Below are positions 1 through 64,000 of a stretch of DNA of 64,000 bases, in pieces. The stretch lies in the sequence record NC_061421.1; one strand, written 5' to 3'. Under the pieces are notes generated by a model, which was not told the DNA's origin, did not search any database, and worked only from the letters and a program-made list of their open reading frames with translations. How positions within the stretch are numbered: position 1 is the stretch's first letter; each line of letters begins with the position of its first letter. The position numbers were made by a program, and so were the translations under genes.

Positions 1-20
1 AATACCGGCCATGAAATATT

Positions 21-1412
21 TCATACCGACACCTCTATTTTAATCGCAGGGTGGTGTTTGTATTCCGTGAAGACGAAGTCCTCAAAGGTGAGTTCAAATA
101 ATCCTTTCTTTGGAACGACCACCGCCGAATCGTAATAGTGCTCAGAACGAACAAAACATTCTACTGGTTTATACGGCTCACGAGTAAGCTGTAATTTCAC
201 TTCCTCGATCTGGTTAAGGTAGATATGGACGTTAGTCAGATTACCAACCAACTGTTTTGGCGCCATCCCCAACTCATGGGCAAAGGCCAGTAACATGAAT
301 GCGTAGAACGCCTGGTTATACGGTTCGCCGACGGGTAAGTCCACGGAACGCATTGAGTACTTAAGACTCAACCACTGCGTAGGGACATGATTCTCAGTGA
401 GCCACTCCGCTTTACGTTCTGCCGACATCTTAGGTTGATTACAATGTTCTTCTGCGTAGCAGTCGGACATGTGATCTTCCCAGAGATCCTGGAAGTACGG
501 GTTAGCGTTATTCGCGCACCAATCCAAACGCTCGCGCAGCGTCATCTCTTCCACGTAGAACTCTACGAGGAAATGACAGGGAGTGAGGCACGGTTTTCCG
601 TTGATAACGTTTTCCTGCGGTGTCACCTTTACCGTCTTAGTTCGCGGTACCCCGTGACTGGCCAGAAAATCTTCGCAGTTATCGGTCTTACCGTGATCTT
701 CCAGGCGCGGCCAGAAGATCGCATAAAGGTCCGGGCTGTGGGTTTTTAAATGTTCCCACATCTCGTCATTAGTGAGAGTAACTTCTTTCGTTTCCTCTGG
801 CATCCAGAGTGGGTTCCACGCCGAGATGAGAATCCGGCGGGATTCTGGATTGTTCCGCAGCAGGTCTAAAACATATGCGACTTGATCAACGCCTTTCTTC
901 TTAAGCGGGTCTTCCGAGAAGTTTCGCCAGGCGCTACCATACGGCGCATTCAGATCATTTACGTGATGTGCGATTACCGAGCGCGTACGCGGTACGTTAT
1001 GCGAATCCAACCACACGTGACCCTCTTCGACTGGGCGAATAGAGATCTTCTTACTGAAGAACTCGATGTACGCATCTTCGTTGTTTTCTTCCAGCCAACG
1101 CAAACGCTCGTAATTCTCCAACTCCACTTCCGTAGAGACGTTTTCCTTCAACCGCCACGGCGCCCAGAAATCCCCTTTCCCGTCCTCGGTGATCATCGAC
1201 TCCATATGGAGCTCACCATTAAGGATAGAACGGAACTCTCGCCAAGCCAGTTTACGAGAAACAAACTTTGTGGTGAGTAACGGGAACTCACCTTTTGATA
1301 GATCGTATTTTAATCTGGCATCAAAAATACCGATAGTCCCTGTCCCGGTACGATCGCCGCGCACTCGTCCTGTTTCCAAGACTTCCTGGAGTAATTCAAG
1401 GTATTGTTTCAT
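21..1412 (-). CDS. thyA: Thymidylate synthase with three inserted modules
   Basis: DRTGTGT, FPLLTTK, SRRILISAWNP, catalytic PCH, RSVD..G.PYN and HIYLNQ motifs; 463 aa because of insertions. Confidence 0.95.
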   Translation of the reverse strand: MKQYLELLQEVLETGRVRGDRTGTGTIGIFDARLKYDLSKGEFPLLTTKFVSRKLAWREFRSILNGELHMESMITEDGKGDFWAPWRLKENVSTEVELENYERLRWLEENNEDAYIEFFSKKISIRPVEEGHVWLDSHNVPRTRSVIAHHVNDLNAPYGSAWRNFSEDPLKKKGVDQVAYVLDLLRNNPESRRILISAWNPLWMPEETKEVTLTNDEMWEHLKTHSPDLYAIFWPRLEDHGKTDNCEDFLASHGVPRTKTVKVTPQENVINGKPCLTPCHFLVEFYVEEMTLRERLDWCANNANPYFQDLWEDHMSDCYAEEHCNQPKMSAERKAEWLTENHVPTQWLSLKYSMRSVDLPVGEPYNQAFYAFMLLAFAHELGMAPKQLVGNLTNVHIYLNQIEEVKLQLTREPYKPVECFVRSEHYYDSAVVVPKKGLFELTFEDFVFTEYKHHPAIKIEVSV

Positions 1413-1642
1413 TTATTCTCATTCTCCCCTATTTCAGTTAATTTCAACATCAAGTTATTGCGTGCGTTTAGCATAGTCTGTGTATTTTTAAAACCTATGC
1501 GCAGTTCACCACCGGAATAGAAGAGAACTTTAAAAAACGCATAATCGTTTCGGTCTTCTGGCCATGCCGGCCCAACAAACTTTATGTCGCTTAGATCAAT
1601 CATAAAACTTTGATCTGTACCATCGAGTATCGTAGTTAACAT
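1409..1642 (-). CDS. Hypothetical protein (77 aa)
   Basis: ORF overlaps neighbours at both ends in a co-oriented operon. Confidence 0.7.
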   Translation of the reverse strand: MLTTILDGTDQSFMIDLSDIKFVGPAWPEDRNDYAFFKVLFYSGGELRIGFKNTQTMLNARNNLMLKLTEIGENENK

Positions 1643-2031
1643 TCACTTTCCTCAGTAAAAATTTTATCGATGTACGGCGTTTTATTGACCCCAACAAATT
1701 CCCCGGTAAACCATCCGTCGGAGAGACGAACGATCTTGTAATAAAACATCCGGTTAAATCGCGTTCCGTTTTTCTTTGTGATCATGTTCGTTATTGCTGC
1801 CGGCAAACAAAAGGCACCAGACATGATCTTTCTTTCGTATCCTTTACCGACCCGGAATCGGAATTCTTCTGTGGTTGTATCAACCTCAAAGTCGATCGAT
1901 GAATACAATTCCGGTTGTAGGTCCCGGAAACCTGCGGAGAGATAACAGCTCCCACCAGGCATTAAGCGAAGGTAAATGCTCTTTTGTTTCAGCGTAAGCT
2001 TGGGAATATTCTCGAGTTTCTCAAAGGGCAT
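1636..2031 (-). CDS. Hypothetical protein, paralog of 3723..4133
   Basis: Start moved to MPFEK (2031); shares IDFE..FRFRVG..G.F.LP and DGW..G.F with 3723..4133. Confidence 0.75.
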   Translation of the reverse strand: MPFEKLENIPKLTLKQKSIYLRLMPGGSCYLSAGFRDLQPELYSSIDFEVDTTTEEFRFRVGKGYERKIMSGAFCLPAAITNMITKKNGTRFNRMFYYKIVRLSDGWFTGEFVGVNKTPYIDKIFTEESEC

Positions 2032-2536
2032 CTGAGTTTGCTCCAAATTGGAAAGGTGAAAAGAAGTTGATAACCATTTCGACCTTTTCTTTGTCAATAA
2101 AGAACTTCCCAACTTCGTTATAGTCTGGGTCAAGGAAGTCGACGAGCCTTTCTTTAAAATACTCGCAAACCACATCGTTTTGTTTCATTTCACTGATGGC
2201 GGAGACTCTCAGTATAACTTCGCCTTCAATCTTGTTGATGTGGTAATTCACGGTGTACCCGCGCAGCGCGGTGTTGATTTCTCCAACATGGAGTGTTTCG
2301 ACGTAGAAGCTAGAATAGCCAAATTGACCATCCCAGTTTTCTTTTAGAACCAGTTCGAATTTCTCCTCGACTCTGCGCAGGATTTGCGTAAAATCTTTTT
2401 CAAGTTCAGGAATTACTTTTCTTTTACGCTCTTCTAATTCATCAACGTAAAGGAAAAGCTCTTTAAACTTATTCCCTCCGCGAGTAGAGAGTTCTTTTTC
2501 TTTTTTCAAAAACCAAAATATTTGATCGAGTTTCAT
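2021..2536 (-). CDS. Hypothetical protein
   Basis: GGAGG RBS before MKLDQ at 2536; downstream of terminator. Confidence 0.7.
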   Translation of the reverse strand: MKLDQIFWFLKKEKELSTRGGNKFKELFLYVDELEERKRKVIPELEKDFTQILRRVEEKFELVLKENWDGQFGYSSFYVETLHVGEINTALRGYTVNYHINKIEGEVILRVSAISEMKQNDVVCEYFKERLVDFLDPDYNEVGKFFIDKEKVEMVINFFSPFQFGANSDAL

Positions 2537-2579
2537 TTTTATTCCTCCGTAATTTATCAAAATAAAACAAGACGGAATA

Positions 2580-2609
2580 AAAAGAGAGGGGGAGATTCCC
2601 CTCTCTTTT
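2580..2609 (-). terminator. Intrinsic terminator hairpin
   Basis: AAAAGAGAGGGG-gagatt-CCCCTCTCTTTT right after macrodomain stop. Confidence 0.8.
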
Positions 2610-3209
2610 CTATTTACCCGTGCGAGTGTTTACCCAGGAAGACAAATGCTTCAGTTTGTCACGATGAGCGAGTAGCTTGCTCCAGCTTTTCTCGGGTTTG
2701 TTGGTGGAATCTCCAACTACCCTTTGATAGGCGTAGACGATTTGATCGTAAGAAACTTCAGCCGGCATCCCGCCAGTGGCCGTACAGAAGAGAGGCATGA
2801 CAACCTCAGAAATTTTCCTGTCGGGTGTCATCTTATTGAAATAAACAATTTGACAGAATGCAGCGAGGGCCACACGGTAAGCGATATCTTTTTCTTTTGC
2901 GGGGCTAGGAAAACGCATAGTCGGCGCGTAGCACAGCTGTAGATTACCGCCTAAAGAAACAGTAATAGCTTGGCCCACCGGCATTTCTTTACCCCAGAAA
3001 CGCTCGATAGCAAATTGTACTGCATCTTGAGAATCGGGAAATTTATTCGCTATAACTTTGTCGAAGCCGCCATCCATGATCCCGAATGAATTACCTGGCG
3101 TAATAACGCAGTCGTAATCTTTTCCCGGGATCAGCGCATTAAAGTCGCCTTTCTGGTAATGTTGGCGGGGTGAAAGATTTACTCTGTCAACGATCTTTAG
3201 ATTAAACAT
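2610..3209 (-). CDS. Macrodomain (ADP-ribose / Appr-1''-p processing) protein
   Basis: KGD, TPGNSFGIMDGGFD, PTMRFP and P.F.TATGG motifs. Confidence 0.88.
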   Translation of the reverse strand: MFNLKIVDRVNLSPRQHYQKGDFNALIPGKDYDCVITPGNSFGIMDGGFDKVIANKFPDSQDAVQFAIERFWGKEMPVGQAITVSLGGNLQLCYAPTMRFPSPAKEKDIAYRVALAAFCQIVYFNKMTPDRKISEVVMPLFCTATGGMPAEVSYDQIVYAYQRVVGDSTNKPEKSWSKLLAHRDKLKHLSSWVNTRTGK

Positions 3210-3213
3210 TTTA

Positions 3214-3699
3214 TTACCTTCCTAGATTAAAGAGTGATTGTAAAGGGCTCAGTAATGGTTTCTTGTAGTTTCGATAGACGATCTCGATTGATAACTTTGC
3301 TCCGGATTTGGAGGTCAAAAGAAGTACATCTGAAATGTATCGGGTTTTCAGGAGCTTCTTCTTCTGATAAATCTCAAGAACTTTCTCGGCTTTCTCGTCG
3401 ATAAGGTAATCGCTATCTAGCCTTACTCGAATTTCTTTCAGTGCATTAGTTCGAATCGCAAGTTGAAAGTCGATAGAGAGTCGAGGCGCTGTCACCTTGA
3501 CAGACCCTTTCTCCCCGATACCGTTCTTCAACTTCTCATGGAAAGCAACGCTGGCTGATTTGTCCCGTAAATATTCGGTGACTTCGTCTATCGTCTTGGA
3601 GATAACAGCGATCAGTGCGATCTCTAGACTTTGGGGTTCTTCTTCCACCGGTTCTTCAAGTGATTGAAACAATTTAGCAAGTGGGTCGGCTGAGGTCAT
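3214..3699 (-). CDS. Hypothetical protein (161 aa)
   Basis: RBS (GGAG) and tight packing. Confidence 0.7.
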   Translation of the reverse strand: MTSADPLAKLFQSLEEPVEEEPQSLEIALIAVISKTIDEVTEYLRDKSASVAFHEKLKNGIGEKGSVKVTAPRLSIDFQLAIRTNALKEIRVRLDSDYLIDEKAEKVLEIYQKKKLLKTRYISDVLLLTSKSGAKLSIEIVYRNYKKPLLSPLQSLFNLGR

Positions 3700-3722
3700 T
3701 TTTTACTCCTACTTTTATCAGA

Positions 3723-4133
3723 TCAAATCCAACGATCGTTAGGGCGAATAAAGGTTTGGAAAACGCCGTACCACCAACCGTCGTCTTTCAAAACGGGTTG
3801 GAAGTAGGCAGAACGCCGCATTGACCCGACCTGATTTTTCCCTGCAGCAATAATATTCTTGTACCAAATAGTGCGTAGTACTGCACTAGGAAGCTGGAAT
3901 TTCCCGCCCACTAAAGGACGGTCGTAATTTTCCCCTACACGAAAACGAAACCTACCATTGTTAGGCTCGTATTCAAAGTCGATAGTATTGTTTTCCCCCT
4001 CTTCTAATCCCCAGAGAAATGTCTTTGATAATGAACAGTCCGAATCGCGCGACAGTCGAATGTAAGGTACTGTATAGACTTGCTCACGCGGAGTAGAGGT
4101 AGTGGGAGTATATGGTATCTTGATAAAAGGCAT
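3723..4133 (-). CDS. Hypothetical protein, paralog of 1636..2031
   Basis: Shared motifs MPF.K, IDFE, FRFRVG, DGW. Confidence 0.75.
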   Translation of the reverse strand: MPFIKIPYTPTTSTPREQVYTVPYIRLSRDSDCSLSKTFLWGLEEGENNTIDFEYEPNNGRFRFRVGENYDRPLVGGKFQLPSAVLRTIWYKNIIAAGKNQVGSMRRSAYFQPVLKDDGWWYGVFQTFIRPNDRWI

Positions 4134-4163
4134 GTAATTCTCCTTGACTAAAAAATAAAAGAA

Positions 4164-4187
4164 TAGAGGGGAATTAATTCCCCTCTA
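4164..4187 (-). terminator. Terminator-like perfect 24-bp palindrome
   Basis: TAGAGGGGAATT-AATTCCCCTCTA with A-tract on the left (U-tract on minus). Confidence 0.75.
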
Positions 4188-4192
4188 CGTTA

Positions 4193-4555
4193 TTAGCAGA
4201 CGATCGAATCAACGAACAGTGCGGTATTGCTGCGAGTCGGCTGAATTTGCTTTTCGATGGTCGGGAAGAATTTACCGGCGGCGTTAATGAAAAGAAACGC
4301 GGTGTCTTTCTCGCCGCGACCTACTTTTTCGGCCGATAGAACACTAACCGGGAAAGGAACAACTTTGACTTTATCAATCACTGCCGGACCAAGGTAAAGC
4401 TCGATCATTTCCGCAAACTTTTTACGGGTCGCTGGATCACCGTAAACTTTAATTGTTTTCCCTTTTACCAGGTTATTGAGAATGAACGCTGCGTAGTGAA
4501 GCAGCGCTGTATTGTTGAAAGTACCTGTAACGCGGATCGATTGAATTCGTTTCAT
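4193..4555 (-). CDS. Hypothetical protein
   Basis: ATGA overlap with upstream stop at 4552-4555. Confidence 0.7.
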   Translation of the reverse strand: MKRIQSIRVTGTFNNTALLHYAAFILNNLVKGKTIKVYGDPATRKKFAEMIELYLGPAVIDKVKVVPFPVSVLSAEKVGRGEKDTAFLFINAAGKFFPTIEKQIQPTRSNTALFVDSIVC

Positions 4556-5109
4556 TTCGTGAACACCCAATAAACACTGTAGAAGTTGATCGCATGAATA
4601 CCGGAAGAGAGGGTATCAAGTTCCCCTAGGTCATCAGGGTCAATAAGGTTGACCTTTAACCCTGTCGCCAACAAACGTTTCAGATTGTAAGCCACGGCTG
4701 TCTGAGGAATCCGAAACGTAATCGCTTGTTGGTTTCTGAAGTGACTAACCAAATCGCGAGGGGCATCACCTAAACGTTCTAGATACTTAGCGAACGTTTC
4801 GCCATCTAACCCGTCTAACGACCACTGCCAAACGACACCGTCTGCCGCAACGACAGCCACTCCTTTATAACGATACGGTTTTTGGTATTCTCCCCATTTG
4901 ATACTCTCTGGCTGATAGCAAGAATTGTAATCTGTGATCCTCAGTTCTTCGCCAGGTTCTGCTTCATCGACCATTTCAGCAAAAGCGGGAAGGAGAATAG
5001 TCTCACCGGCAGCGTTTTTAGCATGGGCGACAATTTCACCCTCAGTGAGCCCATAAGCATCAGCTGCGTAAACCCCACGTTCAAACTTCAATTTTATCTG
5101 CTGAGTCAT
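4552..5109 (-). CDS. Hypothetical protein (185 aa)
   Basis: Coupled to kptA stop by 4-nt overlap. Confidence 0.7.
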   Translation of the reverse strand: MTQQIKLKFERGVYAADAYGLTEGEIVAHAKNAAGETILLPAFAEMVDEAEPGEELRITDYNSCYQPESIKWGEYQKPYRYKGVAVVAADGVVWQWSLDGLDGETFAKYLERLGDAPRDLVSHFRNQQAITFRIPQTAVAYNLKRLLATGLKVNLIDPDDLGELDTLSSGIHAINFYSVYWVFTK

Positions 5110-5675
5110 TCTTTCTTTTCCTCTATTTTAAAACAGCCAACCGGAACGTGCCTGACTAACCAGACCCCGTTCAACGCTTTGTAGAACACGTAGCCGAGCT
5201 CAATTAATTTCTCGGCATCTACGCTCAGTACCACGAGAGAGCCTTTCTTAGCGTACCGTAAACCCACTAACCGCGCCGTCTCAATGTGATCGGTCAAATG
5301 GACAAACTGACGAGATTGCGGATTGAGTCCGTTCTCAAAAATGCTCTCTAAGTTACCCGATGCGGTACCGTGGTACAAAACCCTAGGAGGGGTCTCTTTG
5401 CTAAAAGACATTTCATTCACTGGGAAAGAATGCCCTTGTACCGCTCTGATTGCCGAAAGGTCTTTGGAAAGACTGAATCGTTTCTTGTCGTCTGTTTCAA
5501 CGACGTACATTAACTCCTCTAAACTGACCTCTTTTTTCTGCTCACTGAAAGCAGCAATAAGATCGTCGAGTTTTACATATCCAAATTCGTCCGGCGTTAA
5601 TTTCAATGCCTGAGGGCGATGACGTAAAACAAAACAGAGCGTTTTAGACAGTTTAATGGGGTCATTCATTAGCAT
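5106..5675 (-). CDS. kptA: RNA 2'-phosphotransferase (Tpt1/KptA family)
   Basis: SK.L..VLRH.P, IRAVQGHS, LYHGT and SRQFVHL motifs. Confidence 0.93.
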   Translation of the reverse strand: MLMNDPIKLSKTLCFVLRHRPQALKLTPDEFGYVKLDDLIAAFSEQKKEVSLEELMYVVETDDKKRFSLSKDLSAIRAVQGHSFPVNEMSFSKETPPRVLYHGTASGNLESIFENGLNPQSRQFVHLTDHIETARLVGLRYAKKGSLVVLSVDAEKLIELGYVFYKALNGVWLVRHVPVGCFKIEEKKE

Positions 5676-6180
5676 GAATACTCTTGTTAATGTAAATATT
5701 CCACCCCGGACTCACCCATACTGGAATTTTAAAACCTAAATGGTCTTCTTCTCGATAACCCCAATCTTCCCTTTTAGTAAATGAAAAGAAACGATCGCGA
5801 TCCGCTCTCAACTTATCGTAATAGGCAAACATTTTGTGATCAATTGCCTCTGCTTTATATTTCGCATAGAGCCATTTGCGATACTGCGCTTCCATTTCAT
5901 TGTATTCCACCGGCTCATACCCAGAAAGAATCGTCACACCACCAGTAACATTTTCGGGGTAGCACTGGAGTCCATCCCAAATAGCGGGAAGGGGGATAAA
6001 GTCACCCAGTTCCCAAATATCGAACATGGGTGTCAGAACAGAGCGTGGCTCATCCGGGCAAACACTGAATGTTGCGTTACGGAAAGCGGCTTCTTTATCT
6101 TCAGCGGCAATTAATAACACCGTCGCTTCTTTAGACTCAGGAAGATCGTAAAACTTCTCACTTGCCAGAAAAAGTTTCAT
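5662..6180 (-). CDS. Hypothetical protein (172 aa)
   Basis: Overlapping co-oriented ORF. Confidence 0.7.
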   Translation of the reverse strand: MKLFLASEKFYDLPESKEATVLLIAAEDKEAAFRNATFSVCPDEPRSVLTPMFDIWELGDFIPLPAIWDGLQCYPENVTGGVTILSGYEPVEYNEMEAQYRKWLYAKYKAEAIDHKMFAYYDKLRADRDRFFSFTKREDWGYREEDHLGFKIPVWVSPGWNIYINKSIHANE

Positions 6181-6455
6181 TATCGTTCCCCTATTGCGCC
6201 TAGTTCAGTTTTAACCCAACTAAAACAATATTTCCCTTCGTACTGTGTATTCATGAGCGCCTTAGGAGTGGTTTTGGTAGGATCAAAAACACAGACGAAG
6301 ATACGATTGAAACGTTCTTCTCCCTTGTAGATAAATAACCCCTCGCGATTAAAAACTGCGGATACGAACCCTGGTAAAGTTTTAAGAAATTCTAATGCCT
6401 TTTCTTGGTCTTTTTTAAGGTTCCCTGTTGAAAATTCCACATTAATTACTTTCAT
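6180..6455 (-). CDS. Hypothetical protein (91 aa)
   Basis: Coupled to neighbours. Confidence 0.65.
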   Translation of the reverse strand: MKVINVEFSTGNLKKDQEKALEFLKTLPGFVSAVFNREGLFIYKGEERFNRIFVCVFDPTKTTPKALMNTQYEGKYCFSWVKTELGAIGER

Positions 6456-7161
6456 TATTATTCCCCTGTGCAGTTAGACCAAAATAATGACATTTACCTT
6501 GCGCAGCAACTCGGTATTTCTTTGCGTGCGCTGCACCAAGCGCAGTGTAAAACTTGAGATTGCTGATGTAGTCAATATTCCTTTCCGTAAACTCTTCACG
6601 TGTCTGCCCGAACCGAATACCGATCTCTTGGTACAACCCGTTAAAGATATCTTCATCGAGATAAGACATTGCGTAAAGTTGATCGGCGTCCCGAATAATG
6701 CCGAATAAATAACGCATACCGGTACCACCGGGATACTGCGGAAAAGGGTCGTCGAAGTTATAATGCGTGAATCCAACTAATAAAGTGATCATCGCTTTAT
6801 TAGCCGTAGGAAACTCACACCAGAAACCTAATTGCTCAAGTTGCTGTAAAGCGTGCTCGATATTTTTCCAGTCATCTTTCTCTCCCAAATGACAGAAATC
6901 GTGAACTAACCCTGCAATGACGGCTGATTCAAAATCCTTCTCAGAGAGTCCGTAATTTGATGGCTCAAGATTAGAAAGAAGATAACTTGTTAATACACCA
7001 ACGCCAATTAAATGGTGCGTAGAATGATAAGGGCGGTCGACGTTGTGTTTTTCCACCCACTGCATCATTTTACCGTATCGATTAAAGAATTGTCGTCCCC
7101 AGATAGGGTTAAACTCTTCTAACGAATACGCTTCCCAGAAGTTTGAAAATTCACTATTCAT
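6442..7161 (-). CDS. HD-domain metal-dependent phosphohydrolase
   Basis: PYHSTHH, AGLVHDFCH and IRDAD motifs. Confidence 0.85.
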   Translation of the reverse strand: MNSEFSNFWEAYSLEEFNPIWGRQFFNRYGKMMQWVEKHNVDRPYHSTHHLIGVGVLTSYLLSNLEPSNYGLSEKDFESAVIAGLVHDFCHLGEKDDWKNIEHALQQLEQLGFWCEFPTANKAMITLLVGFTHYNFDDPFPQYPGGTGMRYLFGIIRDADQLYAMSYLDEDIFNGLYQEIGIRFGQTREEFTERNIDYISNLKFYTALGAAHAKKYRVAAQGKCHYFGLTAQGNNNESN

Positions 7162-7867
7162 TGCTAACCTCGTAGTAAGCCATATTGACCGCCTTTAACG
7201 TTTTAACGATCATTTCAGAATCAAATATGGTTTGGTTCCAGTTACGGTGAGTGGCGACGTAGAATTCGTGTTCCTCGGGCGTAAACTCAATATAGAAGCT
7301 GTGGTCAGCATCAACAAGGGCGGAAATTTTATTAGTGGCAGCACAGTAGAGAACTTTAGTACCCGCTAACTCAGAAATACGTTTAAGTTTATCCGGGTTA
7401 ATTAAAGGGTGTGCTAAAAACGACTCTACTGTCCCCTTAAACGGGAGAATATTCATTTCGCCGTTAGAGGAGTCCGTCGGTCCCAGGTATTTCCTCACCG
7501 CAATCTGACAATATTCTTCGACCTGATTACAATATACTTCCATCAACTCTTTCGGAACTTCGAAGAGTTTTTTCTCCAGGCGGTCGATTAATCCATTTGT
7601 CATAATCTCGTCGTTGCGAATCAAGACCATCGGAAACCATTTCTGCAATAAACAGAAGAATCGAGGGTCCACTCCATGATTCGTTAAATAACTAACGAAC
7701 TCGGTGGTTCCAATACCTGCTATCCAACCAAAAGGTTTATTAGTACCGGGAGGGATAAAGTCTTCGTCTGACCAAAAAGCGCGAAGATAATGTTGATCGC
7801 GACTGAGAGCCTGAACAAAGAAAGTAAATTCTGGTTTAAGATTTAAGAAACGTTCGATGAGCTGCAT
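7154..7867 (-). CDS. Hypothetical protein (237 aa)
   Basis: Coupled ORF. Confidence 0.7.
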   Translation of the reverse strand: MQLIERFLNLKPEFTFFVQALSRDQHYLRAFWSDEDFIPPGTNKPFGWIAGIGTTEFVSYLTNHGVDPRFFCLLQKWFPMVLIRNDEIMTNGLIDRLEKKLFEVPKELMEVYCNQVEEYCQIAVRKYLGPTDSSNGEMNILPFKGTVESFLAHPLINPDKLKRISELAGTKVLYCAATNKISALVDADHSFYIEFTPEEHEFYVATHRNWNQTIFDSEMIVKTLKAVNMAYYEVSNE

Positions 7868-8355
7868 TAGTTATTCTCCAGATGGATACGAATTTTAAAA
7901 TCAACAAACGGTGTAATCTCTTGTCCATTGAGTAAGAGGGGCGTGGTGTAGTCAGTTATTATTCTAAACGCCCGTAACTCAAAACCAATGATTATGGTGA
8001 AATCAACCACCACACCTTCTCTGAATACAGAGAATGTTTCTCTAGGAACATTCCCTAACCCAGTACTACGGAGAATCATCTCGTTAGTACTTACGAATGT
8101 TGTAGTGATAGGTGAGTCGCTTTCCGGGTCTTTCCATAAACGACTCACCGAAAGGACTTCGATACTGGTAATTCTCTTGTTGTCTGGAACAATATTTTTC
8201 AGTTTGTGGATGCGGTCGTCTGAGATCGTTAAATCGAAGAAAGGGACATCAGCATTTTCAAGTTTTGGGTCGTTCAATAACCTTTGAGTTTCCTTTACTT
8301 TAGCACTATCGCTGAGATTACTAGCCATGATTCTTCGAATATCGTCAAGTAACAT
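7867..8355 (-). CDS. Hypothetical early protein (162 aa)
   Basis: AAGGAG RBS; first gene after promoter motif at 8388. Confidence 0.75.
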   Translation of the reverse strand: MLLDDIRRIMASNLSDSAKVKETQRLLNDPKLENADVPFFDLTISDDRIHKLKNIVPDNKRITSIEVLSVSRLWKDPESDSPITTTFVSTNEMILRSTGLGNVPRETFSVFREGVVVDFTIIIGFELRAFRIITDYTTPLLLNGQEITPFVDFKIRIHLENN

Positions 8356-8387
8356 TTTGTTCTCCTTTAATTTTCCTCTACATCTAA

Positions 8388-8405
8388 GTGATATAGACTT
8401 GAAAA
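8388..8405 (-). promoter_or_regulatory. Putative early (virion RNAP) promoter
   Basis: Minus strand TTTTCAAGTCTATATCAC, about 32 nt upstream of ATG 8355; matches four other copies. Confidence 0.7.
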
Positions 8406-8434
8406 CGAATCGAAAAAAAAAACAATACAGTAAC

Positions 8435-8464
8435 CTCTCCCTCTGGCCTAGGCCAGAGGGAGAG
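8435..8464. terminator. Perfect 30-bp palindrome, terminator of the membrane protein gene
   Basis: CTCTCCCTCTGGCCT-AGGCCAGAGGGAGAG; A-rich run to the left. Confidence 0.75.
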
Positions 8465-8469
8465 TACGG

Positions 8470-8877
8470 TTAAAGTTGTACGCCTAACGCTGCCGCAACG
8501 ACGACCGCAACGAAGATCGAAAGAATACCGGAAAGGATATACCAGACAAACCACAGGCGGGAGTTACCGTTGCGATTCTGGCGCTTGTAAATGTAGACCG
8601 GTGCGATCAACCACCACCAGGCAGACGGAACGAAAGCGCCTTCTTTTTTCAGTGACTCACGGTCGTAGACGAACCACACGGTAAACAACACCAGCGAGAT
8701 CAGCCAGCCGATGGACGGCAGCGCGACCTGAATCGCAGTGAAGATCGGTTGTGAGAAAATGATGAAGAGCATGAAGAACGGCGTCATCAATTGAGGCAGG
8801 GTGCCTTTCTTGAAGAAGATGTGGCCGTTGTTATCGCGGAATTGATTATCGTTCAAATTGATGGTATCGGTAGACAT
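8470..8877 (-). CDS. Multi-pass membrane protein in a stand-alone transcription unit
   Basis: 3-4 hydrophobic segments, PSAWWWLIAPVYIY motif. Confidence 0.8.
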   Translation of the reverse strand: MSTDTINLNDNQFRDNNGHIFFKKGTLPQLMTPFFMLFIIFSQPIFTAIQVALPSIGWLISLVLFTVWFVYDRESLKKEGAFVPSAWWWLIAPVYIYKRQNRNGNSRLWFVWYILSGILSIFVAVVVAAALGVQL

Positions 8878-8945
8878 ATATTGACTCGCTTATGTAAGTG
8901 TGTTTAAAGGGTAAATTTTAAGTTTACTATCTCAATTGCATAATA

Positions 8946-8963
8946 GGGATATAGATGTCAAAT
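8946..8963 (-). promoter_or_regulatory. Putative early promoter (variant)
   Basis: Minus strand ATTTGACATCTATATCCC; one mismatch in the core. Confidence 0.55.
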
Positions 8964-9506
8964 TTGTTTGATATCGAGTTCGGGGATAGGCATTTCACGA
9001 AAGATACATTCGTTCTCTACTACTGCCCCTAAACCACCTTCCGCATAAACAGCCTTTAACCCGCGTTTCTGATACCGGCGTTTACCGATGGGGGTTTCTG
9101 ACATGCTGTCATTAGTGAAGAGAAGAAATATTCTTTTCCCATCAAAGTCAGTGTAGAGAGAATAGTCCGTTTCGACCCCTTCCTCTTCACCATCCTCGGC
9201 AAAGCAGAAATCAACAACACCCATTGATATTAACCAGAAGAGGCGCTTGTACTCCCCCAGAAGTTTCGTGTCATCGAGGAGTATTTCCCCGGGTTGGTTG
9301 ATCCTCTCCACGATACTTGCATCGATCAGTTCTGCGTTAGGTTCTTCGGGATCGTACAGATCAGAAAGTATATCCCATGCCCCATCTCTTCCAACGCTGA
9401 CAAAAAGAAACTGATCATTGTCTTCATCGTACATCACCTTGAGACAGTCTTTCTCGATCAGACTTAAAGCGGTACGATACTTTTCTAATAAAGATTCGTT
9501 TTCCAT
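8958..9506 (-). CDS. Hypothetical acidic protein (182 aa)
   Basis: Co-oriented ORF abutting neighbour. Confidence 0.7.
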   Translation of the reverse strand: MENESLLEKYRTALSLIEKDCLKVMYDEDNDQFLFVSVGRDGAWDILSDLYDPEEPNAELIDASIVERINQPGEILLDDTKLLGEYKRLFWLISMGVVDFCFAEDGEEEGVETDYSLYTDFDGKRIFLLFTNDSMSETPIGKRRYQKRGLKAVYAEGGLGAVVENECIFREMPIPELDIKQI

Positions 9507-9938
9507 TTAATTCACCTCAATTTGCATAAAGTTTTGTCTTGCGTTTACGTAGATATCAAGTTGGACATCATCCCGAGTACAGTAGTCAAAGAAATCAAAC
9601 TTTGACCCGAAGAAACGATACAAACTGGCCCAACCTCCGTAATTGTCAATATGCTGAGAAAATTGTTCAAAGACGGCAAAAACTCTATCCGGGTCATCAT
9701 TGGATTCTGTATCCTCCGCGCTGTCTATACAGCAAGGATCAATATACATCTGATACGCTTGCTCCGCAAAAGAATGATGAAGAATATCCCCGGCGTGTTT
9801 AGAGTCCGCATTTTCAGACGTACAAACCACCGCCCAGAAAAGTGCCGTCATGACATTTTCTCTGTCCTCTGTACGTTCAATTCTCCGCAGCCCGATTGCC
9901 AGTCTTTCCGGAATTTCAACTATGAAGGTCTTCTCCAA
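9507..9938 (-). CDS. Hypothetical protein (143 aa)
   Basis: TTG start, packed ORF. Confidence 0.65.
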   Translation of the reverse strand: MEKTFIVEIPERLAIGLRRIERTEDRENVMTALFWAVVCTSENADSKHAGDILHHSFAEQAYQMYIDPCCIDSAEDTESNDDPDRVFAVFEQFSQHIDNYGGWASLYRFFGSKFDFFDYCTRDDVQLDIYVNARQNFMQIEVN

Positions 9939-11055
9939 TTTCTTTTACCCTCAGTACAAAATAGAAATGACCTTCCGTTGCGAGATTATGCGGATTGCCC
10001 TCTATAGTACAACCGTTCCATATCTGGAGGTCGTAATTACTTTCTTTCTCGATGATTTCCACTGGCTTTCCGTAATCAGAGAAAAAGTTAAACAAATTCT
10101 CTTTTACGTAAATCAGGAGTTTATCGCCGTCAAGGTCAACCCCCGGTTTCTTCAATTTTAGCTTAAGGATAAAGTCATTTTTATCCAATTCAAGAACCGC
10201 GTTGGCAACAAAATCTTGACCCTGCGTTAGATCAATTGTTGATTTTCCTTTCAACTCCTTGACAGTGATATTTTTCAGCACTGTCTCAGAAATGTAATCG
10301 GAAATTTTACGAGAGAAGAAACCGATGCTGTCAATATACTCTTTTTCTAGCTGTGTTTTCATTTCCTCGCTGAATGACAGGAGTTGTTTATAAACATCCG
10401 CTGGCGTTCCTTTTACCGAGAATTTATTTACATACGCCCCGGCAGAACAAAGAACGATTTCATCGATTCTTTTTTCCCTGTCGCGGAAAATGTCCCACGG
10501 AGAATAAAGAATAGTAAAACTCCGGTCCTCGCTGAGTTTTTCACTAAGCCACATCATCCAACCGCGCAAAAGTGTTTTACGGTTATCAGTATGGGAACAA
10601 TAACCGTATTGCGATCTGCTACTCGATGAAAAACCGTACATCTTGGTTTTAGCTTCCGTCAGGCACCTGACCTCATCATCCCAGTCGTCAATTTCAACCG
10701 CCGGTGCAATACGGTAAATTCCCATAAAGTCACGATGAAGAAAAACAGAAACAGAGTTGAGCGAACTACTTACACGCGCGATAACTGTATTTTCTCCCCT
10801 GACCAACATACTTTCCTTTCTTGATAACTCCCCCTGAAGATTTTTAAGGGTCTCGTCACCAGGTAGTAAAGATTGGATGAGATCTTTCTCTACTTCTTTT
10901 TTGGTCTTCAGCCAATATTCATCCGGATTTTCAATTTCAGCGGCGGGCCGTGAGGGGCCCTTTTCCTTTTTACCATGGTTGAAACCTTTATAAACACAGA
11001 AGAGAAGGATAGCGGTAAAAATACAGAACATGGAAATACCAAATGTATCGATCAT
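9916..11055 (-). CDS. Membrane-anchored hypothetical protein (379 aa)
   Basis: N-terminal hydrophobic helix followed by basic residues. Confidence 0.75.
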   Translation of the reverse strand: MIDTFGISMFCIFTAILLFCVYKGFNHGKKEKGPSRPAAEIENPDEYWLKTKKEVEKDLIQSLLPGDETLKNLQGELSRKESMLVRGENTVIARVSSSLNSVSVFLHRDFMGIYRIAPAVEIDDWDDEVRCLTEAKTKMYGFSSSSRSQYGYCSHTDNRKTLLRGWMMWLSEKLSEDRSFTILYSPWDIFRDREKRIDEIVLCSAGAYVNKFSVKGTPADVYKQLLSFSEEMKTQLEKEYIDSIGFFSRKISDYISETVLKNITVKELKGKSTIDLTQGQDFVANAVLELDKNDFILKLKLKKPGVDLDGDKLLIYVKENLFNFFSDYGKPVEIIEKESNYDLQIWNGCTIEGNPHNLATEGHFYFVLRVKEIGEDLHS

Positions 11056-11255
11056 TTTTTATTTTCCTTTGAGAATTCAACAAATTCTCCGGCAAATTGA
11101 ACCAGTTCAGCGCCATTAGGTTGCGTATCGGTATTCAGCATACCTGCAGCCACCAAGACGTCGTAAAGCGCTTCTGCTAACAGTTTGCGTTGATGGAAAA
11201 CTTCGTTCGGATCGGTATCAGGAAGATAGACTTTAGACATGTTTAATTTCTCCAT
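11052..11255 (-). CDS. Hypothetical protein (67 aa)
   Basis: 4-nt overlap with next gene. Confidence 0.65.
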   Translation of the reverse strand: MEKLNMSKVYLPDTDPNEVFHQRKLLAEALYDVLVAAGMLNTDTQPNGAELVQFAGEFVEFSKENKK

Positions 11256-11260
11256 TAGAG

Positions 11261-11665
11261 TTAGTGTTTGTTATTTACCACTACGGACGCCTTCTCAGGG
11301 TTGGAATCGTGCGCCACGATAATCTCCCCGATATCTTCACGGAAGACGTATTTCAATGTTGTCGATAACGCGTCATTGTGAATGATATCGATTACACCAC
11401 TTTTCTCGTTCTGAGTTTGAATGGTTAAGTCAATACTTTCCCATTCAACGATATCCAACTCACGGTTAGACGACATAAACCAAATGTTATCACCTACGCC
11501 GTCCTTTGTATCCGTGAAAACGGCCAAGTAACGTTCATTAGGGATAAGGTGAGTAAAGCGATCACTGGCAATCCAGAAAGGGATGAGCACATTACCAAAT
11601 CTCAACACGAGATTGGCTTGCTCGCCTTTGTCATTAACGGGAACTTCATCATTCTCTAGAATCAT
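11261..11665 (-). CDS. Hypothetical protein (134 aa)
   Basis: GGAGGGGAG RBS. Confidence 0.7.
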   Translation of the reverse strand: MILENDEVPVNDKGEQANLVLRFGNVLIPFWIASDRFTHLIPNERYLAVFTDTKDGVGDNIWFMSSNRELDIVEWESIDLTIQTQNEKSGVIDIIHNDALSTTLKYVFREDIGEIIVAHDSNPEKASVVVNNKH

Positions 11666-11666
11666 A

Positions 11667-12602
11667 CTACTCCCCTCCGAAAGATTGCTGAATAGCTGTA
11701 CGTATATCGATAATTGGGAGAGGAATAATTGTATCCCAATCCAGCGCCGGGCGGGCAGCGATAAATGCGTTGCGGCGTCTCTGTAGTTCTTCCTTTAACA
11801 GGTCATCATCTTTAAAATAATACCCTTTCTCCAGAAGATCAAAGATTTCTATTTCGCCTACGCCGAATTCATCGACTAATTTCCAGTAAACCTCAAAGCC
11901 ATCATCGGTCAACCAACCCGGTGCTGTTCCGCCATGTTCTTCCCAGCCCAGTTCCCCTAATTGATAAGCCGTCCAATAATAGACAGGGTCAGGGACAATT
12001 TTATTTTTATTATTGAATCGTTCCCTGTAAGTCTCGTAAGAGGAACACCCTGGTTTTTCCATCCATTTCCGTAACGCGATATGAGTCATGTACTTTAACA
12101 TGAAGTAACGGATACGCGCAGAGGCGTCGATGCGGGAAAGTGAATCTGGATTTACAACTTCCTGCGCTACCGGGACGTAGGGATCAGCATCTTCAATTTG
12201 AATAAAGAGATGCGATTTCTCCAAAAACAACACTGTCAATCGACCAAGGTTGGTAAGTTTACCTTCTTTAGTAAGAATCTTTTGCTCCACTGCACGGTCA
12301 ATGAAAAATTCGATACCGCCAGCGAAACCGAAAAAGTCCGCAAAAGGAGAAAGGCCGGATACGGCCTTTATTTGCGCTAACCAGAAAACTTGTGTGTCGT
12401 GCGGCGTACCGCAGCCACAAAATCCAAGGGTATCGTAAAGAAAGAATTGTTCGGCGTCAGAAAAAACAGTCTTTACTCCGTTTAGAAGGATTGAGGTATC
12501 GCCGCGCCAGCTCTCCAATATTTCCATTGTAGGTTCGTCCAATAAAGGTATAATCGGATTTTGTTCTCTCATGCTACCGTATTTTATTTCAATAGTTTCC
12601 AT
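11667..12602 (-). CDS. Hypothetical protein with FCGCG and EHGG..WLT..G motifs
   Basis: 311-aa ORF with RBS; apparent internal duplication. Confidence 0.7.
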   Translation of the reverse strand: METIEIKYGSMREQNPIIPLLDEPTMEILESWRGDTSILLNGVKTVFSDAEQFFLYDTLGFCGCGTPHDTQVFWLAQIKAVSGLSPFADFFGFAGGIEFFIDRAVEQKILTKEGKLTNLGRLTVLFLEKSHLFIQIEDADPYVPVAQEVVNPDSLSRIDASARIRYFMLKYMTHIALRKWMEKPGCSSYETYRERFNNKNKIVPDPVYYWTAYQLGELGWEEHGGTAPGWLTDDGFEVYWKLVDEFGVGEIEIFDLLEKGYYFKDDDLLKEELQRRRNAFIAARPALDWDTIIPLPIIDIRTAIQQSFGGE

Positions 12603-12612
12603 GTTAGTTTCC

Positions 12613-12960
12613 TCAATGTAAATACTGTTGATTTGGTGGGGTAAAGTAAATGGTTACGGGGGGATCGTTATTAAAGATAACGTCTAGGTCCGCACTCGTG
12701 TCTGTATTTGAAACAACTTTAACCCAAGTAAATGTATAAGTTTCGTGCTTATTTAACGCGTTGAGAATGGAGGCCATTTCTGACTTTCCAATATTATCAA
12801 GGCAATAAAGAGGGTTGTAGATAATGTTAGTTTCCGTTTCTTTCCGTGGGTACATTAAGAGATATACTTTGCCCACTTCCATTCCAGCTGGGCCCTCTTT
12901 TACAGATGAGAAACGATAAACAAGATCTCTTCCGTGTAAACTGAAAATACTCTGATTCAC
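12613..12960 (-). CDS. Hypothetical protein (115 aa)
   Basis: GTG start with GAAGG RBS after terminator. Confidence 0.65.
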   Translation of the reverse strand: MNQSIFSLHGRDLVYRFSSVKEGPAGMEVGKVYLLMYPRKETETNIIYNPLYCLDNIGKSEMASILNALNKHETYTFTWVKVVSNTDTSADLDVIFNNDPPVTIYFTPPNQQYLH

Positions 12961-13000
12961 GTGCTCACCTTCCGTTTCAGATTAAGCGAATAGAAAATAA

Positions 13001-13028
13001 AAAAGGAGAGGCGAAAGCCTCTCCTTTT
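13001..13028. terminator. Intrinsic terminator hairpin
   Basis: AAAAGGAGAGGC-gaaa-GCCTCTCCTTTT. Confidence 0.85.
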
Positions 13029-13042
13029 ATTCAGCGATAGGG

Positions 13043-13555
13043 TCAATGAACAATCTTAATGAGAACTTCATTAATCGAACACAGAACCGAATCATCTTTA
13101 CGGTTATTGGCGTAAAAATACGCGTATTCATTCCCTTCGTCGTCAGGAAGTACCGTGAAGGAAATGTCAGCCGCAACCTCCAGCCCAGTATAGAACCAGC
13201 CCGTAGAAAGTTTCCCTGGGACCAAATCTACTCTTAAAGCCATAGGTATTAAACTGTCGTAACCACCTATCGCTTTAACTACAGTCACGCAATTTAGTCC
13301 GGGGACCAGGGTCTGGTTATTTCGATGTCGTTCAGAAATATCCCCTAAAGTATGAGAATGAGACTGATGTTGGAATAACGTATAAGTGGCAACGTCACAC
13401 GAGAAAGCCCCTTTATAGAGTTCATCGTTTTTTAACTCAACACCAGGCGGGAGCGGATAGATCTTCATCATAACCACACCTCCTGTATTAGAGAGCGAAC
13501 TGGTCTTCAGTAGCGACCTTATTTCTTCAACGGTCATTTCCTTTATTTCGGGCAT
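13043..13555 (-). CDS. Hypothetical protein (170 aa)
   Basis: AGAGAG RBS; ends before terminator. Confidence 0.7.
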   Translation of the reverse strand: MPEIKEMTVEEIRSLLKTSSLSNTGGVVMMKIYPLPPGVELKNDELYKGAFSCDVATYTLFQHQSHSHTLGDISERHRNNQTLVPGLNCVTVVKAIGGYDSLIPMALRVDLVPGKLSTGWFYTGLEVAADISFTVLPDDEGNEYAYFYANNRKDDSVLCSINEVLIKIVH

Positions 13556-13571
13556 TTGTTTCTCTCTGTTT

Positions 13572-14021
13572 TTAATTAGCAGGCGGCGGGTTGTTTTTCA
13601 GCCGATTTGCTTCCATTACCGGTAAATTAGCCTCAGTTGGGACGTAGATAACCTGATTCTTGGTTTGCTGTAAACTGTCTACCCAAAGGTAACGTAGATA
13701 CGCTTCGTTATTCTTCAGGCTGTCACCGATGATCTTGTTGGCCCGTGCTACGCCGCCAGCACGAATGACTTCTGCTTCGGCTAAGCTTTTAGCTGACTCT
13801 TTCTTAGCCTCCGCCTCCTGCACAGCTATTTGACGGTCTTGAGTGGCCTTCATCAGCGCGGCCTTACCTGCCATACCCTGCTGCCATACGTTGTAATACG
13901 GGCAGCCTGCCATGAGTAGTACAATAAAAGCCACAACTCCGATTGCTACCCATTTACCTACTTTCTTCAACAATGCTTTCAGTGTCTCATTGTCGGTGTC
14001 GGTGTTATTGTAATAGCGCAT
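13572..14021 (-). CDS. SPFH/prohibitin-like single-pass membrane protein (short form)
   Basis: TM helix, coiled-coil AEAEVIRAGG, and YLRYLW..VIYVPTEANLP motif. Confidence 0.7.
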   Translation of the reverse strand: MRYYNNTDTDNETLKALLKKVGKWVAIGVVAFIVLLMAGCPYYNVWQQGMAGKAALMKATQDRQIAVQEAEAKKESAKSLAEAEVIRAGGVARANKIIGDSLKNNEAYLRYLWVDSLQQTKNQVIYVPTEANLPVMEANRLKNNPPPAN

Positions 14022-14272
14022 TATTTTTCCTGTTTAGTTAAGGTTAGTGGTTCACGCGCCATAACTTCATTGACGGTTACTCTTAGACCGGACTGCGCAA
14101 GGATTGCAACCACCTCTTCGGCGCGTTCCGTGGATACGTCAGGTTCGCCGGCTATTTGATTGAGCGTTGTCTCAATGCAGTATTTATTCAGTAATTCTGA
14201 AATAAGTTTACCGATGGAGCTTTTACCCGTTCGTGCCGGGCCGATTATATTGATCGTAATTTCGTTTTTCAT
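14021..14272 (-). CDS. Small P-loop-containing protein (83 aa)
   Basis: IIGPARTGKS Walker A; too short for a complete kinase. Confidence 0.6.
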   Translation of the reverse strand: MKNEITINIIGPARTGKSSIGKLISELLNKYCIETTLNQIAGEPDVSTERAEEVVAILAQSGLRVTVNEVMAREPLTLTKQEK

Positions 14273-14299
14273 TTTGTTTTCCTGTTAGGTTAAACTAAA

Positions 14300-14989
14300 T
14301 CATTTATTGGTTTTGGTGATATACCATTTCCAAAGACCGTAGAACGCGTTCATCAAGAACACCGCCCATTGCGCAACCTGCGCCCATGAACCCGGTTGAT
14401 TAAGCGCCGGGATCACCCACAGATAAATCGTGACGCAGTTGATAATGATCCAGAGAATCCATTGCTCTGGCTGCTGCTTGATCATCATCCACATGGCGAT
14501 GAGCGATGCGACTAAGCAGAATGCGTCTAAGGCAGGAAACGGATCCTGCGTCGTTTTCAGGTATTCGGTCAGGCCATACCAGAAGATAACCCCAACAACC
14601 AGATATGTTATCACGTCACGTAAAGTGATCGTTTTAACCGCTACGTCAGCTTTGGCTGGAGTTTTGCCCAGGTCTTTCGTCCAGTAATAAATACCGATAA
14701 ACTGCATGGGAAGGTAAATAGCGTTCAACGCCGCATTCGCGTAGAGTCCGGTATTGTACGAAACAATACCGTAGGTAATTACACCAACGGTTCCCCAGTA
14801 GTAATTGGAGACACGACCTTTCGCTACCAGAATAACGCAGATCACGTTAGTCAGCGCCGCCGTAAATTCAAGTGGGCTGGCGCTCCAGCTACCAGCGCCC
14901 ACTAAGATCAACGCAATGATCAGCCAAAGGTATTCGACTTTCTTCCAGTGCGCAAAGTCAGTGAACGTTTTCAATACAAGTGTATTCAT
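14300..14989 (-). CDS. pnuC: Nicotinamide riboside transporter PnuC
   Basis: About 7 TM segments; V.LVAKG..SNY.WG, YLPMQFIGIYYW, PALDAF...S.IAM, EQWILWI..N motifs. Confidence 0.93.
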   Translation of the reverse strand: MNTLVLKTFTDFAHWKKVEYLWLIIALILVGAGSWSASPLEFTAALTNVICVILVAKGRVSNYYWGTVGVITYGIVSYNTGLYANAALNAIYLPMQFIGIYYWTKDLGKTPAKADVAVKTITLRDVITYLVVGVIFWYGLTEYLKTTQDPFPALDAFCLVASLIAMWMMIKQQPEQWILWIIINCVTIYLWVIPALNQPGSWAQVAQWAVFLMNAFYGLWKWYITKTNK

Positions 14990-15138
14990 TTTGTGCTCGC
15001 TCGTTGATAGTTGAGAAAAATGGAAATATAACCTGCGCTATGAATATTGAGGTTATCGCCGAACATAGCGCGATAAAGGGGATAACTGTCTCCCAGTATC
15101 CTCTTTATTTTACGTTGCGTACGACGTTGATGGGTCAT
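14986..15138 (-). CDS. Small basic protein (50 aa) between nadR and pnuC
   Basis: GAGGAG RBS before MTHQRR; stop overlaps pnuC ATG (ATGA). Confidence 0.6.
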   Translation of the reverse strand: MTHQRRTQRKIKRILGDSYPLYRAMFGDNLNIHSAGYISIFLNYQRASTK

Positions 15139-15151
15139 GTATCTATTCTCC

Positions 15152-16366
15152 TCAATCAGAAGACTTATGGTGACAGCGATCTTCGACACTATCTACCATC
15201 GCCTGAATCAAAGTAGTAATCGATCCGTCAGAAGGCGCGGTTTGGAACTTACCGGGCTCATCTTTCCGTACTGCGTCCCACCCCAGGAACCCTTCGTTAA
15301 ATGCCAGTAATTGATCTACGGCCGCACGGGCTTGATCTAAACGGCCTTTGTACGAGTCGCCAGTAATAAATACCGTACGCCCCCGAGGAGTTTGGTTTTT
15401 AAACTCCAGGAGCATTTGTTGGAATAACCCGTCAGTTTTCTCTCGATCCGGATTTAAACGCAAGCCGTCATCGACCCACGGGACTTCAGGAGACAGTATC
15501 AGAACGAGGTCGTAGTGTTCTTCGGCTGCGATGGCGGAGACGATAGGGTTAGGTTTACCTTCGTACAGACGATGGTAATACTCCGTGACGAAAGCGTTAG
15601 TATCGACGAAACAAAGTCGATTAGAGGTTCGTAACGCTTCCTCCTCCAACTCTTTGTGACGATACGCAATCAACGGGTAGTCAGAACTACGCAGTGTTAA
15701 CTCAGAGCCCGCTAAGACGGTTTCACAGTACGTACGGCCGTACTCTTCTACCCAGCTGGTGTTGTAGAGTTTAGCGAGGTTCTTGACGAGATTTGATTTA
15801 CCCGCGCTCTCGACACCCATGACGACAACCCGCAGACAATAGTCCTTACGGACAATACTGGGGAGATATTCCCAGTTGGCGTAAAGGTTATCACGTACTT
15901 TAGTGGCCGAGATAGGAACACGAGTACGTTCACTGTCAACGATGACGTGCTCAACAAAACCGAGGTGAGTTTTGTATTTCTCATCGTAATCCAGTTCGCT
16001 ACTGAAGATTGCGATAGATTGAGCTTGGCTGTGTTTAGCAGCCAGTTTCCCGGCCTCGCTGAAAATCTTTGCCCCTAATAAAGCGGCGTATTCCTGCCAG
16101 CCGTTAGGATATTCCGGCACCGAAGCTTCGTCGATGAAATCGATCGTAACGTGTTCGGTATCGGCGTAGGTTTGTTGCAACCAGCGCAGACGGTTTTTGA
16201 AGTTCAACACCTGCTGATCGCGGGGAGATTGTTTGTCCAACCAACGTTGGTCGTGAGATAATACCACGAGGACGTGTTTCGATTGGACAGCAGCTTCTGT
16301 AATTAGGTTGATGTGCCCCAAAGTCAGGGGTGCAAACTTACCGATGACGACGCCTAAATCAAACAT
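15152..16366 (-). CDS. nadR: NadR-type NMN adenylyltransferase / ribosylnicotinamide kinase without HTH
   Basis: GKFAPLTLGH (HIGH-like), ISATKVR, Walker A GVESAGKS, EYGR, FVDTNA, PWVDDGLR. Confidence 0.93.
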   Translation of the reverse strand: MFDLGVVIGKFAPLTLGHINLITEAAVQSKHVLVVLSHDQRWLDKQSPRDQQVLNFKNRLRWLQQTYADTEHVTIDFIDEASVPEYPNGWQEYAALLGAKIFSEAGKLAAKHSQAQSIAIFSSELDYDEKYKTHLGFVEHVIVDSERTRVPISATKVRDNLYANWEYLPSIVRKDYCLRVVVMGVESAGKSNLVKNLAKLYNTSWVEEYGRTYCETVLAGSELTLRSSDYPLIAYRHKELEEEALRTSNRLCFVDTNAFVTEYYHRLYEGKPNPIVSAIAAEEHYDLVLILSPEVPWVDDGLRLNPDREKTDGLFQQMLLEFKNQTPRGRTVFITGDSYKGRLDQARAAVDQLLAFNEGFLGWDAVRKDEPGKFQTAPSDGSITTLIQAMVDSVEDRCHHKSSD

Positions 16367-16385
16367 TGACTTTCACCTCTTAAAC

Positions 16386-16697
16386 TCAAGCGAAATGATG
16401 ATACAAACGATGTAAGTGGTAACCTTTGTAGTTCATCGCGGTGAAGCCTTGTTCGTTCTTTACCACGACTTTGGCTGCGTAATCCTCCATCAAAAGGAAA
16501 TCGCGCCCTGACTTAGAAAGAATATCTCCATCATAAACCGGACCATCAACAATCAACTGATTCATGGTGCCGATGACATGCCCGACATCTTTGCGTTCGA
16601 GTAACATCGTCACGGTTTTCTCTAACTCGGCCGCGTACGCCAGATCGCTTTCTTCTTCGTTATCAAGATTGCAGATTTCGATAATGGTGTTCAACAT
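16386..16697 (-). CDS. Hypothetical protein (103 aa)
   Basis: GAGG RBS; GPVYDGDILSK motif. Confidence 0.7.
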   Translation of the reverse strand: MLNTIIEICNLDNEEESDLAYAAELEKTVTMLLERKDVGHVIGTMNQLIVDGPVYDGDILSKSGRDFLLMEDYAAKVVVKNEQGFTAMNYKGYHLHRLYHHFA

Positions 16698-16709
16698 TTT
16701 CTTTTCCTC

Positions 16710-17105
16710 TTATTCTTCAGTCCAGGGATGAATTTCCCAGTTACGTACTTTATACTTACGATTCTCAAATTGTCGGCTACGAATGTAAACATCGACCTTG
16801 AGGCTGGTTGCGGTTGGCACTAAAAATATAACGAGATGCGCAGGTTCATTTTGATAAACTTCCGCAATTGAAACAAACGCAGAGAAAGGGAGCGATTGCT
16901 TTTCTGCACGCCGGAAGTTATCGTACAGTAGTCGCACTGCGCGGCGAGCGAACAGTTGATCATGGTACCAGCTATGCCGAATACTTTTCCTTCCTGTCTT
17001 TAATTTCAAAAAGAACAGGCGTTTTTCCGCCCAAGGTAAAAGATAACCTACTCCCGTGAGTGCACCTGACCAGAACACCCACGATAGCGTTTTAAATAAA
17101 CCCAT
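16710..17105 (-). CDS. Membrane-anchored hypothetical protein
   Basis: N-terminal hydrophobic segment; GGAG RBS. Confidence 0.7.
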   Translation of the reverse strand: MGLFKTLSWVFWSGALTGVGYLLPWAEKRLFFLKLKTGRKSIRHSWYHDQLFARRAVRLLYDNFRRAEKQSLPFSAFVSIAEVYQNEPAHLVIFLVPTATSLKVDVYIRSRQFENRKYKVRNWEIHPWTEE

Positions 17106-17113
17106 AATTCTCC

Positions 17114-17347
17114 TTAATTAACGGGCGGTTTCTTGAAAGGATTATAGATATTCAGATACCAGATTAACCCCACGAAGATACCGATACAGATAAAAGGCCA
17201 TGCGATACCGATCGTCAGCACCTTCCACATTTTCATCCGTAAAACTACCCGACGATATTTTGGATTAACAATAGGTTTCCAAACGATCATCAGGAAAACC
17301 GCCAACCAAATAGCGCCGCCAGAAAAAGCGAGTATTGCGAGGTCCAT
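17114..17347 (-). CDS. Two-TM small membrane protein
   Basis: Two hydrophobic helices; GGAGGAG RBS. Confidence 0.75.
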   Translation of the reverse strand: MDLAILAFSGGAIWLAVFLMIVWKPIVNPKYRRVVLRMKMWKVLTIGIAWPFICIGIFVGLIWYLNIYNPFKKPPVN

Positions 17348-17356
17348 TTTCTCCTC

Positions 17357-17917
17357 CTAAAATGTATTGTTATTTGACGTCCAGTTTTTGTCTTCTGGGA
17401 ATTCAACGCCAACAAAAACTTCACTGACTAATGCTGGGATTATTTTAATTAAATCTTTTTCAATATTTTCCCAATGGGCGCAGTGTATAGCATGAAGTTT
17501 TTTGTAAGCAAGGCCACCCGAATTTGTCTTGATAATATTCAGTTCTTCTACTAAATCCCTGATCGGACAAATGTCGAACCATCCCTTTTTCGCACAGCGG
17601 TCAAACTCAAGTATTTCTTTTCGCGCTATGGTCCTTCTAAAGATATCGTCGCCTGGATCTGGCCAAGAAATGGCGCGGGTAATGGGGTGAAGATCGCGGA
17701 AAGTATCGATTGTTTTAAGGAAGAGTTCCTGGGATTTGTTCTTCCTGTTATTGACCCCTTGAAATGCGTTAATCGGTTTTTCGTCGTATTGAAGTAATGC
17801 GACTTGGTTGACCGGTTCTGTTTGTTCAGTCACCGGGCGAGAATTTACCGGGGGCGCAAGAAACAACTCCTTATCTTTTCCCGTTGCGATAACCACACCA
17901 AAAATTTTAATTAGCAT
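17357..17917 (-). CDS. Hypothetical protein with FDIC..LHAIHC motif
   Basis: 186-aa packed ORF. Confidence 0.7.
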   Translation of the reverse strand: MLIKIFGVVIATGKDKELFLAPPVNSRPVTEQTEPVNQVALLQYDEKPINAFQGVNNRKNKSQELFLKTIDTFRDLHPITRAISWPDPGDDIFRRTIARKEILEFDRCAKKGWFDICPIRDLVEELNIIKTNSGGLAYKKLHAIHCAHWENIEKDLIKIIPALVSEVFVGVEFPEDKNWTSNNNTF

Positions 17918-18178
17918 TTATAACCCCTTTACTGAGAATTGCTTTAAACCATGACGATAATGAACCCGACTCTTAAGTCTACCACCCAAATCAACACATC
18001 GACGAAAACGTGCGTTTAACAGCGCCCTTCCGCAACGCCTCCCGCCAAAAAACTGAAATCCGGAATCAATCCCGTCAATATACTGTTTACCGATTTTAAT
18101 CAGAAACAAATGGTTTTTAGTAATCGAACTTCGTTTCAGTAAAGACCTTTGCTGCTTTAAACATTTCTTCAATGCCAT
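17918..18178 (-). CDS. Small very basic protein (86 aa)
   Basis: GGAGG RBS before MALKK at 18178; the ORF-track start at 18307 overlaps another gene. Confidence 0.6.
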   Translation of the reverse strand: MALKKCLKQQRSLLKRSSITKNHLFLIKIGKQYIDGIDSGFQFFGGRRCGRALLNARFRRCVDLGGRLKSRVHYRHGLKQFSVKGL

Positions 18179-18188
18179 ATTTCCCTCC

Positions 18189-18314
18189 TTATTCCAAGGA
18201 ATTATAGAGCTTCTTACAGATTGCAAAGAATACCCTGAGAATAGCGCCGGAGATATACCACGCGCCGCCGTAACAAACAATGACAAAAATAAGAATTTTC
18301 CATTCAACGGGCAT
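18189..18314 (-). CDS. Single-TM micropeptide (41 aa)
   Basis: GGAGG RBS before MPVEWKILIFV. Confidence 0.6.
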   Translation of the reverse strand: MPVEWKILIFVIVCYGGAWYISGAILRVFFAICKKLYNSLE

Positions 18315-18347
18315 ATTACACCTCCGGTATTTAAGAAATAAAATAAA

Positions 18348-18375
18348 GAGAGGGAGGGAATTTTCCCTCCCTCTC
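18348..18375 (-). terminator. Intrinsic terminator hairpin
   Basis: GAGAGGGAGGGAA-tt-TTCCCTCCCTCTC with A-tract on the left. Confidence 0.8.
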
Positions 18376-18378
18376 CGG

Positions 18379-19014
18379 TCAGTATAAGTTTTCTGAGTAC
18401 AACTCGTCGTTAATGATAACAACATCGGGGCGCGTTGCGTTAATCTGCCCAGCGTGTTTCGCGATGATAAAGGCGTCTTCGCGATTCCAATAACGATCCC
18501 ATTGGTCGATAAAGCCTTGTCCTTCACCGTGCGGGAATTTAATCTCCGGTTCACCTGCTAGTTTCCGCAGACGCTTTATTTCGTCACCGATAAGGTGTTG
18601 AAGATTACTACCGTGGCGAGCGGAAGGGATAACGAGTTTTTCAACAGGTTTCATTCCACGTCCTTCCTGTAGAACTTCCCGCGTATTTACCTCACCCCAG
18701 ACATTAGCGGCAGAGACAATCCGAACCTGAACAAAAACCCCGGGTGAAGGTTCATGGACGCAGATCGCAGGAAGAGCAGATCTTTGTTCTTCCGATAGTA
18801 CCTCATTACCAGAATAACCTTTCTCTTTACGGAAATGAGATTCCGCAGTCTGTACTGAGGCTAGAATATCCTTTGCGAACGCTCGCGCTTCTTCGATGGT
18901 ATAATCCCGACCGTTCAGAAGCCCGCCAACATTAATGACTTTGTCCTCTTCAGTATCGTAATCGCGTACCGTTACTGAAGAGTAATCTCCCCGATGAGAA
19001 AGGTGAATGGTCAT
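18379..19014 (-). CDS. Hypothetical protein, C-terminal RH..QGFID..R..A..AGQ..LYSE domain
   Basis: Motif string resembles a conserved phage family of unknown function. Confidence 0.75.
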   Translation of the reverse strand: MTIHLSHRGDYSSVTVRDYDTEEDKVINVGGLLNGRDYTIEEARAFAKDILASVQTAESHFRKEKGYSGNEVLSEEQRSALPAICVHEPSPGVFVQVRIVSAANVWGEVNTREVLQEGRGMKPVEKLVIPSARHGSNLQHLIGDEIKRLRKLAGEPEIKFPHGEGQGFIDQWDRYWNREDAFIIAKHAGQINATRPDVVIINDELYSENLY

Positions 19015-19304
19015 TTTTTATTTACCTCGCGGGTCAGTTGCCGAAAACTGAGTCTTTGCCCCAGTTTGATCGTACGGATGGGGAGTTCGATCGAACCGCA
19101 GGCGTTAGCCACAATCGTTCCCGTTGGTGTCCCTACGACCGCGGTGAACTCATCGGGTTCTTTTTCGATTAAGTTAGATGCGGCCAAAAAGAGTGCGTCA
19201 TTGCTCGCCATCAGGCGCAATTCGGACTCATTAATGATATCGCCGATATACGGATATTTTGTGTCCCCAATCGGCTGAGTTTTACTGACCTTTTTAGCGA
19301 TCAT
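19011..19304 (-). CDS. Hypothetical protein (97 aa)
   Basis: 4-nt overlaps at both ends. Confidence 0.7.
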   Translation of the reverse strand: MIAKKVSKTQPIGDTKYPYIGDIINESELRLMASNDALFLAASNLIEKEPDEFTAVVGTPTGTIVANACGSIELPIRTIKLGQRLSFRQLTREVNKK

Positions 19305-19735
19305 TCTTTACCTCCGTCAATGACAGAGAACGGATTGGCTTTTTTCATCGGGGTAACGTTGTCCGTCGAAGTTACTGGATCAACTTCTTCTTTCCCTGTG
19401 ATCACAGGGTACGGCAGCGCTAAATTCTGGTCGCTGGTATCCGGGTTGAGGACAACGCGTACTTTATCCCATGAAAAGGTGTCGCTGGCTAATTTACCGC
19501 CGAATCGACCCTCGAAAAACAACCCTTCATCAAAAGATTGTAGCTGGCAGGAATGCGGAGAAATGTTGAGTACTAAATACTCGTACCCCTCGACGTCGGG
19601 TGTGGGTTTAATAAAGCTCCGTAAAATGGGGTTAGTACTGATACATTTACCATTAAGGGCAATAAAAATTCGGTTCCCTTGATCACAGTGCCATTTATAA
19701 GCTGCGTCGAAAAGTGCTTTGTTCAGTGAGGACAT
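19301..19735 (-). CDS. sspB: SspB-like ClpXP adaptor
   Basis: A.Y.W..D, LVLNISP, F.GRFGG matching SspB (IVLNIAP..FNARFGG); disordered tail ending FSVIDGGKE. Confidence 0.75.
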   Translation of the reverse strand: MSSLNKALFDAAYKWHCDQGNRIFIALNGKCISTNPILRSFIKPTPDVEGYEYLVLNISPHSCQLQSFDEGLFFEGRFGGKLASDTFSWDKVRVVLNPDTSDQNLALPYPVITGKEEVDPVTSTDNVTPMKKANPFSVIDGGKE

Positions 19736-19759
19736 TTGATTCTCCTTGGATTGGTTTCA

Positions 19760-20251
19760 TTAGGGTGATATAGTCTTCAAAATGCTTCGAGTTTCTTCCC
19801 AGAATTGGACTAACCATTCCCCACTCTTAGGCGTCACTACTTTGACGTTGTCTTCCCAAACCCTCGCGCCCTTCTCCATTCGCCAGTCCCCAAAAACGTA
19901 GTAGTGCGTAAAGGGTAATTCTGACGCAATAAGCGCGTTGTATTGGTGGCGGTAAGCGTTGAGTTTTGCGAGATTGGCAGATTTAATAATCGAGAGAAAA
20001 TCTGGGTGCTGAATAATCTCTAATTTCTTACCGAACGCTTTGGCTTCATTCCCCCACAATCCGCGAAGGTATTGATGTTTGAAGCCTGTTTTCGCGTAGT
20101 ACCAAAACCCCTCCATACTTTCAAAGTTTCCGTATTCGGGATGCTCAAATGGCGTGCGAGGAAAATGCGAAAGAAAGAAGCCCAGTCGGTTCTTTGACTT
20201 GGAATAAATGTTGATGTGGTCGATGCCATCATTGTTTGGGTCGAAAGTCAT
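19760..20251 (-). CDS. NADAR-like (T4 30.3-type) protein
   Basis: DGIDHINIYSK, LSHF..TPF, F.SMEGFWYYAK, G.EAK..GK, K.N.AKL, final N-less W motif; recognised by memory only. Confidence 0.55.
   Translation of the reverse strand: MTFDPNNDGIDHINIYSKSKNRLGFFLSHFPRTPFEHPEYGNFESMEGFWYYAKTGFKHQYLRGLWGNEAKAFGKKLEIIQHPDFLSIIKSANLAKLNAYRHQYNALIASELPFTHYYVFGDWRMEKGARVWEDNVKVVTPKSGEWLVQFWEETRSILKTISP
19765..19782 (-). promoter_or_regulatory. Putative early promoter embedded in the 3' end of the upstream gene
   Basis: Minus strand TTTTGAAGACTATATCAC, 30 nt upstream of sspB-like ATG. Confidence 0.65.
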
Positions 20252-20507
20252 CAGGTGCCACCTTATTGTACGCATAAGTTTTACGGAGGATATACTTTCT
20301 CATCGGTCCCCAATAATTATTTTCGATGCGATAGATTAAGTGTAATTGTTTGATGTTATAATCGAACCACCTCTCCGCTGTATCAAGAAATAAAAGAATA
20401 GGAGACATTAATTTACGCGCTTTAATAATTTTTCTTTTACTTGTCCACGTGACTTTAACCAAGACCTGGCTCAATAATGCATTCAAATCACTGTTGTCTA
20501 TCGCCAT
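20229..20507 (-). CDS. Hypothetical basic protein (92 aa)
   Basis: Packed co-oriented ORF. Confidence 0.6.
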   Translation of the reverse strand: MAIDNSDLNALLSQVLVKVTWTSKRKIIKARKLMSPILLFLDTAERWFDYNIKQLHLIYRIENNYWGPMRKYILRKTYAYNKVAPDDFRPKQ

Positions 20508-20508
20508 T

Positions 20509-20736
20509 TCAGAACCCCGGGGTTGATATCCAAAACCAAACTTCTTCGTAAATACGAAAAAACGTTGGCCACAAGAGTAGAGCTGTTCCCACTACGCATA
20601 CGAGATTGATTATTTTCTTCTTTAGGGGTAATGGCCGAAATAAATCAACAATAGAGAACACCACCATAAGGGCAAAAATTAACGCAACAAAAAGTAAAAT
20701 CCACTCTCCAAAAATATTTTGCGGGTAAAGGTTCAT
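20509..20736 (-). CDS. Two-TM small membrane protein
   Basis: Two hydrophobic helices; GGAAAGAG RBS. Confidence 0.75.
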   Translation of the reverse strand: MNLYPQNIFGEWILLFVALIFALMVVFSIVDLFRPLPLKKKIINLVCVVGTALLLWPTFFRIYEEVWFWISTPGF

Positions 20737-20746
20737 TTCTCTTTCC

Positions 20747-21154
20747 TTATCGCCAGTAAATGATCAGGTACCCTATTAGCGCTAGCGCTGTAATAGTAGA
20801 GGCTATGAACCTTTCATTACGCAAAAAACCACCTTTTGTTTTTACCGCTGAAAAGGGCGGTTTCCCCTCGTTGAGCCGTGTCACGATTGTCTCTACTTCG
20901 TGATAGTAGTTTTCATACCGTTCAGAGATCCCCTTCTCATCGTAGAGTAAGTCATCCATTTTATACCTTAACGGTAGAAAGTTACGTGACAGAATATAAC
21001 CGTCATTATCTTTTATTATCGCCCACTTCGGTTCAATGGAAGAACTGGTACGCGGGAACAGTTTAATATCAGGGTTTCGTTTTGTTGCGACGACATAAAA
21101 CTTAGGTTCTTTACTCTCCGTTATCTTTATATCCCCGCCAATTATTTCCACCAT
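20747..21154 (-). CDS. C-terminally anchored membrane protein, paralog of 21142..21570
   Basis: KWAIIKDNDGYILSRNFLPLRY; C-terminal TM. Confidence 0.7.
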   Translation of the reverse strand: MVEIIGGDIKITESKEPKFYVVATKRNPDIKLFPRTSSSIEPKWAIIKDNDGYILSRNFLPLRYKMDDLLYDEKGISERYENYYHEVETIVTRLNEGKPPFSAVKTKGGFLRNERFIASTITALALIGYLIIYWR

Positions 21155-21570
21155 ACTGTTATCCCCTGATGAATGAGAAAACCGACAGAAAAAAGAAAAC
21201 CCGCCGATAACATTCCCGCCACGACTTGTAATACCGGGTTTTGATTGAAAACTGCTTTAGCTTGATTCCATCGGGTGTTACCAAAGCCTATTTCAAAGCC
21301 AGCAATTACACGCTCATTTAAACGATTTGCTTCTTTTTCTGCACCTTCTTTAAAATGGTAAGCGAATAACTCATGGCACCCAAGCGCATCGACCATCTTT
21401 CCGTTATTTCCCGGATAGCACAAGGGAAGTTCATTGGAGGAAATAGGCGTACCGTTAATGTTCACGACAATCCAACTTCCCCGCGCTTCTGGGTGCTCAA
21501 TCACCCGAAAGAATTTTCTTTCGATATAATAAAACTGAGGGCCCGAAGGCCCTCTTTTATTTTTTGCCAA
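21142..21570 (-). CDS. C-terminally anchored membrane protein, paralog of 20747..21154
   Basis: SWIVVNINGTPISSNELPLCY; C-terminal TM; TTG start with AAGGGG RBS. Confidence 0.65.
   Translation of the reverse strand: MAKNKRGPSGPQFYYIERKFFRVIEHPEARGSWIVVNINGTPISSNELPLCYPGNNGKMVDALGCHELFAYHFKEGAEKEANRLNERVIAGFEIGFGNTRWNQAKAVFNQNPVLQVVAGMLSAGFLFSVGFLIHQGITVWWK
21537..21554 (-). terminator. cUUCGg hairpin downstream of dut, inside the 5' end of the next ORF
   Basis: Minus strand GAGGGCC-ttcg-GGCCCTC followed by AGTTTTATT. Confidence 0.55.
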
Positions 21571-21588
21571 AGGACAATCCCCTTTAGA

Positions 21589-22176
21589 TTACTTGACGCC
21601 AGAGGAACCCCAGCCGCTATCGCCGCGTTCAGAAGACGCGCTGAAAGACTTGACCTCTTTCAGCGCCAGATGCCATACAGGGACGACAACGAGCTGGCTG
21701 ATACGATCGCCCGGGTTGACGGTGAACGGAACGTCAGAGCGGTTCCAGAGCGGTATACCGATGGTTCCGGTGTAGTCACTGTCAATGACCCCGGTCAGGT
21801 TTCCGAGAACGATGCCGTTTTTGTACCCTAACCCAGAGCGCGGATGAGTATTCAGCATGAAGTTCGGGTTATTCAGGTGAATGGCCACACCGGAGGAGAT
21901 CATCTTACATTCGCCCGGGTTCAGTACCACTGGTGCATCGATGGCTGCGCGCAGATCGACTGCCGCAGAACCGGGGGTGGCGTAATCCAGTTTACCCCAT
22001 TCGTTTTCGTAACGCGGGTCATGGTAGATGATTTCAGCGGCAACGAAATTGCGCGGATCGAGTTCCCCGAGACGGACACGCTGGACTGCGTCGACAATGT
22101 TTTCTAATTGGGAGTGATGTACAATCCCGCCCGCGTCGGTATGAAAGTAACGCAGGACTTCATTTGGTTCAGACAT
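21589..22176 (-). CDS. dut: Trimeric dUTPase with N-terminal extension
   Basis: AAVDLRA, PRSGLG, GVIDSDYTG, GDRISQL, RGDSGWGSSG; start moved to MSEPN. Confidence 0.95.
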   Translation of the reverse strand: MSEPNEVLRYFHTDAGGIVHHSQLENIVDAVQRVRLGELDPRNFVAAEIIYHDPRYENEWGKLDYATPGSAAVDLRAAIDAPVVLNPGECKMISSGVAIHLNNPNFMLNTHPRSGLGYKNGIVLGNLTGVIDSDYTGTIGIPLWNRSDVPFTVNPGDRISQLVVVPVWHLALKEVKSFSASSERGDSGWGSSGVK

Positions 22177-22244
22177 GTTAAACTCTCTTAGATTGTTGCG
22201 GTGATTATTCAAACAAAGTCTCCCTACCGTTGAAAAATATAGCC

Positions 22245-22268
22245 GGGAGAGGGAATTACCCCTCTCCC
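22245..22268 (-). terminator. Terminator hairpin
   Basis: GGGAGAGGG-aattac-CCCTCTCCC after the 22276 stop. Confidence 0.7.
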
Positions 22269-22275
22269 TAAACTA

Positions 22276-24345
22276 CTATACGGTTTCGTAGTCGGTAATC
22301 TGACGACTGGTGTAAATGAACTTATACGGGTTGGGTTTGCTGTATTGTGCCACCGCCCCGACGGGGGTGTTGTACAGCTGAATTTCCCCAGAGCCGTATG
22401 ACGCGAAGGTTAACTTAGTGCCATTATCACTGGAACAACTGTAGAAGAACGACACTCCGCGTCCGTAGACGTTATTACCCACGGTGTCTTTACCGATGGC
22501 GTAAAGCGCGCCGCGAACGGTGTCGGTTACCTGGTTGCCACTCACCACGGATTCAAAATGAGCGACGTAAGTGTCCAGGCCGTACTCCTCGATCGGATAC
22601 CCGTCAACATTACGGTATGTAGACTGGAAACGAATCCCTGTGACGCCGGTAGTGACAAGAGAACCACGTTTGGCGCCCGTACCGTTACCAAAGTGATTTT
22701 CTATCGTACAACCAACCTCGAGGAATGTCCCTTTGACGCCTAACGAAATAGTTTGCCGATCCGCGCTGTGATGAGTCCCGTAAGTAAACCCATTGGCAAA
22801 TTTACAGTTTTGCACGAAGACTTCCGCGCCGTGGTTATTTAAGCACGCGCTGCCACAGGTTCCGGTAACGTTAATCCCTTTTGCCCAGAGTGATGGTTTC
22901 GCGTTCAGAATAATACTTTCCGCGCCGACCCCTATGTCAGTGTCGTTTATCGCAATGTTCTCAAGGTAAACACAACTGTTCCCGGTGACGTTCAACCCGC
23001 TCCCGGTCGCCACCACTTTAAGGTCGCTATCAGGTTTACGACTGTTCGATGTCTGTACCAGTATCGCAGACGAGGTAACACAGTAAGACCCCGGCGTAGC
23101 GACAACGGTACTTGGGCCATCAACCAAGGTTAACCGTTTAGGGAGTCCTTTGTCATCTAATACCCCGTAGTCAAGAACTCCGGCGACTGACAAATCGCTA
23201 GACAAGTACTGATAAACGGTGGTGCTATCGGAATACAGTGACCAGTTAGTGATCGAGAGATTACCCGTCAAGATAGGTTTGGTTGTCCCTTCACCGATAA
23301 TTGTCAGCGTTCGGTCAGCAATCGTTTTTCGTACGAAAAGCGAGGTAGTGTCTTTAATGATAATTGTACTGGCAGCCGGGGATTTATCCAGTGCCCCGTT
23401 AAGTGTTTTCAGCGGAGCAGAAGAAGTCCCCTCGTTATTGTCTGCGCCTAAATTGCCGTCGACATAGTAGGTGACACCAAACGGATAAAACCATTCTGCC
23501 AGATCCAGATCGGTACTGAATCGCATTAAACCTTGGGATAACGCCCCAGTGTATTGGAACTTATCCTTGAGCGAATCAAATACCGCGGGAAGTTTCGGAA
23601 CGCTGTTTAAACAATTGTTCGCGTTATCATACGAGGTTTCGTAAGACGGTCCCGTTAGTTCCAGTAATTGGCCGCTTCGGAATCGCGCGACGGTTGTTTC
23701 TGCTGTTAGTGCCGCAGACGTCAACGATTGAGTGCTGTCATTCCCCAGAACGATCCCGGTGTGACTAGCGGTAGGCAGGAAAGAGCCCTGTTTGCCCACC
23801 ACAAAATTCTCACCATTGATGCGACTCTTACCTGAAAGAGTAAAAGTTTTTCCATCGGACTGGTAGAGTTGATACGATGATCTTACCCAGTCGCGTATGG
23901 TGGACTCTTGTCCGAAGTACACTTCTAAAGATCCTGTGTACATCAATGAGGTTGAAACGGTTTTGACCGTGTATACCCCAATCGTGGTGGTAAGCGCGGT
24001 GGGATTGAAAGATTCACGTAAGATATCCGTCATGTCTAACTGAAGACCGTAATAACTATTCAGTCGATTGACGATATCCTCTGTGGTGAGTATCCCGGCG
24101 GTAGACATGAACACAATGGGCTCTGGAATGACTTTCGACAACGGCACTCGATTGTATTCGAAGATAGCCGAATCGCGATAATCTCCGCTGTCCGTTGCCA
24201 CGGCAGTGATGCGCGTATTAAACTCTCCACCTGTGATGGCAGTGAGGTTGATGAACTCCAGATCAGAGTCTTTGAAAAACGCGTCGTATTGCGTATTGAG
24301 CTGGCGTATCAGGAGCGCTTTGCTCTTTAAGGAAAAGTCGGTCAT
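22276..24345 (-). CDS. Virion protein: phiKZ-like baseplate/fibre anchor domain plus beta-helix (putative tailspike)
   Basis: N-term LIRQLN..NTRI..YNRV.L..LN.YYGL.L...DI; YYVDG...DNNEGT..PLKT beta-helix cap; paralog of 24361. Confidence 0.75.
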   Translation of the reverse strand: MTDFSLKSKALLIRQLNTQYDAFFKDSDLEFINLTAITGGEFNTRITAVATDSGDYRDSAIFEYNRVPLSKVIPEPIVFMSTAGILTTEDIVNRLNSYYGLQLDMTDILRESFNPTALTTTIGVYTVKTVSTSLMYTGSLEVYFGQESTIRDWVRSSYQLYQSDGKTFTLSGKSRINGENFVVGKQGSFLPTASHTGIVLGNDSTQSLTSAALTAETTVARFRSGQLLELTGPSYETSYDNANNCLNSVPKLPAVFDSLKDKFQYTGALSQGLMRFSTDLDLAEWFYPFGVTYYVDGNLGADNNEGTSSAPLKTLNGALDKSPAASTIIIKDTTSLFVRKTIADRTLTIIGEGTTKPILTGNLSITNWSLYSDSTTVYQYLSSDLSVAGVLDYGVLDDKGLPKRLTLVDGPSTVVATPGSYCVTSSAILVQTSNSRKPDSDLKVVATGSGLNVTGNSCVYLENIAINDTDIGVGAESIILNAKPSLWAKGINVTGTCGSACLNNHGAEVFVQNCKFANGFTYGTHHSADRQTISLGVKGTFLEVGCTIENHFGNGTGAKRGSLVTTGVTGIRFQSTYRNVDGYPIEEYGLDTYVAHFESVVSGNQVTDTVRGALYAIGKDTVGNNVYGRGVSFFYSCSSDNGTKLTFASYGSGEIQLYNTPVGAVAQYSKPNPYKFIYTSRQITDYETV

Positions 24346-24360
24346 TTTAAAATGCCCCTG

Positions 24361-26400
24361 TTAAGCGGTATAAATAAACTGGTACGGCGTCAATACTTGC
24401 GTGGCCGGTTTCGATCCAATATCCGTGTCGAACAATGCAATCTTCCCTACCGAATTCGGTGTAAAGGAAAACGCGCTGTTGTCAGTTTTACAACTCCAGT
24501 ATTGTGCTGCTGCGCTATTAAGAGAGTTTGTCCCTACGCAGTAGTGCGAAAGGTTACCGAGTGTGTTCGTTACAGAAGTAGACTGGCACGCGATGTTAAG
24601 AGAGAACGTCCCTTCCCCGGAGTCACTGACATGATTACCGTCACAGGCGGTGTACGTCGAATTAATACGGAGGATTGTCCCGTAAGAAGCCAAACGCGAT
24701 GCTGAGGACGTATGATTTCCATCAAAGCCGCAATAGCTGACAGTAGCACGATTCTCAATAACCCAGTACTTAACATTCATGGACGGGAGTACACGGTCGG
24801 TAGAATAACGGAAACCACCGGCGAAACCAAACTGAGCGATGCAATTCTGATGCGCGACGTTATAACCATAACTCCCGAAAGACGGGTCTTTAAATGTCCA
24901 CCCAAAGGTGCACTGCGACATGTAAAGATAGCCGTATGCGCGAGGGACGGTCATGTCCGCAATGAAACCGTTGTAGGAGAGATCGAAGTTACATTTCTCC
25001 ATAAACACATTGGCACTATCAGCGACCGAACCCGACAGAGTTTTAGCAATCAGGTAAACATTCGTATCCGGCTTACGATTATCCGAGAGATGGACATAAA
25101 CTCGACCGTTGGTATTGTCAACGTAGAAAGAGTGCGGAGTATTCGCGCAATCCACCGCGGATGTTTTTGCTAATAGTCTCCCGTACCCGGTAACCGAAGA
25201 AACTGTTTTATCTACCAACGTGGCAATGTCAGTCGCTGACGTATACCAGGTATTCGCATCGTAACCCGACCAGTTAGTGGTTTGGCGACTGGAGGTAAAG
25301 ACAGGATTACTGTCTCCGTAGCCTACGATATCCACTGTCCGGTTACGGATTGTTTGCGTCCAACCTGAATCGGCGTCGTAGTAGGCATCGCTATAACCCT
25401 TAACACGAATCACGCGGGCGGCGGGTAACGCATTGAGCGCACGTTTAAATGTTTTAAACGCCGTCGCTGCGGTTGTACCGTCGTTAGTATCTACGCCGGT
25501 TTTGATATCGACATAATAGACAGTGCCTGTCGCGGCGCGTTTGGTTGTAACATCAAAAGTGAGGTTGTAGCTCAAAACACCCGCATTCAGTGACGCAGTG
25601 ATTCCTAAAGTTTCCGGGATCGCAGAAAGTTGAGATGGCACTACTGGCATTTTGGGCAATAGCGCGCCGGTATTATCGTAAGACGTTTCCCCATTTAATC
25701 CCAGTATCTCCACTAAACGGTTATTCCGAAAACGCGCTAAGAGTTTATTCGTCGTGCTTTTATAACTGTTACTCGGAATGACTTTACCGGTCGGTGACAA
25801 ATACAACGCAGTGATGCCGTTTCGTTGTGCAAGGCTTCTGGAGACATCGACAACTGTCTGGCCGTTAATTGTCCAGTGACCGCCCATGTAATTGATAGTA
25901 CTGTAATCCGCCGCGACCATAAATTGCAACGCATTAAAGTAACTATATACCGCGTCTTGCGTACCCAGATAGATAGTTACGTCACCCGTATAAACCAGAT
26001 GGTTATCAGCAATGCTAAGTGTAATTTTCCGTACACCAGGGGCCACGTCATCCGGGCGATAAGGACCGTCAACAATGTCAGTGCTGGTCAACGCCAGTTC
26101 ATATTTTTGGTTGATGTAAGGAATAAGGTCAACGAGACGTGAAAGCGCGAGGTCTTCCAATTGGCAATACGGTCGCGCTAAAAGCTTCTTGAAGCTCAGG
26201 CGGTTATATTGTACAGCAACCCCTAAGGATTGCAAAGAAGAACCGTTGGAGAGCGTTATGGAAGTATTCAGTCCATTAATCACGGTTGTGTTAGTAGCGG
26301 GCGTCCCTAACGAGATTGTGGAGATCGTATAGTTCGTACCGTTCGCTTCATTAATCAGATCGATCGCGATCTGTTTTGGGGTCTGTTTCAGATCAACCAT
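24361..26400 (-). CDS. Virion protein: phiKZ-like anchor domain plus beta-helix (putative tailspike)
   Basis: LINEAN..NTSI..YNRL..LIPYINQKYEL.L...DI; YYVD..GVDTNDGT..FKT; C-term PYQFIYTA vs PYKFIYTS. Confidence 0.75.
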   Translation of the reverse strand: MVDLKQTPKQIAIDLINEANGTNYTISTISLGTPATNTTVINGLNTSITLSNGSSLQSLGVAVQYNRLSFKKLLARPYCQLEDLALSRLVDLIPYINQKYELALTSTDIVDGPYRPDDVAPGVRKITLSIADNHLVYTGDVTIYLGTQDAVYSYFNALQFMVAADYSTINYMGGHWTINGQTVVDVSRSLAQRNGITALYLSPTGKVIPSNSYKSTTNKLLARFRNNRLVEILGLNGETSYDNTGALLPKMPVVPSQLSAIPETLGITASLNAGVLSYNLTFDVTTKRAATGTVYYVDIKTGVDTNDGTTAATAFKTFKRALNALPAARVIRVKGYSDAYYDADSGWTQTIRNRTVDIVGYGDSNPVFTSSRQTTNWSGYDANTWYTSATDIATLVDKTVSSVTGYGRLLAKTSAVDCANTPHSFYVDNTNGRVYVHLSDNRKPDTNVYLIAKTLSGSVADSANVFMEKCNFDLSYNGFIADMTVPRAYGYLYMSQCTFGWTFKDPSFGSYGYNVAHQNCIAQFGFAGGFRYSTDRVLPSMNVKYWVIENRATVSYCGFDGNHTSSASRLASYGTILRINSTYTACDGNHVSDSGEGTFSLNIACQSTSVTNTLGNLSHYCVGTNSLNSAAAQYWSCKTDNSAFSFTPNSVGKIALFDTDIGSKPATQVLTPYQFIYTA

Positions 26401-26440
26401 TTCAATTCTTCCCTCAATTTACGGGGCGTGAGAAGTGCAT

Positions 26441-26449
26441 TCATAGAAA
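26441..26449 (-). promoter_or_regulatory. Putative late promoter (TATG motif)
   Basis: Minus strand TTTCTATGA, about 42 nt upstream of ATG 26400. Confidence 0.55.
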
Positions 26450-26490
26450 GGTTTTAGGGGTAAAAAGAAAAAATGGCGACAGGTGAAAAT

Positions 26491-26522
26491 AAGGAGAAGA
26501 GAGCAAAAGCTCTCTTCTCCTT
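26491..26522 (-). terminator. Intrinsic terminator hairpin
   Basis: AAGGAGAAGAGAGC-aaaa-GCTCTCTTCTCCTT. Confidence 0.85.
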
Positions 26523-26531
26523 TAATTTACA

Positions 26532-26933
26532 TTATTCGTCGTCTTCGAAGTCTTCCGGTCCAGATTGGTAGTCGTCGTCTTCGTCGTCTTCGTCAAAATC
26601 ATCGAGGTCTTCTTCATCGAGAAGATCCGGATCGGTCTCTTCGAGGTACCAGTCGTTATCGGCCAGTAACGCATTGAAAGAATCGCTACCCGCTTCGATT
26701 AACGCTTCGGTGACGGCCCCGGAATCGTTTTCGGTAACACTCACAACGGTGAGGTCTTCCCCGTCAACGCTTTTGTCGGCGACGTCCGGTTTGTACAACT
26801 CGAATCCTATCTGAGTGTTAACTGTTTCCAACGTCTCAGAAAGATCCAGCGGATCGACGGGTCGGCCATTTTTATCAGTGACTTCGAACGTTTCTTCTTC
26901 GGTATTGAATTTCAGGATTGTGCGGTGGGTCAT
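26532..26933 (-). CDS. Highly acidic protein (133 aa) with D/E tail
   Basis: C-term DEEDLDDFDEDDEDDDYQSGPEDFEDDE. Confidence 0.75.
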   Translation of the reverse strand: MTHRTILKFNTEEETFEVTDKNGRPVDPLDLSETLETVNTQIGFELYKPDVADKSVDGEDLTVVSVTENDSGAVTEALIEAGSDSFNALLADNDWYLEETDPDLLDEEDLDDFDEDDEDDDYQSGPEDFEDDE

Positions 26934-27259
26934 TTCCAGTCCTCTTGTTTACGTTTAAGGAAAAGTGCATCGATTACCTTGAGATCAATGGCGATCACTT
27001 CGGTATCGGCATGGGGTTGTAAAAAGTAAAGCGATAGGGTTTCGGTGTCCGTCAATTTTCCAACGACATTAAAAAGAACACCATTAACCATTCCACTAAC
27101 GCCGGTTTTCAGGTTTAGGGCAACGATTAATTGTCGTCCTAATAGGTCACAATTATTTCCAGGGTATTCATTTTTTAACTTAAATAAAACACGGGAAATC
27201 TTTTCTTGCCATTTCGGGATGACAAGCTGTAAGAGTTCGGTTCGAGTGAGAGCTAACAT
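26930..27259 (-). CDS. Hypothetical protein (109 aa)
   Basis: 4-nt overlap with the acidic gene. Confidence 0.7.
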   Translation of the reverse strand: MLALTRTELLQLVIPKWQEKISRVLFKLKNEYPGNNCDLLGRQLIVALNLKTGVSGMVNGVLFNVVGKLTDTETLSLYFLQPHADTEVIAIDLKVIDALFLKRKQEDWK

Positions 27260-27373
27260 ATTTTTACCTGGTGTGATTTTTCTTCATAATAACTTTGCGT
27301 TATTTTTGATGTTTTTAGGTCGGGAAAAAATGAAGGGTTATTGGTATGTGAACACCAAAAACTAACAAGGTAA

Positions 27374-27595
27374 ATGACAAAGATGAGTCTCGCAATTATT
27401 CCTACTACAGCACAAAAGATCGTGGAAATTACTCGTAGCAAAATCGACCCAAATGCAGTAACGCTAATTTTTGAAGACGGTAAAGACGAAACCTTTTTGG
27501 ACTGGTTTGTTCAGAAACACAAACCCGCAGTAGGTCGTTTCTTGGCGAAAGATGTGGAAGGATTTACGCACGTCATCGACAGTATTGAAGCTTAA
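27374..27595 (+). CDS. Hypothetical protein (73 aa), isolated plus-strand gene
   Basis: AAGG RBS, TATG at 27345-27348, ends before a bidirectional hairpin. Confidence 0.65.
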   Translation: MTKMSLAIIPTTAQKIVEITRSKIDPNAVTLIFEDGKDETFLDWFVQKHKPAVGRFLAKDVEGFTHVIDSIEA

Positions 27596-27605
27596 AACAA
27601 GATAC

Positions 27606-27639
27606 AGATTGGTGAGGGGTTAATTCCCCTCACCAATCT
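27606..27639. terminator. Bidirectional terminator between convergent genes
   Basis: AGATTGGTGAGGGG-ttaatt-CCCCTCACCAATCT. Confidence 0.8.
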
Positions 27640-27883
27640 ACTCTATGTTTGTATTTAAAACGTCTTGCTCGGAATAGAACTTATCTTCTACTACGCTGTC
27701 AAACGCCATAGAACGCATCAGGAGCGATTCAACTGGTCTATGGTAATAAACCTTATTATCCCAGGGAGGAAGCAAATTAGAGAGCAATAAGGCGGCTTCC
27801 GTGACCAACGGTAAATTGTCATCGGGTACAAAAGAAAGTGCTTCGTCCAATGCTTCGAGCAAAACATGGCGGGGGGTAAACAT
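27638..27883 (-). CDS. Hypothetical protein (81 aa)
   Basis: AAGGA RBS before MFTPRH at 27883. Confidence 0.6.
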   Translation of the reverse strand: MFTPRHVLLEALDEALSFVPDDNLPLVTEAALLLSNLLPPWDNKVYYHRPVESLLMRSMAFDSVVEDKFYSEQDVLNTNIE

Positions 27884-27914
27884 TACGTAATCGTCCTTAT
27901 TAAAAAAGAATAAG

Positions 27915-27934
27915 GTGAGGACCGAAGTCCTCAC
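27915..27934 (-). terminator. cUUCGg hairpin with downstream U-tract
   Basis: Minus strand GTGAGGAC-ttcg-GTCCTCAC-CTTATTCTTTTTT. Confidence 0.7.
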
Positions 27935-28031
27935 GCTCATTTGTCTTCACTGAATGTCTCGTCATTAACCGGCACTGTGAATAACAGTTAATTAAGAGTT
28001 TCCGAGGGTGTCTTATTTCCTCATCACACTA

Positions 28032-28049
28032 GTGATATAGATGTGAAAA
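28032..28049 (-). promoter_or_regulatory. Putative early promoter
   Basis: Minus strand TTTTCACATCTATATCAC. Confidence 0.7.
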
Positions 28050-28059
28050 AAGGTGGGGA

Positions 28060-29856
28060 TTAAGAAAGGTATGCGTAAATCTGGCGATTTTTAGCGTCTA
28101 TACCAGTAAGGTTGACAGTGATCGTGGTACCATCGGTGGAAATACCCACTGTGAAACTGACTCCCGTAGGTGTGCTACTACTATCACCCCAACGATTAGT
28201 AGGATAGGTTTTAAGATTGCCGAGATCGGTGATTAATGTCGGGTTAGTCGTCTCCCACCCCATGAGTAACGGGACTCTTAGGTATTCTAAGTTGCCAGCT
28301 GAGCCATCTCTTGATTCGATATTGAGATTGTAGACATTAGGAATTTGATATTTAGTTAATGCAGTCCGGGTGAATGAAAATGAGGCAGTGCCCCCGGCGT
28401 TTAATGTAATGTTTACGGGGCTACCGATAGAAACGCGACCATTCCTAATTTGAAATACGCCTACTGTACAAGCATTTGAGATACCGTGGTTGCCGAAATA
28501 CGTTTTACTAGCGGCAATAGCGGTTTCTTTAACAAAACCAAGATAACCGCCACTGAAATAAGAACCAGTAACAACAGTTACCATCGACGAACCATTTCCG
28601 GTCGTAATGATATCGTATTCCGGAGTTGCTGTCCCTGTGCCATCGTCATTCACCCCTCTTGTAGTTCTGATTCCGGTGAGTACCAAGACGGAGTCGTCAG
28701 ATTGGAGAATATTACATTGTTCGGTTGTCCCCGCCGTACCTTTACTACCATTACGCTGAATTGAGCAGGTAGAACAAGTGATTGAGGATCCCCCCATCAC
28801 CGCCAAACCTGCTTTTCCGTTCCTATCAATCAGCTCACCGGTGTATGTGTTACCTACCGACTGGTAAAGATAGATACCTTCTCCATCGTTCCACTCGATT
28901 CTCACACCCACAAACGCATTATTATTTGCGCCAGTCAGTAAAGAGATTGCCCGACCGGTATTGGCGTTAAAAGTTGTGTCCATTAATCTGGAGTCAATTA
29001 AATTGTTAGCGCCGAGATTACACCCGTGAATGTTACACCCTCTAGCGTACAAGGTACCTACGTAGTTAGATTTACCTAAGCCTATAGCCCAACGATAAAT
29101 ACCACAACGCTCAAATCGACAACCGTTAAGTTGACCGCTACCCTGCATCAAATTGACCGATTTATCTCTCCCGTCAAAATTGATACCGACGAAATTATGT
29201 CGCCCGGTGAAAGCGAATAAGTAACTCGCCCCCGCGCCCAGTCTTATAACTGTCCCGGTATTATCGAAACTACTGTTTGATGGTGTGGTATAGGGTCGAT
29301 AGCAACTCCCGTAAATACAGAACCCCATAGGTATGGTCACGGTACCTGCATGAACATAAACCCCGACTACCGGCGGATATACTAGATACTTTTCCCCGGC
29401 GTCAATTGCGGCTTTCAATGCATAATCAACGTTGACTTCTACACCAACAGTACTCTTAATGAGCAGTTGATCTTCTTTCGTCATATACGAAAGAATGTTA
29501 GAGGATAAAAGATCAGTGACCTTCGCATTCCCTATCTCACTTATTGAATCCATTTCCTCGTTTAAATCGCGGAGATTGAGGTACTTATTTAATGCATAGA
29601 CACCATTATCAGTTACCACTTGCAAAACGTTCTGCGATGACAGCGTCACTGTGGTTATGGTACCTGTTAAACCCCCAAGATCGAAGAACTGATTGCTTTC
29701 TTCATGAAATAGTACGCTTTCCGTACCTGATGGAATAACTGCACCAACTTCGGCTTTGATAATGTTACTTTCGTCGACCCCGTATAACTGAGCGTTTACT
29801 TGATTCTGTACCTTTAACCCTGTTGATCCGGAAGGTTGTACTAAACGATCTAACAT
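28060..29856 (-). CDS. Tailspike with Kuttervirus TSP1/TSP3-like head domain and beta-helix
   Basis: N-term QPSGSTG..NQ..A..YGV.ES; D.A..AAID cap; repetitive beta-helix with N/C/G ladders. Confidence 0.85.
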   Translation of the reverse strand: MLDRLVQPSGSTGLKVQNQVNAQLYGVDESNIIKAEVGAVIPSGTESVLFHEESNQFFDLGGLTGTITTVTLSSQNVLQVVTDNGVYALNKYLNLRDLNEEMDSISEIGNAKVTDLLSSNILSYMTKEDQLLIKSTVGVEVNVDYALKAAIDAGEKYLVYPPVVGVYVHAGTVTIPMGFCIYGSCYRPYTTPSNSSFDNTGTVIRLGAGASYLFAFTGRHNFVGINFDGRDKSVNLMQGSGQLNGCRFERCGIYRWAIGLGKSNYVGTLYARGCNIHGCNLGANNLIDSRLMDTTFNANTGRAISLLTGANNNAFVGVRIEWNDGEGIYLYQSVGNTYTGELIDRNGKAGLAVMGGSSITCSTCSIQRNGSKGTAGTTEQCNILQSDDSVLVLTGIRTTRGVNDDGTGTATPEYDIITTGNGSSMVTVVTGSYFSGGYLGFVKETAIAASKTYFGNHGISNACTVGVFQIRNGRVSIGSPVNITLNAGGTASFSFTRTALTKYQIPNVYNLNIESRDGSAGNLEYLRVPLLMGWETTNPTLITDLGNLKTYPTNRWGDSSSTPTGVSFTVGISTDGTTITVNLTGIDAKNRQIYAYLS

Positions 29857-29869
29857 GTTATTTCCTCTT

Positions 29870-29891
29870 AAAAGGGGAATAAACCCCTTTT
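29870..29891. terminator. Short terminator hairpin
   Basis: AAAAGGGG-aataaa-CCCCTTTT. Confidence 0.65.
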
Positions 29892-29901
29892 TATTAAAAG
29901 T

Positions 29902-32649
29902 TTAACTATTCCCACCAATCAGAAGATCCATGATGGACGTGAAGCACCACCAGTTCAGTTCTTCTTTATTCAGACCGTAGCGGGTTTCGCCTTCTTCCGA
30001 TTTATCAGCAATGAAGCAGCTATACTCTTTCCAGTCTAAGTCGTACTTTTCCATTATTTCAATGGCAGCTTGGACAGTAGGGCCAGAGTGAAGTTTACCC
30101 TCGTCTCCTTTTGGACACGCTTCTTCTTTCCATCTCCAAACGGAGGGTAGCTGCGCAATCTCAGCAAACGCATGTGTTTCTTTACTCGTGCGAACTCTGA
30201 GATCGTCTTTCAACGTAGCATCAGAAGTAGAGGAAACTCCGTTTGTGGCGTATACTGTAGTAAAACGGAAACTACTCGCACCCATGGCATGGGTATTATC
30301 CGCTTTTGGCTGCATCCCGCTGGAGTTAATAACAAAACCAATACTATTAGAAATGGCATTGAGATAGAGTCGACCTACCGAATCGGCGGTCATACTTGCC
30401 ATCACGGTGGTCTGATCACCAGAGGTGTAGAAATAAACACCTTTAGTGGTAGTATTAGTTGAGTTGATGCCAATGTTGATATCACTGGCTGTTGTTACAC
30501 TACCACCACTACTGATCGTACTTCCAGAAGAGATTTTACCCAGCGCAGAAATATCGCCCGCATTAGAGAACGTAATGTAGTCCGTCGGCGTAGTAGCGCC
30601 GGTGATGTCGTTAATGTACGAGAAAATAAGTACACCATTATCATCTACACGATTAGTCCATTCGCGAGAAAGTAGCGTTGTATTGCTGATAGTGGAGCGA
30701 GTACTGAAAGCTTTGAATGTGAAGTCATTCAGAATACACTGATTAAACTGGAACGAACGAATACGGGCAGTGGCAGTGCTGTAGTCGACGATAATATCGA
30801 CATTACGGTTATAACTACTTAACGCAGCGTACGCCGTATTGAAGTAACAGCGATCGAAACCGATATTCATCGTTCCTTGGGTGATTTGTACCAGTTTACC
30901 GTTCGTATCGCTATATGTACCTTGGGCGTTATTAGTGGCTAAACGGCAGGAAGAGAACAGTACGTTGAACGTATTTTCCAAATATGCTACCGGAACAGGC
31001 GTTACGGTCTCATTACCGTTCTGGCTAAACACAACGCCATAGAAGGCACAGTGCGCAGCATAAATCATGCTAAGACATTTTGCATTTCGGTTATGCGTCT
31101 CGACGTGTCCGCCAAACCAGTTAATCGCATGATGGGGGTAAGACTTACTCAGCCCAATAATTCTCACCATGGTGCAGTTATTGGCAGTTGCTGTTTCTAC
31201 TGCGCAGTTAATGAATGTTAATTGGTTTGAATCGTCTCCGGTTGCGCCATTGTTTCCGGCACCAGAGTAAACAGAAATTTCAATACCCGCAGAAGCCTGC
31301 GTAGTATCTTTCATATCTGTCGTACTTTGAATATTTAAACCGATAAAGATGCTGTCGAAGGTCAATTCGGATACAAGACCTTTCGCAAAACCGTATGTTC
31401 CAACGTTAGTCAATAAACAGCGTTGTGCAGGCAACCAAGTTGTTGCATCACCAAGAACAATTCCGCGGTTATAGTTCGAGTTAGCTCGAAAACCGATGTT
31501 CTCCATAATCACGCGACAACGAGTGACCTTTAACGCATCAATATTGTCGGCGGCAGTTTGAATAATTGAAGCTGACATACCGTCGCCAACAATACGTAAA
31601 CAAGTCTGGAAAGTTGTCCCAGTTCCCGTTCCTTGCATGGTCACAGTCAGGCCAGACTTAATGGGGTAAACACCACCGGGGAAATATAGTGTAATACCAA
31701 CAAAATATGAAGAAGATGTCACTGATTTAACTGGTCGGTATTTTACCGCATCATTAATAGCGGCTTGTATCGCGGGTGCCCAGTCCCAAGTCTCCGGATC
31801 ATCAGGATCGGTTTTATTGGTGATTAACCCTGCGTATTCCCAAATGTTTTTAACCTGGGCGCTAAAGAAATCATTAAGCGTTTGGATCTTGGTACTAAGT
31901 GGTGTCCCTCTTCCGAATGCTAGGGCTTTAGTTATATTTGGATCGATCATTTCCCCTTTTGTGAAACGATCGTTTAGTTCGAGCTGGATGTTTTTGCCCG
32001 TTAAGGTACCGATATTACTCGCGCCGTTCGGTCCGGTGTACGTAGCCAGAAACGCTTCGTTAACTTTCTCTACGTCGTCACTGCCGAAACAGATCGCTAC
32101 TACGGTTTGATTTTCTTTTACTGGAGTAGCGAGTTTAAAACTCAACGTATTGTCGGCAACTAATTCAAATCCAACGTCTTTGAATTGACGCAAACCATCA
32201 ACGTAAACTTCCTGGACTGAGATATTCCCAGTCAGCGGAACAGTAAAAGTTTGCTCTCCGCCGTTACTCAGTCCACCGTTATAAACCCACTGAACAATCG
32301 CTCCTTTATCTTTCAGAGCTTTGTTCAATAGAGCGTAGGTCCCGTAGGTAATTTGTTCGCCGTCGCTATTAAGCAGAGGGGTGACGCCCGACCCGGCATT
32401 CACCCACCCTTGTACGTGTTCTTTCGTAGCGTCGGTATAAACGAAAAAGGTATCGCCACTGACTGTGTTAGCGAGGCCGCTGGCAGTATCACTATAGGCG
32501 TTTTCAAACAGAATACTTTCACGCAATTTTTTGAGCGTGACTTTATAAGTATCATTCTCTTCTTTGACTTGTGCGATGGGAATAAACCCATTCTCAGAGG
32601 CTACCGACAATGCCGGTAATTCGGTAATTTTTAAACTAGACTTATCCAT
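29902..32649 (-). CDS. Tailspike: KISEL anchor, one XD-type module, beta-helix, C-terminal S74-like intramolecular chaperone
   Basis: KITEL..FENAY..FFVY; WVYNGG..GGE; TWDWAPAIQAAI; STSDATLK..LP.VWRW..H.GPTVQ. Confidence 0.88.
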   Translation of the reverse strand: MDKSSLKITELPALSVASENGFIPIAQVKEENDTYKVTLKKLRESILFENAYSDTASGLANTVSGDTFFVYTDATKEHVQGWVNAGSGVTPLLNSDGEQITYGTYALLNKALKDKGAIVQWVYNGGLSNGGEQTFTVPLTGNISVQEVYVDGLRQFKDVGFELVADNTLSFKLATPVKENQTVVAICFGSDDVEKVNEAFLATYTGPNGASNIGTLTGKNIQLELNDRFTKGEMIDPNITKALAFGRGTPLSTKIQTLNDFFSAQVKNIWEYAGLITNKTDPDDPETWDWAPAIQAAINDAVKYRPVKSVTSSSYFVGITLYFPGGVYPIKSGLTVTMQGTGTGTTFQTCLRIVGDGMSASIIQTAADNIDALKVTRCRVIMENIGFRANSNYNRGIVLGDATTWLPAQRCLLTNVGTYGFAKGLVSELTFDSIFIGLNIQSTTDMKDTTQASAGIEISVYSGAGNNGATGDDSNQLTFINCAVETATANNCTMVRIIGLSKSYPHHAINWFGGHVETHNRNAKCLSMIYAAHCAFYGVVFSQNGNETVTPVPVAYLENTFNVLFSSCRLATNNAQGTYSDTNGKLVQITQGTMNIGFDRCYFNTAYAALSSYNRNVDIIVDYSTATARIRSFQFNQCILNDFTFKAFSTRSTISNTTLLSREWTNRVDDNGVLIFSYINDITGATTPTDYITFSNAGDISALGKISSGSTISSGGSVTTASDINIGINSTNTTTKGVYFYTSGDQTTVMASMTADSVGRLYLNAISNSIGFVINSSGMQPKADNTHAMGASSFRFTTVYATNGVSSTSDATLKDDLRVRTSKETHAFAEIAQLPSVWRWKEEACPKGDEGKLHSGPTVQAAIEIMEKYDLDWKEYSCFIADKSEEGETRYGLNKEELNWWCFTSIMDLLIGGNS

Positions 32650-32693
32650 TTCGGTACCTGTATAGTCTGGGTAAATAAGAGGGTATCTAGATC

Positions 32694-32703
32694 GTCATAA
32701 AAA
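32694..32703 (-). promoter_or_regulatory. Putative late promoter (TATG)
   Basis: Minus strand TTTTTATGAC right after hairpin. Confidence 0.6.
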
Positions 32704-32708
32704 CACAA

Positions 32709-32732
32709 GAGCAGGGCCAATTGGCCCTGCTC
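32709..32732 (-). terminator. Perfect 24-bp palindrome terminator
   Basis: GAGCAGGGCCAA-TTGGCCCTGCTC. Confidence 0.75.
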
Positions 32733-32756
32733 GTTATAGACAAATTATAAAACAAT

Positions 32757-32951
32757 TCAACTACCAGAATTGTCCTCGTTAGTCCTGTCTTCTAAAAGAA
32801 AAGAATCATCCAAACCCTTTTCTGATAGGAACCCAAGAGCAGCTTCTTGATAGTTTTCTACTTCTTCGAAGGAAACAATAGCCTCTCCTAGTTCAATCCT
32901 TGAAAGAAAATAGACGTTATCCCGAGCTGTATCTTTGTAAATATAAATCAT
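32757..32951 (-). CDS. Small acidic protein (64 aa) translationally coupled to a tailspike
   Basis: TGATG overlap at 32949-32953. Confidence 0.6.
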   Translation of the reverse strand: MIYIYKDTARDNVYFLSRIELGEAIVSFEEVENYQEAALGFLSEKGLDDSFLLEDRTNEDNSGS

Positions 32952-34936
32952 CACAAATACCCTAAAGTCGGATGTTGATCGGAAAACCAAACTGCGGGCA
33001 GTTTAACTTGAATGGTACCAACAAACCCGGTAAAGTTAAGTCCGGCGTACCCATATTGAGATGTCCCAGTATCGCAAGACAACATGTAAGTACCCATGTA
33101 ATTATCCGCGGTGAGGGTAATACCTGTTTTTGTCAGTGAGTTTAAAATATCCTGCTGTGGACCTAGGGCATAGCCACTATAGTTTTCACTCATTGACACC
33201 ACGTTAGTCGTGGCATTATTAGTAAAAGACTGAGATGAGACTAAACGACATACGCCACGTACGTAAACATTGCCGGTAGTTGCGGAGCCAGCTTTGACCG
33301 AACAGGATACATGAAATTTCTGTTGGCTATTACTGTTATTAATCGGCGTACCCCAGAGAAGGTTAACTGAGTTAGTTGTACTTGTGGCAGTGATTGTCAC
33401 CGGGATCAAACCGTCAGAGTCTGCATCTGCTGCAGAACCGTAGACAATAGTTGAGCCGTTAGCAACTACGTACCACTGCCCAATTGCTCTGGCGGTAGGT
33501 AAGGCCGCACCCGCGGTACCGTTAAATAATAACCCAGCGCTATTCAAAATGTAACCGTCAGTAGTATCGTAGGACGGCAAAAAGCGATAGGTTTGTCCAC
33601 GTAACGGGTAACGTATTCTGATTTTGATCAGGTTAGTGGGATCGTACGCCTTATAACTCCCATAAGCACTATTAACGTGTGGGCCATAGCAGAAAATATT
33701 TACGTTGTCAAGGTCGATAGCGGTGCGTGTAGTGGTCGCATAACCGATCGTTCTGACGCCACGATAAGGGTCGTTAACAAACGCGTACATGTAGATGTTT
33801 CCGCCGATCATTTTAAAGTTATTTTCGCCCGCGCCGGTTGTGCGAGATGGGCAGTTGGCTAAATAACGGAAACCCTCGACGTGACATTCAACCAACGTAT
33901 CTTGACCGATGTTCACTGGCGAATAAAAGACAACATCGTTTGTATTGTAGTCGAAGCTACAACCAAAATATTTAAACATGTGAACAGTGTCGTTTCGGTA
34001 AACTCCGCCCAAATAGTTATCGCCGATGAGACAGTTAACAAAACGCATGTTCTCGCCGGAGTTAATGCAGTTTGTGCCGGCGTCAGTTACTACGCCGTAC
34101 GCATTTCGATAAAAGTCACAATTCTCCACAACATCCAAATACGTATCGGTAGAACCGATTCTAATTCCGCCGTAAAATTGTGCAACTTTCACACCTGTAA
34201 TTTTTACTTCCCTTACATGGACATAACCACCAGACGGGTAAGTGGTGTTCCCAAGAGAAATACCGTGGAAGGTCGTTTTGTCGTATCCAGGACCTAAAAT
34301 AAAAAGTGCATTAGTGTCCAACACTTCGGTGTAGCTGGCAGAACTCCCTGCATTATTAGTAAATGGATTGGCTGCAGATCGGGTAAGTCCTGTAAACTCG
34401 CCAGTTATCTCTACGCCGTTCCCGGTAGTAAAGGCGCTAAAATCCCATGTCTGGTTAGTGTCGACAACGATAGAAACAAACGGTGGGACCCGTACTGTCG
34501 CTGTCATTTTATAAACTGTTTCGCCGGTGGCGTTATCTAATGGCGGTACACGCAGACGATAAGTCCCGTTTGCGATATAACCTCTAGCGATAACAATTTT
34601 AACAATGTCAGTAGTTATCTTATTAATACACTGAGAGAGATTATTTAAAGAAGCAGAAAACCCGGCCATCCATACGTTAATAGGTTTTGTTGTATCGAGG
34701 AGCCAGTTAGCTCCTTTGGCCGTTTTAAATACGCTGTAGTCGTTATCTGCGACTGTAGAACTTGCTCTGTATGTCATTATTTCATTTACGTCAGGCCCGT
34801 CAACGACCGCTCGTTTTAATAGAACGCGCTGACCGTCAAACCAAGGTTCTAAAGACCGTAACTCAGTTACGGACCCTACGGTCAAAAGAGAATATTCGCC
34901 GTTACTCCCTCGTGGCTTATTGAAATCAGTAAGCAT
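32951..34936 (-). CDS. Tailspike/depolymerase with short FNKPRGS head
   Basis: SV.ELR.LEPW..GQ.V.L tailspike N-domain; NSGEN.RF..C, CSFDY beta-helix motifs shared with 35011. Confidence 0.85.
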   Translation of the reverse strand: MLTDFNKPRGSNGEYSLLTVGSVTELRSLEPWFDGQRVLLKRAVVDGPDVNEIMTYRASSTVADNDYSVFKTAKGANWLLDTTKPINVWMAGFSASLNNLSQCINKITTDIVKIVIARGYIANGTYRLRVPPLDNATGETVYKMTATVRVPPFVSIVVDTNQTWDFSAFTTGNGVEITGEFTGLTRSAANPFTNNAGSSASYTEVLDTNALFILGPGYDKTTFHGISLGNTTYPSGGYVHVREVKITGVKVAQFYGGIRIGSTDTYLDVVENCDFYRNAYGVVTDAGTNCINSGENMRFVNCLIGDNYLGGVYRNDTVHMFKYFGCSFDYNTNDVVFYSPVNIGQDTLVECHVEGFRYLANCPSRTTGAGENNFKMIGGNIYMYAFVNDPYRGVRTIGYATTTRTAIDLDNVNIFCYGPHVNSAYGSYKAYDPTNLIKIRIRYPLRGQTYRFLPSYDTTDGYILNSAGLLFNGTAGAALPTARAIGQWYVVANGSTIVYGSAADADSDGLIPVTITATSTTNSVNLLWGTPINNSNSQQKFHVSCSVKAGSATTGNVYVRGVCRLVSSQSFTNNATTNVVSMSENYSGYALGPQQDILNSLTKTGITLTADNYMGTYMLSCDTGTSQYGYAGLNFTGFVGTIQVKLPAVWFSDQHPTLGYL

Positions 34937-34963
34937 TGTAACACCTCAAAATTGAAAGACGAA

Positions 34964-34975
34964 GTCATAGAAAAA
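34964..34975 (-). promoter_or_regulatory. Putative late promoter (TATG)
   Basis: Minus strand TTTTTCTATGAC, 30 nt upstream of ATG. Confidence 0.6.
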
Positions 34976-35004
34976 TCGGAGGAGACACTTGGTCTCCTCC
35001 GATT
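34974..35004 (-). terminator. Intrinsic terminator hairpin
   Basis: AATCGGAGGAGAC-acttg-GTCTCCTCCGATT. Confidence 0.8.
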
Positions 35005-35010
35005 AATTTA

Positions 35011-37278
35011 CTACTCGTTAATAAACCAATGTACGGGGGCTTTAACGTAAATAGTTCCTACTAACCCAGTGAAGTTAATAGAAACTCCTATTTGATCCGA
35101 ATATGCAGCCTTTCTTACCGACATTGGGAATGCAATATACCCTACGTCAGTTAAACCGGTTAATGTTTTCTTCTTATTAAAGTGAGAATCTACCCCAACA
35201 GACGTACCTTGTGTGTTGGCTAACTGTGAACGAGTCTCTGTGATTGTGGCCACGCTACCAGAAACAGTACCTGTATAAGTTGGCGTATCGTAGTACTTAA
35301 TGTAGTTATACAAGTAAAGTCCTGATACGTAGTCACTCCCTAATCTTACCGAAATTGCGGAGGCAAAAAGAGGGTTAAAGTTGTTTGCTGAATCAAATCT
35401 TTTTAAGCATTCAAGAGTAATAACATTACTTGCTAGAGTAGAAGTGATTTTAATCGTTGCGAGCCCATCTTCATCCAGCGTAGCGAGTTTGGTAATGGTT
35501 ACACCGGTTCCAGTAAAACTAAACTTATGTTGAGTTCGACTATCGGTTTGGTTGTTGAAATCAGTATCTGTTGCCACTGTATCCCATTTCCAGCGCCACC
35601 CCATCAAAGATTGTTGATAATCACTCAAAACAGGAGTAGTGGCGCGAAGGGAACCGGATGGTGCTAATGTATTGTATCCGCCCTTAACAACGCAAACAAA
35701 CTGGTCCCCGGTATTATCTCCGTAACCAGCAACGGTTCCCTGGCCTGTGAGGGAGTAATAAGGAGCCCAATAGTAATCCGATAAAGACCATGCGCACTCA
35801 TTGAAGGTTACCCCGAGGTCTTTCGTTGGGCAGGAAATCATTTGGCGTGCGTGGTTCGCTCTAAAAGTGTCAGAGTAATAAGGAGAGGTGTACTGGTTAG
35901 GGTAGAGGTAGACGCCATTGAACATGAAAATGTTTCGAATGTTCCATGTGTTACCTGGATAGATCTGAGTGAGCTGAGGTTGATTTACCAACATATTACC
36001 AAAGCCTTCGATCCATCCTCTTTCCATCGTGACACGGGTATTAGAGGAATAAAGTGAGCATCTAAAAACATCCCCTGCCGTGTAGTCCAAACTCGTGTCA
36101 ATGATACTAACTATCGCGCCCTTATCAAACCAGAAATGAGCGGTATCGTTATTCCCAATAACCCCGTTAATGAATACTATCTTTTCACCGGAGTTAACAA
36201 TAGTTTGGTTAGTTTCGAACCACACCCCGATTTGGTTATTTGCAATATTGAAATCAGAAAAAGTATTGCAATAAAAGTTAATGTAGTTGATACGCAGACC
36301 GTACTTAAATCCTTCCACCCTGAAATTCTTGACATTAAGATCCCTGACAGACATCGGGAGCGTTCCATAGGTGGCAATTCTAATACCCGCGGCGTTACTT
36401 GTTGACTTTCCTGGGCCTAAAATAAAGAAAGACCCGCCATTAGCGTTAAAGAAATTCGACCCCTGAGTATCGACGAAATTACTATCCGGCATCTGGCCAG
36501 CTGCAACACCGGTGATACCTTCATTCGTGATAACGATCGCGTCATCATTTGTTAGAGAAGTGACTAAATAAATATTCCCATAAGAGACTAAAGAAAAGAA
36601 CGAGGGGATTTTAACTTGTTTCTCTAGCACGTATTTATCGGAAAACTGAGGAAAGAAAATCTGAGTGCTAACACCGAAAGTATTCTTGTTAGCGGAAATT
36701 TTGGCGGTAGTAAAATCAACAATTTTTTGGATTGCGGCTCCTGTACCCGTACCGTCGCTTTTCACTCCGGCCAAACGAATATCTACCCCTTTAGAGACAT
36801 CAACTTTCCAACGGGCACCTTTGGGAGTCACCATAATTGAGAAGTCATTATCAGCGGAAGCAACGTCGCTAGAATCATAATTGGCAATAATATTGATTAG
36901 CGGACCGCCTTGTACAGCACGCTCTAAAATAATTTTTTGCCCTGCGTACCACGGCTCAAATTTTCGCAGATCGGCGATAGTCGCGACAGATACTGTTGTC
37001 AGTGTAGATGGAAACGCCAGAACAGTAAAAGAACCTGCGTTCGTAGTTACCGTGGCTGTGGTTCCGGTAACAGAAACGCCACTCACAACTCCGGTGATAG
37101 CGGTAGTATTAAAAATCTCTTTTGATTCTGGAAGAATAGCAAAAGAGTAATTTGTCAGGTCGTTACCGACTTCCAGTGAACTGATAGACGTTTGCGGGAT
37201 GTTCAATAACTGAGAAAGAACCTCGCCGCTTGATTGTACGGATGTACTTCCACCCGGCTGAATAAAATTAGTTTGCAT
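35011..37278 (-). CDS. Tailspike with TSP1/TSP3-like head domain and beta-helix
   Basis: Start at MQTNFIQPGGSTS; DLRKFEPWYAGQKI; NSGEKIVF, TSLDY. Confidence 0.85.
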   Translation of the reverse strand: MQTNFIQPGGSTSVQSSGEVLSQLLNIPQTSISSLEVGNDLTNYSFAILPESKEIFNTTAITGVVSGVSVTGTTATVTTNAGSFTVLAFPSTLTTVSVATIADLRKFEPWYAGQKIILERAVQGGPLINIIANYDSSDVASADNDFSIMVTPKGARWKVDVSKGVDIRLAGVKSDGTGTGAAIQKIVDFTTAKISANKNTFGVSTQIFFPQFSDKYVLEKQVKIPSFFSLVSYGNIYLVTSLTNDDAIVITNEGITGVAAGQMPDSNFVDTQGSNFFNANGGSFFILGPGKSTSNAAGIRIATYGTLPMSVRDLNVKNFRVEGFKYGLRINYINFYCNTFSDFNIANNQIGVWFETNQTIVNSGEKIVFINGVIGNNDTAHFWFDKGAIVSIIDTSLDYTAGDVFRCSLYSSNTRVTMERGWIEGFGNMLVNQPQLTQIYPGNTWNIRNIFMFNGVYLYPNQYTSPYYSDTFRANHARQMISCPTKDLGVTFNECAWSLSDYYWAPYYSLTGQGTVAGYGDNTGDQFVCVVKGGYNTLAPSGSLRATTPVLSDYQQSLMGWRWKWDTVATDTDFNNQTDSRTQHKFSFTGTGVTITKLATLDEDGLATIKITSTLASNVITLECLKRFDSANNFNPLFASAISVRLGSDYVSGLYLYNYIKYYDTPTYTGTVSGSVATITETRSQLANTQGTSVGVDSHFNKKKTLTGLTDVGYIAFPMSVRKAAYSDQIGVSINFTGLVGTIYVKAPVHWFINE

Positions 37279-37301
37279 TTTAGGTCCTATCAAAACGTGA
37301 A

Positions 37302-37331
37302 AAGCGAAGGAGGAGAAACTCTCCTTCGCTT
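37302..37331 (-). terminator. Terminator hairpin
   Basis: AAGCGAAGGAG-gagaaact-CTCCTTCGCTT. Confidence 0.75.
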
Positions 37332-37345
37332 ATTTTCTTACATTA

Positions 37346-37639
37346 TCAGGATTGACCGTTAATACCAAAACTAGCAGATAGTTCTTTCTCTGCTTGTTCT
37401 AATATTTCTTCCCCTGATTGGCTTTCAGTAACGATTTTGAAAGTTACTGCCCCTTGAGAAAACCCTTCTATATCCACCGTAAAGAAAATCTCGGCGATAT
37501 CTCCTATATATTTTCCCCCGTAATTAATACTTGTAGCCGTATACGTGGCTTCTAGGGATTTTAAAGAAGGTGTAGATGAAGATCCAATTTCATCAATTTT
37601 CTCTTTCGTATAAAATTCTTTGACTACAGTAAAGCTCAT
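37346..37639 (-). CDS. Small tailspike-associated protein (97 aa)
   Basis: Follows spike stop by 11 nt, GAGG RBS; MSFTV.KE..TYTA..F.V..G...F..EQAE..L pattern. Confidence 0.7.
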   Translation of the reverse strand: MSFTVVKEFYTKEKIDEIGSSSTPSLKSLEATYTATSINYGGKYIGDIAEIFFTVDIEGFSQGAVTFKIVTESQSGEEILEQAEKELSASFGINGQS

Positions 37640-37650
37640 CTTCAGTCCTC

Positions 37651-40302
37651 TTATATTTGGGTTATTTCTATCTCGATACCGTAGATATTACCTGCCACTG
37701 GGGTATCGGTGTTTTGAGAAGTACCTCGGTAAAGTGCAGGTGGGATAATAATATCAAAACATTGACCGTTATTAGCTGAGAAATATCCTGCCTGCAGACC
37801 GCTGAATGTTTGCGCGAATATTGTGTTTGTAGTAAAGCTTGACAGCGCCGATAACGTGGTAGTGTAAACGCTATTATTGACCGTAGTTTCAGCTTTGAGC
37901 TTCTCTAGTTCCACTACGGAAGCAACGTAACTTTGTCCCTGAGTACTGACAATATAAGAACGACTGTTAACGTGGTTAGCGCCATTAACTCTTAATTCGA
38001 CTTTAAACGTACTATTGACGGGCAAATTCGAAAATCTTATAATGCCATTGGAGGTTTCGGACGTTGACCCTGACGTTAACTTAGTGCGATAGCATATTCT
38101 AGCGCCCTTCAACTGAATAGGCGCTCTGGCACCGTAGGGAGAGACGCCATAGGTAGATCTTCCATACGTGTAAGTCGAACCGTCACTAGTAGGGTATGCT
38201 AAATTATCCCAAACGTTGTAACTATTAGTTCCGCCTGCAGATGGAACAATAACAGAACCATCGGTATAACCATATTGGTTGTCGTCATTTTCCCAACGAA
38301 CGTCGACTAATGCGTTTGTACTCTCGGTTACGAAAGTCCTTACTAAATCGCCGAAATTACCTTGTTTCACTCCGTCAAATCGAGTATGGACCGTACTCTC
38401 TACAAAACCAGAATATGCTCTGACATAAAAGATTATTTGCGGATCATTAGTATATGTCGTCCCTACCCATCCACCAACGTCAAATGTCGAGGAATACATA
38501 AACGCACGATCGGCACTATTACCACCGCCCAAGACAACTGCGCGACTTGACTTACCGACGGCAGAGCCAAAGTTAAAATAGTATCTCTTAACTGTTGTAC
38601 CGTAGAAACTTTGCCAGGCTGATTTTGAATAAAAGAGAATACCCTGCAAACAATGACGTATGTTTAAGTTATCTGCATAGAAGTTTTCTGTCCAAGAAAT
38701 CTCGTTGCAGACAACGACAGCGGCAGATAAAATGTAACCATGTGCGTGGAAATTAACTAGTTCGTTACCCCAGCCATCGGCGAATCTCGCAAAATGTAAG
38801 GGGTTAACTTTGTCCTCACAAAATGCGTAGATCCCCGAAATCTTACCGGGGTTCCAGCAAGGGGCACCTGCGTTCGTGTTAAAGAATTTTATCCCGTACG
38901 TTTCCCCGCTTGTGGCATATTTGTGATTTATTTTTACCGTGTCCATCCCTGTTCCATCACCACCTCGAATATGTAACGGGTAGTTAGTAACATCGATAGA
39001 AACGCTGCCGTAAAAGGTATACATTGTATTATTTGGCGGGATAATAATAAGAGGTATACCACCATCTCTTGAACATTTAACCGCGTTCTTTAACGGAGTT
39101 GTAATGTCACTACCTTCAGTAACTCCGTACTCTGAAAGATTAATTTCCCTTTTCTCCCTGATTCTCTCCCAGTAATACCCATTCCCAGCCGCGACTGTGC
39201 CTCCGTCATCGGTCCCTGTCCCTATATGCCCAATGAATTGACCCCCGCCCGAAGTACTCCCAGTGTAATACCCCTTCAGGTTTACTTTCTCGCCTTCAAA
39301 ATTAGGTCTTCTGTTTCTGAGATCATCGAAGGAGTTTACGCCGTAGAACCCCTGAACTACTTGCTCCAGGCTTACGCCGTAAGAAGTATTCACTTTGGTA
39401 GCGCCAGTTGTTTGGCCTAGCGTTAAGAGAACCTCAGCCGGCGTCCCTGATACCTGTGCGGTAATAATCGAGCGAGAACCACCGAGTAAGACTTCAACAA
39501 CGTCGTTCGCTTTCAGCGCTTTCGAAAGATTAATTTTCAGCCCGGTGCTGTCTACTTCGTAGTGTTTATTCAGAACTTGTTTTGAGCCGTTGATGTAAAT
39601 GGCAGGAACCGTACTGAACGTCCACGACGGGGTAAGCGATGTTTCCCCGCCCACTGCTGCGCCGTCGTTATATAACCACGTTACGTTGACGTAGTCAGTA
39701 ATCCCGGGTTCCACAGGCGTCACAGGAGTACCTGGGTATGGTCTGACGTAGAAGACAACGAAAGCACCGGCGGTTAATGCGCCTTTTAATTTTACTTTGT
39801 TCGATAACCGATCGAACGTATAGTTCAACCCTTTGAACTGATGTCCGCCATTCAAGAACATCTCTGAGACATCAAAACAGTCGAACGGTAACGCGATCTC
39901 TGTCTCGCCGCCGTTAGCAGAACCGTTGTTATACAGGTAGCTAACGTATGACGTATAGGAGCCGAATTTACCATCAGCCATCATTTTCCCGGTGCCGTAG
40001 ATAACCGGTGTATTGTCTTTATAAAGGGCTGTGGCAGAAGCACCGTTGACGTTAGTAAACGCAGCGACGTAGAATTGGCTCTCGTCGGTATAGACGTAGA
40101 AGATTTCATCTTTGACGGTGGCCGCAATACCTTCTGCGAGGGTTTCGTAAGCGTTTTCAAAGAGAAGGTTAGCGCGAAGATTATTTAGGGTGGTGCGGTA
40201 TGTTTCCTTTTCAGCGCCCGCTACTGCCACTGGCAATAGAGCAGATTCTGGAACAATACCCTTACTCGAAAGTTCGGAAATTTTTCTTGTGTTATTGGCC
40301 AT
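37651..40302 (-). CDS. Hub tailspike: KISEL anchor, two XD-type modules, tailspike N-domain and beta-helix
   Basis: Start moved to MANNTRKISEL (GAGG RBS); YLYNNGSANGGETEI and WLYNDGAAVGGETSL; SFDDLR..P..GEKV.L.GYY.G..GGGQF. Confidence 0.88.
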   Translation of the reverse strand: MANNTRKISELSSKGIVPESALLPVAVAGAEKETYRTTLNNLRANLLFENAYETLAEGIAATVKDEIFYVYTDESQFYVAAFTNVNGASATALYKDNTPVIYGTGKMMADGKFGSYTSYVSYLYNNGSANGGETEIALPFDCFDVSEMFLNGGHQFKGLNYTFDRLSNKVKLKGALTAGAFVVFYVRPYPGTPVTPVEPGITDYVNVTWLYNDGAAVGGETSLTPSWTFSTVPAIYINGSKQVLNKHYEVDSTGLKINLSKALKANDVVEVLLGGSRSIITAQVSGTPAEVLLTLGQTTGATKVNTSYGVSLEQVVQGFYGVNSFDDLRNRRPNFEGEKVNLKGYYTGSTSGGGQFIGHIGTGTDDGGTVAAGNGYYWERIREKREINLSEYGVTEGSDITTPLKNAVKCSRDGGIPLIIIPPNNTMYTFYGSVSIDVTNYPLHIRGGDGTGMDTVKINHKYATSGETYGIKFFNTNAGAPCWNPGKISGIYAFCEDKVNPLHFARFADGWGNELVNFHAHGYILSAAVVVCNEISWTENFYADNLNIRHCLQGILFYSKSAWQSFYGTTVKRYYFNFGSAVGKSSRAVVLGGGNSADRAFMYSSTFDVGGWVGTTYTNDPQIIFYVRAYSGFVESTVHTRFDGVKQGNFGDLVRTFVTESTNALVDVRWENDDNQYGYTDGSVIVPSAGGTNSYNVWDNLAYPTSDGSTYTYGRSTYGVSPYGARAPIQLKGARICYRTKLTSGSTSETSNGIIRFSNLPVNSTFKVELRVNGANHVNSRSYIVSTQGQSYVASVVELEKLKAETTVNNSVYTTTLSALSSFTTNTIFAQTFSGLQAGYFSANNGQCFDIIIPPALYRGTSQNTDTPVAGNIYGIEIEITQI

Positions 40303-40342
40303 TGCAAGAAACCTCATTGTCGGCAATAGGGCTGTAAAAATA

Positions 40343-40354
40343 GTCATAGGAAAA
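40343..40354 (-). promoter_or_regulatory. Putative late promoter (TATG)
   Basis: Minus strand TTTTCCTATGAC; its ATG was mis-picked as the ORF start 40347. Confidence 0.6.
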
Positions 40355-40357
40355 CAA

Positions 40358-40387
40358 ATAGAGAGGGGCCGAAAAGCCCCTCTCTAT
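40358..40387 (-). terminator. Intrinsic terminator hairpin
   Basis: ATAGAGAGGGGC-cgaaaa-GCCCCTCTCTAT. Confidence 0.8.
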
Positions 40388-40469
40388 GATTATTGTTACA
40401 CACGTTATCACAAAGTTGAATTGTAATCAAAGCTTACAATTACCACAAATGTTTTCGCTTCCCTGTAAA

Positions 40470-42698
40470 TTAAATTAAGCTTTTCGCAATAACAGTAGGC
40501 GGCACATTAGCAATAGCTGCTGCAGTTACTGTCGCGGATGCGACGATATCGAGAATACCCGCGCCTGTTGTCGCATCAAACCTGACTACACGGTAAGTTC
40601 CGGTCGCGCCTGCGATGGAAATAAAAGCACCTTCGTAGAGTCCGTTTGGGTTTTGGAAAGTTACTGACCGACTACCACTGGTGGTGGTTACTGTACCGGA
40701 TATTGTATCTAACGTTCCCGAAAGTACAACTCTGTATTCGTTCCAGCGAGTCGCACTAGGCACCGTCGTTCGCACGATACTTCCCTGAATGTGGGTACCG
40801 CTGATAAGACCGGGGGCGCCAGTTAAGTCAGTTACCGTCTTATCTGGTCCGCGATAACCACCGTTATTGGTGCCAAAATAAATACCGCCATCCCCTACGT
40901 TGTTAGCGAAGAAGCTGTCAGGGTGAATAATATTCACGTTCACAAAACGCCCGTCGGTAGAAGTCCCAGTACGGTATTGATAAGGAGCAACGTTGTTAAC
41001 CATGTAGACAATTAAATCTGACATGTTAGCGCGAATCCAGAAGAAAGACCCTGCCGTAAAGCCAGAAAGTACGGATTTATTCCAATTACTTCCTCTATTG
41101 TTTGTCCAGCGCCAACGACCGGCTTTACTTGGAGTATAAGTGATTGTACTAGGGGTGTTATTCACCATTACAGCCCCGGACGAACCTTCGTCAAAATCAT
41201 TATTATCAAGAACAAAGATATTATCTACTTGTTGGAGATTGATCCAGTAACGCGCGTTGGTCGAACCTAATCGTTGATTTTTAAAGGTATTAGAACGAAC
41301 ATAAAGATTACTAATCCTTTGCCCTTCTCCACTAGTTACTTGGTTAATACCGCCGTAACAATTATCTGAAATATTATTTTCAAAATAAATATTATCATAG
41401 GTACAAGTACCTGTGTTCCAAGAACGAATGCGTAATGGACAGGTTTCAATATTACCTTCATTAGTGGAATAAATATTGAAAAACTGATTACCCTGAATAA
41501 CTATGTTTTTGATGTAAGCGCCGTTAGGGGAATTGTCGTCATTTGTCAAATAAACACCTGACTGTATCGAAGTATCGACCAAGTTATTTTTAATAATCAC
41601 ATTTTGCACGTACGTATACAACTTAAACGCGGCCTGTGTGTTTGAAACTTTGTTATCGCTGATCAGAGCATTGTTTACTGGATAATTAGGGTCGAAACTT
41701 CCGCATGAGATTGCGTCATCCCCCACTCGTTCCACTTTATTATTCTGTGCAGTGATGTCGGTTGTGCGATAAAAATGAATTCCATCAGTACCGGCCTTCA
41801 CCGTGTTACCGCCAATATGATCGTGAACGTAACAGTTACGTACAGTGACATTTTTAGAATAATCGAATTGAATACCGTAACCGATAGCATTGGCTTCGTC
41901 AACAAACTCAATCACACCATCGCCAGAGTTAGAAATATACAACGACTTAGGGCCAATTGTCCCAGTGTAACTATTGTAGTTAGGGCGGGTTATTTTAAAA
42001 TGACCAAAGTAGTGTCGGTACTTTGTTACGCTGACTGATTCCGAACCAATCCTAATTCCTTGTCCTAGATGGTTAATTCTGAACTCGGTCAGACTCATAC
42101 CGGCCCCTCTGAAAATGACTCCCTGAGTAGGGACTATGACTGGGGCGTCAAGACGATAGATACCTGGTTTTTGCTGGTAAATGACCTTACCGGAATTGAA
42201 AGCAGCAGTAACAGCGGAGCTACTATCAGTATTCCCGCTAGGGTCCGCACCATATTGTTCCAACGTCGCATATCCCAAAACATCCTCAAGATACCCTTTA
42301 TCTTGCAAAGGAATAATTTTAGTCCCGCCGACCTCACTAACGAGCGCAGCCGATGTTATCTTCCTACTTGTCGGTAATCTTACCTGATTATTGTCATATC
42401 CTAATACTGGGTTAGCAACGCCCGACACATTCTGATATTGCAACACCCACAGTTTTGCAACTGTTTCATAGACGAAGAAGACATCGCCCGACACAGTAGC
42501 ATCTAGTCCAGCGTCTACAGATAAGAAAGCGTTATCAAAGCCCAGAGTTTGGCGAAGATCGTTGATCTTAGTTGCTTTGGTAAATGCGACGCCTGCATCG
42601 GTCTTTGCGTTAATAGGGACGACGTCATTTTCTTTAATGACGCCTGCATCACCTAGTTCAGAAATTTTGATTCCAATGGAATCTGGCAATTTAGGCAT
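40470..42698 (-). CDS. Tailspike: KISEL anchor plus pectate-lyase/GH28-like beta-helix
   Basis: KISEL..FDNAF..FFVY; YGADPSG..DS..A..AA; GTDGIHF, GDDAIS motifs. Confidence 0.88.
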   Translation of the reverse strand: MPKLPDSIGIKISELGDAGVIKENDVVPINAKTDAGVAFTKATKINDLRQTLGFDNAFLSVDAGLDATVSGDVFFVYETVAKLWVLQYQNVSGVANPVLGYDNNQVRLPTSRKITSAALVSEVGGTKIIPLQDKGYLEDVLGYATLEQYGADPSGNTDSSSAVTAAFNSGKVIYQQKPGIYRLDAPVIVPTQGVIFRGAGMSLTEFRINHLGQGIRIGSESVSVTKYRHYFGHFKITRPNYNSYTGTIGPKSLYISNSGDGVIEFVDEANAIGYGIQFDYSKNVTVRNCYVHDHIGGNTVKAGTDGIHFYRTTDITAQNNKVERVGDDAISCGSFDPNYPVNNALISDNKVSNTQAAFKLYTYVQNVIIKNNLVDTSIQSGVYLTNDDNSPNGAYIKNIVIQGNQFFNIYSTNEGNIETCPLRIRSWNTGTCTYDNIYFENNISDNCYGGINQVTSGEGQRISNLYVRSNTFKNQRLGSTNARYWINLQQVDNIFVLDNNDFDEGSSGAVMVNNTPSTITYTPSKAGRWRWTNNRGSNWNKSVLSGFTAGSFFWIRANMSDLIVYMVNNVAPYQYRTGTSTDGRFVNVNIIHPDSFFANNVGDGGIYFGTNNGGYRGPDKTVTDLTGAPGLISGTHIQGSIVRTTVPSATRWNEYRVVLSGTLDTISGTVTTTSGSRSVTFQNPNGLYEGAFISIAGATGTYRVVRFDATTGAGILDIVASATVTAAAIANVPPTVIAKSLI

Positions 42699-42729
42699 TT
42701 TTCCACCCTCAGGGTTAAAAGAAAGTTAA

Positions 42730-42744
42730 TCATACGAAACAAAA
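42730..42744 (-). promoter_or_regulatory. Putative late promoter (TATG)
   Basis: Minus strand TTTTGTTTCGTATGA, identical to 45154-45168 on plus. Confidence 0.65.
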
Positions 42745-42745
42745 C

Positions 42746-42769
42746 TGAGAGGGGCGTAAACCCCTCTCA
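42746..42769. terminator. Hairpin at the divergent junction
   Basis: TGAGAGGGG-cgtaaa-CCCCTCTCA. Confidence 0.7.
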
Positions 42770-42855
42770 ACGTATGTTTAATAATGTTTCACTTGCAATG
42801 ACAGAACAGCGGTTGATAAATCGTGGGAGTATAACCAATCTTAATCACGGTCACG

Positions 42856-42884
42856 ATAGTCAATGCTATGATACGATTGACTAT
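42856..42884 (+). promoter_or_regulatory. TATG motif inside a 9-bp inverted repeat
   Basis: ATAGTCAAT-gcTATGatacg-ATTGACTAT, 38 nt upstream of ATG 42908. Confidence 0.45.
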
Positions 42885-42907
42885 TAGAGACAATATAAGG
42901 TAAAATT

Positions 42908-45121
42908 ATGGCCAGTGAGATCTATGTAAAGCTCAGTGAAATGGATCGCCCATCAAAACCGGTAAACGATTCCGATCTGGTTTTTATTGCACAAAATGAA
43001 TCAGGGGTTGTTGAGTCTAAAGCGGCGGCCATCTCTGATCTGCGCGCGCTTCTTAATTTTGAAAATGCTTACACTACCACCACACTAGGTTTAGCCGATA
43101 CTGAAGCTAACCAAATCTTCTACGTTTTTGTCGATGCAACAAAAACGACAGTAAAATCTTATATTAATCGTAACGGCATCGCGGAGGCTATCCTTAACGC
43201 GGACGGCACTTTAAAAATCAATTACACTCTCGTCGGAATCGACGCTATTCAGAAAGAAATTAATTCCGTTTATTCCACGGGTGGGTCCAATAGCGTCGGT
43301 CATGTAAGAACAGAGATTGAGTCAAATTCAGCTAGTGTGGCAAAAACGCTGAACGGGCTCCCGGTTAACATTTGGGAATTTTCTAATTTAGTGACTAAAA
43401 AAGACAACCCGAATGATCCCTCTACTTGGGACTGGTCGCCAGCTGTAAGCGCAGCTATTGATAAGTGTATTTATCAAAAGCAAATTAATATCTCCAACGC
43501 ACAAAGATATTGTTCAGGTTGGCTCTTCTTCCCACCGGGAAAATATAGATTAGACAGTAAAATTGTCAAAGATTTAAGTTCTATTACGTACGAGACAGGT
43601 AAACCCCGTTTTAGGATTATGGGCCAAGGGGCTTACATTTCTTCTAATGTTAATAAGGATTATTTGTTAACGTTTACTGGTGGTAGATTGGAAATGGACG
43701 GAATAACGTTCATTAAAGAACCGGGTATTTTTGCTTACTACATTAAACTCGGAAGTGAAGTGACTGCTAACTCAATGGCCGTTGGCGGGAGATTCTCTAA
43801 TCTTAACTTCATGTCGCCCACTAAAGCGATAACCTTCGGTCAGTGTTACGATGCAGTATTTGATTGCATCTACATGACTGGGTTTGTTGCAGTTGACGAT
43901 AGCGATACAAATAACCCTGCGACGGGGATTCATATCTTACCTCAAGCCACGGACAACTCCAACAACATCGTGTTCATCAGACCACACATTGAAACGTCGT
44001 ACACTAAAAACTACATAGCTATTAAAGTAGATCCAACTTCTACCTCCAGTACACACCACAACATTAAATTTGAAGGCGGTCATATTGAGACGCACTTCTA
44101 CGGAGCGAAGTGGTTTAGTTTAGGCGGCGGTACTCAGTTTAATTTCGACACTGTAGTTTTTACAGACAACGGGTCAGGTGGTACGGATACTGCGGGCACT
44201 TACGAATTAGGGTACATCAACCAAGGGATTGTTAAATTTACCGGTTGTACTTTCCAAACACTAAGAAAATCTAGTGTTGCGTATGACAGTTCGATTCACA
44301 CTTCAATGATAAGGTTCGGATCTAGCACTAACACTGGTCGAATTTTCGACAGTTGCTATTTCTCATCGGCATTTTCCGAAGTCTCTGGTAACGGCACGAT
44401 CGCTCCGATTTTTGATGTCAGTGCAAGTACCCAGGGTAAAAGAGCGTACCAACTTATTAACTGCGCAATTAATAATTTTACCAGAAGAATATCAAGTGGT
44501 TTAATTCTTAATGATCTTAAAGTTGCGACAAGGAAATATATTGTCGATGTTGATAGTGACAACAATAGCGCCCTATCTATTTACTACACTAACACCGATG
44601 GATCTTTCAATCCAACTACTCCGATCCTTTCGGTGGCGCAAGATGGAACAATAAGTGGCTACCTCATTAAAACTACGGCTTCAATTTCAAGCGGAAATAT
44701 TCTCCAAATTGGGAATAACAATACTACTGCTGGCGATCGAAGACTGGATTTCTACCCGTACGGCAACACTACTTTAGGAGGTAGAATTTTACTTGGTAAC
44801 ACCGGACCGATGACTTTTACTAGTTATTTATCCGGTATGAACTTTGTTGCTAACGGAGGCGCTAGTCAGTTTAATTTCATGGGGTCAGTAGTACCGAATA
44901 GCAACGCGAACTATGACTTTGGTTCCGCAGCGCTTTCGTGGAAGAACGCTTACTTTACCGGGACTATAACTGTCAACGGTAATCCCGTAGGAGTTAAAGT
45001 AGCGGTACCTTCCTCGGCTACTTCGGCGGGTAGCGTTGGTCAATGGGCGGCTGATACAAATTATCTTTACGTTTGCATCGCCACAAATACTTGGGTGCGG
45101 TCAGCATTGACTACCTGGTAA
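42908..45121 (+). CDS. Tailspike: KISEL-type anchor plus beta-helix related to 29902
   Basis: KLSEM..FENAY..FYVF; NIWEF..TWDWSPAVSAAI; HHNIKFEGGHIETH; C-term GQWAADTNYLYVC.ATNTW.R. Confidence 0.88.
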   Translation: MASEIYVKLSEMDRPSKPVNDSDLVFIAQNESGVVESKAAAISDLRALLNFENAYTTTTLGLADTEANQIFYVFVDATKTTVKSYINRNGIAEAILNADGTLKINYTLVGIDAIQKEINSVYSTGGSNSVGHVRTEIESNSASVAKTLNGLPVNIWEFSNLVTKKDNPNDPSTWDWSPAVSAAIDKCIYQKQINISNAQRYCSGWLFFPPGKYRLDSKIVKDLSSITYETGKPRFRIMGQGAYISSNVNKDYLLTFTGGRLEMDGITFIKEPGIFAYYIKLGSEVTANSMAVGGRFSNLNFMSPTKAITFGQCYDAVFDCIYMTGFVAVDDSDTNNPATGIHILPQATDNSNNIVFIRPHIETSYTKNYIAIKVDPTSTSSTHHNIKFEGGHIETHFYGAKWFSLGGGTQFNFDTVVFTDNGSGGTDTAGTYELGYINQGIVKFTGCTFQTLRKSSVAYDSSIHTSMIRFGSSTNTGRIFDSCYFSSAFSEVSGNGTIAPIFDVSASTQGKRAYQLINCAINNFTRRISSGLILNDLKVATRKYIVDVDSDNNSALSIYYTNTDGSFNPTTPILSVAQDGTISGYLIKTTASISSGNILQIGNNNTTAGDRRLDFYPYGNTTLGGRILLGNTGPMTFTSYLSGMNFVANGGASQFNFMGSVVPNSNANYDFGSAALSWKNAYFTGTITVNGNPVGVKVAVPSSATSAGSVGQWAADTNYLYVCIATNTWVRSALTTW

Positions 45122-45124
45122 CTC

Positions 45125-45154
45125 ATAGAGGAGGGCGAAATCGCCCTCCTCTAT
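45125..45154 (+). terminator. Intrinsic terminator hairpin
   Basis: ATAGAGGAGGGCGA-aa-TCGCCCTCCTCTAT then TTTGTTT. Confidence 0.85.
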
Positions 45155-45169
45155 TTTGTTTCGTATGAC
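45154..45169 (+). promoter_or_regulatory. Putative late promoter (TATG)
   Basis: TTTTGTTTCGTATGAC, 32 nt upstream of ATG. Confidence 0.65.
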
Positions 45170-45198
45170 CATTTTCAAATAATAACCGGAGCCAGATA

Positions 45199-47454
45199 AT
45201 GTCCGATATTTTTTCTCAAAAGATCTCTGAGTTACAGTCCAGTACAGGGCCGAGTGAAAACGCCTATTTCCCTCTTTCTGAAGCCAATAACGACTTCTCA
45301 GAGAAGGTGAGTATCACTACCTTAAGGGAAACTATTGGTTTTGAGAATGCTTTCCCTACCGTCGCTATTGCGTTACTGGCGACTAAAGAAAGCGACGTCT
45401 TCTTCGTTTATGAGGACGATAAAAAAGAAAACGTTTTGGGTTATGTCAATCAGGGTAACGGGAGTTATTCTGCCTTGATGACTGACAGTAACACTCAGCT
45501 GCGCTATGCTACAAGTAGCTTTGTTGTTAATAGTTTATTCTTTTTGCGGGGCGCGGAGAGTTTCGAAGAACTTAGAACAATTAAGCCATGGTACGAAGGA
45601 CAACGCATTAAACTTAAGAGTTACTACGTTAACGGTTTAACGGGTGGCGGTGAGTTTGTTGCGCGATTAACAGGCGGTGTAGATGACGGCGGTTTTATCG
45701 CGGCGGGAGAAGGGTATTATTGGGAACGTGCTGGCGATGAAATCTCACTTAACAATTACGGGGTCTATTATCAGGATATAAATGCAAACGGGAAAATTAA
45801 TTTCTCTAACGCCGTTCAATCTGCAATTAATAGGGCCAAAAATAAAAAGCTTCCGCTTATTACTAATTTCCCATCTGAAAACCATTACGTTAAAGGTGGG
45901 ATTTACCTCGAATCAGGTATTGATATTACAGGAATAAAATCGATCGAGGGGGCGTTACCCATTATCATCGATTCTTCCATTTTTACGGGTCTGAACGCTA
46001 TCGGTTACCCCGGTATAACATGGGTCCTGTTAAATATTAATGGCTCTTTAGGTACGGACGGTATGATATTCGGTACCAGTGTAGGTAATCAGACCCTTGA
46101 TACAATAGCGATAAGGGATCTTAATCCCAGATCAAAACCTTTAGGCGGGCAATTACACACTTTTTCTGGTACCACAATTAACGGTGCGCTTTGTGCTACC
46201 GGTTTTGATGGCCCTGGTGTTTATCTCTCAAACTGTTACGATTCTAATATTCAAGATATTCGGGCCATCGAATCAGGGAATATTTCTTGGTGGTCCATTT
46301 CGATAGATTCATATCCCAAAGACAGTACTTCTTCGCTGGACACCTCCAATCATTTAGTGATTGGGAGTATTGAACCTCACGATTGCCATGAACGAATTTT
46401 GAATGTCAACGCCTCCGCTTCCTCGGTCGACCATATACATGAAGAAGCGAGCTATGTAACGGACACAACTACTTGGGGTTCGGCTACGGTTTCTAGTAAC
46501 GGTTTTGGGTGGACGAACACGCTTCTGGCTGGTTGGTGTTCTCGCTTTGGTGTGGTAAGGGTTCTACCGAAGAGCACTAATACAGGAAAGCATGTAACGA
46601 CGGTAGTCTCAGATCAAATTTCTATCGATACTTTTCAGACAGAAGGGAACCTCGGCCTCCATTTCACTTATACAAACCCCGTGAAAGGTTCTTCGTACGG
46701 AACAATTGAAGTAGGTACCGATCTTTATATTACGACCAATGTTCCGGGTTCGATAGGTCATTGTTTAGTAAAAGGCGCTAATTCCGTCGTCACTCAGCTC
46801 AGTAAGAAACTTAATGTTAGATCAATGATGATCACGGGGTCTTCTTCATCACTTGTTGACTCTGGTGGCGTATACGGGAACTTAGAGGCTATTGTCGCAA
46901 CTATCGATAGCGGCGTAGTCAGTAAAGGTTCTATAACCACCTTAACGTCTACAGGAAGTACTTCCCTCTCTAACATCGGTATTGTTACTCTCACTTTAAA
47001 CGGGACACGGACAACGGTCAAAGATTGTTACATCAGTGGTGTTTCTAGTTTTTCTGGGGATGGAGTTGTATCAGGGACTACACTTGTTGGAGCAAGCAGT
47101 TTTTCTGGATCGTTTACTTGTTTCGGTATCAAAACAAACGCGAATTTATCTATCAGTAACACCTCTGCGCAGACATATAACTTCTCTTTACGTGATTCGT
47201 TTATTAATGGGCAACTTTCAATAACGAACTACGTTAAAGTGAACATCGACTTCGTCAGGGTCATTAATCTTTACATTTCCATTACTAGCGGATTCTTACT
47301 TCTTTCAAATATCCAAATGACCGGGTCATTAACGGGGAATGTAATAAGTTCAACCAACGTCCCGGCTTTGGGTTCTTCGACGACTGACCCTACTAATGGA
47401 AATAGTTACATTTTCCAATCTGGGGGTTGGAAAATGATAAATATAACTGCATAG
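45199..47454 (+). CDS. Tailspike: KISEL anchor, tailspike N-domain, beta-helix
   Basis: QKISEL..FENAF..FFVY; SFEELR.IKPWYEGQRI.L.SYY..GGGEF. Confidence 0.88.
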   Translation: MSDIFSQKISELQSSTGPSENAYFPLSEANNDFSEKVSITTLRETIGFENAFPTVAIALLATKESDVFFVYEDDKKENVLGYVNQGNGSYSALMTDSNTQLRYATSSFVVNSLFFLRGAESFEELRTIKPWYEGQRIKLKSYYVNGLTGGGEFVARLTGGVDDGGFIAAGEGYYWERAGDEISLNNYGVYYQDINANGKINFSNAVQSAINRAKNKKLPLITNFPSENHYVKGGIYLESGIDITGIKSIEGALPIIIDSSIFTGLNAIGYPGITWVLLNINGSLGTDGMIFGTSVGNQTLDTIAIRDLNPRSKPLGGQLHTFSGTTINGALCATGFDGPGVYLSNCYDSNIQDIRAIESGNISWWSISIDSYPKDSTSSLDTSNHLVIGSIEPHDCHERILNVNASASSVDHIHEEASYVTDTTTWGSATVSSNGFGWTNTLLAGWCSRFGVVRVLPKSTNTGKHVTTVVSDQISIDTFQTEGNLGLHFTYTNPVKGSSYGTIEVGTDLYITTNVPGSIGHCLVKGANSVVTQLSKKLNVRSMMITGSSSSLVDSGGVYGNLEAIVATIDSGVVSKGSITTLTSTGSTSLSNIGIVTLTLNGTRTTVKDCYISGVSSFSGDGVVSGTTLVGASSFSGSFTCFGIKTNANLSISNTSAQTYNFSLRDSFINGQLSITNYVKVNIDFVRVINLYISITSGFLLLSNIQMTGSLTGNVISSTNVPALGSSTTDPTNGNSYIFQSGGWKMINITA

Positions 47455-47456
47455 TT

Positions 47457-47488
47457 AAAAACTCAGTCCTAAAAAGGACTGAGTTTTT
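47457..47488 (+). terminator. Intrinsic terminator hairpin
   Basis: AAAAACTCAGTCCT-aaaa-AGGACTGAGTTTTT. Confidence 0.85.
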
Positions 47489-47496
47489 TATATGAC
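47484..47496 (+). promoter_or_regulatory. Putative late promoter (TATG)
   Basis: TTTTTTATATGAC, 26 nt upstream of ATG. Confidence 0.6.
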
Positions 47497-47519
47497 CACC
47501 TCCATTCAGGATTAAAGAC

Positions 47520-49559
47520 ATGTCTAATGAAACACAGAAAATTAGCGAGTTGAACCCTGCTACTACGCTGACTGAACACACTCTGTTCCCCGTGGTCTCT
47601 GAACAGACGGAGACCAGTAACACAGATATCTCGACACTGCGTTCAGTCTTGTTGTTCGACAAAGCTTTCAACTCAATCGCAGAAGGTACAGATGGAACGG
47701 AGAAAGGAGAGTCTTATTTTGTTTACACGGATGCAACCAAAACCGCGGTACAGGGTTACGTCAACCAAGGTGGGGGTTCTTACACGCCACTTGTAGATAT
47801 CAATGGCGTCGCAGTCCGGTATATCTCCGGGCAGACGCTACGAGGGTTAGATTATTTTACTAACGGCGTAGATTCCTTCGCTAAGTTACGGACACTATCG
47901 CCTCTATACGCTGGGCAACGCGTAAAGTTGAAAAGTTGGGTAGCGGGTGGAAAAACAGGTGGTGGGGAATTTATCGCCGGAATCGGATCGGCGACGGATG
48001 ACAACGGCACGATTGCCGCCGGGAATGGATTCTACTGGCAACGGATTATTTCCGATCGGTTGTCTTTTGAGGATTTCGGTGCGGTCGGGGATGGTGTACT
48101 GGACGATACCAGTAACATTCAAAAAGCGGTCAACTACTGTGCTAAGAACGGCATTGCACTAACGTGTTTAGGGAAAGTCTACGCAGTCAGTACCGTAAAT
48201 TTCCCAACCGATTTAGTGATCGATATGTGTAACGCGGTACTTTTGTCGTTACCCTCTGTTACGACGGGTTATACCTTAACAATCAGCGGTTATTTGTCTC
48301 CTGCGGCTAATCCAGGAAAATTTGATAATATTCGTGTTCAGCGTACCTTAATTAATACTCATCAGCCCGACACTAACAGCGTCGTAGACGGCGTGTCATT
48401 TGGAGTTGATGCGCACAATATTTCCTTCTATAATCTCAAGGTCTCTGGGTTTAGGGACGGAGTTTGTTTTAACGGGAAAAGTGCTTATCTCATTCGTTTA
48501 TACAGCCCGATCATTGGGCAGTGTTGGCGCCGAGGGATGGCCTTTTATGCGAATACTGATTCCAATGAAAACGTGACCATTTACGGCGGCGTGATTGCGG
48601 ATTGTTGTAATTTCACTTTCGACGGTACTGGGGTCTACTTATCAGGGAGTGCCTCAAGTATTGATGTCAGGTTCTTTGGGACCAGTTTTGATTATTGCGA
48701 CATCTCAGTTGATCTTTATCAATCTAACGTCGAGCTTCACGGTTGTCACTTGGAAAACAATAATAACAACCCCCATATTCGACTTTCGTACACCTCAACC
48801 AAAAACCAACCCTATCTGATCATGAAAGGGGGAACAATGGGAGGCGGACCGAACGCGAACTCGTGGAGCGGTATTCCGATAGAAAATAGTACGGGTCGTC
48901 CTTACCTCGTCTTCATTACCAACACTGGCGGTGCCCACGTTGACATTGATGGAACTGACACCAGTAAATACATGACAGGAGTCAGGAGAACTACCGAGAT
49001 CGTAGGTGTAGAGGGCGATAACTACCAGTTGATCGGGACCTTAAGGGTGAGGAACAAAATGACCTCTGGGAACATGGATAACGCCAGTCGCCCCATGCGA
49101 CCTTGTAGTGCCCTTAACGTGATTCTGATCAACCAATATCAAACTGCCGCATGGACACCGAGTTACACTAACGCTGACCTCACTTATACGATTGATACTA
49201 CGAATTACTCTAACCCTAATTCACCGCACTCACGAAAAATTACACAAGGAAGCGTACGTAATGTCTCTTACTGGCAGGACGTGACACTGCGCGGCGGAGA
49301 TATTTTCCACGCGGAGGCCGAAATCAAAATCACATCATTGACGGCTGGTTACGTCGCGCTTAGAGTGGATTTTTACGACTCTGCCGGGAACGTAATACAA
49401 TCGTCAATCAAATCCGTATCTGCGGTGACGGCTGATTGGAATAACGTGTGGGTCTGGTTACGCGCACCAAACGGTACAGTCAAGGCAAAAGTTCAAGAGT
49501 ACTTAAACGGTTTTGTCGGAACGGCGTATTTCACCAATGAACACGTTTGGATTTCTTAA
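47520..49559 (+). CDS. Tailspike/depolymerase: KISEL anchor, N-domain, beta-helix, C-terminal CBM-like sandwich
   Basis: QKISEL; SFAKLR.L.P.YAGQRV.L; FEDFGAVGDGVLDDT..IQKA; GTSFDY. Confidence 0.9.
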   Translation: MSNETQKISELNPATTLTEHTLFPVVSEQTETSNTDISTLRSVLLFDKAFNSIAEGTDGTEKGESYFVYTDATKTAVQGYVNQGGGSYTPLVDINGVAVRYISGQTLRGLDYFTNGVDSFAKLRTLSPLYAGQRVKLKSWVAGGKTGGGEFIAGIGSATDDNGTIAAGNGFYWQRIISDRLSFEDFGAVGDGVLDDTSNIQKAVNYCAKNGIALTCLGKVYAVSTVNFPTDLVIDMCNAVLLSLPSVTTGYTLTISGYLSPAANPGKFDNIRVQRTLINTHQPDTNSVVDGVSFGVDAHNISFYNLKVSGFRDGVCFNGKSAYLIRLYSPIIGQCWRRGMAFYANTDSNENVTIYGGVIADCCNFTFDGTGVYLSGSASSIDVRFFGTSFDYCDISVDLYQSNVELHGCHLENNNNNPHIRLSYTSTKNQPYLIMKGGTMGGGPNANSWSGIPIENSTGRPYLVFITNTGGAHVDIDGTDTSKYMTGVRRTTEIVGVEGDNYQLIGTLRVRNKMTSGNMDNASRPMRPCSALNVILINQYQTAAWTPSYTNADLTYTIDTTNYSNPNSPHSRKITQGSVRNVSYWQDVTLRGGDIFHAEAEIKITSLTAGYVALRVDFYDSAGNVIQSSIKSVSAVTADWNNVWVWLRAPNGTVKAKVQEYLNGFVGTAYFTNEHVWIS

Positions 49560-49572
49560 GAAGGAACTCACT

Positions 49573-49794
49573 ATGTTTCAAGTAGGCGACACCGTTCGCA
49601 TCCTTTCTTGTCAAACTCGAGAAGACTTAGTCGGGAAAGAAACGACCATCAGTGCACTGGACGCTAAACTGGAAGATTTGGCTTGGGCAGATATCTACGG
49701 AATGGATCAATATATTTCGGTGGTCATCGATACCGATGCACGATTTATTGCGGCTCAACTGGAACTCGTAGCCAGTGACATTGAAGGCTCTTAA
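49573..49794 (+). CDS. Small protein (73 aa), SH3/KOW-like start
   Basis: AAGGA RBS before MFQVGDTVRI. Confidence 0.6.
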   Translation: MFQVGDTVRILSCQTREDLVGKETTISALDAKLEDLAWADIYGMDQYISVVIDTDARFIAAQLELVASDIEGS

Positions 49795-49799
49795 GCTAT

Positions 49800-49833
49800 A
49801 GGCAATGAGGGGACCTAGGTCCCCTCATTGCCT
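49800..49833 (+). terminator. Perfect 34-bp palindrome terminator
   Basis: AGGCAATGAGGGGACCT-AGGTCCCCTCATTGCCT. Confidence 0.8.
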
Positions 49834-49846
49834 TGTTTCGTATGAC
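49833..49846 (+). promoter_or_regulatory. Putative late promoter (TATG)
   Basis: TTGTTTCGTATGAC, 30 nt upstream of ATG 49874. Confidence 0.65.
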
Positions 49847-49873
49847 CGGTTAGCTTTCTTCAGGAAAACAAAT

Positions 49874-51868
49874 ATGTCTAATGATACTCAAAAAATTTCG
49901 GAATTAGGGAGTGCGACTAGCATCCCTGAGAACTCAATGGTCCCTATAGTGACGGCTCCTACCGAAACGAATCAGATCACTCTTTCTTCGTTGCGCTCAG
50001 TATTAAATTTCGAAAGTGCTTTTGATACTATCGAATTAGGATTGGCCGGAACAAAAAAGAACGAACCCTTCTTCGTTTACACTGATGATACGCGGTCGTT
50101 TGTTAACGGGTATATCAACCAAGGAGGTGACACTTTTGCATCGCTTCTCGATAAGGACGGTAAGCAAATCAATAATGTTGTTTACAGTAAAATCATTGGG
50201 AGCGTTTATCGTGGATTTGTTACCGGGCTCTGTCAGAACGCTGGGTTTGCAAACGATAACATTGTCGTCTTAAAGAAAGGGTTAGTGCTCTCGGGAATCA
50301 TGGTAGTCATCGACACTACTTCGCTCCGTTTTTATTTCAGCAACAATTCGACACTCACTGTTGACCATTGGACGCAGAGCGGCGATGACCTTGTGGCGAC
50401 GGATTCCTCAGGGAATAACGTTATACTAGTAGACGGTTGGTCACAGTTATTAACGGGCGGTACTCTCCCTGTTGACGTAAGAAGCGAGACTATTGATTTC
50501 TGGGAAAGAATTAAAACCAACGGGCAATTTGATCTGACAGCTAGGCCAAACGACCCGAAAGGAATTGCAGGTATCGTTTTTGGCGGTAAGAATAACAAAG
50601 GTGCGTTGGTTATTGACCAGCGAGGTCGTCTCCAAACCTATGCGATTAAAAATGGTGTCATGTCGGCGGCCAGAATGGCCATCCCTGTAACGGAACCTTA
50701 CGGTTATGGCACCGGGTCACGGTTAGGAAGTATCACTCGCTTCCCGGTCAGTGGCGCGGAAGACGATAGTCTCTCTTCTTCTATTATTTTTCTACCTCAA
50801 GCAGATGGATCGGCGAAAGCATATTTGGCGGGGCCAGGACTATATACAAACTTTGCTGCGCCTTTTCCTGATGCCGTAAAACGCGTAGCTAAAGAGATTG
50901 TTACAGCCGACCTTTTACCAAGTGCTTTATTGAATTCTTCTACAAACCCAACCGATTGGCTCAGCACAGAGTCTTGGGTTAAATTAGTGACGGTCAATGA
51001 CAATATTCAGGGTTCAGTATTCAGCGGTATTTATTCCGGTGGGGCGGGTTTATCAGAAGCTGTATGTGCTTACTTGATTGAGTTCCAATCGAAACCGTCG
51101 AACGTGACCACGGTCAACGCAAACACACTGCGCTACTACCTTAGAATTACGTCGCTCCGTTCTCGGGGAGATCTGCGTTACAACTCAGGAACGGTACGTT
51201 TTGGGGTGGTGCGAGATGCTACGGCTAATACTTCGACACTTTATGCGCGCTTAGCGGTTCGTTCTGAGAACTCTTCCCTTATCCCTTTGCGCGCTGATCC
51301 GCCTGGTTCCGATGGCGTCGCGAAAGTAACCATCAATACTGTATTAAACAGCTATGTTACGGTTGAGCCAGCCGGGATCGTATATCTTCCCGTTACGGAG
51401 TCGCTGACTACCAACGTCGCTGTTCAGCTCAATAATGGGACGTATGCTCAGACACGCGGAGCGGTGATTCGATTGACGAATAATCTTTCAGCCAACACCC
51501 GAGGATCCTTCGTTACCTCGGGGGAATTCGCCGCAAACGATACTTTATCTGCTATCAACCGGGGCTACGCCGGGCTAGGAGCAGTGACGGCTGCCCGAGT
51601 ATCAACAGGGAAATATACGATCACAGGAGCCTCTACAGGAACTTCCTCGGTTTCTTGGAAAATTACGTCACCATTTGGATCGTTTGGCTCCGGTATTCAG
51701 AATTTGGTGGCGGTAATCGAATCAGATGTTTCTAATGTCATTACCGTAGGCGTGAGAAAAATTCTTTATACCGCGGATACTACTACAGGCGCGGTCACGA
51801 CATCATTAGGGGATTATGTTGACATCCCAGTTGACACTTGGATCGATATTCATACTACGCTCAACTGA
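49874..51868 (+). CDS. Tail fibre: KISEL anchor with a non-beta-helix body and fibre-type C-terminal domain
   Basis: Start moved to MSNDTQKISEL; C-term A..V.TG.Y.I.G...W...P....DIP..WIDI. Confidence 0.75.
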   Translation: MSNDTQKISELGSATSIPENSMVPIVTAPTETNQITLSSLRSVLNFESAFDTIELGLAGTKKNEPFFVYTDDTRSFVNGYINQGGDTFASLLDKDGKQINNVVYSKIIGSVYRGFVTGLCQNAGFANDNIVVLKKGLVLSGIMVVIDTTSLRFYFSNNSTLTVDHWTQSGDDLVATDSSGNNVILVDGWSQLLTGGTLPVDVRSETIDFWERIKTNGQFDLTARPNDPKGIAGIVFGGKNNKGALVIDQRGRLQTYAIKNGVMSAARMAIPVTEPYGYGTGSRLGSITRFPVSGAEDDSLSSSIIFLPQADGSAKAYLAGPGLYTNFAAPFPDAVKRVAKEIVTADLLPSALLNSSTNPTDWLSTESWVKLVTVNDNIQGSVFSGIYSGGAGLSEAVCAYLIEFQSKPSNVTTVNANTLRYYLRITSLRSRGDLRYNSGTVRFGVVRDATANTSTLYARLAVRSENSSLIPLRADPPGSDGVAKVTINTVLNSYVTVEPAGIVYLPVTESLTTNVAVQLNNGTYAQTRGAVIRLTNNLSANTRGSFVTSGEFAANDTLSAINRGYAGLGAVTAARVSTGKYTITGASTGTSSVSWKITSPFGSFGSGIQNLVAVIESDVSNVITVGVRKILYTADTTTGAVTTSLGDYVDIPVDTWIDIHTTLN

Positions 51869-51879
51869 TTGAGGTTTAA

Positions 51880-53541
51880 ATGAACTATTATTACATTGAT
51901 TCTTCCGCTACAGTTAACGGCGTTGGGACAAAAGGTAACCCCTTTAATTCGATTCAGTCAGCCATTGACGCCAACTTAACTCATCCTCTAACACTATACC
52001 TTAAAGCAGGTCAAACCTACGAACTAGCGTATTATAATCGTACCACTGCCAGTTTCTTTAACAATAAAACAGGCGTCCAGTCCGTCATTACTCGATACGG
52101 TACTGGTGCCAAGCCAATTCTCACCAGTAATAACGATACAATTATCATTGATGCGTACGCGTGCCAGATAAAATTTGAGAATATTCGCATTTCCCCAAAA
52201 CCAGGGTCAGAAAGAACCGCCATCTATCTTAACCTGATCCCGATAGGCGATAGTGCCAATAACAACATTTGTAACTTAACGCTAAACAAGGTTGATTTTA
52301 TTGGCACCCCTGAATCAATAGGGGGGATGAACGGGATTAACCGCGTGTTCTGTTTAAACAGTTTGGTCGATTATGCCGGTCTCAGTAATATTGCGCATAA
52401 ACTCTTAATCAGTAACTGTACATTTGACAACGTTAACGCTGGCGTTCAGTTGAGAGGTAACCCTGATCTCTCAGACAAAACGACCTATCACGGTGACCAG
52501 AAGAAAAGTTATGGTTTTAGAGTGATTAATTGCTCGTTTACGAATATCATTAACTCGGCGGTGTTCATCGGGTGGGCGGCAAGTAAAAATCAATCGAGAG
52601 ATGTCATTGGTGATGATATGGCGACAGGTGTAGACGGTTTGTACTATTCCAGTTACCGTTACAACGTCTACAATACATCAACGGGTGCGTCTCAAGCAGA
52701 CGTCCCAGTCTGGTTCTCTGGAACGCGTTATCTGACATTACAGAATTTCGAAATTCATGGCGCCGGCCCGGCTTACCCCGACCGTCAAACCATTGACTTT
52801 GATTATCATTGTCACTATTGCGTGGCGCGTTACGGGTACACCTCAAACAACGCACGTGGTTCAATGATTATCCAAGGACCTTTCAGTAACAGCTGGTACA
52901 GTTCTAAAGGATACACACCATTGTCCAATGATGCGTATACTTTGTACTATACGCTTGGTTTTGGGTCGATTGGCAACGTCATTGAATACGTTATTTCTTT
53001 CAACGACGGGGTAGGGAGAACGACCAGTACTGCTGATAAATATTGGCAGAAAACTTCTGCGTTCCGATACGTTTATGATAACGTAGTGCGTAACTGTGTC
53101 TTTATTGATACCGTGACCACGGCGAACGATAACGTGATTGCCATTAACCCACAGACAGACGACAGTTTAACTGCGCTGAGCCTGACTTTGGACAGTAACA
53201 TTTTCTACTATGCTAACAAGACCGCCACGGAATTAGTCACTCCTGCTTCGATGACTAACTTCCCGACCATGATGTCTAAATTCAAATTGAAAAATAATAT
53301 TTTCTTTTCTGAAAAATGGGCAGGTGCAACGCCGACTTCAACGGGACTGATCGAAGAAGGGAATCTCTTTACTAACCCTGCTTTTTTACAAGGGTTGTCG
53401 AACAGTTCTTTTGCGGGCTTGAAAGAAGCGTTGTTGGCTATCAAATTGAAAATGACTAGTCCTTGTATTGGGAGTGGCTCATCAAACAATAACCCAGACT
53501 TTATCGGTAAAGTTGGGAACAACATCGGATCAATTCAATAA
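51880..53541 (+). CDS. Anchorless beta-helix polysaccharide depolymerase-like protein
   Basis: Begins directly with YYIDS...NG.GT..NPF.SIQ.AI beta-helix cap; ends F.NP.F...SP.IG.G. Confidence 0.8.
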   Translation: MNYYYIDSSATVNGVGTKGNPFNSIQSAIDANLTHPLTLYLKAGQTYELAYYNRTTASFFNNKTGVQSVITRYGTGAKPILTSNNDTIIIDAYACQIKFENIRISPKPGSERTAIYLNLIPIGDSANNNICNLTLNKVDFIGTPESIGGMNGINRVFCLNSLVDYAGLSNIAHKLLISNCTFDNVNAGVQLRGNPDLSDKTTYHGDQKKSYGFRVINCSFTNIINSAVFIGWAASKNQSRDVIGDDMATGVDGLYYSSYRYNVYNTSTGASQADVPVWFSGTRYLTLQNFEIHGAGPAYPDRQTIDFDYHCHYCVARYGYTSNNARGSMIIQGPFSNSWYSSKGYTPLSNDAYTLYYTLGFGSIGNVIEYVISFNDGVGRTTSTADKYWQKTSAFRYVYDNVVRNCVFIDTVTTANDNVIAINPQTDDSLTALSLTLDSNIFYYANKTATELVTPASMTNFPTMMSKFKLKNNIFFSEKWAGATPTSTGLIEEGNLFTNPAFLQGLSNSSFAGLKEALLAIKLKMTSPCIGSGSSNNNPDFIGKVGNNIGSIQ

Positions 53542-53551
53542 CGCACCAAAC

Positions 53552-53583
53552 ACAGACAGAGGGGCATGAGCCCCTCTGTCTGT
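53552..53583. terminator. Bidirectional terminator at the convergent junction
   Basis: ACAGACAGAGGGGC-atga-GCCCCTCTGTCTGT. Confidence 0.85.
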
Positions 53584-53592
53584 TTATATCTT

Positions 53593-54159
53593 TTATTCGT
53601 CGGCTTGTTCAACCAGAATGAATTTGCTGTCTTCGGTATTAATCGCTTTACCGCTCTCAGTAAGCAGTGAACCGCGAGGAATTTTGCTACCGCCACTACA
53701 GGTAACATCCAGATTACCAGACCAAACATGGCTGTTATAAGTTGTACCGGCTTTAGTCTGAATCGTCACCACCGCCGTTTCACCGGTCGGAATGAACGGT
53801 AAATAATCTGACGCATTAGCGATATCTTCAACGTCGATGTACAGGCTGTATTTTGCCTTGATCAGCGGTAAAAGATCCGCAATCGTCGACGCGGTCTCTG
53901 GTAGCACAAGAGTCGGGCCGACGGATGACATCAGTTTGTTCAGTTCGATGCGAGTGTAGGTAAAGGTCTTGCTACCCGTCACCGGGGAACGGCCTGTAAC
54001 GAGTACAGAGATACGATCTTCGGTACCCGGTACAGTTGAACCGGTGATGTTACCGAAGCTCAGATAACTCGCGTTAAGCGGCGTGGTGAGGTTATTCTGC
54101 TGACTGATCAGATCAGCGAGAATCTCAAATTTGGGACGACCGAATAAATCGACGTACAT
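53593..54159 (-). CDS. Virion protein with a phiKZ-like anchor domain only, plus acidic tail motif
   Basis: Start moved to MYVDLF (GGAG RBS); DLI..N..YTRI.L..LLP.I..KY.L.I...DI; tail GSLLTESGKAINTEDSKFILVE. Confidence 0.7.
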   Translation of the reverse strand: MYVDLFGRPKFEILADLISQQNNLTTPLNASYLSFGNITGSTVPGTEDRISVLVTGRSPVTGSKTFTYTRIELNKLMSSVGPTLVLPETASTIADLLPLIKAKYSLYIDVEDIANASDYLPFIPTGETAVVTIQTKAGTTYNSHVWSGNLDVTCSGGSKIPRGSLLTESGKAINTEDSKFILVEQADE

Positions 54160-54209
54160 GGGGTATACTCCATCTGATAATTGTAAGCTTACACAATAAT
54201 GCACGCTGC

Positions 54210-54596
54210 CTACCAGACAGGTTCCCCACGATCAATGAAACGAATCCTCTCTTTCTTACAGAGTTTCGCTAGAATATCCTTGAGTAAGTGGCGGTGACAA
54301 AAACAATCGTGTCCGCAATAACAAGCCAAACAAATACGCCCTTGGTTGATCAACCATATCCAGGGTTCAGGATCTCTCTTAAATCGTTCGCGAGTTAATT
54401 TATAGTATATCTCGACGTATTCCGCTTGATTCACAATTCCTTGTTTATACGGCCAGAGGAGTTCGGGTGTTGGGGCAAATATTTTCTCACCTGACTTTAG
54501 CGTGGTGTCAACAAATAAAATATCTAATCCTTCCCATTTCCGCCAATCAGGGATTCTCCCAGTCCAAACCTCTAGCTGTTTAAAATCATGAAACAT
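54210..54596 (-). CDS. DUF488-like protein
   Basis: FAPT..LL..YK, Y..L..ER, CLACYC..CFCHRHLL; GGAGG RBS before MFHDF. Confidence 0.6.
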   Translation of the reverse strand: MFHDFKQLEVWTGRIPDWRKWEGLDILFVDTTLKSGEKIFAPTPELLWPYKQGIVNQAEYVEIYYKLTRERFKRDPEPWIWLINQGRICLACYCGHDCFCHRHLLKDILAKLCKKERIRFIDRGEPVW

Positions 54597-54659
54597 TTTT
54601 CCTCCAAATTGAAGCAAAAAAAAAACAGTTTACGGATCCTTTTCCCTAGACCCGAAGGT

Positions 54660-55184
54660 CTAGGAATTGTTGATATCAAGCCACAAAAGAAAACGTTTGA
54701 TTTTTTTATCAGCGTTATGATCAAGCGGGTAATCGTCCTTGTAGGTATCGCTGAGTCTAACCTCGAAGAAATCAGGGTCTCTACCTAGCGGATAAAGGAA
54801 ATGTAAAACATACCGCTGTTTGCCATAAGCATCAAGAAACGTCCAGAGCGCAAATCGTTGGAAAGGGTATTCAGTCACCGTCAATTGTAATTTATCAAGT
54901 AGGCGATAGAGTTCCTTAATCCCAATATCTAAGGCTTCGATGGAGATTACTTGAATGGGGACTTCTAATTGAGACGAAAACTTAAACCCTCTGGTTCGAT
55001 ATTCTTTAATCGGCATGTTTAAATAATCTTTGAGTAATTTCCTGGCGTGTCTCTTATACCAGATATCAGGATGCCACTGACTTGGATCACTCATGAGTTT
55101 ACCGAATTCAAGGTGTTCTATTTCATAAGCCGCGAGTTTTTCTACTGCGATAAAAAACTCTTTCTTGCTGACACTGAGTCGCAT
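54660..55184 (-). CDS. Hypothetical protein (174 aa)
   Basis: AAGGAGAG RBS. Confidence 0.7.
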   Translation of the reverse strand: MRLSVSKKEFFIAVEKLAAYEIEHLEFGKLMSDPSQWHPDIWYKRHARKLLKDYLNMPIKEYRTRGFKFSSQLEVPIQVISIEALDIGIKELYRLLDKLQLTVTEYPFQRFALWTFLDAYGKQRYVLHFLYPLGRDPDFFEVRLSDTYKDDYPLDHNADKKIKRFLLWLDINNS

Positions 55185-55209
55185 TGACGCTCTCCTTAAA
55201 ATAAAAAAG

Positions 55210-55231
55210 GAGAGGAGCCAATGCCCCTCTC
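55210..55231 (-). terminator. Imperfect terminator hairpin
   Basis: GAGAGG..CCTCTC with A-tract on the left. Confidence 0.45.
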
Positions 55232-55238
55232 ACTGTAT

Positions 55239-55799
55239 TTACGCCCGCAGGCTCTTAGCCCATTCATCATTGATACCGGCAGCCTGCGCCGTTTTACGGT
55301 TGACGTATTCGGTCATATCCGGATCGTGACGAGTCACGAGGAAATGAAGCGCACGAATACCACCCAACCAGAAGTCAGTGTCCAGGAATTTATATTCACA
55401 CGCCGGGTGAATAACAACGAATTCCCAGCACTCGTGCTCGTCGCCTTCAGCGGTGGTGATATTACGGTATTGAACTTGACCGCTGACGTCGTTCAAATAA
55501 CGCTCTACGGCTACTTGCGATAAGGCATGGCCAGTGGGCACTTCAAAACCCAGGCCGAGGAACAGCGAATGCGTCAGGCTCATTTTGGCGATACGGTCGA
55601 CGTACTCTTCATGCAGCTCCAGGATCTTTTCTTTCGGCAGAGGCGCTTCGCCGTCTTTCATAGTTTCCGGATAGGTAGCGTCCACCGGAACGAAGTCCTC
55701 ATTCTTGAAATCATTCAGGAGCTCTTGACTTACTTCTGCACCAATACTTTTTGCCGCGGCGACTGCTTCGTTTACAATGGTGTTTTCCATGCTACTCAA
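55239..55799 (-). CDS. Hypothetical acidic protein (186 aa)
   Basis: Flanked by terminators. Confidence 0.75.
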   Translation of the reverse strand: MSSMENTIVNEAVAAAKSIGAEVSQELLNDFKNEDFVPVDATYPETMKDGEAPLPKEKILELHEEYVDRIAKMSLTHSLFLGLGFEVPTGHALSQVAVERYLNDVSGQVQYRNITTAEGDEHECWEFVVIHPACEYKFLDTDFWLGGIRALHFLVTRHDPDMTEYVNRKTAQAAGINDEWAKSLRA

Positions 55800-55820
55800 T
55801 ACCTAATTTTGATAAAAGAA

Positions 55821-55844
55821 AAAAGCGGGGAAATCCCCGCTTTT
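55821..55844. terminator. Intrinsic terminator hairpin
   Basis: AAAAGCGGGG-aaat-CCCCGCTTTT. Confidence 0.85.
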
Positions 55845-55882
55845 GTTTTACGGTTACTTAAGAATACTGCGTCGATTATTTA

Positions 55883-56344
55883 TTAATCGAACAGCTCTTT
55901 AGTTTTGCTGTAAATTTCGCGACGGACCAGCTCGTGGTCGGCGTGCTCTTTACGACGATACGCGATAGTGACGGACGGATCTTTCATAGTGCCATCGGCC
56001 TTTTTGCCGGTCGGCGGCGTGTAGTTGGCAGCAATGCCAGTTTCGCCGGTGCGGATGATACCCCAGACGCGTTTGTTATCGCGGTGCTCTTTCAGATGTT
56101 CGATCGCTTTCGGGCCGATGTTGTGCAGCACGGCGGTCGCGTACAGACTTTCGTAACGCTGGACAGCTTCGATGCTGTCTTTGATTTCAGCCGGCGCATT
56201 TTCCATGAAGGTGTCAACACCTTCTTTTTGGGAGATAGTGCCGTGTTCGGTGATAAACAGGTTATCGCCAATTTTACCGGAGAGGTCGATAACCTCTTTG
56301 GAGATTTCAGCAACGACTTCTTTCTTTTCTTTTACTTCAGACAT
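55883..56344 (-). CDS. Hypothetical protein (153 aa) with long leader
   Basis: GAGGA RBS; monocistronic. Confidence 0.8.
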   Translation of the reverse strand: MSEVKEKKEVVAEISKEVIDLSGKIGDNLFITEHGTISQKEGVDTFMENAPAEIKDSIEAVQRYESLYATAVLHNIGPKAIEHLKEHRDNKRVWGIIRTGETGIAANYTPPTGKKADGTMKDPSVTIAYRRKEHADHELVRREIYSKTKELFD

Positions 56345-56504
56345 GTGTACATCCTCAATTGAGTGTTTTTTCGATGAGATAAAATAACTGCAGTTTTTAC
56401 TACTTCACTGTCGACTGACGATCAACCCAGAGCGACGGAATGATTTAACTTTACAGACAGAAGAGTTTGATTCGTATCAGAGTGACTACTTAGCTTAAGA
56501 TACA

Positions 56505-57155
56505 TTAATCAAACTCCGGGTATTTTGTTAGTATATTCTCAACAACACGGAGATCTTTATAGAGATCGACCGGAGCAGGTAGTTGTTCATTGGAGTCGAG
56601 AATATCTTCGTAATTAGCCGAGATAGTATACTGAAGAAAAATCTCTTTCAAATGTTTCTTCACCATTTCGCTACCTATCCGTAAGGTACTTACGGAGTAG
56701 AATAACTTCATCACATCCAAGTAAATAAATTTAAACTGTCGGGGTGAGTTGTCAAAGATTGCTGAGTCTGCGACATCGATTAATAACTCTTTAGCGTCAG
56801 ACGCCTTTTTCAGTATTGTTTCACGTAAGAGTTTTTCATCCACCTCTTCCGGTATTTGCGTTTCAACCATTTCGCGAAGAATAGAAAAAACCGGTGCGAG
56901 TTTAAAGATTAACGAAAGATCCTTTTTGTCTTTATCATACGCTATCAGCGGGACAGTGACCCTTTCGTCGGTCATGAGATTATATTCAGTGTATTGAAAA
57001 TAATCTCCTAGGGGGTCTTGTATTTCCAAAATAGCGGTATGTAGCAGTTCGGAGAAAATCACATTCTGGTTCTTAACACTGGTTTCTATCAGCGCCTCGA
57101 TGACGGCAATTTTTTCTAGCAGGGTTTCGCGGTCAATGATTTTTTCACCAAACAT
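56505..57155 (-). CDS. Hypothetical early protein (216 aa)
   Basis: AAGGAG RBS; downstream of promoter motif at 57210. Confidence 0.75.
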   Translation of the reverse strand: MFGEKIIDRETLLEKIAVIEALIETSVKNQNVIFSELLHTAILEIQDPLGDYFQYTEYNLMTDERVTVPLIAYDKDKKDLSLIFKLAPVFSILREMVETQIPEEVDEKLLRETILKKASDAKELLIDVADSAIFDNSPRQFKFIYLDVMKLFYSVSTLRIGSEMVKKHLKEIFLQYTISANYEDILDSNEQLPAPVDLYKDLRVVENILTKYPEFD

Positions 57156-57209
57156 ATTTTATCTCCTTTAGATTAAGAGGGAAAGTTTTTCTTTCCCTTG
57201 TACACTAAA

Positions 57210-57227
57210 GTGATATATATCTTAAAT
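57210..57227 (-). promoter_or_regulatory. Putative early promoter
   Basis: Minus strand ATTTAAGATATATATCAC. Confidence 0.65.
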
Positions 57228-57958
57228 TAGTTTGAAACGGCTCCGAGACACTCAAAGAGATAACCCGACATGAATTCTGCCGATGACGGATTGGTGTATT
57301 GACCGCCGACATTATCCGAACGACGAATGGCAGAATAAATGTCAGCGAAGGCGGTAGCTTTTGCATCGTCAAATACGACCTTCAGAAGCCCTCTACGGGT
57401 CGCAGCATAAAAGTCAGCCGCTTCTACTGCCTCAGCGACAAAATCGCTGACAAAGCTTTCTTGGTCGTTATATTGGTCAACTACCAGCGGATGTGCATTT
57501 TTCAACAGGACGTAAAACTCCCTGCCGATGGAACTCATTATTTCCGTGCGCTGATCGACTTGAGTTTGAAATGACTTATACAGTTCGTTACTGTACGAGG
57601 TCACCCAGTTGGTACCGATCTGCCGAGCCTCTTCACGGAACTTGGTTTCTGGGCTGAGGTAATACCCGATCCCTTCGGTCAACGTCAAGTAGCTCAACGC
57701 ATTGGGTTGATTAAAGTCAACGTTCAAGTGAAGAACGTTACCTTCTACTCTATAAGTCTGAACGTCAGGGTCGCTGACAATCGAAATGTCTTCCAGTTGG
57801 TATTTCTCACTGATTGCGTGCATTGCATAAACAAACACTTGACCAGGAGTAAAAATCCCTTCGATCGTTTCTTTCACAGTTTGTGCTAATGCGATATTGA
57901 ATTGATTCGCATTTGAGTTAATGCCTTTCAGACCGTTTAACAGGCTGGATGCTTGCAT
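57227..57958 (-). CDS. Putative virion protein (243 aa)
   Basis: GAGG RBS; TATG at 57995-57998; located in the head module. Confidence 0.6.
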   Translation of the reverse strand: MQASSLLNGLKGINSNANQFNIALAQTVKETIEGIFTPGQVFVYAMHAISEKYQLEDISIVSDPDVQTYRVEGNVLHLNVDFNQPNALSYLTLTEGIGYYLSPETKFREEARQIGTNWVTSYSNELYKSFQTQVDQRTEIMSSIGREFYVLLKNAHPLVVDQYNDQESFVSDFVAEAVEAADFYAATRRGLLKVVFDDAKATAFADIYSAIRRSDNVGGQYTNPSSAEFMSGYLFECLGAVSN

Positions 57959-58053
57959 CGTGGTATTCCTCTGCGGGCGGAGTGAGTATCTTTACATATT
58001 AGAAAACGCACTGTAAAGTTTAAAAGATTACGTACTGCTAGTTATAGAGCATA

Positions 58054-58078
58054 GAGAGAGGGGTAAAACCCCTCTCTC
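58054..58078 (-). terminator. Terminator hairpin
   Basis: GAGAGAGGGG-taaaa-CCCCTCTCTC. Confidence 0.75.
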
Positions 58079-58084
58079 CTTTGG

Positions 58085-58246
58085 TTAGTGTCGTTGCTTT
58101 TCGTCGGTGACTGTCGGGAGGTTTACTCCTTTATACTTGCATTCTTTAAAGACATTACGCAAGAATCGCTGACGTGTCTCTTCACGTTGTTTTTCAACGC
58201 GTTCATCGCCAGGGTATCTGGCAATATAGCATGGACGTTTAACCAT
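58085..58246 (-). CDS. Small basic protein (53 aa), absent from the ORF track
   Basis: AAAGGTG RBS; MVKRPCYIARYPGDERVEKQREETRQRFLRNVFKECKYKGVNLPTVTDEKQRH; ends at terminator. Confidence 0.6.
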   Translation of the reverse strand: MVKRPCYIARYPGDERVEKQREETRQRFLRNVFKECKYKGVNLPTVTDEKQRH

Positions 58247-58284
58247 AGTTTCACCTTTAGTTTTCGTGGGCTTTACCGGCCCGG

Positions 58285-58974
58285 TTAGACTGTGGGGTTA
58301 CTTTTGTTCGCTATCCACTGACTTGTAAGTGTTTTGAGTGCATTGCCGTTGTCGACATACGTACTCAAATTACTGTTGTCAGTGTATACTACATTACGGT
58401 CCTCGCTATTGGTAGTAGCGGAGACAATGACTAAATTTCCCTTGACCAATGGATTGGCCGTCAAAATAGTACGAAGCGTGTAACCCACGATTTCGATAAG
58501 ATCAGACAACTGCTTGTAACGGTACTGTCCATCATTGGTCGTGTCCTCTTCGTAATCTTTACGGAAGGATTCGAATAAATAGTAACCTACCCATAACGGT
58601 GCCACCGCATAGATACTCGGATTGAAAACGTTATCAATCCGTGGCAGGAGACTATACTGATACAGCGTCGTCACGCCATAACCCAGATTTGCCAGTGTGT
58701 TAAGAACATAGTTATCTGGGAGGGCGTTGATCTTGGCTTCAATACCCGAAGCGCTATTCGGGAGTGCAACCTTTAAATGCGCAATAAGTTTTGCACGAAT
58801 ATCGGTTTCACGTAAATTGATTGGCCAAGATAAAAGTGGGACCTGTTTAAACGGTTTGTTGACACCTGCGAAATCCCCAACGACAGGGGTGACTACCCAA
58901 GGCGTTAAAAGATTGACCGATTGGACAATCGCAGGTAAAGTACTGTCATCGTAAATTCCAACGGATGTCGGCAT
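58285..58974 (-). CDS. Putative virion structural protein (229 aa)
   Basis: GAGGGG RBS; TATG at 59030-59033. Confidence 0.6.
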   Translation of the reverse strand: MPTSVGIYDDSTLPAIVQSVNLLTPWVVTPVVGDFAGVNKPFKQVPLLSWPINLRETDIRAKLIAHLKVALPNSASGIEAKINALPDNYVLNTLANLGYGVTTLYQYSLLPRIDNVFNPSIYAVAPLWVGYYLFESFRKDYEEDTTNDGQYRYKQLSDLIEIVGYTLRTILTANPLVKGNLVIVSATTNSEDRNVVYTDNSNLSTYVDNGNALKTLTSQWIANKSNPTV

Positions 58975-59050
58975 TACATTCCCCTCTTCGTAATAAATAT
59001 AACTTATATTAAATCGGATTTAACCGTTACATAGAGTAACAAGATAAAAT

Positions 59051-59078
59051 AAAAAGAGGAGCAAATGCTCCTCTTTTT
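59051..59078. terminator. Intrinsic terminator hairpin
   Basis: AAAAAGAGGAGCA-aa-TGCTCCTCTTTTT. Confidence 0.85.
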
Positions 59079-59079
59079 A

Positions 59080-59826
59080 TTACCATTTAGAGACAAGACC
59101 CGTTTTACCAGAAATAAACGGAGTACGATCCATCTGACGAATAGCATCAACCGTGGCTTTGAAACTCGACTCCACGGAGACCAAACTTTGGTCATTGGCC
59201 ATACTGCGAATAATCGCTGGTTGTACCGGGACAATCAGTGCCGACTCGCAAGACGGTGACATGTATTTGTTTGCGCAAGACAAACCGGGTTCGTTTACGA
59301 GATCCCAGGTAATAATGTTATCGACGTATTTACGAACCTTACCGCCAACCACTCTGTCGGTCGCCATACTGCGAATACTGAACGCCAGATTCTCGTCTGG
59401 GTTAGACATGATTTTCTCAAAATCTTCACGTCTGGCTCCCGTAGAACAAATCTCACCCATGATGGCGCAAATGCGCTGACCGTTAGGCAGAACGAAATTC
59501 GGCACAACCCAAACCTTGCGGATATGAAATGCCCAGTTACGTTCATCAATGGTGTGGATACGTTGAATGAATTTACGATAGTCGGCGTAATCGTATTCTT
59601 TGGGGTGACCCCATTCGCCGCGTAAATACCCTTCTCTCACGCGTTTCTGGAAAAGACCATTCTCCGCTAATATACGCTCAACACGTTGCTGGTCATATAC
59701 CGCACCAATACTGTTGTCGAACTCTAACGCCCCTAAAATAACTTCAAGGTAGTTGTTGTCCAGACGTTTAATATTCCCTACTCGGTTTACACCTTTCAGT
59801 GCTGTTACCTCAAATGACATCCCCAT
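59080..59826 (-). CDS. Prohead (head maturation) serine protease, phiKZ gp175/SPN3US gp245-like
   Basis: LRGEWGHP, AFHI, NLAFSIRS, ITWDLVNEPG motifs. Confidence 0.88.
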   Translation of the reverse strand: MGMSFEVTALKGVNRVGNIKRLDNNYLEVILGALEFDNSIGAVYDQQRVERILAENGLFQKRVREGYLRGEWGHPKEYDYADYRKFIQRIHTIDERNWAFHIRKVWVVPNFVLPNGQRICAIMGEICSTGARREDFEKIMSNPDENLAFSIRSMATDRVVGGKVRKYVDNIITWDLVNEPGLSCANKYMSPSCESALIVPVQPAIIRSMANDQSLVSVESSFKATVDAIRQMDRTPFISGKTGLVSKW

Positions 59827-59829
59827 GGC

Positions 59830-60558
59830 TTACCACCGCACAATATTAGAATGATTCATGAACTCATACGATAGCAGACCCGCCTTACGTTCTTTGGCCT
59901 GATTGAATTCGCTTTCCGATAGCGGGAACATTTCAACCTGACTTTGATCGAAAGGTTCTTCTTTATACTTTTCCAGGGCAGGGATAATCATTCGATAAAA
60001 CCCTCTTTTCAGATCGAAGAAGGGTGAGAATTTTACCGATGGGCTGTCAACCTGAATCAGTATTCGGGTTTCAATGGCTTTACTGTAGTCGTCTTTGATG
60101 ACTCTGAGTTCATCGATGAAACACTTTCCGACAACACGGGAGGGGTATCGTTGATCTTCAGTGTCGACGTTGACAAGCCATCTTTCTTCTGACCACTCTG
60201 CCATAGGGCAGATGACTTTCGTCGGACGGAGCGAACCTTCAACGGACAACGCATAAATCGTATACCCTCCTAACCATTCGTCCTTGCCCGCGCAATGTGC
60301 TTTACTGTCCATGAAATCCCGCAACGCCACGCCATAACCCCGTAAGCAATCAATGATTGTAATCCCGGTACAAACCCGTTTGACGGATTCATCTTCTCCG
60401 TTCATGGTTCGTTGGATCTCCCGAGGAATAAAAACCGGGATATTGGGATTAGGAGAGATATGGTAAAGTGTGCGGTGATGAGTATCGACTTCGAGCTCAT
60501 TAACGGCGTGCTCTTGTTGTTTACTGATGAAACTTTGAAGTCTCTCGTATGGGCTCAT
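59830..60558 (-). CDS. Putative virion protein, possible ADP-ribosyltransferase-like fold
   Basis: LYHIS..F.PR..ED...RVCTG.T..CL..Y, E.W motif; sits between vRNAP subunit and protease. Confidence 0.45.
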   Translation of the reverse strand: MSPYERLQSFISKQQEHAVNELEVDTHHRTLYHISPNPNIPVFIPREIQRTMNGEDESVKRVCTGITIIDCLRGYGVALRDFMDSKAHCAGKDEWLGGYTIYALSVEGSLRPTKVICPMAEWSEERWLVNVDTEDQRYPSRVVGKCFIDELRVIKDDYSKAIETRILIQVDSPSVKFSPFFDLKRGFYRMIIPALEKYKEEPFDQSQVEMFPLSESEFNQAKERKAGLLSYEFMNHSNIVRW

Positions 60559-60559
60559 G

Positions 60560-61285
60560 TTACGCCCTCAGTAAACGTTCGATCGGTTGGGTTACTTCGT
60601 TCGGGTTAACAATAGCCGAATCCAGACCATCTCCGGTATAACTCCCCGAAATTTTCGCAGTGGTATCGGAAGACCCATCCACAACGTTACGTAAAGGTAT
60701 CCAGGTGAACGGCGTAGTACGCAGCTCACTGTAGCTGTGGATATGCTCACGTAAAGGAACTTTACGGTTACTTTCAATACGGGCTAACTGGGCGATGATC
60801 ATTTCACCGATAGTCGGTGTCGCAACCAACTTTGTTCCCGTATACTCTTCGGTTTCCGCAAAGAAGCTACCTAACGTAATGTAGTTGTAAAAGAACGGAA
60901 TCCTTCCTCGTGCTAAGATCTCTTCGAACAGGTAATAAAGAAGACCGTTGTCTTTTACCAAATCGATGCTTTTAACCACCGTGCTACCGGGACGGAAATA
61001 AAAGTCATAATAGCTTCGTCCAGCATATTCGAGTTGACGAATTTCCGTCGGTGTAATTTCCATCATACTCGGGGTGGTAGCAACCGCAAAATCACCCGCT
61101 TCGCTACAGATAGCAAAGAAGCCGATGATCATAATGCGTTTGCCCATACTGATTAACTGCTTCGCGCGAAAGGACTCTTGGATCACAATCCGGCAGCCGG
61201 TCGTGGTGACCAGACTGCCGTTTGGGAGTTCACGTAAAGTCGCTTGCAGCGCATCGGCATTGTGTTTCCACTGCGCGATATTCAC
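60560..61285 (-). CDS. Virion RNAP-associated subunit (phiKZ gp176/SPN3US gp244-like)
   Basis: DTTAKISGSY..GL.SA.VNP..IE.LLR C-terminus; synteny two genes before the protease. Confidence 0.6.
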   Translation of the reverse strand: MNIAQWKHNADALQATLRELPNGSLVTTTGCRIVIQESFRAKQLISMGKRIMIIGFFAICSEAGDFAVATTPSMMEITPTEIRQLEYAGRSYYDFYFRPGSTVVKSIDLVKDNGLLYYLFEEILARGRIPFFYNYITLGSFFAETEEYTGTKLVATPTIGEMIIAQLARIESNRKVPLREHIHSYSELRTTPFTWIPLRNVVDGSSDTTAKISGSYTGDGLDSAIVNPNEVTQPIERLLRA

Positions 61286-61296
61286 TGTTCGACTCC

Positions 61297-62829
61297 TTAG
61301 TACACGGTGGCGTCATCCTGTTCGATAATACCCACTTTCTCTGCCTGTTTAAAAGTCAGGACATCGAAGTTAGCCACAAGCCATTTTGCCAGATAACGGA
61401 TGGCCGCAGTATAGGCAGCAGTCGTGCCGTCCTGATCGGAATCCTGCATTTCACTTTCTACGATATCGATAATGTCTTCGGCATCGATGAACGTGAAGAT
61501 GTGCTGGCAGACTTTCTGTTTGACCAATTCGAACAGATTGGGATCGTTGTCGATGTTCCAATTCGCGTAGAACTTACCGGACTTCAGATCTTCCATCACT
61601 TTGTTCAGTGCCGCTTCTTTACTGAACCCGCTTGGCAGTTGATCTTCATTGAGATTGTTCAGCGCTTGCGCCAGTTCCGGTACGAAACAGTTCGAAAGAC
61701 GTTTCAGGAACGTGTCATGGGAATAACGTTGACGCTGAATCTCAAGCGCCTGCCAACGTTTCAGGTTTTGCTGGTCGTTGGCAATAAACTGACCCAGTAA
61801 ACGTTGACCACCGCGCGGGTCTAACACGCCACCGATCACGCTTTCTGGCGTCAGTCCCTGAGAAAGTCCCTGGCGATATACCGGACCGAATACCACAATT
61901 TCCGCGTCTTCTGCAGAGGTAGCTACTTGGCTTTTTCCGGTGAAACGAATGATCATCTGACCGCGGCGGTTACAACCACTTAGCCAGCCCAGACCATTTT
62001 TGATCAGATAGCCGTATTGCAGCTTCATCGCATTGATCGCCGCCTCGTACTCGGGTAAAGTCATACCCGTACCCGGGAGCGGGTCTTGTGACATACTGTC
62101 AACCAGGAAATAGACCACGATGCCCAGATCGGTCAGAGAAGCATCACTGAATTTCCCTTCGCAACGTTGACCGTCTTTTTGTTGGACGAGTTCTGAAACG
62201 AAGCGAGTCACTGGGCAGATTGGGGTAATCGCACAGTTGCGGAAGAGGACGTTGTAAATGGAGACAATCGTATCGGCGCCATATTTTGCGATCGCGTCGG
62301 CCAATGCGTCGTCCAGTTCACTCACGCCAGTTTTCATCCCGTCAATTAAATCTACGTCCGTTTTTTCCGGGGCGTTTTTAATACGGGTAAAAAGAGGTGC
62401 GTTGGGTTTGAACTGGGCAAACGTATCAACTACGTAAGGGTCGTAAATGATCGGTGCAGGATCGTATTGCGTAATAGTGAACTCTTTTGGTTCTACGCCT
62501 TTCATCCTGTCCAGAATTTTACCCGTTACATCAGTGATCAGTGGTACTACCGTGTTGCGGACATACCCGATCTGACGCAGCAATGCGCCGCCAACAACTT
62601 CAACCGCGCCAGCGACTGCACCTTCATGCGGTTCAACCATCCCGATGGTACGTTGGGAGTTATCAAACAACACCTGGTCATACGCTTCCAGTGAAGGTTT
62701 GTGACTCTGGAAGAACGGGAGCGATTCAGCAACCGGGCTGAATAACAGAGACCCGGTGCGCGGGAAAAGGAATAACCCTTCGTTACTGACTACCGTCTTC
62801 GCGAGGGCAATAGACTTTTTGTTTAACAT
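61297..62829 (-). CDS. Virion head protein (phiKZ gp177/SPN3US gp243-like by synteny)
   Basis: 510 aa between RNAP beta and the gp176-like gene. Confidence 0.55.
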   Translation of the reverse strand: MLNKKSIALAKTVVSNEGLFLFPRTGSLLFSPVAESLPFFQSHKPSLEAYDQVLFDNSQRTIGMVEPHEGAVAGAVEVVGGALLRQIGYVRNTVVPLITDVTGKILDRMKGVEPKEFTITQYDPAPIIYDPYVVDTFAQFKPNAPLFTRIKNAPEKTDVDLIDGMKTGVSELDDALADAIAKYGADTIVSIYNVLFRNCAITPICPVTRFVSELVQQKDGQRCEGKFSDASLTDLGIVVYFLVDSMSQDPLPGTGMTLPEYEAAINAMKLQYGYLIKNGLGWLSGCNRRGQMIIRFTGKSQVATSAEDAEIVVFGPVYRQGLSQGLTPESVIGGVLDPRGGQRLLGQFIANDQQNLKRWQALEIQRQRYSHDTFLKRLSNCFVPELAQALNNLNEDQLPSGFSKEAALNKVMEDLKSGKFYANWNIDNDPNLFELVKQKVCQHIFTFIDAEDIIDIVESEMQDSDQDGTTAAYTAAIRYLAKWLVANFDVLTFKQAEKVGIIEQDDATVY

Positions 62830-63020
62830 CAGACAATCCCCTCTTGTACACGGCGGGCGGCGATAGCAGCGCCAATAGCGGCGGCCAGATCTTCTTCGAT
62901 GTTCGCACCGTCTGGAATTCTGAGATCTTCGCTGCGCGCATTCAGCATGACGCGGCGGCCCACCTCAAGAATATTCGCAACGCTGGTTTGCGCAATTTCT
63001 TGCAAGCCTTCATTATTCAT
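62829..63020 (-). CDS. Small putative virion protein (63 aa)
   Basis: Coupled to the next gene (TGATG). Confidence 0.6.
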   Translation of the reverse strand: MNNEGLQEIAQTSVANILEVGRRVMLNARSEDLRIPDGANIEEDLAAAIGAAIAARRVQEGIV

Positions 63021-63064
63021 CTTCTTAACCTTATTTTACAAAGCGCTTTGGAAAGTAACGGGTG

Positions 63065-63091
63065 ACGAGGGGAGTACGTTTCTCCCCTCGT
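63065..63091 (-). terminator. Terminator hairpin after RNAP gene
   Basis: ACGAGGGGAG-tacgttt-CTCCCCTCGT. Confidence 0.75.
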
Positions 63092-63100
63092 TGTACACAA

Positions 63101-64000
63101 CTATTCGCTATCGTACGCTTTCAGCATTTCCTGCTGAATGTTTTCAATAAGAATGTTGCCCATCCCCAGAAGTAAAGCGGAGTTTACAATACGTGCGTTA
63201 ATTGCACGGTAGGAAAATTGTAAATCAATATCCCACGGTTGACCGCCTGGTAAGACTGGTGTTGTCGTCCGACAGATTCCTTTATAGACACCACTCACTA
63301 CGGACTTCTTCTGGTTACCAACAACTAACTTATCGCCATCGCCCATACCGCGCTGATGGGTAATGTAGATACGAATCGCCATCATATCAATCTCTAATGG
63401 CATCCCGTCAATACGGCTTGGGGTAAAGACCTGACCCGTTAAGGCGGTTTCGGTCCCCAATAACTTAGCATTCTTTGCCCGAATGCTGTCATACTTGTCA
63501 GCGATCTTACGCACCGAATCCGACATATCTTCTTTTTCACCGAAATAGAAGACCTCGATCTTTTCAACCTTACCAACGTGTTTTGCACGTGGTGCCGGGT
63601 TACCTAAACGTTTCAACGTTTCCATTGTCGATTCGTCAAAGTAGTCGAAGGTTGCGGAAACTTCGTCCTCTATAAAAGCCAGCGTGTCTTCATTATCGAC
63701 GTGCTGTCCTTCACTGACCAAGTTACGGATGGCCTGATTGAAGTTCACCATCAGCACACGAGTGTGCGTTACCAAGGTAGTCATCTTTTGCGATAAGCGT
63801 TCCGAAATCAAACTGGCATCTTCGAACGTGTTATTGTTCTCGACCAGCGCAATGTTCGTTGTTACGCCATTCTTAAAAGCGACCTGAGTAGGTTCACGCC
63901 AATCTCGCGCAAAGAATCCAGGGTGGTAAGCTACGACATGGTCTTTATCTACCTTTGCCCCAACCTCAAGATCGCATACAACTTCATGCGGCTCAGTGTG
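63101..64000 (-). CDS. Virion RNA polymerase beta-like subunit, 3' part (5' truncated by window edge)
   Basis: Frame open to 64000 (HTEPHEVV..AFKNG..TFEDASLISERL); GDGDKLVVGNQKKSV motif. Confidence 0.85.
   Translation of the reverse strand, partial: HTEPHEVVCDLEVGAKVDKDHVVAYHPGFFARDWREPTQVAFKNGVTTNIALVENNNTFEDASLISERLSQKMTTLVTHTRVLMVNFNQAIRNLVSEGQHVDNEDTLAFIEDEVSATFDYFDESTMETLKRLGNPAPRAKHVGKVEKIEVFYFGEKEDMSDSVRKIADKYDSIRAKNAKLLGTETALTGQVFTPSRIDGMPLEIDMMAIRIYITHQRGMGDGDKLVVGNQKKSVVSGVYKGICRTTTPVLPGGQPWDIDLQFSYRAINARIVNSALLLGMGNILIENIQQEMLKAYDSE

What the first reader, a model, noticed from the sequence alone, without database searches (positions are those of the whole stretch)
2610..20251. 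Dispersed NAD+/ADP-ribose toolkit of five genes in the early region
Macrodomain (2610), Tpt1 (5106), PnuC (14300), NadR (15152) and a NADAR-like gene (19760) all lie within 18 kb. Established: many antiphage systems deplete NAD+ (SIR2/TIR types) or ADP-ribosylate DNA (DarT; reversed by macrodomain DarG for thymidine and NADAR for guanine). Inference: a phage shielded from DNA-cutting defences by a nucleus would still face NAD-based abortive defences, and this may be a coordinated counter-defence kit covering supply (PnuC/NadR) and both eraser chemistries.
Basis: inference. Interest (0 to 1): 0.7.

Follow-up and report, generated by a model that had tools for sequence, protein, structure and literature searches.

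The report
Phage NAD and ADP-ribose gene set
A giant nucleus-forming Klebsiella phage really does carry five NAD+/ADP-ribose genes within 18 kb, but they look like three separate modules of already described kinds (NAD+ salvage, a DNA de-ADP-ribosylase, and the remains of an RNA-repair set), not one coordinated kit.

Summary
The window is Klebsiella phage vB_KpM_FBKp24 (phiKp24), record positions 186001-250000. All five genes are real and sit at the stated coordinates.

- **NadR and PnuC.** NadR matches the crystallised NARP3 enzyme Bas30_86 at E = 3.6e-141. PnuC lies next to it. Together they are a new copy of the published NARP3 NAD+ salvage module.
- **gp125.** This is a divergent NADAR of the phage (gp30.3/AdfN) type. 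Only fold and profile comparisons show this.
- **Tpt1.** It is a full-length RNA 2'-phosphotransferase.
- **The window macrodomain (gp159).** It is not the DarG/AdfM-type thymine eraser. It lacks the catalytic lysine, and its best structural and sequence match is the yeast ADP-ribose-1''-phosphatase. It stays syntenic with Tpt1, an HD hydrolase, RlaP and an RNA ligase in sister lineages.
- **The real AdfM orthologue.** This is gp348, about 130 kb away. A third macrodomain and a NARP1-like pair also lie outside the window.

The five genes sit in four terminator-delimited units. The clustering is not beyond chance once the accessory arm is taken into account. All five occur together only in this clade, and the closest relative lacks the macrodomain. 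Each component is a new member of a known kind. The "coordinated kit" idea is only partly supported.

The parts
15152..16366 (-). NadR-like bifunctional NMN adenylyltransferase / ribosylnicotinamide kinase without the HTH domain (404 aa). This is the NARP3 enzyme.
   Evidence: PF13521 and PF01467 hit. The match to PRK08099 covers only positions 65-407, so the HTH is missing. PDB 9X6F/9X6H (Bas30_86) matches at E = 3.6e-141 over residues 2-358, with the nucleotidyltransferase motif and the P-loop aligned. It is 60% identical to the NadR of T5-like phages.
14300..14989 (-). PnuC-type nicotinamide riboside transporter (229 aa). This is the NARP3 transporter.
   Evidence: PF04973 at E = 2.5e-43. 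TIGR01528 scores 121.8 bits against a cut-off of 42.45. It is 45% identical to the PnuC that lies next to NadR in T5-like phages.
14986..15138 (-). Small 50-aa ORF between NadR and PnuC. This spacer varies among relatives.
   Evidence: Annotated CDS. Centimanus has a 157-aa ORF at this place. KpLz-2_45 has none.
19760..20251 (-). gp125, a divergent NADAR of the phage (gp30.3/AdfN-like) type (163 aa). Predicted guanine-ADP-ribose glycohydrolase.
   Evidence: The AF2 model has pLDDT 96.4. The top three Foldseek hits are YbiA 2b3w, NADAR 8bau and NADAR 8bat. The profile hits 8bau at E = 0.013 with the catalytic Glu aligned. hhalign against T4-type gp30.3 gives probability 90% and E = 1.7e-6. E47 and H116 are invariant in 32 relatives.
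5106..5669 (-). gp154, Tpt1/KptA RNA 2'-phosphotransferase (187 aa; the ORF extends to 5675).
   Evidence: PF01885 scores 145 bits over the full length. PDB 7kw8 matches at 8.7e-41. R16, H17, R75 and R120 are invariant in 5 diverged phage copies.
2610..3209 (-). gp159, a macrodomain of the Macro_2 / yeast ADP-ribose-1''-phosphatase type (199 aa). RefSeq mis-labels it 'tail protein'.
   Evidence: See for the family assignment. The DarG 'PTK' lysine position is an invariant Met98 followed by Arg99. The gene is absent from Centimanus. It is syntenic with Tpt1 in two sister lineages.
5662..7161 (-). HD-type phosphohydrolase (239 aa), a 91-aa ORF, and a 172-aa orphan protein whose end overlaps the start of Tpt1. 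The HD and 172-aa parts form one 398-aa protein in a sister lineage.
   Evidence: Weak PDEase_I hit at E = 0.0035. phrog_16069 'phosphohydrolase' at 3e-22. The 398-aa protein of L015 matches both parts, at 4e-41 and 1e-29. The 172-aa part has only 7 representative relatives in 1.8 billion proteins.
18347..18376 (-). Strong terminator-like hairpin (13 pairs plus a T run) that separates the NADAR unit from the NadR-PnuC unit.
13001..13028 (-). Terminator, also annotated in the record, that separates the NadR-PnuC unit from the unit ending with Tpt1.
4163..4188 (-). Terminator-like hairpin (11 pairs) that separates the Tpt1 unit from the macrodomain unit.
2589..2601 (-). Short terminator-like hairpin directly after the macrodomain gene.

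Best explanation
The five genes are genuine. They form three functionally separable modules in a conserved accessory arm of a nucleus-forming jumbo phage (tail fibres - dUTPase - ... - thymidylate synthase).

(1) NadR and PnuC are a copy of NARP3. PnuC imports nicotinamide riboside, and NadR phosphorylates and adenylates it to NAD+. This refills the pool when SIR2-, TIR- or DSR-type defences burn NAD+. The homology is shown here. The activity is inferred from the characterised homologue.

(2) gp125 is a phage-type NADAR that keeps the catalytic Glu and Lys and the phage-typical His. Like AdfN, it most likely removes ADP-ribose from guanine in DNA modified by DarT1-type toxins. The fold and residues are shown here. 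The substrate is inferred.

(3) Tpt1, the Macro_2 macrodomain, the HD hydrolase and its 172-aa partner are what remains of an NAD+-dependent RNA end-healing set. Tpt1 transfers an RNA 2'-phosphate onto NAD+. The macrodomain then clears the ADP-ribose-phosphate by-product. The synteny with RlaP and an RNA ligase in sister lineages is shown here. The chemistry is inferred from the yeast pathway.

The thymine-ADP-ribose eraser of this phage is a different gene, gp348, outside the window. The NAD+ supply arm is doubled by a NARP1-like pair, also outside the window.
For: NARP3:
- NadR matches Bas30_86 (PDB 9X6F/9X6H) at E = 3.6e-141.
- It lacks the HTH, as Bas30_86 does.
- PnuC passes the equivalog cut-off.
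- The NadR-then-PnuC order and orientation match T5-like phages.

NADAR:
-.
- Papers state that phage NADARs carry His in place of the Glu/Asp (PMC11543638; PMC11125620).
- AdfN counters DarTG1 (PMC11825919).

RNA-repair reading:
- In contig SRR23468752 the order is HD - RlaP - x - x - Tpt1 - x - x - Macro_2 - x - RNA ligase.
- In contig SRR33317146 the order is Macro_2 - ... - NadR - PnuC - x - RlaP - x - x - x - Tpt1.
- The best solved relative of gp159 is the yeast ADP-ribose-1''-phosphatase.
- RtcB is also in the genome and lies next to Tpt1 in one unrelated viral contig.

The window macrodomain is not AdfM.

Separate units: four minus-strand terminator-like hairpins.

Modularity:
- Centimanus lacks the macrodomain but keeps the other four at 90-100% identity.
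- NARP3 is absent from the same stretch in SRR23468752.
Against: - No activity was measured for any of the five proteins.
- gp125 fails every curated NADAR or gp30.3 model on its own. Its Lys54 column is not invariant in the family.
- T4 AdfN did not rescue DarT1 toxicity in uninfected cells, so fold alone does not guarantee the role.
- phiKp24 itself has no homologue of the RNA ligase or RlaP found in sister lineages. RtcB ligation leaves no 2'-phosphate. The Tpt1 branch therefore has no evident substrate source in this genome.
- By fold, gp159 is about as close to DarG as to the yeast phosphatase, and Arg99 might replace the missing Lys.
- In sister contig SRR33317146 all five families again lie within 15.9 kb. 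Selection for linkage therefore cannot be excluded.
Confidence: 0.6

Rival explanations
1. The five genes act as one coordinated counter-defence kit: PnuC and NadR supply NAD+, the macrodomain erases thymine-ADP-ribose (DarT2), and the NADAR erases guanine-ADP-ribose (DarT1). The kit would be selected as a set in a phage whose nucleus already blocks DNA-cutting defences.
For: - All five families are present in 17.6 kb on one strand.
- The same five are kept in the same order in Siatvirus KpLz-2_45. They lie within 15.9 kb, in another order, in contig SRR33317146.
- The whole-genome clustering p is about 0.005.
- The nucleus alone does not protect chimalliviruses from DarTG2, and chimalliviruses do carry a macrodomain eraser (PMC13309987).
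- By fold, gp159 is close to DarG.
Against: - The gp159 family has Met where DarG and AdfM have the catalytic Lys.
- The AdfM orthologue is gp348, elsewhere in the genome.
- PhiPA3 keeps both types as separate genes.
- The genes lie in four terminator-delimited units.
- Centimanus lacks the macrodomain.
- Clustering is not significant within the accessory arm (p 0.11-0.17).
- Outside the clade, none of 18 other Tpt1-bearing viral contigs has Macro_2, NADAR, NadR or PnuC within 10 kb.
- The complete list of Macro_2 phage hits and the sampled list of Tpt1 phage hits overlap only in this clade and in one uncultured phage.
- This reading gives Tpt1 no role.
Confidence: 0.12
2. Housekeeping reading. 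The NAD+ salvage genes mainly feed the phage's own NAD+-consuming reactions (Tpt1 and possibly others) and boost host metabolism for a large burst. Counter-defence would be incidental.
For: - Tpt1 consumes one NAD+ per 2'-phosphate removed. This is established Tpt1 chemistry, summarised in PMC9503650.
- In contig SRR33317146, NadR and PnuC are embedded between Macro_2 and RlaP/Tpt1.
- NAD+ synthesis clusters are common in jumbo phages and have been read as independent metabolism (PMC11662467).
Against: - The nearest characterised homologue pair restores phage growth on Sir2-HerA and DSR1 strains, and both genes are needed.
- The genome also carries a NARP1-like pair, which rebuilds NAD+ from ADPR and nicotinamide, the products of defence NADases.
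- No NAD+-dependent DNA ligase is annotated anywhere in the genome.
- SRR23468752 keeps Tpt1 and the macrodomain without NARP3 nearby.
Confidence: 0.15
3. Soluble-metabolite reading. gp159, and perhaps gp125, act on free ADP-ribose derivatives rather than on nucleic acids. Candidate substrates are ADPR-1''-phosphate and ADPR cyclic phosphate, which arise from Tpt1 and from the decay of the NARP1 intermediate ADPR-PP, or ADPR-based immune signals. The products would return as ADPR to the NARP1-like pair.
For: - The best solved relative of gp159 is an ADP-ribose-1''-phosphatase.
- ADPR cyclic phosphate is reported as a spontaneous product of ADPR-PP in NARP1.
- A different macrodomain type (gp170-like) lies within 6 kb of Adps/Namat in 16 of 79 viral contigs. 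In two of these, and in Vibrio phage K460, it lies between them.
- Iyer et al. proposed that viral Macro and NADAR domains prefer soluble ADPr derivatives.
Against: - The NARP1-linked macrodomain is the gp170 type, not the gp159 type. No Macro_2 was found near any of the 79 Adps loci.
- In phiKp24 neither macrodomain is adjacent to the NARP1-like pair.
- Every phage NADAR tested so far acts on guanine-ADPr DNA.
Confidence: 0.15

Closest known systems
NARP3 (Bas30_86 NadR-like enzyme plus Bas30_87 PnuC of Escherichia phage TrudiRoth; Sci Adv 2026, PMC13464706)
   Same: It is the same two families in the same order and orientation. NadR lacks the HTH and matches the crystallised enzyme at E = 3.6e-141. 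Identity to the T5-like phage copies is about 60% for NadR and 45% for PnuC.
   Different: - The host phage is a nucleus-forming jumbo phage, not a T5-like siphovirus.
- A 50-aa ORF separates the two genes.
- NadR is 404 aa against 357 aa for Bas30_86, and the alignment stops at residue 358 with a short gap near residue 103.
- The paper counted only about one Klebsiella phage among its 124 operons.
AdfN / phage gp30.3-type NADAR (T4 gp30.3; Nat Commun 2025, PMC11825919)
   Same: It has the YbiA/NADAR fold. The Glu and Lys align with the catalytic E36/K43 of T4 AdfN. An invariant His fits the phage-NADAR signature. It is a stand-alone small protein.
   Different: - It is too diverged for Pfam NADAR or Phage_30_3 to recognise gp125 itself.
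- It belongs to a distinct family of about 520 phage records (PHROG 652), mostly unannotated and sometimes labelled 'N-glycosidase' or 'YbiA'.
- No activity has been tested.
AdfM (PhiKZ gp104 / PhiPA3 gp108; DarG2-like macrodomain of chimalliviruses; Cell Rep 2026, PMC13309987)
   Same: It is a macrodomain fold in a chimallivirus, with the conserved Asn and Gly-Gly ADP-ribose-binding loop.
   Different: - gp159 is not the orthologue. BLASTP against PhiPA3 AdfM aligns only 39 residues.
- The catalytic Lys position is Met.
- PhiPA3 has a separate gp159-like gene, gp271.
- The orthologue in phiKp24 is gp348 (E = 1e-21 against PhiPA3 AdfM, 5e-20 against DarG 5m3i, Lys kept) at record 56891-57337.
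Yeast tRNA-splicing by-product pathway (Tpt1, then a cyclic phosphodiesterase, then the ADP-ribose-1''-phosphatases Poa1/YMR087W) and the KptA-2H-Macro RNA-repair sets described in jumbo phages (Iyer et al. 2022, PMC9503650)
   Same: Tpt1 and a macrodomain whose nearest solved relative is YMR087W (1njr) lie close together. In sister lineages they sit beside RlaP and an RNA ligase.
   Different: - No 2H phosphoesterase was found. An HD hydrolase may stand in for it.
- phiKp24 has lost, or never had, the ATP-type RNA ligase and RlaP.
- Its only recognisable RNA ligase is RtcB, about 15 kb from Tpt1, outside the window.
NARP1 (Adps plus Namat; Osterman et al., bioRxiv 10.1101/2024.02.11.579819)
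   Same: Outside the window, gp219 (Prs-like) and gp220 (Nampt-like) overlap by 4 nt. This is the arrangement that defines NARP1. 1556 phage records hold a gp219 homologue, one of them annotated as ADP-ribose pyrophosphate synthetase.
   Different: - The pair is not part of the finding's window.
- Membership of the Adps clade, as opposed to true Prs, was not tested by phylogeny.

Membership tests
NARP3 | NadR-like enzyme with NMNAT and ribosylnicotinamide-kinase domains and no N-terminal HTH | tested here: met
   PF01467 and PF13521 hit. PRK08099 is matched from position 65 onward. The protein aligns with Bas30_86 over residues 2-358.
NARP3 | Close homology to the characterised enzyme Bas30_86 | tested here: met
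   PDB 9X6F/9X6H matches at E = 3.6e-141. The PDB codes are confirmed in the paper.
NARP3 | PnuC-type transporter gene next to NadR on the same strand | tested here: met
   PnuC at 14300-14989 lies downstream of NadR at 15152-16366, with one 50-aa ORF between and no terminator between them.
NARP3 | NR uptake, NR-to-NAD+ conversion, and rescue from NAD+-depleting defence | not testable with these tools
   These are biochemical and genetic properties, known only for the homologue.
NADAR superfamily (phage gp30.3/AdfN type) | YbiA/NADAR fold | tested here: met
   The AF2 model has pLDDT 96.4. The top three Foldseek PDB hits are 2b3w, 8bau and 8bat, with probabilities 1.00, 1.00 and 0.90. The next hits have probability at most 0.06.
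NADAR superfamily (phage gp30.3/AdfN type) | Recognition by the curated family models (Pfam NADAR PF08719 or Phage_30_3 PF08010) | tested here: not met
   gp125 has no hit. Among 32 relatives, 4 touch Phage_30_3 (best E = 9.7e-4) and 1 touches NADAR (E = 0.058).
NADAR superfamily (phage gp30.3/AdfN type) | Catalytic Glu and Lys (E36/K43 of T4 AdfN) | tested here: met
   E47 is invariant and aligns with the Glu of 8bau and of T4-type gp30.3. K54 lies seven residues later, as in AdfN, but its column varies in the family.
NADAR superfamily (phage gp30.3/AdfN type) | Third catalytic residue in the last strand (His in phage NADARs) | tested here: inconclusive
   An invariant H116 sits at the start of a C-terminal strand. 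The hhalign match to gp30.3 stops before it. The rule itself comes from papers.
NADAR superfamily (phage gp30.3/AdfN type) | Hydrolysis of guanine-ADP-ribose on DNA | not testable with these tools
   This is an enzymatic property.
DarG2/AdfM-type macrodomain (thymine-ADPr eraser) | Macrodomain fold with the Asn and Gly-rich ADP-ribose loop | tested here: met
   N40, G47, G48 and D50 are invariant. Macrodomain structures fill the Foldseek list.
DarG2/AdfM-type macrodomain (thymine-ADPr eraser) | Catalytic lysine (K80 of DarG, K78 of AdfM, in the 'PTK' motif) | tested here: not met
   The profile alignment to DarG 5m3i puts invariant Met98 at that place, with Arg99 next to it. hhalign against PhiPA3 AdfM also gives no Lys there.
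DarG2/AdfM-type macrodomain (thymine-ADPr eraser) | Orthology to chimallivirus AdfM | tested here: not met
   gp159 against PhiPA3 gp108 gives E = 0.013 over 39 residues. gp348 against gp108 gives E = 1e-21 and 32% identity. PhiPA3 has its own gp159-like gene, gp271.
Macro_2 / ADP-ribose-1''-phosphatase (YMR087W-like) | Pfam Macro_2 (PF14519) at or above the gathering score | tested here: inconclusive
   gp159 scores 26.4 bits against a cut-off of 27. Ten of its 23 relatives carry a precomputed PF14519 hit, and 7 carry PF01661.
Macro_2 / ADP-ribose-1''-phosphatase (YMR087W-like) | Nearest solved structure is the yeast enzyme | tested here: met
   1njr is the top hit by sequence (E = 1.7e-6), by profile (5e-11) and by fold (3.6e-6). 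DarG is close behind by fold (5.9e-6).
Macro_2 / ADP-ribose-1''-phosphatase (YMR087W-like) | Phosphatase activity on ADP-ribose-1''-phosphate | not testable with these tools
   This is an enzymatic property.
Tpt1/KptA | Full-length PF01885 domain | tested here: met
   It scores 145.3 bits, with profile positions 4-176 of 177 matched.
Tpt1/KptA | Conserved Arg-His-Arg-Arg active-site residues. That these four are the catalytic tetrad is my own knowledge of the Tpt1 literature. | tested here: met
   R16, H17, R75 and R120 are invariant in five phage copies that are 42-87% identical. They align with identical residues of solved Tpt1 7kw8.
Tpt1/KptA | NCBIfam equivalog cut-off | tested here: not met
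   The best model, NF002014, scores 196.7 bits against a cut-off of 239. This is a diverged member.
NARP1 (outside the window) | Prs-like gene directly next to a Nampt-like gene in a phage | tested here: met
   gp219 and gp220 overlap by 4 nt. The rule comes from the paper.
NARP1 (outside the window) | Placement inside the Adps clade rather than among true Prs enzymes | not tested
   No tree was built. One 43%-identical homologue is annotated as ADP-ribose pyrophosphate synthetase.

The most novel reading that the evidence does not exclude
The Tpt1 - Macro_2 - HD (- RlaP - RNA ligase) set and the NAD+ rebuilding pathways may form one closed NAD+ economy. Tpt1 would spend NAD+ to heal RNA ends. 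A macrodomain phosphatase would turn the ADP-ribose-phosphate by-product into ADPR. The same by-product arises by decay of the NARP1 intermediate. NARP1 would then turn ADPR back into NAD+, and NARP3 would top the pool up from outside. On this reading macrodomain phosphatases would be a so far undescribed third component of NARP1-type pathways. Two observations fit it: NARP3 is embedded inside the RNA-repair cluster in one sister lineage, and macrodomains lie beside or inside NARP1 operons in unrelated phages.
Probability: 0.15. Interest if true: 0.6.

Novelty: new member of a known kind. Interest (0 to 1): 0.4.

Why it matters
The analysis shows that one nucleus-forming Klebsiella phage stacks at least five layers directed at NAD+/ADP-ribose chemistry:
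- a NARP3 copy;
- a NARP1-like pair;
- an AdfM-like macrodomain;
- an AdfN-like NADAR;
- a Tpt1/macrodomain set.

This supports the published view that the phage nucleus does not make chimalliviruses immune to NAD-based and ADP-ribosylating defences.

It also corrects annotation. gp159 is labelled 'tail protein', gp125 'hypothetical', and gp348 is the real AdfM orthologue. It places a NARP3 copy in chimalliviruses, a group that the NARP3 paper does not mention as hosts. It flags two testable associations: Tpt1 with Macro_2 and RNA-repair genes, and macrodomains with NARP1. For phage therapy against K. pneumoniae, such gene sets are relevant descriptors of which host defences a phage is likely to tolerate.

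Tried and rejected
- **Other ORFs.** Pfam, PHROGs or NCBIfam were run on 35 other ORFs between 21 and 22176. They added only thymidylate synthase, dUTPase, the HD hydrolase, a 'protease' PHROG and a P-loop fragment. No 2H esterase, PNK, RNA ligase, Nudix, SIR2 or ART was found.
- **Broken RNA ligase.** I suspected that the two overlapping 179-aa ORFs next to the macrodomain were a broken copy of the RNA ligase seen at that place in a sister lineage. BLASTP of each piece separately showed no similarity, and tblastn found no homologue anywhere in the genome. Rejected.
- **gp170 as the AdfM orthologue.** I first took gp170, just outside the window, for the orthologue. Its match to PhiPA3 AdfM is weak, and gp348 is the orthologue.
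- **The 172-aa protein coupled to Tpt1.** The word-based and exhaustive protein searches gave only 8 and 7 relatives, none annotated. Its function stays unknown.
- **Literature.** No paper assigns phage Tpt1 a counter-defence role. Neither phiKp24 paper reports virion proteomics or NAD genes. The AdfN paper's accession table is not held.
- **NADAR next to NARP3 in a T5-like phage.** None was found within the 20 kb examined around NARP3.
- **Full co-occurrence matrix across Chimalliviridae.** This could not be built. Hit lists are capped at 60 rows, and whole genomes cannot be fetched in bulk.

Full report
**Identity of the window.** Bases 2000-21000 are 100% identical to Klebsiella phage vB_KpM_FBKp24 (phiKp24, 307,210 bp, genus Maaswegvirus). 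Window base 1 is record base 186001. The phage was described as encoding a nucleus-shell protein and a PhuZ tubulin (bioRxiv 10.1101/2021.03.02.433402), and both are annotated in the record. That paper does not mention NAD genes.

**The observation.** From 2610 to 20251 there are 35 annotated CDS, all on the minus strand.
- Tpt1, PnuC and NadR are unambiguous, with Pfam E-values of 2.7e-42, 2.5e-43 and 3.4e-30. PnuC passes the TIGR01528 equivalog cut-off. NadR matches PRK08099 only from position 65, so it lacks the HTH.
- The macrodomain call needed more work. Pfam Macro_2 scores 26.4 bits against a cut-off of 27. The yeast ADP-ribose-1''-phosphatase 1njr matches at E = 1.7e-6 for the single sequence and 5e-11 for a 22-sequence profile. 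Relatives carry precomputed Macro_2 or Macro domains. A confident model (pLDDT 92) retrieves macrodomains throughout. RefSeq's label 'tail protein' comes from a PHROG name and is very probably wrong.
- The NADAR-like gene has no hit in Pfam or NCBIfam, and in PHROGs only to families of unknown function. A 32-sequence profile hits the NADAR structures 8bau (E = 0.013) and 8bat (E = 0.97). The AF2 model (pLDDT 96.4) has YbiA, 8bau and 8bat as its only credible Foldseek hits. hhalign against a T4-type gp30.3, taken from Escherichia phage R5505, gives 90% probability and E = 1.7e-6.

**Is the clustering more than chance?** The whole genome carries at least nine NAD/ADP-ribose genes. Besides the five, these are:
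- a DarG-like macrodomain, gp348, at 56.9 kb;
- a Nampt-like and Prs-like pair at 150.6-153.2 kb;
- a TARG1-like macrodomain, gp170, at 182.2 kb.

In a simulation, five of nine genes fall inside 17.7 kb with p about 0.005 genome-wide. Within the roughly 100-kb run of small minus-strand non-structural genes, where eight of the nine lie, p is 0.11. Counting adjacent pairs as one unit, p is 0.17. Four strong minus-strand terminator-like hairpins, one of them also annotated in the record, split the five genes into four units. Only NadR and PnuC share a unit. The 'early region' label could not be tested.

**NadR and PnuC.** NadR matches PDB 9X6F/9X6H at E = 3.6e-141 over residues 2-358, including the nucleotidyltransferase motif and the kinase P-loop. 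These entries are Bas30_86, the NadR-like enzyme of NARP3. In that study the PnuC/NadR pair restored NAD+ and phage growth against Sir2-HerA and DSR1, and both genes were required. T5-like phages carry the pair in the same order, with 60% (NadR) and 45% (PnuC) identity to the window proteins. This is a new copy of a known module. The NARP3 paper does not mention jumbo phages and counted about one Klebsiella phage among its 124 operons.

**The NADAR.**
- Glu47 is invariant and aligns with the catalytic Glu of PnNADAR and of gp30.3.
- Lys54 follows seven residues later, as K43 follows E36 in T4 AdfN.
- An invariant His116 at the head of a C-terminal strand fits the rule that phage NADARs carry His where YbiA has Glu and DarT1-linked NADARs have Asp.
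- The family has about 520 phage records. These include Serratia, Ralstonia, Xanthomonas and Erwinia jumbo phages and many smaller phages. A few are labelled 'N-glycosidase' or 'YbiA'.
- Every phage NADAR tested to date hydrolyses guanine-ADP-ribose and not thymine-ADP-ribose. In vitro activity did not always give protection in cells.

**The macrodomain is not the thymine eraser.**
- Chimallivirus AdfM is PhiKZ gp104 / PhiPA3 gp108, with catalytic N23 and K78.
- gp159 aligns with PhiPA3 gp108 over only 39 residues.
- In the profile alignment to DarG 5m3i, the 'PTK' lysine is replaced by an invariant Met98 followed by Arg99. hhalign also shows no lysine there.
- PhiPA3 holds a separate gp159-like gene, gp271, in addition to AdfM.
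- gp348 of phiKp24 matches PhiPA3 AdfM at E = 1e-21 and DarG at 5e-20, and it keeps the lysine.

At genome level the phage probably does cover both eraser chemistries, but with gp348 rather than the window gene.

**What the macrodomain and Tpt1 look like instead.** Two metagenomic sister lineages, about 50% identical at protein level, keep the same arm (tail fibres - dUTPase - NADAR - ... - thymidylate synthase).
- In contig SRR23468752 the order is HD protein (398 aa) - RlaP - two ORFs - Tpt1 - two ORFs - Macro_2 - one ORF - RNA ligase (PF09414, 26.4 bits). No NadR or PnuC lies in the stretch.
- In contig SRR33317146 the order is NADAR - ... - Macro_2 - ... - NadR - PnuC - one ORF - RlaP - three ORFs - Tpt1, all within 15.9 kb.
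- RlaP and RNA ligase mark RNA-repair systems. The nearest solved relative of gp159 is the enzyme that clears the by-product of Tpt1 in yeast.
- phiKp24 and Siatvirus KpLz-2_45 keep HD, Tpt1 and Macro_2 but have no homologue of that ligase or of RlaP. RtcB lies about 15 kb from Tpt1, outside the window.
- The HD protein of SRR23468752 corresponds to two separate ORFs in phiKp24: the HD hydrolase, and a 172-aa orphan that overlaps the Tpt1 start. The orphan has almost no relatives.

**Co-occurrence.**
- All five families occur together in the 12 other records of the Maaswegvirus/Siatvirus clade, except that Centimanus lacks the macrodomain. Centimanus is the closest relative, at 93.8% DNA identity. 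It keeps Tpt1, PnuC, NadR and NADAR at 98, 97, 90 and 100% identity.
- The gp159-type macrodomain occurs in 47 phage records and Tpt1 in 98. Outside this clade the lists share only one uncultured 462-kb phage.
- Of 18 other Tpt1-bearing IMG/VR contigs, none has Macro_2, NADAR, NadR or PnuC within 10 kb. One has RtcB adjacent, one a gp170-like macrodomain, and one a NARP1 pair.

The set is therefore inherited as part of a conserved arm, with NARP3 moving or missing. It is not a recurrent multi-gene system.

**Comparison with what is known.** The general idea is already in print:
- jumbo phages assemble NAD+/ADP-ribose networks;
- KptA works with Macro, 2H and possibly NADAR in RNA repair;
- NADAR genes sit near NAD+ salvage genes (Iyer et al. 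2022).

NARP1 and NARP2, NARP3, AdfN and AdfM are experimentally described. Each window gene is thus a new member of a known kind.

**Side observation.**
- The gp170-type macrodomain lies within 6 kb of Adps/Namat in 16 of 79 viral contigs. In two of these it lies between the two genes, and the same is true in Vibrio phage K460.
- RNA ligase or PNK genes are near NARP1 in Pseudomonas phage Adele and in roughly a tenth to a sixth of those 79 contigs.
- The NARP1 preprint does not mention macrodomains.
- Together with the ADPR cyclic phosphate reported there, this suggests a recycling role for macrodomain phosphatases. I rate this as possible but unproven.

**Verdict.** Confidence in the modular explanation is about 0.6.

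Noticed in passing
Outside the window: NC_061421.1 56891-57337 (L008:11891-12337, minus strand): gp348 is the real DarG2/AdfM-type macrodomain of this phage. It is 32% identical to PhiPA3 AdfM (E = 1e-21), matches DarG 5m3i at 5e-20, and keeps the catalytic Lys. With gp170 (182173-182646, TARG1/T4 Tk.4-like) and gp159, the genome has three macrodomains of three different types.
   Followed up: yes
Outside the window: NC_061421.1 150591-153208 (L003:14591-17208, minus strand): A Prs-like gene (gp219) overlaps a Nampt-like gene (gp220) by 4 nt. This is the arrangement that defines NARP1 (Adps plus Namat). The phage probably has two NAD+ rebuilding pathways. Clade membership was not tested by a tree.
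   Followed up: partly
L012 (Vibrio phage K460), L011 (Pseudomonas phage Adele), IMG/VR loci L041-L119: A gp170-type macrodomain lies within 6 kb of Adps/Namat in 16 of 79 viral contigs. In two of these and in K460 it lies between the two genes. PNK, RNA ligase or RtcB genes are also frequent neighbours of NARP1. The NARP1 preprint does not mention macrodomains.
   Followed up: partly
window 5662-7161 (minus strand); L015:4685-5881: The HD phosphohydrolase and the 172-aa orphan protein that overlaps the Tpt1 start are separate ORFs here, in Centimanus and in KpLz-2_45. In a sister lineage they are one 398-aa protein. phiKp24 has an extra 91-aa ORF between them. The HD part has a weak cyclic-nucleotide-phosphodiesterase-like match (E = 0.0035).
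   Followed up: partly
window 2610-3209 versus L006 (Centimanus): The closest relative (93.8% DNA identity) has no macrodomain gene at this place. It has two unrelated small ORFs where phiKp24 has three genes. It also lacks the 311-aa ORF at 11667-12602.
   Followed up: partly
window 14300-14989 and 15152-16366: PnuC is 95-99% identical in all 11 other clade records, while NadR is 80-95% and the macrodomain about 69%. The module does not evolve evenly. The small ORF between the two genes is 50 aa here, 157 aa in Centimanus and absent in KpLz-2_45.
   Followed up: no
window 21-1412 (minus strand); L015:16504-18520: The thymidylate synthase is 463 aa, and its Pfam match falls in two stretches, so it holds a large insertion. 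In the sister contig the thymidylate synthase reading frame is in two pieces flanking a homing-endonuclease-like gene (NUMOD3/I-TevI DNA-binding domain).
   Followed up: no
window 14021-14272 (minus strand): An 83-aa ORF directly downstream of PnuC matches only the first 50 or so positions (the P-loop end) of nucleotide-kinase families (AAA_18, cytidylate kinase). It may be a kinase fragment.
   Followed up: no
Outside the window: NC_061421.1 174955-176199; IMG/VR locus L031: The phage encodes a full-length RtcB RNA ligase (PF01139, E = 4e-120). In one unrelated viral contig RtcB lies directly upstream of Tpt1.
   Followed up: partly
L019:13255-13911 (SRR33317146 contig): The sister lineage has a second, weak PnuC-like gene between NADAR and Macro_2, in addition to the NadR-PnuC pair.
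   Followed up: no
window 22276-50600 (record 208276-236600 and beyond): The rest of the window is dominated by the many tail-fibre and depolymerase genes already described for this phage, then virion genes and two RNA polymerase beta-subunit genes. No tRNA gene lies in the window. The nine tRNAs, including the reported suppressor, are at record 41-46 kb.
   Followed up: no

What the first reader, a model, noticed from the sequence alone, without database searches (positions are those of the whole stretch)
14300..16366. HTH-less NadR, coupled micropeptide and PnuC: an import-based NAD+ rebuilding route distinct from NARP1/NARP2
Seen: NadR starts directly at the nucleotidyltransferase domain (GKFAPLTLGH) with no repressor HTH and has an intact kinase domain; a 50-aa basic ORF with a strong RBS is coupled to pnuC by an ATGA overlap. 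Established: PnuC imports nicotinamide riboside and NadR converts NR to NMN to NAD+; pnuC/nadR were reported in Vibrio phage KVP40; the described anti-defence pathways NARP1 and NARP2 recycle ADP-ribose/nicotinamide with other enzymes. Inference: this module could restore NAD+ from external NR, escaping host NadR feedback control, with the micropeptide as an uncharacterised third component.
Basis: partly seen in the sequence, partly recalled or inferred. Interest (0 to 1): 0.75.

Follow-up and report, generated by a model that had tools for sequence, protein, structure and literature searches.

The report
Phage NARP3 operon with passenger micropeptide
This is the nicotinamide-riboside import and NAD+ rebuilding operon (HTH-less NadR plus PnuC) of Klebsiella jumbo phage FBKp24, a pathway published in 2026 as NARP3. 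The 50-residue gene between the two is real but looks like a lineage-specific passenger, not a third part of the pathway.

Summary
The window is Klebsiella jumbo phage vB_KpM_FBKp24. On the minus strand lie an HTH-less NadR (15152-16366), a 50-aa basic ORF (14986-15138) with a GAGGAG ribosome-binding site, and pnuC (14300-14989) joined to it by an ATGA overlap.

HTH-less NadR plus PnuC was hypothesised in 2024 and shown experimentally in 2026 as NARP3 (Bas30_86/87). FBKp24 NadR matches the Bas30_86 crystal structure at E 3.6e-141, and every mutagenised catalytic residue is kept.

The micropeptide is a true coding gene (dN/dS 0.15-0.2; start and ATGA overlap conserved in three lineages). It is an ORFan confined to this phage clade. 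It is absent from validated NARP3 operons. In sister phages an unrelated 157-aa ORF takes its place while PnuC stays nearly identical. The nadR-pnuC junction therefore looks like a recombination slot for variable cargo.

A Nampt-family gene does exist elsewhere in the genome. It sits beside a PRPS-like gene and scores as Namat, so the phage carries NARP1 as well as NARP3, not NARP2.

Verdict: a new member of a known kind, of low to moderate interest.

The parts
15152..16366 (-). nadR-like gene (404 aa, FBKp24 gp278): bifunctional NMN adenylyltransferase / ribosylnicotinamide kinase without the HTH domain
   Evidence: ORF. Pfam domains. NCBIfam TIGR01526 and NF005988 matched from profile position 65 of 411. 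PDB 9x6f/9x6h (Bas30_86) E 3.6e-141. All Bas30_86 residues tested by mutagenesis are conserved. AF2 model pLDDT 88.9.
15890..16348 (-). NMNAT (nucleotidyltransferase) domain, residues 7-159
   Evidence: Pfam PF01467. K10, F11, S37, E80, P84, G89, F121, S123, D126, V150 and I152 correspond to Bas30_86 site-2 residues.
15395..15832 (-). Ribosylnicotinamide kinase (P-loop) domain, residues 179-324, Walker A GVESAGKS
   Evidence: Pfam PF13521 E 3.4e-30. E241 and D286 correspond to Bas30_86 E230 and D275.
15155..15292 (-). Clade-specific C-terminal tail of NadR (residues 359-404), acidic, predicted disordered. One recombination breakpoint of the variable slot lies in or just before it
   Evidence: Absent from T5-like and GAP32 NadR. 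pLDDT 38-51. Homology to Centimanus resumes at 15327 and to LPKP23/MJ359 at 15249.
15148..15153 (-). GAGGAG Shine-Dalgarno of the 50-aa ORF, overlapping the nadR TGA stop (15152-15154), 9 nt before the ATG
   Evidence: Read from the sequence. A purine-rich equivalent is present in the Logan and KpLz lineages.
14986..15138 (-). 50-aa basic ORF (FBKp24 gp277), predicted two-helix hairpin, ORFan of this phage clade
   Evidence: dN/dS 0.15-0.21. Codon-position differences 9/6/18. Homologues only in 10 related phage records and Logan contigs. AF2 pLDDT 87.5 with helices 3-29 and 32-48. No Pfam, PHROG, NCBIfam, PDB or Foldseek relative.
14986..14989 (-). ATGA overlap: stop of the 50-aa ORF and start of pnuC
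   Evidence: Conserved in the KpLz/KpZh/KpXa phages and in Logan contigs L011, L012 and L026.
14300..14989 (-). pnuC (229 aa, gp276): nicotinamide riboside transporter
   Evidence: Pfam PF04973 E 2.5e-43. TIGR01528 above its cut-off. PDB 4qtn E 3.2e-29. The equivalents of Bas30_87 N45/Q94/N180 are conserved as N48/Q96/N184.
13001..13028 (-). First strong intrinsic-terminator-like hairpin downstream of the operon (12-bp stem plus T run). It lies after three further genes
   Evidence: Annotated as a terminator in the GenBank record.

Best explanation
The locus is the NARP3-type NAD+ reconstitution operon of Klebsiella jumbo phage vB_KpM_FBKp24.

Pathway. PnuC takes up nicotinamide riboside. The HTH-less NadR phosphorylates it to NMN in its kinase domain and adenylylates NMN to NAD+ in its NMNAT domain. 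This refills the NAD+ pool that NADase-type defences (SIR2, TIR and similar) empty. These steps are inferred by close homology to the experimentally characterised Bas30_86/87 pair; nothing was assayed here.

The 50-aa gene. It is a genuine protein-coding gene, translated in series (nadR stop, then its Shine-Dalgarno and ATG, then ATGA, then pnuC). It encodes a very basic two-helix hairpin. It occupies a recombination-prone slot at the nadR-pnuC junction. In other phages that slot is empty or holds unrelated cargo. The peptide is therefore most likely a lineage-specific accessory passenger that is co-expressed with the module, and not a required third subunit. In FBKp24, where pnuC has only a weak Shine-Dalgarno of its own, its translation probably also delivers ribosomes to pnuC.

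The rest of the genome. The same phage also carries a NARP1-like pair (PRPS-like Adps plus Namat) about 50 kb away. It appears able to rebuild NAD+ both from the cleavage products and from imported riboside.
For: Identity of the window: 100% match to MW394391.1/NC_061421.1.

NadR:
- PDB 9x6f/9x6h (Bas30_86) at E 3.6e-141; the paper confirms these entries.
- About 60% identity to T5-like NadR.
- 15 of the 17 Bas30_86 site residues named in the paper are identical, including all the mutagenised ones.
- HTH absent.

PnuC: family models and 4qtn match, and the three NR-contact residues are kept.

NARP3 function of the homologous pair is shown in PMC13464706.

The micropeptide is coding:
- dN/dS 0.15-0.21 at dS 0.55-1.6, with third-position excess and a Ser AGC-to-TCC switch.
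- Conserved start and ATGA overlap.

The micropeptide is non-core:
- nadR abuts pnuC in Sw2 (T5-like), GAP32, ICP1, pEa_SNUABM_44 and L027.
- It is replaced by an unrelated 156/157-aa ORF in Centimanus, LPKP23, MJ359, L023 and L024.
- Other unrelated cargo sits there in phi1_175008 and L028.
- PnuC of KpLz-2_45 (with the micropeptide) and of LPKP23 (without it) differ by one non-synonymous change.
- Homology breakpoints lie exactly at the pnuC start and inside the NadR tail.
- dS differs several-fold between nadR and pnuC for the same phage pairs.

Weak pnuC Shine-Dalgarno in FBKp24.

NARP1-like pair.
Against: - No activity was measured for the FBKp24 proteins. Two predicted NR-site residues differ from Bas30_86 (R167 to L, K168 to R).
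- The clade-specific 46-aa tail and an 11-aa insertion have unknown effects.
- Purifying selection on the micropeptide and its conserved coupling to pnuC are equally what a true accessory subunit would show. With only three independent lineages, absence of co-variation is weak evidence.
- Replacement by another ORF does not exclude that both cargos modulate the module in different ways.
- Expression of the ORF has not been shown.
Confidence: 0.78

Rival explanations
1. The micropeptide is a dedicated third component of the import module. It would be a small cytoplasmic regulator or adaptor that binds PnuC or the acidic NadR tail and tunes riboside uptake or couples it to phosphorylation.
For: - Always found between nadR and pnuC and never elsewhere.
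- Serial translational coupling is conserved.
- dN/dS 0.15-0.21.
- Net charge about +7 against an acidic, clade-specific NadR tail.
- Small proteins that modulate transporters are well known in enterobacteria (general knowledge, not tested here).
Against: - The two-gene NARP3 is sufficient in the published system.
- Sister phages with near-identical PnuC and a tailed NadR lack the peptide.
- Tail type does not track cargo type: the KpLz tail resembles the Centimanus tail, and the FBKp24 tail resembles the LPKP23 tail.
- No structural or sequence relative hints at such a role.
Confidence: 0.13
2. The ORF matters mainly as a translational coupling device. Ribosomes that terminate at the nadR stop re-initiate on it and are handed to pnuC through the ATGA overlap, which sets the NadR:PnuC ratio. 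The peptide itself would have little function.
For: - The nadR stop lies inside the peptide's Shine-Dalgarno, and the ATGA overlap is conserved.
- pnuC has only a weak Shine-Dalgarno in FBKp24 and the Logan lineage.
Against: - Amino-acid-level purifying selection, with 28 of 50 positions invariant, would not be needed for a mere spacer.
- The KpLz lineage has a reasonable Shine-Dalgarno for pnuC yet keeps the peptide.
- In most phages direct nadR-pnuC abutment achieves coupling without any ORF.
Confidence: 0.07
3. The nadR-pnuC spacer is an RNA regulatory element (a leader or riboswitch for pnuC), and the ORF is incidental.
For: - The 216-nt transcript segment folds better than shuffles (z = -3.0; 2 of 200 shuffles fold as well).
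- A small hairpin inside the ORF keeps three pairs through double changes.
Against: - No Rfam family matches, including the NAD+ riboswitches, at E up to 1.
- The consensus fold is weak (-17 kcal/mol) and differs from the single-sequence fold.
- The substitution pattern is that of a coding sequence.
- Only three independent lineages are available.
Confidence: 0.02

Closest known systems
NARP3 (Bas30_86 NadR-like enzyme plus Bas30_87 PnuC-like transporter of Escherichia phage TrudiRoth; Yan et al., Sci Adv 2026, PMC13464706; PDB 9X6H/9X6F)
   Same: - HTH-less NadR with NMNAT and RNK domains, E 3.6e-141 to the crystal structure.
- All mutagenised residues conserved.
- PnuC in the same operon, downstream, with the three NR-contact residues conserved.
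- Enterobacterial phage host.
   Different: - The carrier is a roughly 307-kb chimallin/PhuZ-encoding jumbo myophage, not a T5-like siphophage.
- NadR has an 11-residue insertion (about 103-113) and a 46-residue disordered acidic C-terminal tail.
- A 50-aa ORF is intercalated and translationally coupled between nadR and pnuC.
- A NARP1-like pair sits in the same genome.
Canonical enterobacterial NadR (trifunctional repressor/NMNAT/RNK; PDB 8X7F, 1LW7) with unlinked pnuC
   Same: Same two catalytic domains (E 6.6e-56 and 2.8e-54) and the same chemistry, NR to NMN to NAD+.
   Different: No HTH, so no repressor function. The gene is linked to pnuC in one operon. About 35% identity only.
NARP1 (Adps plus Namat; Osterman et al. 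2024; Namat structure 9W5X/9W5W, PMC12774641)
   Same: The same phage carries an overlapping PRPS-like and Nampt-like pair outside the window. The Nampt-like protein matches Namat at E 3.6e-117 and keeps R306, F392 (as F), Y396 (as F) and R399.
   Different: It is a different locus (record 150591-153208), with different enzymes and substrates (ADPR plus nicotinamide). It is not part of the finding's coordinates.
NARP2 / KVP40 NadV-NatV (Nampt plus NMNAT-Nudix)
   Same: It also ends in NMN adenylylation. Namat keeps some NMN-forming activity in vitro (PMC12774641), which NadR's NMNAT could in principle use.
   Different: No NatV-type NMNAT-Nudix gene is annotated in FBKp24. The only Nampt-family gene is Namat-like and paired with Adps. 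The NadR route starts from imported riboside.

Membership tests
NARP3 | NadR-type bifunctional enzyme with NMNAT and ribosylnicotinamide kinase domains | tested here: met
   Pfam PF01467 and PF13521. NCBIfam TIGR01526 and NF005988. PDB 9x6f E 3.6e-141. AF2 model confident over residues 1-358.
NARP3 | No N-terminal HTH DNA-binding domain | tested here: met
   The ORF starts at the first start codon after a stop, 19 nt after the upstream gene. NF005988 is matched from profile position 65 of 411. No HTH family in Pfam.
NARP3 | Catalytic and ligand residues shown by mutagenesis of Bas30_86 (K10, F11, S37, E80, P84, G89, F110, S112, D115, V139, I141, E230, D275) | tested here: met
   All are identical in FBKp24 NadR at the aligned positions. 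Two further modelled contacts differ (R167 to L, K168 to R).
NARP3 | PnuC-type NR transporter encoded next to nadR in one operon | tested here: met
   PF04973, TIGR01528 and 4qtn match. N48/Q96/N184 correspond to Bas30_87 N45/Q94/N180. Same strand, 165 nt downstream. The one deviation is the 50-aa ORF in between.
NARP3 | NR uptake, NR-to-NAD+ conversion and relief of NAD+-depleting defence | not testable with these tools
   Shown only for Bas30_86/87. Inferred here by homology.
Canonical trifunctional NadR repressor | N-terminal HTH domain that binds NAD-box operators | tested here: not met
   The GenBank product name 'multifunctional transcriptional regulator...' is therefore an over-annotation.
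NARP1 (locus outside the window, L016:591-3208) | PRPS-like Adps gene adjacent to a Nampt-like Namat gene. Namat is closer to characterised Namat than to Nampt and has an aromatic selectivity-clamp helix | tested here: met
   4-nt overlapping pair. 9w5x/9w5w E 3.6e-117 against Nampt at about 1e-45. F392 aligns to F, Y396 to F, and R306 and R399 are kept. The pair is present in all 13 clade records. Adps catalytic Lys185 was not checked, because the Adps structure is not in the PDB copy.
NARP2 | True Nampt plus a separate NMNAT (NatV-type) and no Adps | tested here: not met
   The whole-genome annotation shows no NatV/NadM-type gene. The only Nampt-family gene is paired with a PRPS-like gene. 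This rests on the annotation plus the PDB comparison.
Any known small-protein family (for the 50-aa ORF) | Significant match to a curated family, a solved structure or a predicted viral structure other than itself | tested here: not met
   Pfam at E up to 10, PHROGs and NCBIfam: nothing. PDB profile search best E 0.3. Foldseek against PDB best E 5.9, and against BFVD only its own entry. Searches of 5.8 billion and 1.84 billion proteins return only clade members.

The most novel reading that the evidence does not exclude
The nadR-pnuC junction would be a dedicated slot for interchangeable small modulators of NAD+ salvage or of NAD+-targeting defence. The 50-aa basic hairpin would be one such modulator: a new small protein that binds PnuC or the NadR tail and gates riboside import during infection. 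This would make NARP3 in jumbo phages a three-part, tunable system.
Probability: 0.1. Interest if true: 0.55.

Novelty: new member of a known kind. Interest (0 to 1): 0.25.

Why it matters
The finding shows that the recently described NARP3 counter-defence pathway also exists in nucleus-forming-type Klebsiella jumbo phages. There it sits in the same genome as a NARP1-like pair. The phage may therefore rebuild NAD+ both from the products of NADase cleavage and from imported riboside.

This is useful for annotation. The GenBank name calls the enzyme a transcriptional regulator, which it is not. The micropeptide is not annotated in several relatives.

It also bears on how heavily phages of a clinically relevant host invest in NAD+ supply. 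The micropeptide itself is a small, well-defined ORFan. It is worth a look only if structural or expression data tie it to PnuC or NadR.

Tried and rejected
1. Micropeptide as a detached DNA-binding domain (HTH or ribbon-helix-helix) or an arginine-rich RNA-binding peptide. There is no Pfam hit even at E 10. The AF2 model is an all-helical hairpin without a strand. There is no fold match. The idea is left as untested speculation.

2. NadR-micropeptide fusion by frameshifting. The peptide's frame is closed one codon upstream of its ATG in KpZh_1, and the spacer length varies. Rejected.

3. Micropeptide as a remnant of the 157-aa ORF, or the reverse. There is no similarity by tblastn or blastp. 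Rejected.

4. Riboswitch or leader RNA. No Rfam hit, and the consensus fold is weak. Kept only as a minor rival.

I did not try another route. I used the permitted two-sequence alignment.

6. The Adps comparison could not be completed, because the published Adps structures are not in the PDB copy.

7. No supplement of the NARP3 paper is held as text, so I could not check whether FBKp24 was among its 124 hits.

8. The FBKp24 genome preprint does not mention NAD genes.

9. Pfam and PDB gave nothing for the intein-like insertion in L023.

While thinking about what the micropeptide might resemble, I recalled from memory short fragments of well-known small DNA- and RNA-binding proteins, some of them viral.
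Full report
**Identity of the window.** The region 14000-16700 is 100% identical to Klebsiella phage vB_KpM_FBKp24 (MW394391.1 / NC_061421.1, 307,210 bp, genus Maaswegvirus). Window coordinate equals record coordinate minus 186,000. The three genes of the finding are already annotated there:
- gp278, named 'multifunctional transcriptional regulator/NMN adenylyltransferase/ribosylnicotinamide kinase NadR';
- gp277, a 50-aa hypothetical protein;
- gp276, named 'nicotinamide mononucleotide transporter'.

**Observation.**
- The NadR-like ORF (15152-16366, 404 aa) starts at the first start codon after a stop, 19 nt after the preceding gene. It has a strong ribosome-binding site and opens directly with the nucleotidyltransferase motif.
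- Pfam finds CTP_transf_like (7-159) and AAA_28 (179-324) and no HTH.
- The NCBIfam profile of full-length NadR is matched only from profile position 65 of 411.
- The 50-aa ORF (14986-15138; pI 10.7) has GAGGAG 9 nt before its ATG. That motif overlaps the nadR stop codon.
- Its own stop overlaps the pnuC start as ATGA.
- PnuC (14300-14989, 229 aa) matches PF04973, TIGR01528 and the Neisseria PnuC structure 4QTN.

**The pathway is known.**
- The best solved-structure match of the NadR is 9X6F/9X6H (E 3.6e-141).
- These entries are Bas30_86 of Escherichia phage TrudiRoth, the enzyme of 'NARP3' (Yan et al., Sci Adv, Aug 2026, PMC13464706).
- That paper shows that an HTH-less NadR plus a PnuC-type transporter import nicotinamide riboside, convert it through NMN to NAD+, and restore phage growth on Sir2-HerA and DSR1 hosts. 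The rescue depends on riboside supply, and both genes are required.
- The NARP1/NARP2 paper had already proposed that NadR-PnuC operons form 'yet another pathway'.
- A 2024 survey noted pnuC-nadR clusters in jumbo phages.

**How well FBKp24 fits NARP3.**
- All Bas30_86 residues tested by mutagenesis are identical in FBKp24 NadR. Of the 17 named site residues, only two modelled contacts differ (R167 to L, K168 to R).
- The three PnuC residues said to contact riboside are conserved.
- An AF2 model built on 72 homologues is confident for residues 1-358.
- NadR homologues occur in 723 phage records. The closest outside this clade are T5-like Salmonella and Escherichia phages at about 60% identity.
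- I therefore file the locus as a member of NARP3 by homology. Activity was not and could not be tested here.

**What is particular to this clade.** Eleven related jumbo phages (13 records) share the module. Their NadR has two additions:
- an 11-residue insertion extending a helix around residues 103-113;
- a 46-residue acidic C-terminal tail that T5-like and GAP32 enzymes lack. The tail is predicted with pLDDT 38-51, so it is disordered or dependent on a partner.

**The micropeptide is a real gene.**
- Homologues exist in eight of the related phages. They are unannotated in KpLz-2_45 and in the unannotated 'Serratia phage Kp...' records.
- Homologues also exist in Logan metagenome contigs. 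They are always 47-50 aa, always lie between the NadR tail and pnuC, and always have the ATGA overlap.
- Between the three diverged lineages, differences fall 9/6/18 on codon positions 1/2/3. They include a serine AGC-to-TCC switch.
- Nei-Gojobori dN/dS is 0.15-0.21 at dS 0.55-1.6. For comparison, nadR is at 0.04-0.06 and pnuC at 0.01-0.08.
- Twenty-eight of the 50 positions are invariant, above all the N-terminal basic stretch.
- AF2 predicts two helices, 3-29 and 32-48, at pLDDT 87.5. The independent BFVD model agrees, with TM 0.98.
- No family, solved structure or predicted viral structure resembles it.
- Searches of 5.8 billion and of 1.84 billion proteins return only clade members.

**But it is not a core component.**
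- In T5-like Sw2, GAP32, ICP1, pEa_SNUABM_44 and metagenomic contig L027, nadR abuts or overlaps pnuC with nothing between. The validated NARP3 is this two-gene form.
- Within the FBKp24 clade, Centimanus carries an unrelated 156/157-aa ORF instead. Centimanus is 93-96% identical in the flanks. LPKP23, MJ359 and contigs L023 and L024/L025 carry the same ORF family. MJ359 has a further 133-aa ORF.
- Klebsiella phage phi1_175008 has three other small ORFs there, and contig L028 has a 121-aa ORF.
- None of these cargo families is related to another.
- Homology between FBKp24 and the 157-aa carriers breaks exactly at the pnuC start codon and inside the NadR tail.
- The type of tail does not track the type of cargo.
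- PnuC of a micropeptide carrier (KpLz-2_45) and of a 157-aa carrier (LPKP23) differ by a single non-synonymous change.
- dS between FBKp24 and KpLz-2_45 is 1.70 for nadR but 0.36 for pnuC, so recombination has occurred between the two genes.

The junction thus behaves as a recombination slot for variable accessory genes. The micropeptide is one of its occupants. In FBKp24 and the Logan lineage pnuC has only a weak Shine-Dalgarno sequence, so translation of the peptide probably also feeds ribosomes to pnuC. KpLz, Centimanus and LPKP23 have a good one.

- The whole genome annotation shows one Nampt-family gene, at record 150591-152348, outside the window. It overlaps by 4 nt a 'ribose-phosphate pyrophosphokinase' gene.
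- That protein matches the Namat crystal structures 9W5X/9W5W at E 3.6e-117, against about 1e-45 for true Nampt. The entries are identified in PMC12774641.
- It keeps the catalytic arginines and the aromatic selectivity-clamp positions.
- The pair is therefore NARP1-like, not NARP2.
- All 13 clade records carry both modules. The papers read here do not mention NARP1 and NARP3 together in one phage. I did not survey how common that is.

**Rivals for the micropeptide.**
- A dedicated regulator or adaptor of PnuC or NadR remains possible, at about 0.13.
- A pure coupling spacer is unlikely given the amino-acid constraint.
- An RNA element is very unlikely. There is no Rfam hit. A single-sequence fold z-score of -3.0 and one small hairpin with three compensated pairs are not enough against a clear coding signal.
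- A frameshift fusion with NadR is excluded by the KpZh_1 spacer.

**Verdict.** The pathway interpretation is correct but already published as NARP3. The 'third component' idea is not supported. The locus is a new member of a known kind, with a modestly interesting variable slot and a co-resident NARP1-like pair.

Noticed in passing
L016:591-3208 (NC_061421.1 150591-153208; outside the window): An overlapping PRPS-like and Nampt-like gene pair. The Nampt-like protein scores as Namat (9W5X, E 3.6e-117) and keeps the clamp aromatics, so the phage has a NARP1-like pair as well as NARP3. All 13 records of the clade carry both.
   Followed up: partly
L023:3062-3982 (Logan SRR32022543 contig; protein P0011, 707 aa): In a metagenomic relative the NadR gene carries an in-frame insertion of about 307 aa exactly inside the kinase Walker-A loop. 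It begins with Cys and ends with Asn followed by Cys. It has TxxH-like and LAGLIDADG-like stretches, so it is intein-like. No Pfam or PDB match supports this.
   Followed up: partly
window 14990-15330 and the equivalent junctions in L003-L007, L020, L023-L028: The nadR-pnuC junction is a variable slot. It is empty in five lineages. Elsewhere it holds the 47-50-aa peptide, a 156/157-aa ORF (plus a 133-aa ORF in MJ359), three small ORFs (74, 57 and 98 aa) in phi1_175008, or a 121-aa ORF in L028. The cargo families are unrelated to one another.
   Followed up: yes
window 15155-15292: NadR of this clade has a 46-residue acidic C-terminal tail that T5-like and GAP32 enzymes lack. It is predicted with low confidence and varies between relatives. 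It keeps a short shared motif, and one recombination breakpoint lies within it. Its function is unknown.
   Followed up: partly
window 14300-16366 compared with L004: Mosaic divergence: between FBKp24 and KpLz-2_45, dS is 1.70 for nadR but 0.36 for pnuC. Against Centimanus the order is reversed (0.32 and 0.57). This points to recombination between the two genes.
   Followed up: partly
window 14960-15175 (minus strand): The transcript from the nadR stop to the pnuC start folds better than shuffled controls (z = -3.0). A small hairpin inside the ORF keeps three pairs through double changes in relatives. There are too few lineages to judge.
   Followed up: partly
window 14021-14272: An 83-aa mini P-loop protein (GPARTGKS) lies directly downstream of pnuC. 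It is present in FBKp24 and Centimanus but absent in KpLz-2_45. It has only weak AAA_18 and cytidylate-kinase N-terminal matches.
   Followed up: no
window 5106-5669, and record positions outside the window: Other NAD+/ADP-ribose-related genes in the genome: a Tpt1-type RNA 2'-phosphotransferase (inside the window), RtcB, and two macro-domain proteins. The phage also encodes a chimallin-like shell protein and PhuZ tubulin, so it is probably nucleus-forming.
   Followed up: no
L004:2192-2335, L007:2501-2644, L008:2501-2644: The micropeptide homologue is not annotated in KpLz-2_45. Six related genomes are deposited as unannotated 'UNVERIFIED_ORG Serratia phage' records although their stated host is Klebsiella pneumoniae.
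   Followed up: no

What the first reader, a model, noticed from the sequence alone, without database searches (positions are those of the whole stretch)
22276..54159. Arsenal of 13 receptor-binding proteins covering half the window
22276, 24361, 28060, 29902, 32951, 35011, 37651, 40470, 42908, 45199, 47520, 49874 and 51880 are spike- or fibre-like; 12 have beta-helix signatures. Three different virion-attachment heads are used, plus one headless enzyme. Established precedents with many depolymerases are Klebsiella phages phiK64-1 and phiKp24. Inference: a capsule/O-antigen generalist on an encapsulated enterobacterium, and a rich source of new depolymerases.
Basis: partly seen in the sequence, partly recalled or inferred. 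Interest (0 to 1): 0.72.

Follow-up and report, generated by a model that had tools for sequence, protein, structure and literature searches.

The report
Tail-fibre arsenal of Klebsiella phage phiKp24
The window is the published Klebsiella jumbo phage phiKp24 itself, and the 13 genes are its known cluster of capsule-degrading tail fibres, so the finding is real but already described; one small addition is that two of the genes form a travelling pair also found inside bacterial capsule loci.

Summary
All 13 ORFs are intact at the stated coordinates. Twelve are beta-helix type and one (gp312) is not. There are three N-terminal attachment classes and one enzyme with no head (gp313).

Twelve of the 13 genes are in the published list of 14 hyperbranched tail fibres (Ouyang 2022). 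Nine of them already have capsule specificities measured with recombinant protein (DepoCatalog 2026).

What I add:
- gp312, absent from the published list, is a non-enzymatic RaK2-gp526-like fibre.
- Its body is always encoded next to a homologue of the headless enzyme gp313. This holds in 33 of 33 phage records where both positions were shown, and in capsule or EPS regions of E. coli, a Klebsiella-type contig and Pantoea.
- gp294, gp295 and gp314 are conserved backbone genes, not swapped cassettes.
- The small ORFs gp302, gp305 and gp311 travel with the fibre body upstream of them.

How gp313 works with gp312 (docked enzyme, soluble enzyme or folding partner) is unresolved.

The parts
22276..24345 (-). 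gp294: DUF7941 head (aa 1-146) plus a C-terminal body. Conserved backbone gene with no catalogued activity.
   Evidence: Pfam DUF7941, E 5.7e-20. 72-98% identical over full length in four relatives. No entry in the DepoCatalog supplements.
24361..26400 (-). gp295: paralogue of gp294 (27% identity), DUF7941 head plus a hydrolase-like body.
   Evidence: Full-length homologues at 41-99% identity, including one from Serratia phage 2050HW. The family profile matches the start of GH136 chain 7v6m, E 2.5e-7.
26532..27883 (.). gp296-gp299: four small ORFs of unknown function, conserved in all relatives, separating gp295 from gp300.
   Evidence: No Pfam or PHROG hit. 59-100% identical in four relatives.
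28060..29856 (-). gp300: class III head plus beta-helix. Published K25 depolymerase.
   Evidence: Pfam Beta_helix, 29.4 bits against a cut-off of 25.9. K25 assignment in DepoCatalog.
29902..32649 (-). gp301: class I head, gp10-like branching segment, enzyme body and a C-terminal Peptidase_S74 intramolecular chaperone. Published K35 depolymerase.
32757..32951 (-). gp302: 64-aa ORF that travels with the gp303 body.
   Evidence: Present only in LPKP23 and MJ359, the two relatives that carry the gp303 body.
32951..34936 (-). gp303: keeps only the first ~13 residues of the class III head, then the body. Published K64/KL178 depolymerase.
   Evidence: Alignment A5. gp303 aa 18-384 aligns to gp304 aa 96-453. 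In MJ359 the same body carries a full head. Activity.
35011..37278 (-). gp304: class III head plus body. Published K19 depolymerase.
37346..37639 (-). gp305: 97-aa ORF that travels with the gp306 body.
   Evidence: phrog_7836. Found only in KpLz-2_45, the one relative that has the gp306 C-terminus.
37651..40302 (-). gp306: class I head plus two gp10-like branching segments (aa ~100-295). Proposed hub fibre. Published KL137 depolymerase.
   Evidence: PDB sequence hits 9d83 and 9d80 (E 1e-25) and CBA120 TSP4 N-terminus 7rej (E 2e-11). Hub model. Activity.
40470..42698 (-). gp307: class I head plus beta-helix. Published KL114 depolymerase.
   Evidence: Pfam Beta_helix, 34.3 bits. Activity.
42699..42907 (.). 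Divergent control region between the two arms of the cluster.
   Evidence: GenBank annotates two back-to-back promoters here. A 12-pair hairpin lies at 42744-42771.
42908..45121 (+). gp308: class I head plus body. Published K46/KL146 depolymerase.
45199..47454 (+). gp309: class I head plus body. Published KL158 depolymerase.
47520..49559 (+). gp310: class I head plus body. Published K61 depolymerase.
49573..49794 (+). gp311: 73-aa ORF that travels with the gp310 body.
   Evidence: 99% identical in KpLz-2_45, the only relative with the gp310 C-terminus.
49874..51868 (+). gp312: class I head plus a RaK2-gp526-like non-enzymatic fibre body (aa ~200-664) ending in a Phage_tail_C_2-like domain. Not in the published list of 14.
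   Evidence: The hairpin at 49800-49833 supports the start at 49874.
51880..53541 (+). gp313: beta-helix enzyme with no head, always encoded next to a gp312-type body.
   Evidence: AF2 model with pLDDT 82 and pTM 0.86. Best folds are GH136 lacto-N-biosidases, then PL6 lyases and tailspikes. Adjacency.
53552..53583 (.). Two-way terminator hairpin closing the plus-strand arm and the gp314 unit.
   Evidence: 14-pair stem followed by a T-rich tail. Annotated on both strands in GenBank.
53593..54159 (-). gp314: stand-alone DUF7941 'head-only' protein, 96-100% conserved in relatives.
   Evidence: Pfam DUF7941, E 6.9e-16. Conservation.

Best explanation
The region is the receptor-binding gene cluster of Klebsiella jumbo myophage phiKp24.

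Shown:
- Thirteen intact genes in two divergent arms encode modular proteins: an N-terminal attachment module followed by a variable body.
- Nine of the bodies are capsule depolymerases with measured, mostly single K-type specificity.

Published model, supported here by sequence:
- gp306, and secondarily gp301, carry T4-gp10-like branching segments and act as hubs.
- The other class I-headed proteins dock on these hubs, giving a hyperbranched fibre in which each enzyme opens a different capsule type.

Inferred from comparison with four relatives:
- The heads are kept and the bodies are exchanged as cassettes, in three cases together with a small downstream ORF.
- gp294, gp295 and gp314 (DUF7941) and gp296-299 are fixed backbone genes.

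My addition:
- gp312 plus gp313 is a two-gene cassette. gp312 is a non-enzymatic gp526-like fibre that supplies the head. gp313 is an anchorless beta-helix enzyme that depends on it.
- gp313 most likely acts as a bound partner or folding partner of gp312, less likely as a free enzyme.
For: Identity and layout:
- The window is 100.0% identical over 24,001 nt to MW394391.1 and NC_061421.1, and the gene layout matches the annotation.

Published data:
- Ouyang 2022 lists 14 fibres, 12 of them in this cluster, a host range of 9 K types, and a hub model built on gp306.
- DepoCatalog reports 11 active enzymes, with per-gene K types.

My tests of modularity:
- All-against-all BLASTP and alignments define the three head classes.
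- gp306 aa 103-294 and gp301 aa 111-191 match solved branching fibres, including the N-terminus of CBA120 TSP4.
- gp301 carries Peptidase_S74 above the Pfam cut-off.

Cassette exchange:
- Heads are 60-99% conserved in the relatives, while bodies are absent or relocated. gp294, gp295 and gp314 are 72-100% conserved over full length.
- gp302, gp305 and gp311 are found only where the matching body is found.

The gp312/gp313 pair:
- The two genes are 12 nt apart, between the hairpins at 49800 and 53552.
- In 33 of 33 phage records where both matches were displayed they are adjacent, on the same strand, with the body first. These records span roughly eight size classes and named groups, from 44-kb phages to jumbo phages.
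- Direct pairwise checks gave E 2e-130, 1e-49, 8e-144 and 2e-26.
Against: - I found no virion proteomics for phiKp24, so the attachment of each protein is a model.
- gp294, gp295, gp312 and gp313 have no catalogued activity.
- For the pair: RaK2's virion MS/MS table lists gp526 (15 peptides) but not gp525, the gp313 homologue. This argues against a stably docked enzyme.
- The profile comparison between gp313 and gp294/295 is not significant, and gp313 is only 13-14% identical to GH136 enzymes.
- In Pantoea the gene order is reversed.
Confidence: 0.9

Rival explanations
1. gp313 is not part of the virion. It is made as a free, diffusible enzyme released at lysis that strips polysaccharide from neighbouring cells, as Latka et al. 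2019 proposed for its homologues in phages 1513 and KpS110. On this reading only 12 of the 13 are receptor-binding proteins.
For: - gp313 has no head or docking peptide; the beta-helix starts at residue 2.
- Latka 2019 lists the homologues as 'additional RBP' without an anchor and suggests they are soluble enzymes.
- The homologue gp525 is absent from the RaK2 virion MS/MS table.
Against: - A free enzyme would not need to stay welded to one particular fibre body, yet it does so in every phage record examined and in three bacterial contexts.
- gp313 is missing from the 11 active phiKp24 enzymes in a catalogue tested on K1-K82 and KL101-KL186.
Confidence: 0.3
2. gp294 and gp295 are not serotype-specific capsule depolymerases. 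They are conserved structural tail or baseplate proteins, possibly acting on a common, non-capsular glycan, so the variable arsenal is really 9 to 11 proteins.
For: - They are conserved over full length at 72-99% in four relatives whose other fibres are swapped, and at 41% in a Serratia phage.
- The PHROG families that hit the head are labelled 'virion structural protein'.
- A third DUF7941 protein, gp314, has no body at all.
- Neither protein has a catalogue entry.
Against: - Ouyang 2022 models them as beta-helical putative depolymerases.
- The family profile matches the start of a GH136 beta-helix, and gp295 hits a PHROG 'hydrolase' family.
- Conservation alone does not exclude an enzyme with a conserved target.
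Confidence: 0.5
3. The cluster is a bacterial or prophage polysaccharide locus, or an assembly artefact of repeated genes, rather than a lytic phage fibre cluster.
For: Homologues of two of the genes do occur in bacterial capsule loci.
Against: - The window is colinear and identical with a complete 307-kb phage genome.
- The same layout occurs in at least four other ~300-kb phages.
- The paralogues are only 25-48% identical to each other, so they cannot be mis-assembled repeats.
Confidence: 0.01

Closest known systems
Klebsiella phage vB_KpM_FBKp24 (phiKp24) hyperbranched tail fibres (Ouyang et al. 2022, PMC9700779; DepoCatalog 2026, PMC13385381)
   Same: It is the same sequence. Twelve of the 13 genes are in the published list of 14, and nine have measured K types.
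   Different: - The published list omits gp312 and adds gp168 and gp196, which lie outside this window.
- It treats gp313 as a short-headed peripheral fibre.
- Neither paper mentions gp312 or gp314 in the text I searched.
RaK2 gp526-like RBP class and the RaK2/phiK64-1 adsorption complex (Noreika et al. 2023, PMC10253068; bioRxiv 10.64898/2026.05.12.724579)
   Same: - The gp312 body is 46% identical to RaK2 gp526 over 98% of its length.
- gp526 is a virion fibre protein without a depolymerase domain.
- The class is known to cross phage morphotypes.
   Different: - gp312 carries the phiKp24 class I head instead of the RaK2 head.
- The constant pairing with the downstream gp525/gp313-type enzyme is not mentioned in the passages I retrieved. 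'gp525' has zero occurrences in both RaK2 papers.
GH136 lacto-N-biosidase LnbX with its partner LnbY
   Same: - GH136 enzymes are the best structural match to the gp313 model (E 2e-10, TM ~0.6).
- LnbX needs co-expression of the adjacent gene for activity. This is an analogy for an enzyme tied to its neighbouring gene.
   Different: - Identity is only 13-14%, and gp313 has no Pfam hit at E <= 0.01 and no NCBIfam hit.
- LnbY is an all-helical domain, whereas the gp312 body is beta-rich.
- I did not compare catalytic residues.
CBA120 / G7C type branched tailspike complexes (T4 gp10-like docking domains)
   Same: gp306 aa ~200-275 matches the N-terminal branching part of CBA120 TSP4 at sequence level (7rej and 7rfo, E ~1e-11).
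   Different: There are 13-14 partners here instead of 2-4, three unrelated head types, and no solved structure of this complex.
Pantoea stewartii WceF, a tailspike-like beta-helix enzyme encoded in an EPS gene cluster (PDB 6tgf)
   Same: - It is a precedent for phage-RBP-like proteins inside bacterial polysaccharide loci.
- 6tgf matches part of gp306 by sequence and part of the gp312 model by fold.
   Different: WceF is a single protein with its own beta-helix. The bacterial loci noticed here carry a two-gene pair, and in E. coli it lies on the opposite strand to the cps operon.

Membership tests
phiKp24 tail-fibre cluster (identity with the published phage) | Nucleotide identity and colinear gene order with MW394391.1 | tested here: met
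   100.0% over 24,001 nt. The annotated CDS coordinates map one-to-one when 186,000 is subtracted from the record position.
Branched multi-depolymerase RBP systems of Klebsiella phages | A hub protein with T4-gp10-like branching domains | tested here: met
   gp306 aa 103-294 and gp301 aa 111-191 match solved branching fibres.
Branched multi-depolymerase RBP systems of Klebsiella phages | Shared N-terminal docking domains or peptides on otherwise unrelated bodies | tested here: met
   Three head classes. Heads are conserved and bodies swapped in relatives.
Branched multi-depolymerase RBP systems of Klebsiella phages | Enzymatic degradation of specific capsule types | not testable with these tools
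   Taken from the literature: nine of the 13 have measured K types. gp294, gp295, gp312 and gp313 have none.
Branched multi-depolymerase RBP systems of Klebsiella phages | Physical presence of each protein in the virion fibre | not testable with these tools
   The phiKp24 papers I searched contain no proteomics. Cryo-ET shows branched fibres but does not assign proteins to them.
RaK2 gp526-like RBP class (for gp312) | Sequence homology across the whole body | tested here: met
   46% identity over 98% of the body, E 1e-116. BFVD fold hit to RaK2 H6X4Y3, E 2e-52.
RaK2 gp526-like RBP class (for gp312) | No polysaccharide-degrading beta-helix domain | tested here: met
   The model body (pLDDT mostly 80-95) has no beta-helix, and no PDB enzyme matches with TM above 0.2. 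No enzyme family is found in Pfam or NCBIfam.
GH136 glycoside hydrolases (for gp313) | Right-handed beta-helix fold resembling LnbX | tested here: met
   Foldseek E 2e-10 to 1e-9, TM 0.57-0.62.
GH136 glycoside hydrolases (for gp313) | Sequence-level family membership | tested here: not met
   No PDB sequence hit at E <= 0.1. No Pfam family at E <= 0.01 and no NCBIfam family. Identity is 13-14%.
GH136 glycoside hydrolases (for gp313) | Conserved catalytic acid/base and nucleophile residues | not tested
   The tools returned no residue-level structural superposition. The gp313 family does have many invariant Asp, His, Glu and Arg columns.
Endosialidase-type intramolecular chaperone (for gp301) | Peptidase_S74 domain at the C-terminus | tested here: met
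   PF13884, 33.8 bits against a cut-off of 22, aa 809-868. PDB hits 4uw8 and 3gw6.
DUF7941 (for gp294, gp295, gp314) | Pfam PF25613 above the gathering score | tested here: met
   72.4, 68.5 and 59 bits against a cut-off of 27.

The most novel reading that the evidence does not exclude
gp312 plus gp313 represent a mobile two-gene receptor cassette. It pairs a non-enzymatic gp526-like fibre body with an anchorless beta-helix enzyme, and the two depend on each other as a complex or as folding partners.

The cassette has moved between phage lineages ranging from 44-kb phages to jumbo phages. It has also moved into or out of the capsule loci of Klebsiella, E. coli and Pantoea.

If true, this would explain why gp313 has no catalogued activity, assuming it was tested alone. 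It would also mean some bacterial K loci carry a phage-type fibre-and-enzyme pair of unknown role.
Probability: 0.45. Interest if true: 0.5.

Novelty: already known. Interest (0 to 1): 0.25.

Why it matters
The cluster explains how one phage can infect many capsule types of a priority drug-resistant pathogen. That story is published, and the enzymes are largely characterised.

What remains open is the function of four proteins (gp294, gp295, gp312, gp313) and which protein accounts for the host type K81, which no catalogued enzyme covers.

The strict gp312-gp313 linkage gives a concrete, descriptive lead for two of the four. It also connects phage fibres to unannotated gene pairs inside bacterial capsule loci, which may matter for how K loci and phage receptor-binding proteins exchange genes.

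Tried and rejected
- Sequence searches of gp312, gp313, gp295 and gp314 against PDB chains gave no significant hit.
- Pfam and PHROGs gave nothing for gp303 and gp304. They also gave nothing for the small ORFs gp296-299, gp302 and gp311.
- NCBIfam added only a sub-threshold hit for gp294 and gp295.
- A profile-profile comparison of the gp313 family with the gp294/295 family was not significant (probability 0.6%). I dropped the idea that the two enzyme groups are related.
- The PDB fold search with the whole gp312 model gave only low-TM matches to propeller or sandwich folds. I do not name a fold for its body beyond the match to the gp526 class.
- I first read gp303 as a second headless enzyme. 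Alignment A5 showed it keeps the first ~13 residues of the class III head, so I count it in class III.
- I looked for statements about inactive or insoluble phiKp24 proteins in DepoCatalog and found none. I cannot say whether gp313 was expressed alone and failed, or was not tried.
- The sigma-70 promoter scan found no more sites than in shuffled sequence (36 against a mean of 36.0). I use only the GenBank promoter annotation and the hairpins.
Full report
**What is there.** The 13 coordinates in the finding are the ends of 13 intact ORFs of 553 to 915 aa. Eight lie on the minus strand between 22276 and 42698, and five on the plus strand between 42908 and 53541. They diverge from a 209-nt control region. 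Together they make up 27,957 nt, or 43.7% of the window.

**Identity.** Window 22000-46000 is 100.0% identical over 24,001 nt to Klebsiella phage vB_KpM_FBKp24 (phiKp24; MW394391.1 and NC_061421.1). Window position equals record position minus 186,000. The 13 ORFs are gp294, 295, 300, 301, 303, 304, 306, 307, 308, 309, 310, 312 and 313.

**What is published.**
- Ouyang et al. 2022 (PMC9700779) list 14 putative tail fibres with depolymerase domains. They are gp168 and gp196 elsewhere in the genome, plus 12 of the present 13.
- The same paper reports a host range of nine K types (K2, K13, K19, K25, K35, K46, K61, K64, K81).
- It also proposes a hyperbranching model in which gp306 is the primary fibre and gp301 a secondary hub.
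- DepoCatalog 2026 (PMC13385381) reports that 11 of the 14 are active as recombinant proteins.
- Its supplements give the following specificities for proteins in this cluster:

| Protein | Capsule type |
|---|---|
| gp300 | K25 |
| gp301 | K35 |
| gp303 | K64/KL178 |
| gp304 | K19 |
| gp306 | KL137 |
| gp307 | KL114 |
| gp308 | K46/KL146 |
| gp309 | KL158 |
| gp310 | K61 |

- gp294, gp295, gp312 and gp313 have no entry.
- K81 is not covered by any catalogued enzyme.
- Neither phiKp24 paper that I searched contains virion proteomics, and neither mentions gp312 or gp314.

The three head types are real.
- Class I is a domain of about 100 aa (phrog_27731). It is shared by gp301, 306, 307, 308, 309, 310 and 312 at 31-40% identity to gp301, with 11 invariant columns.
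- Class II is DUF7941. It occurs in gp294 and gp295 and as the whole of gp314.
- Class III is shared by gp300 and gp304 (aa 1-71, E 8e-5). gp303 keeps only its first ~13 residues; M1, P8, G10 and S11 are invariant among the three. In phage MJ359 the same body carries the full head.
- gp313 has no head. In my AlphaFold2 model (pLDDT 82, pTM 0.86) the first strand starts at residue 2.

'Twelve with beta-helix signatures' also holds, because the exception is gp312. Its model (body pLDDT mostly 80-95) has no beta-helix and no PDB match with TM above 0.2. Its best matches among viral models are the KpS110 'tailspike', RaK2 fibre H6X4Y3 and T4-type gp37 tips. No other paralogue is present in the window.

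**Hub and chaperone features.**
- gp306 aa 103-294 matches solved branching fibres 9d83 and 9d80 (E 1e-25). It also matches the N-terminal part of CBA120 TSP4 (7rej, E 2e-11).
- gp301 aa 111-191 matches 9d83 as well.
- The gp301 C-terminus carries a Peptidase_S74 intramolecular chaperone above the Pfam cut-off.

**Cassette structure.** I compared the cluster with Centimanus, LPKP23, MJ359 and KpLz-2_45.
- The heads are 60-99% conserved, while the bodies are missing, replaced or moved.
- gp294, gp295 and gp314 are conserved over full length at 72-100%. gp296-299 and gp315 are conserved at 59-100%.
- gp295 has full-length homologues down to 41% identity in a Serratia jumbo phage.
- The small ORFs gp302, gp305 and gp311 are found only in those relatives that carry the body of the fibre gene just upstream.
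- The exchangeable unit is therefore the body, in three cases plus a downstream accessory gene. The DUF7941 genes frame the cluster as backbone.
- Strong hairpins sit in the gaps between units, at 37302, 40358, 45125, 49800 and 53552.

**The gp312-gp313 pair.**
- gp313 homologues are all full length (550-561 aa, 33-90% identity).
- In every context examined they sit beside a homologue of gp312 aa ~200-664:
  - a KpS110-like contig;
  - a 142-kb phage contig (E 2e-130);
  - KpLz-2_45 gp090/gp089 (E 2e-26);
  - a Klebsiella-type cps locus (E 1e-49);
  - Pantoea dispersa (E 8e-144).
- tblastn against 50,697 phage records found gp313 homologues in 46 records and gp312-body homologues in 39.
- In all 33 records where both positions were displayed, the two are adjacent, on the same strand, with the body first. 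These records run from 44-kb and 50-kb phages through 62-kb, 145-kb and Ackermannviridae genomes to RaK2, Miami and the phiKp24 relatives.
- gp312 is thus a member of the published 'RaK2 gp526-like' class of non-enzymatic virion fibres.
- Latka 2019 treated the gp313 homologues of KpS110 and 1513 as anchorless 'additional RBPs', possibly soluble. The same paper flagged the fibre upstream of them as lacking enzymatic activity.
- I did not find the constant pairing stated in the papers I searched.

**How the pair may work.**
- The best fold matches of gp313 are GH136 lacto-N-biosidases (TM ~0.6), then PL6 lyases and Sf6 and HK620 tailspikes. GH136 LnbX needs its adjacent gene for activity. This is an analogy only, because the partner proteins are unrelated in fold.
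- RaK2's virion MS/MS table contains gp526 but not gp525. That speaks against a stable docked enzyme and for either a soluble enzyme or an assembly partner.
- I rate functional dependence of the two genes at about 0.45 to 0.6. I leave the mode of dependence open.

**Bacterial copies.** The pair occurs at 99% identity or more in 16 of 5,426 complete E. coli genomes and in K. pneumoniae, K. variicola and K. quasipneumoniae. In E. coli MRSN346595 it lies between wzx and gnd of a group-1 type capsule locus, on the opposite strand to the operon. RaK2's 2013 annotation already noted the likeness to Pantoea Pat9b_0331 and Pat9b_0332.

**Verdict.** Interest is low for the finding as written. The gp312-gp313 cassette and its bacterial copies are a modest, testable addition.

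Noticed in passing
L012:12001-15202 (E. coli NZ_CP018109.1); L005:8452-11653; L002:10001-13333: Homologues of the gp312 body and gp313 lie as a pair of 'hypothetical proteins' inside bacterial capsule or EPS regions. In E. coli and Klebsiella they sit between wzx and gnd, on the opposite strand to the cps operon. In Pantoea dispersa they sit between an EPS cluster and an integrative element, in reversed order. The pair is present in 16 of 5,426 complete E. coli genomes.
   Followed up: partly
L013:2765-6197 (RaK2 ORF525w and ORF526w): The RaK2 virion MS/MS table lists gp526 (15 peptides) but has no entry for gp525, the gp313 homologue. The anchorless enzyme may therefore not be a virion component.
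   Followed up: partly
window 32757-32951, 37346-37639, 49573-49794: The small ORFs gp302, gp305 and gp311 (64-97 aa; no known family except phrog_7836 for gp305) co-occur in relatives only with the C-terminal body of the fibre gene upstream of them. They may be body-specific accessory or assembly factors.
   Followed up: partly
window 54210-54596 (-): gp315 carries a DUF488-N3a domain (Pfam E 1.2e-6, 29.3 bits against a cut-off of 27). It is 84-100% conserved in relatives. Its function here is unknown.
   Followed up: no
window 37302-37331, 40358-40387, 42744-42771, 45125-45154, 49800-49833, 53552-53583: A family of strong intergenic hairpins with similar G-rich stems marks the unit boundaries. 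Terminator-like sites number 26, against 16.5 +/- 3.5 in shuffled sequence. One hairpin lies in the leader of gp307, inside the divergent promoter region, and is not annotated in GenBank.
   Followed up: no
window 47520-49559 and 29902-32649: The GenBank note assigns a Peptidase_S74 domain to gp310. Pfam finds S74 in gp301 (aa 809-868) and not in gp310 at E <= 0.01.
   Followed up: yes
window 49805-49873, 37279-37293, 40303-40347: The longest ORFs of gp312, gp304 and gp306 begin upstream of the annotated starts. For gp312 the 49800-49833 hairpin supports the annotated start. For gp312 and gp306 the head alignment from residue 1 does too.
   Followed up: yes
window 14300-16366 (-): By size and synteny with annotated relatives (Centimanus, LPKP23, MJ359), the ORFs at 14300-14989 and 15152-16366 correspond to the PnuC-like transporter and the NadR-like NAD salvage enzyme of these jumbo phages. 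I did not test this directly.
   Followed up: no
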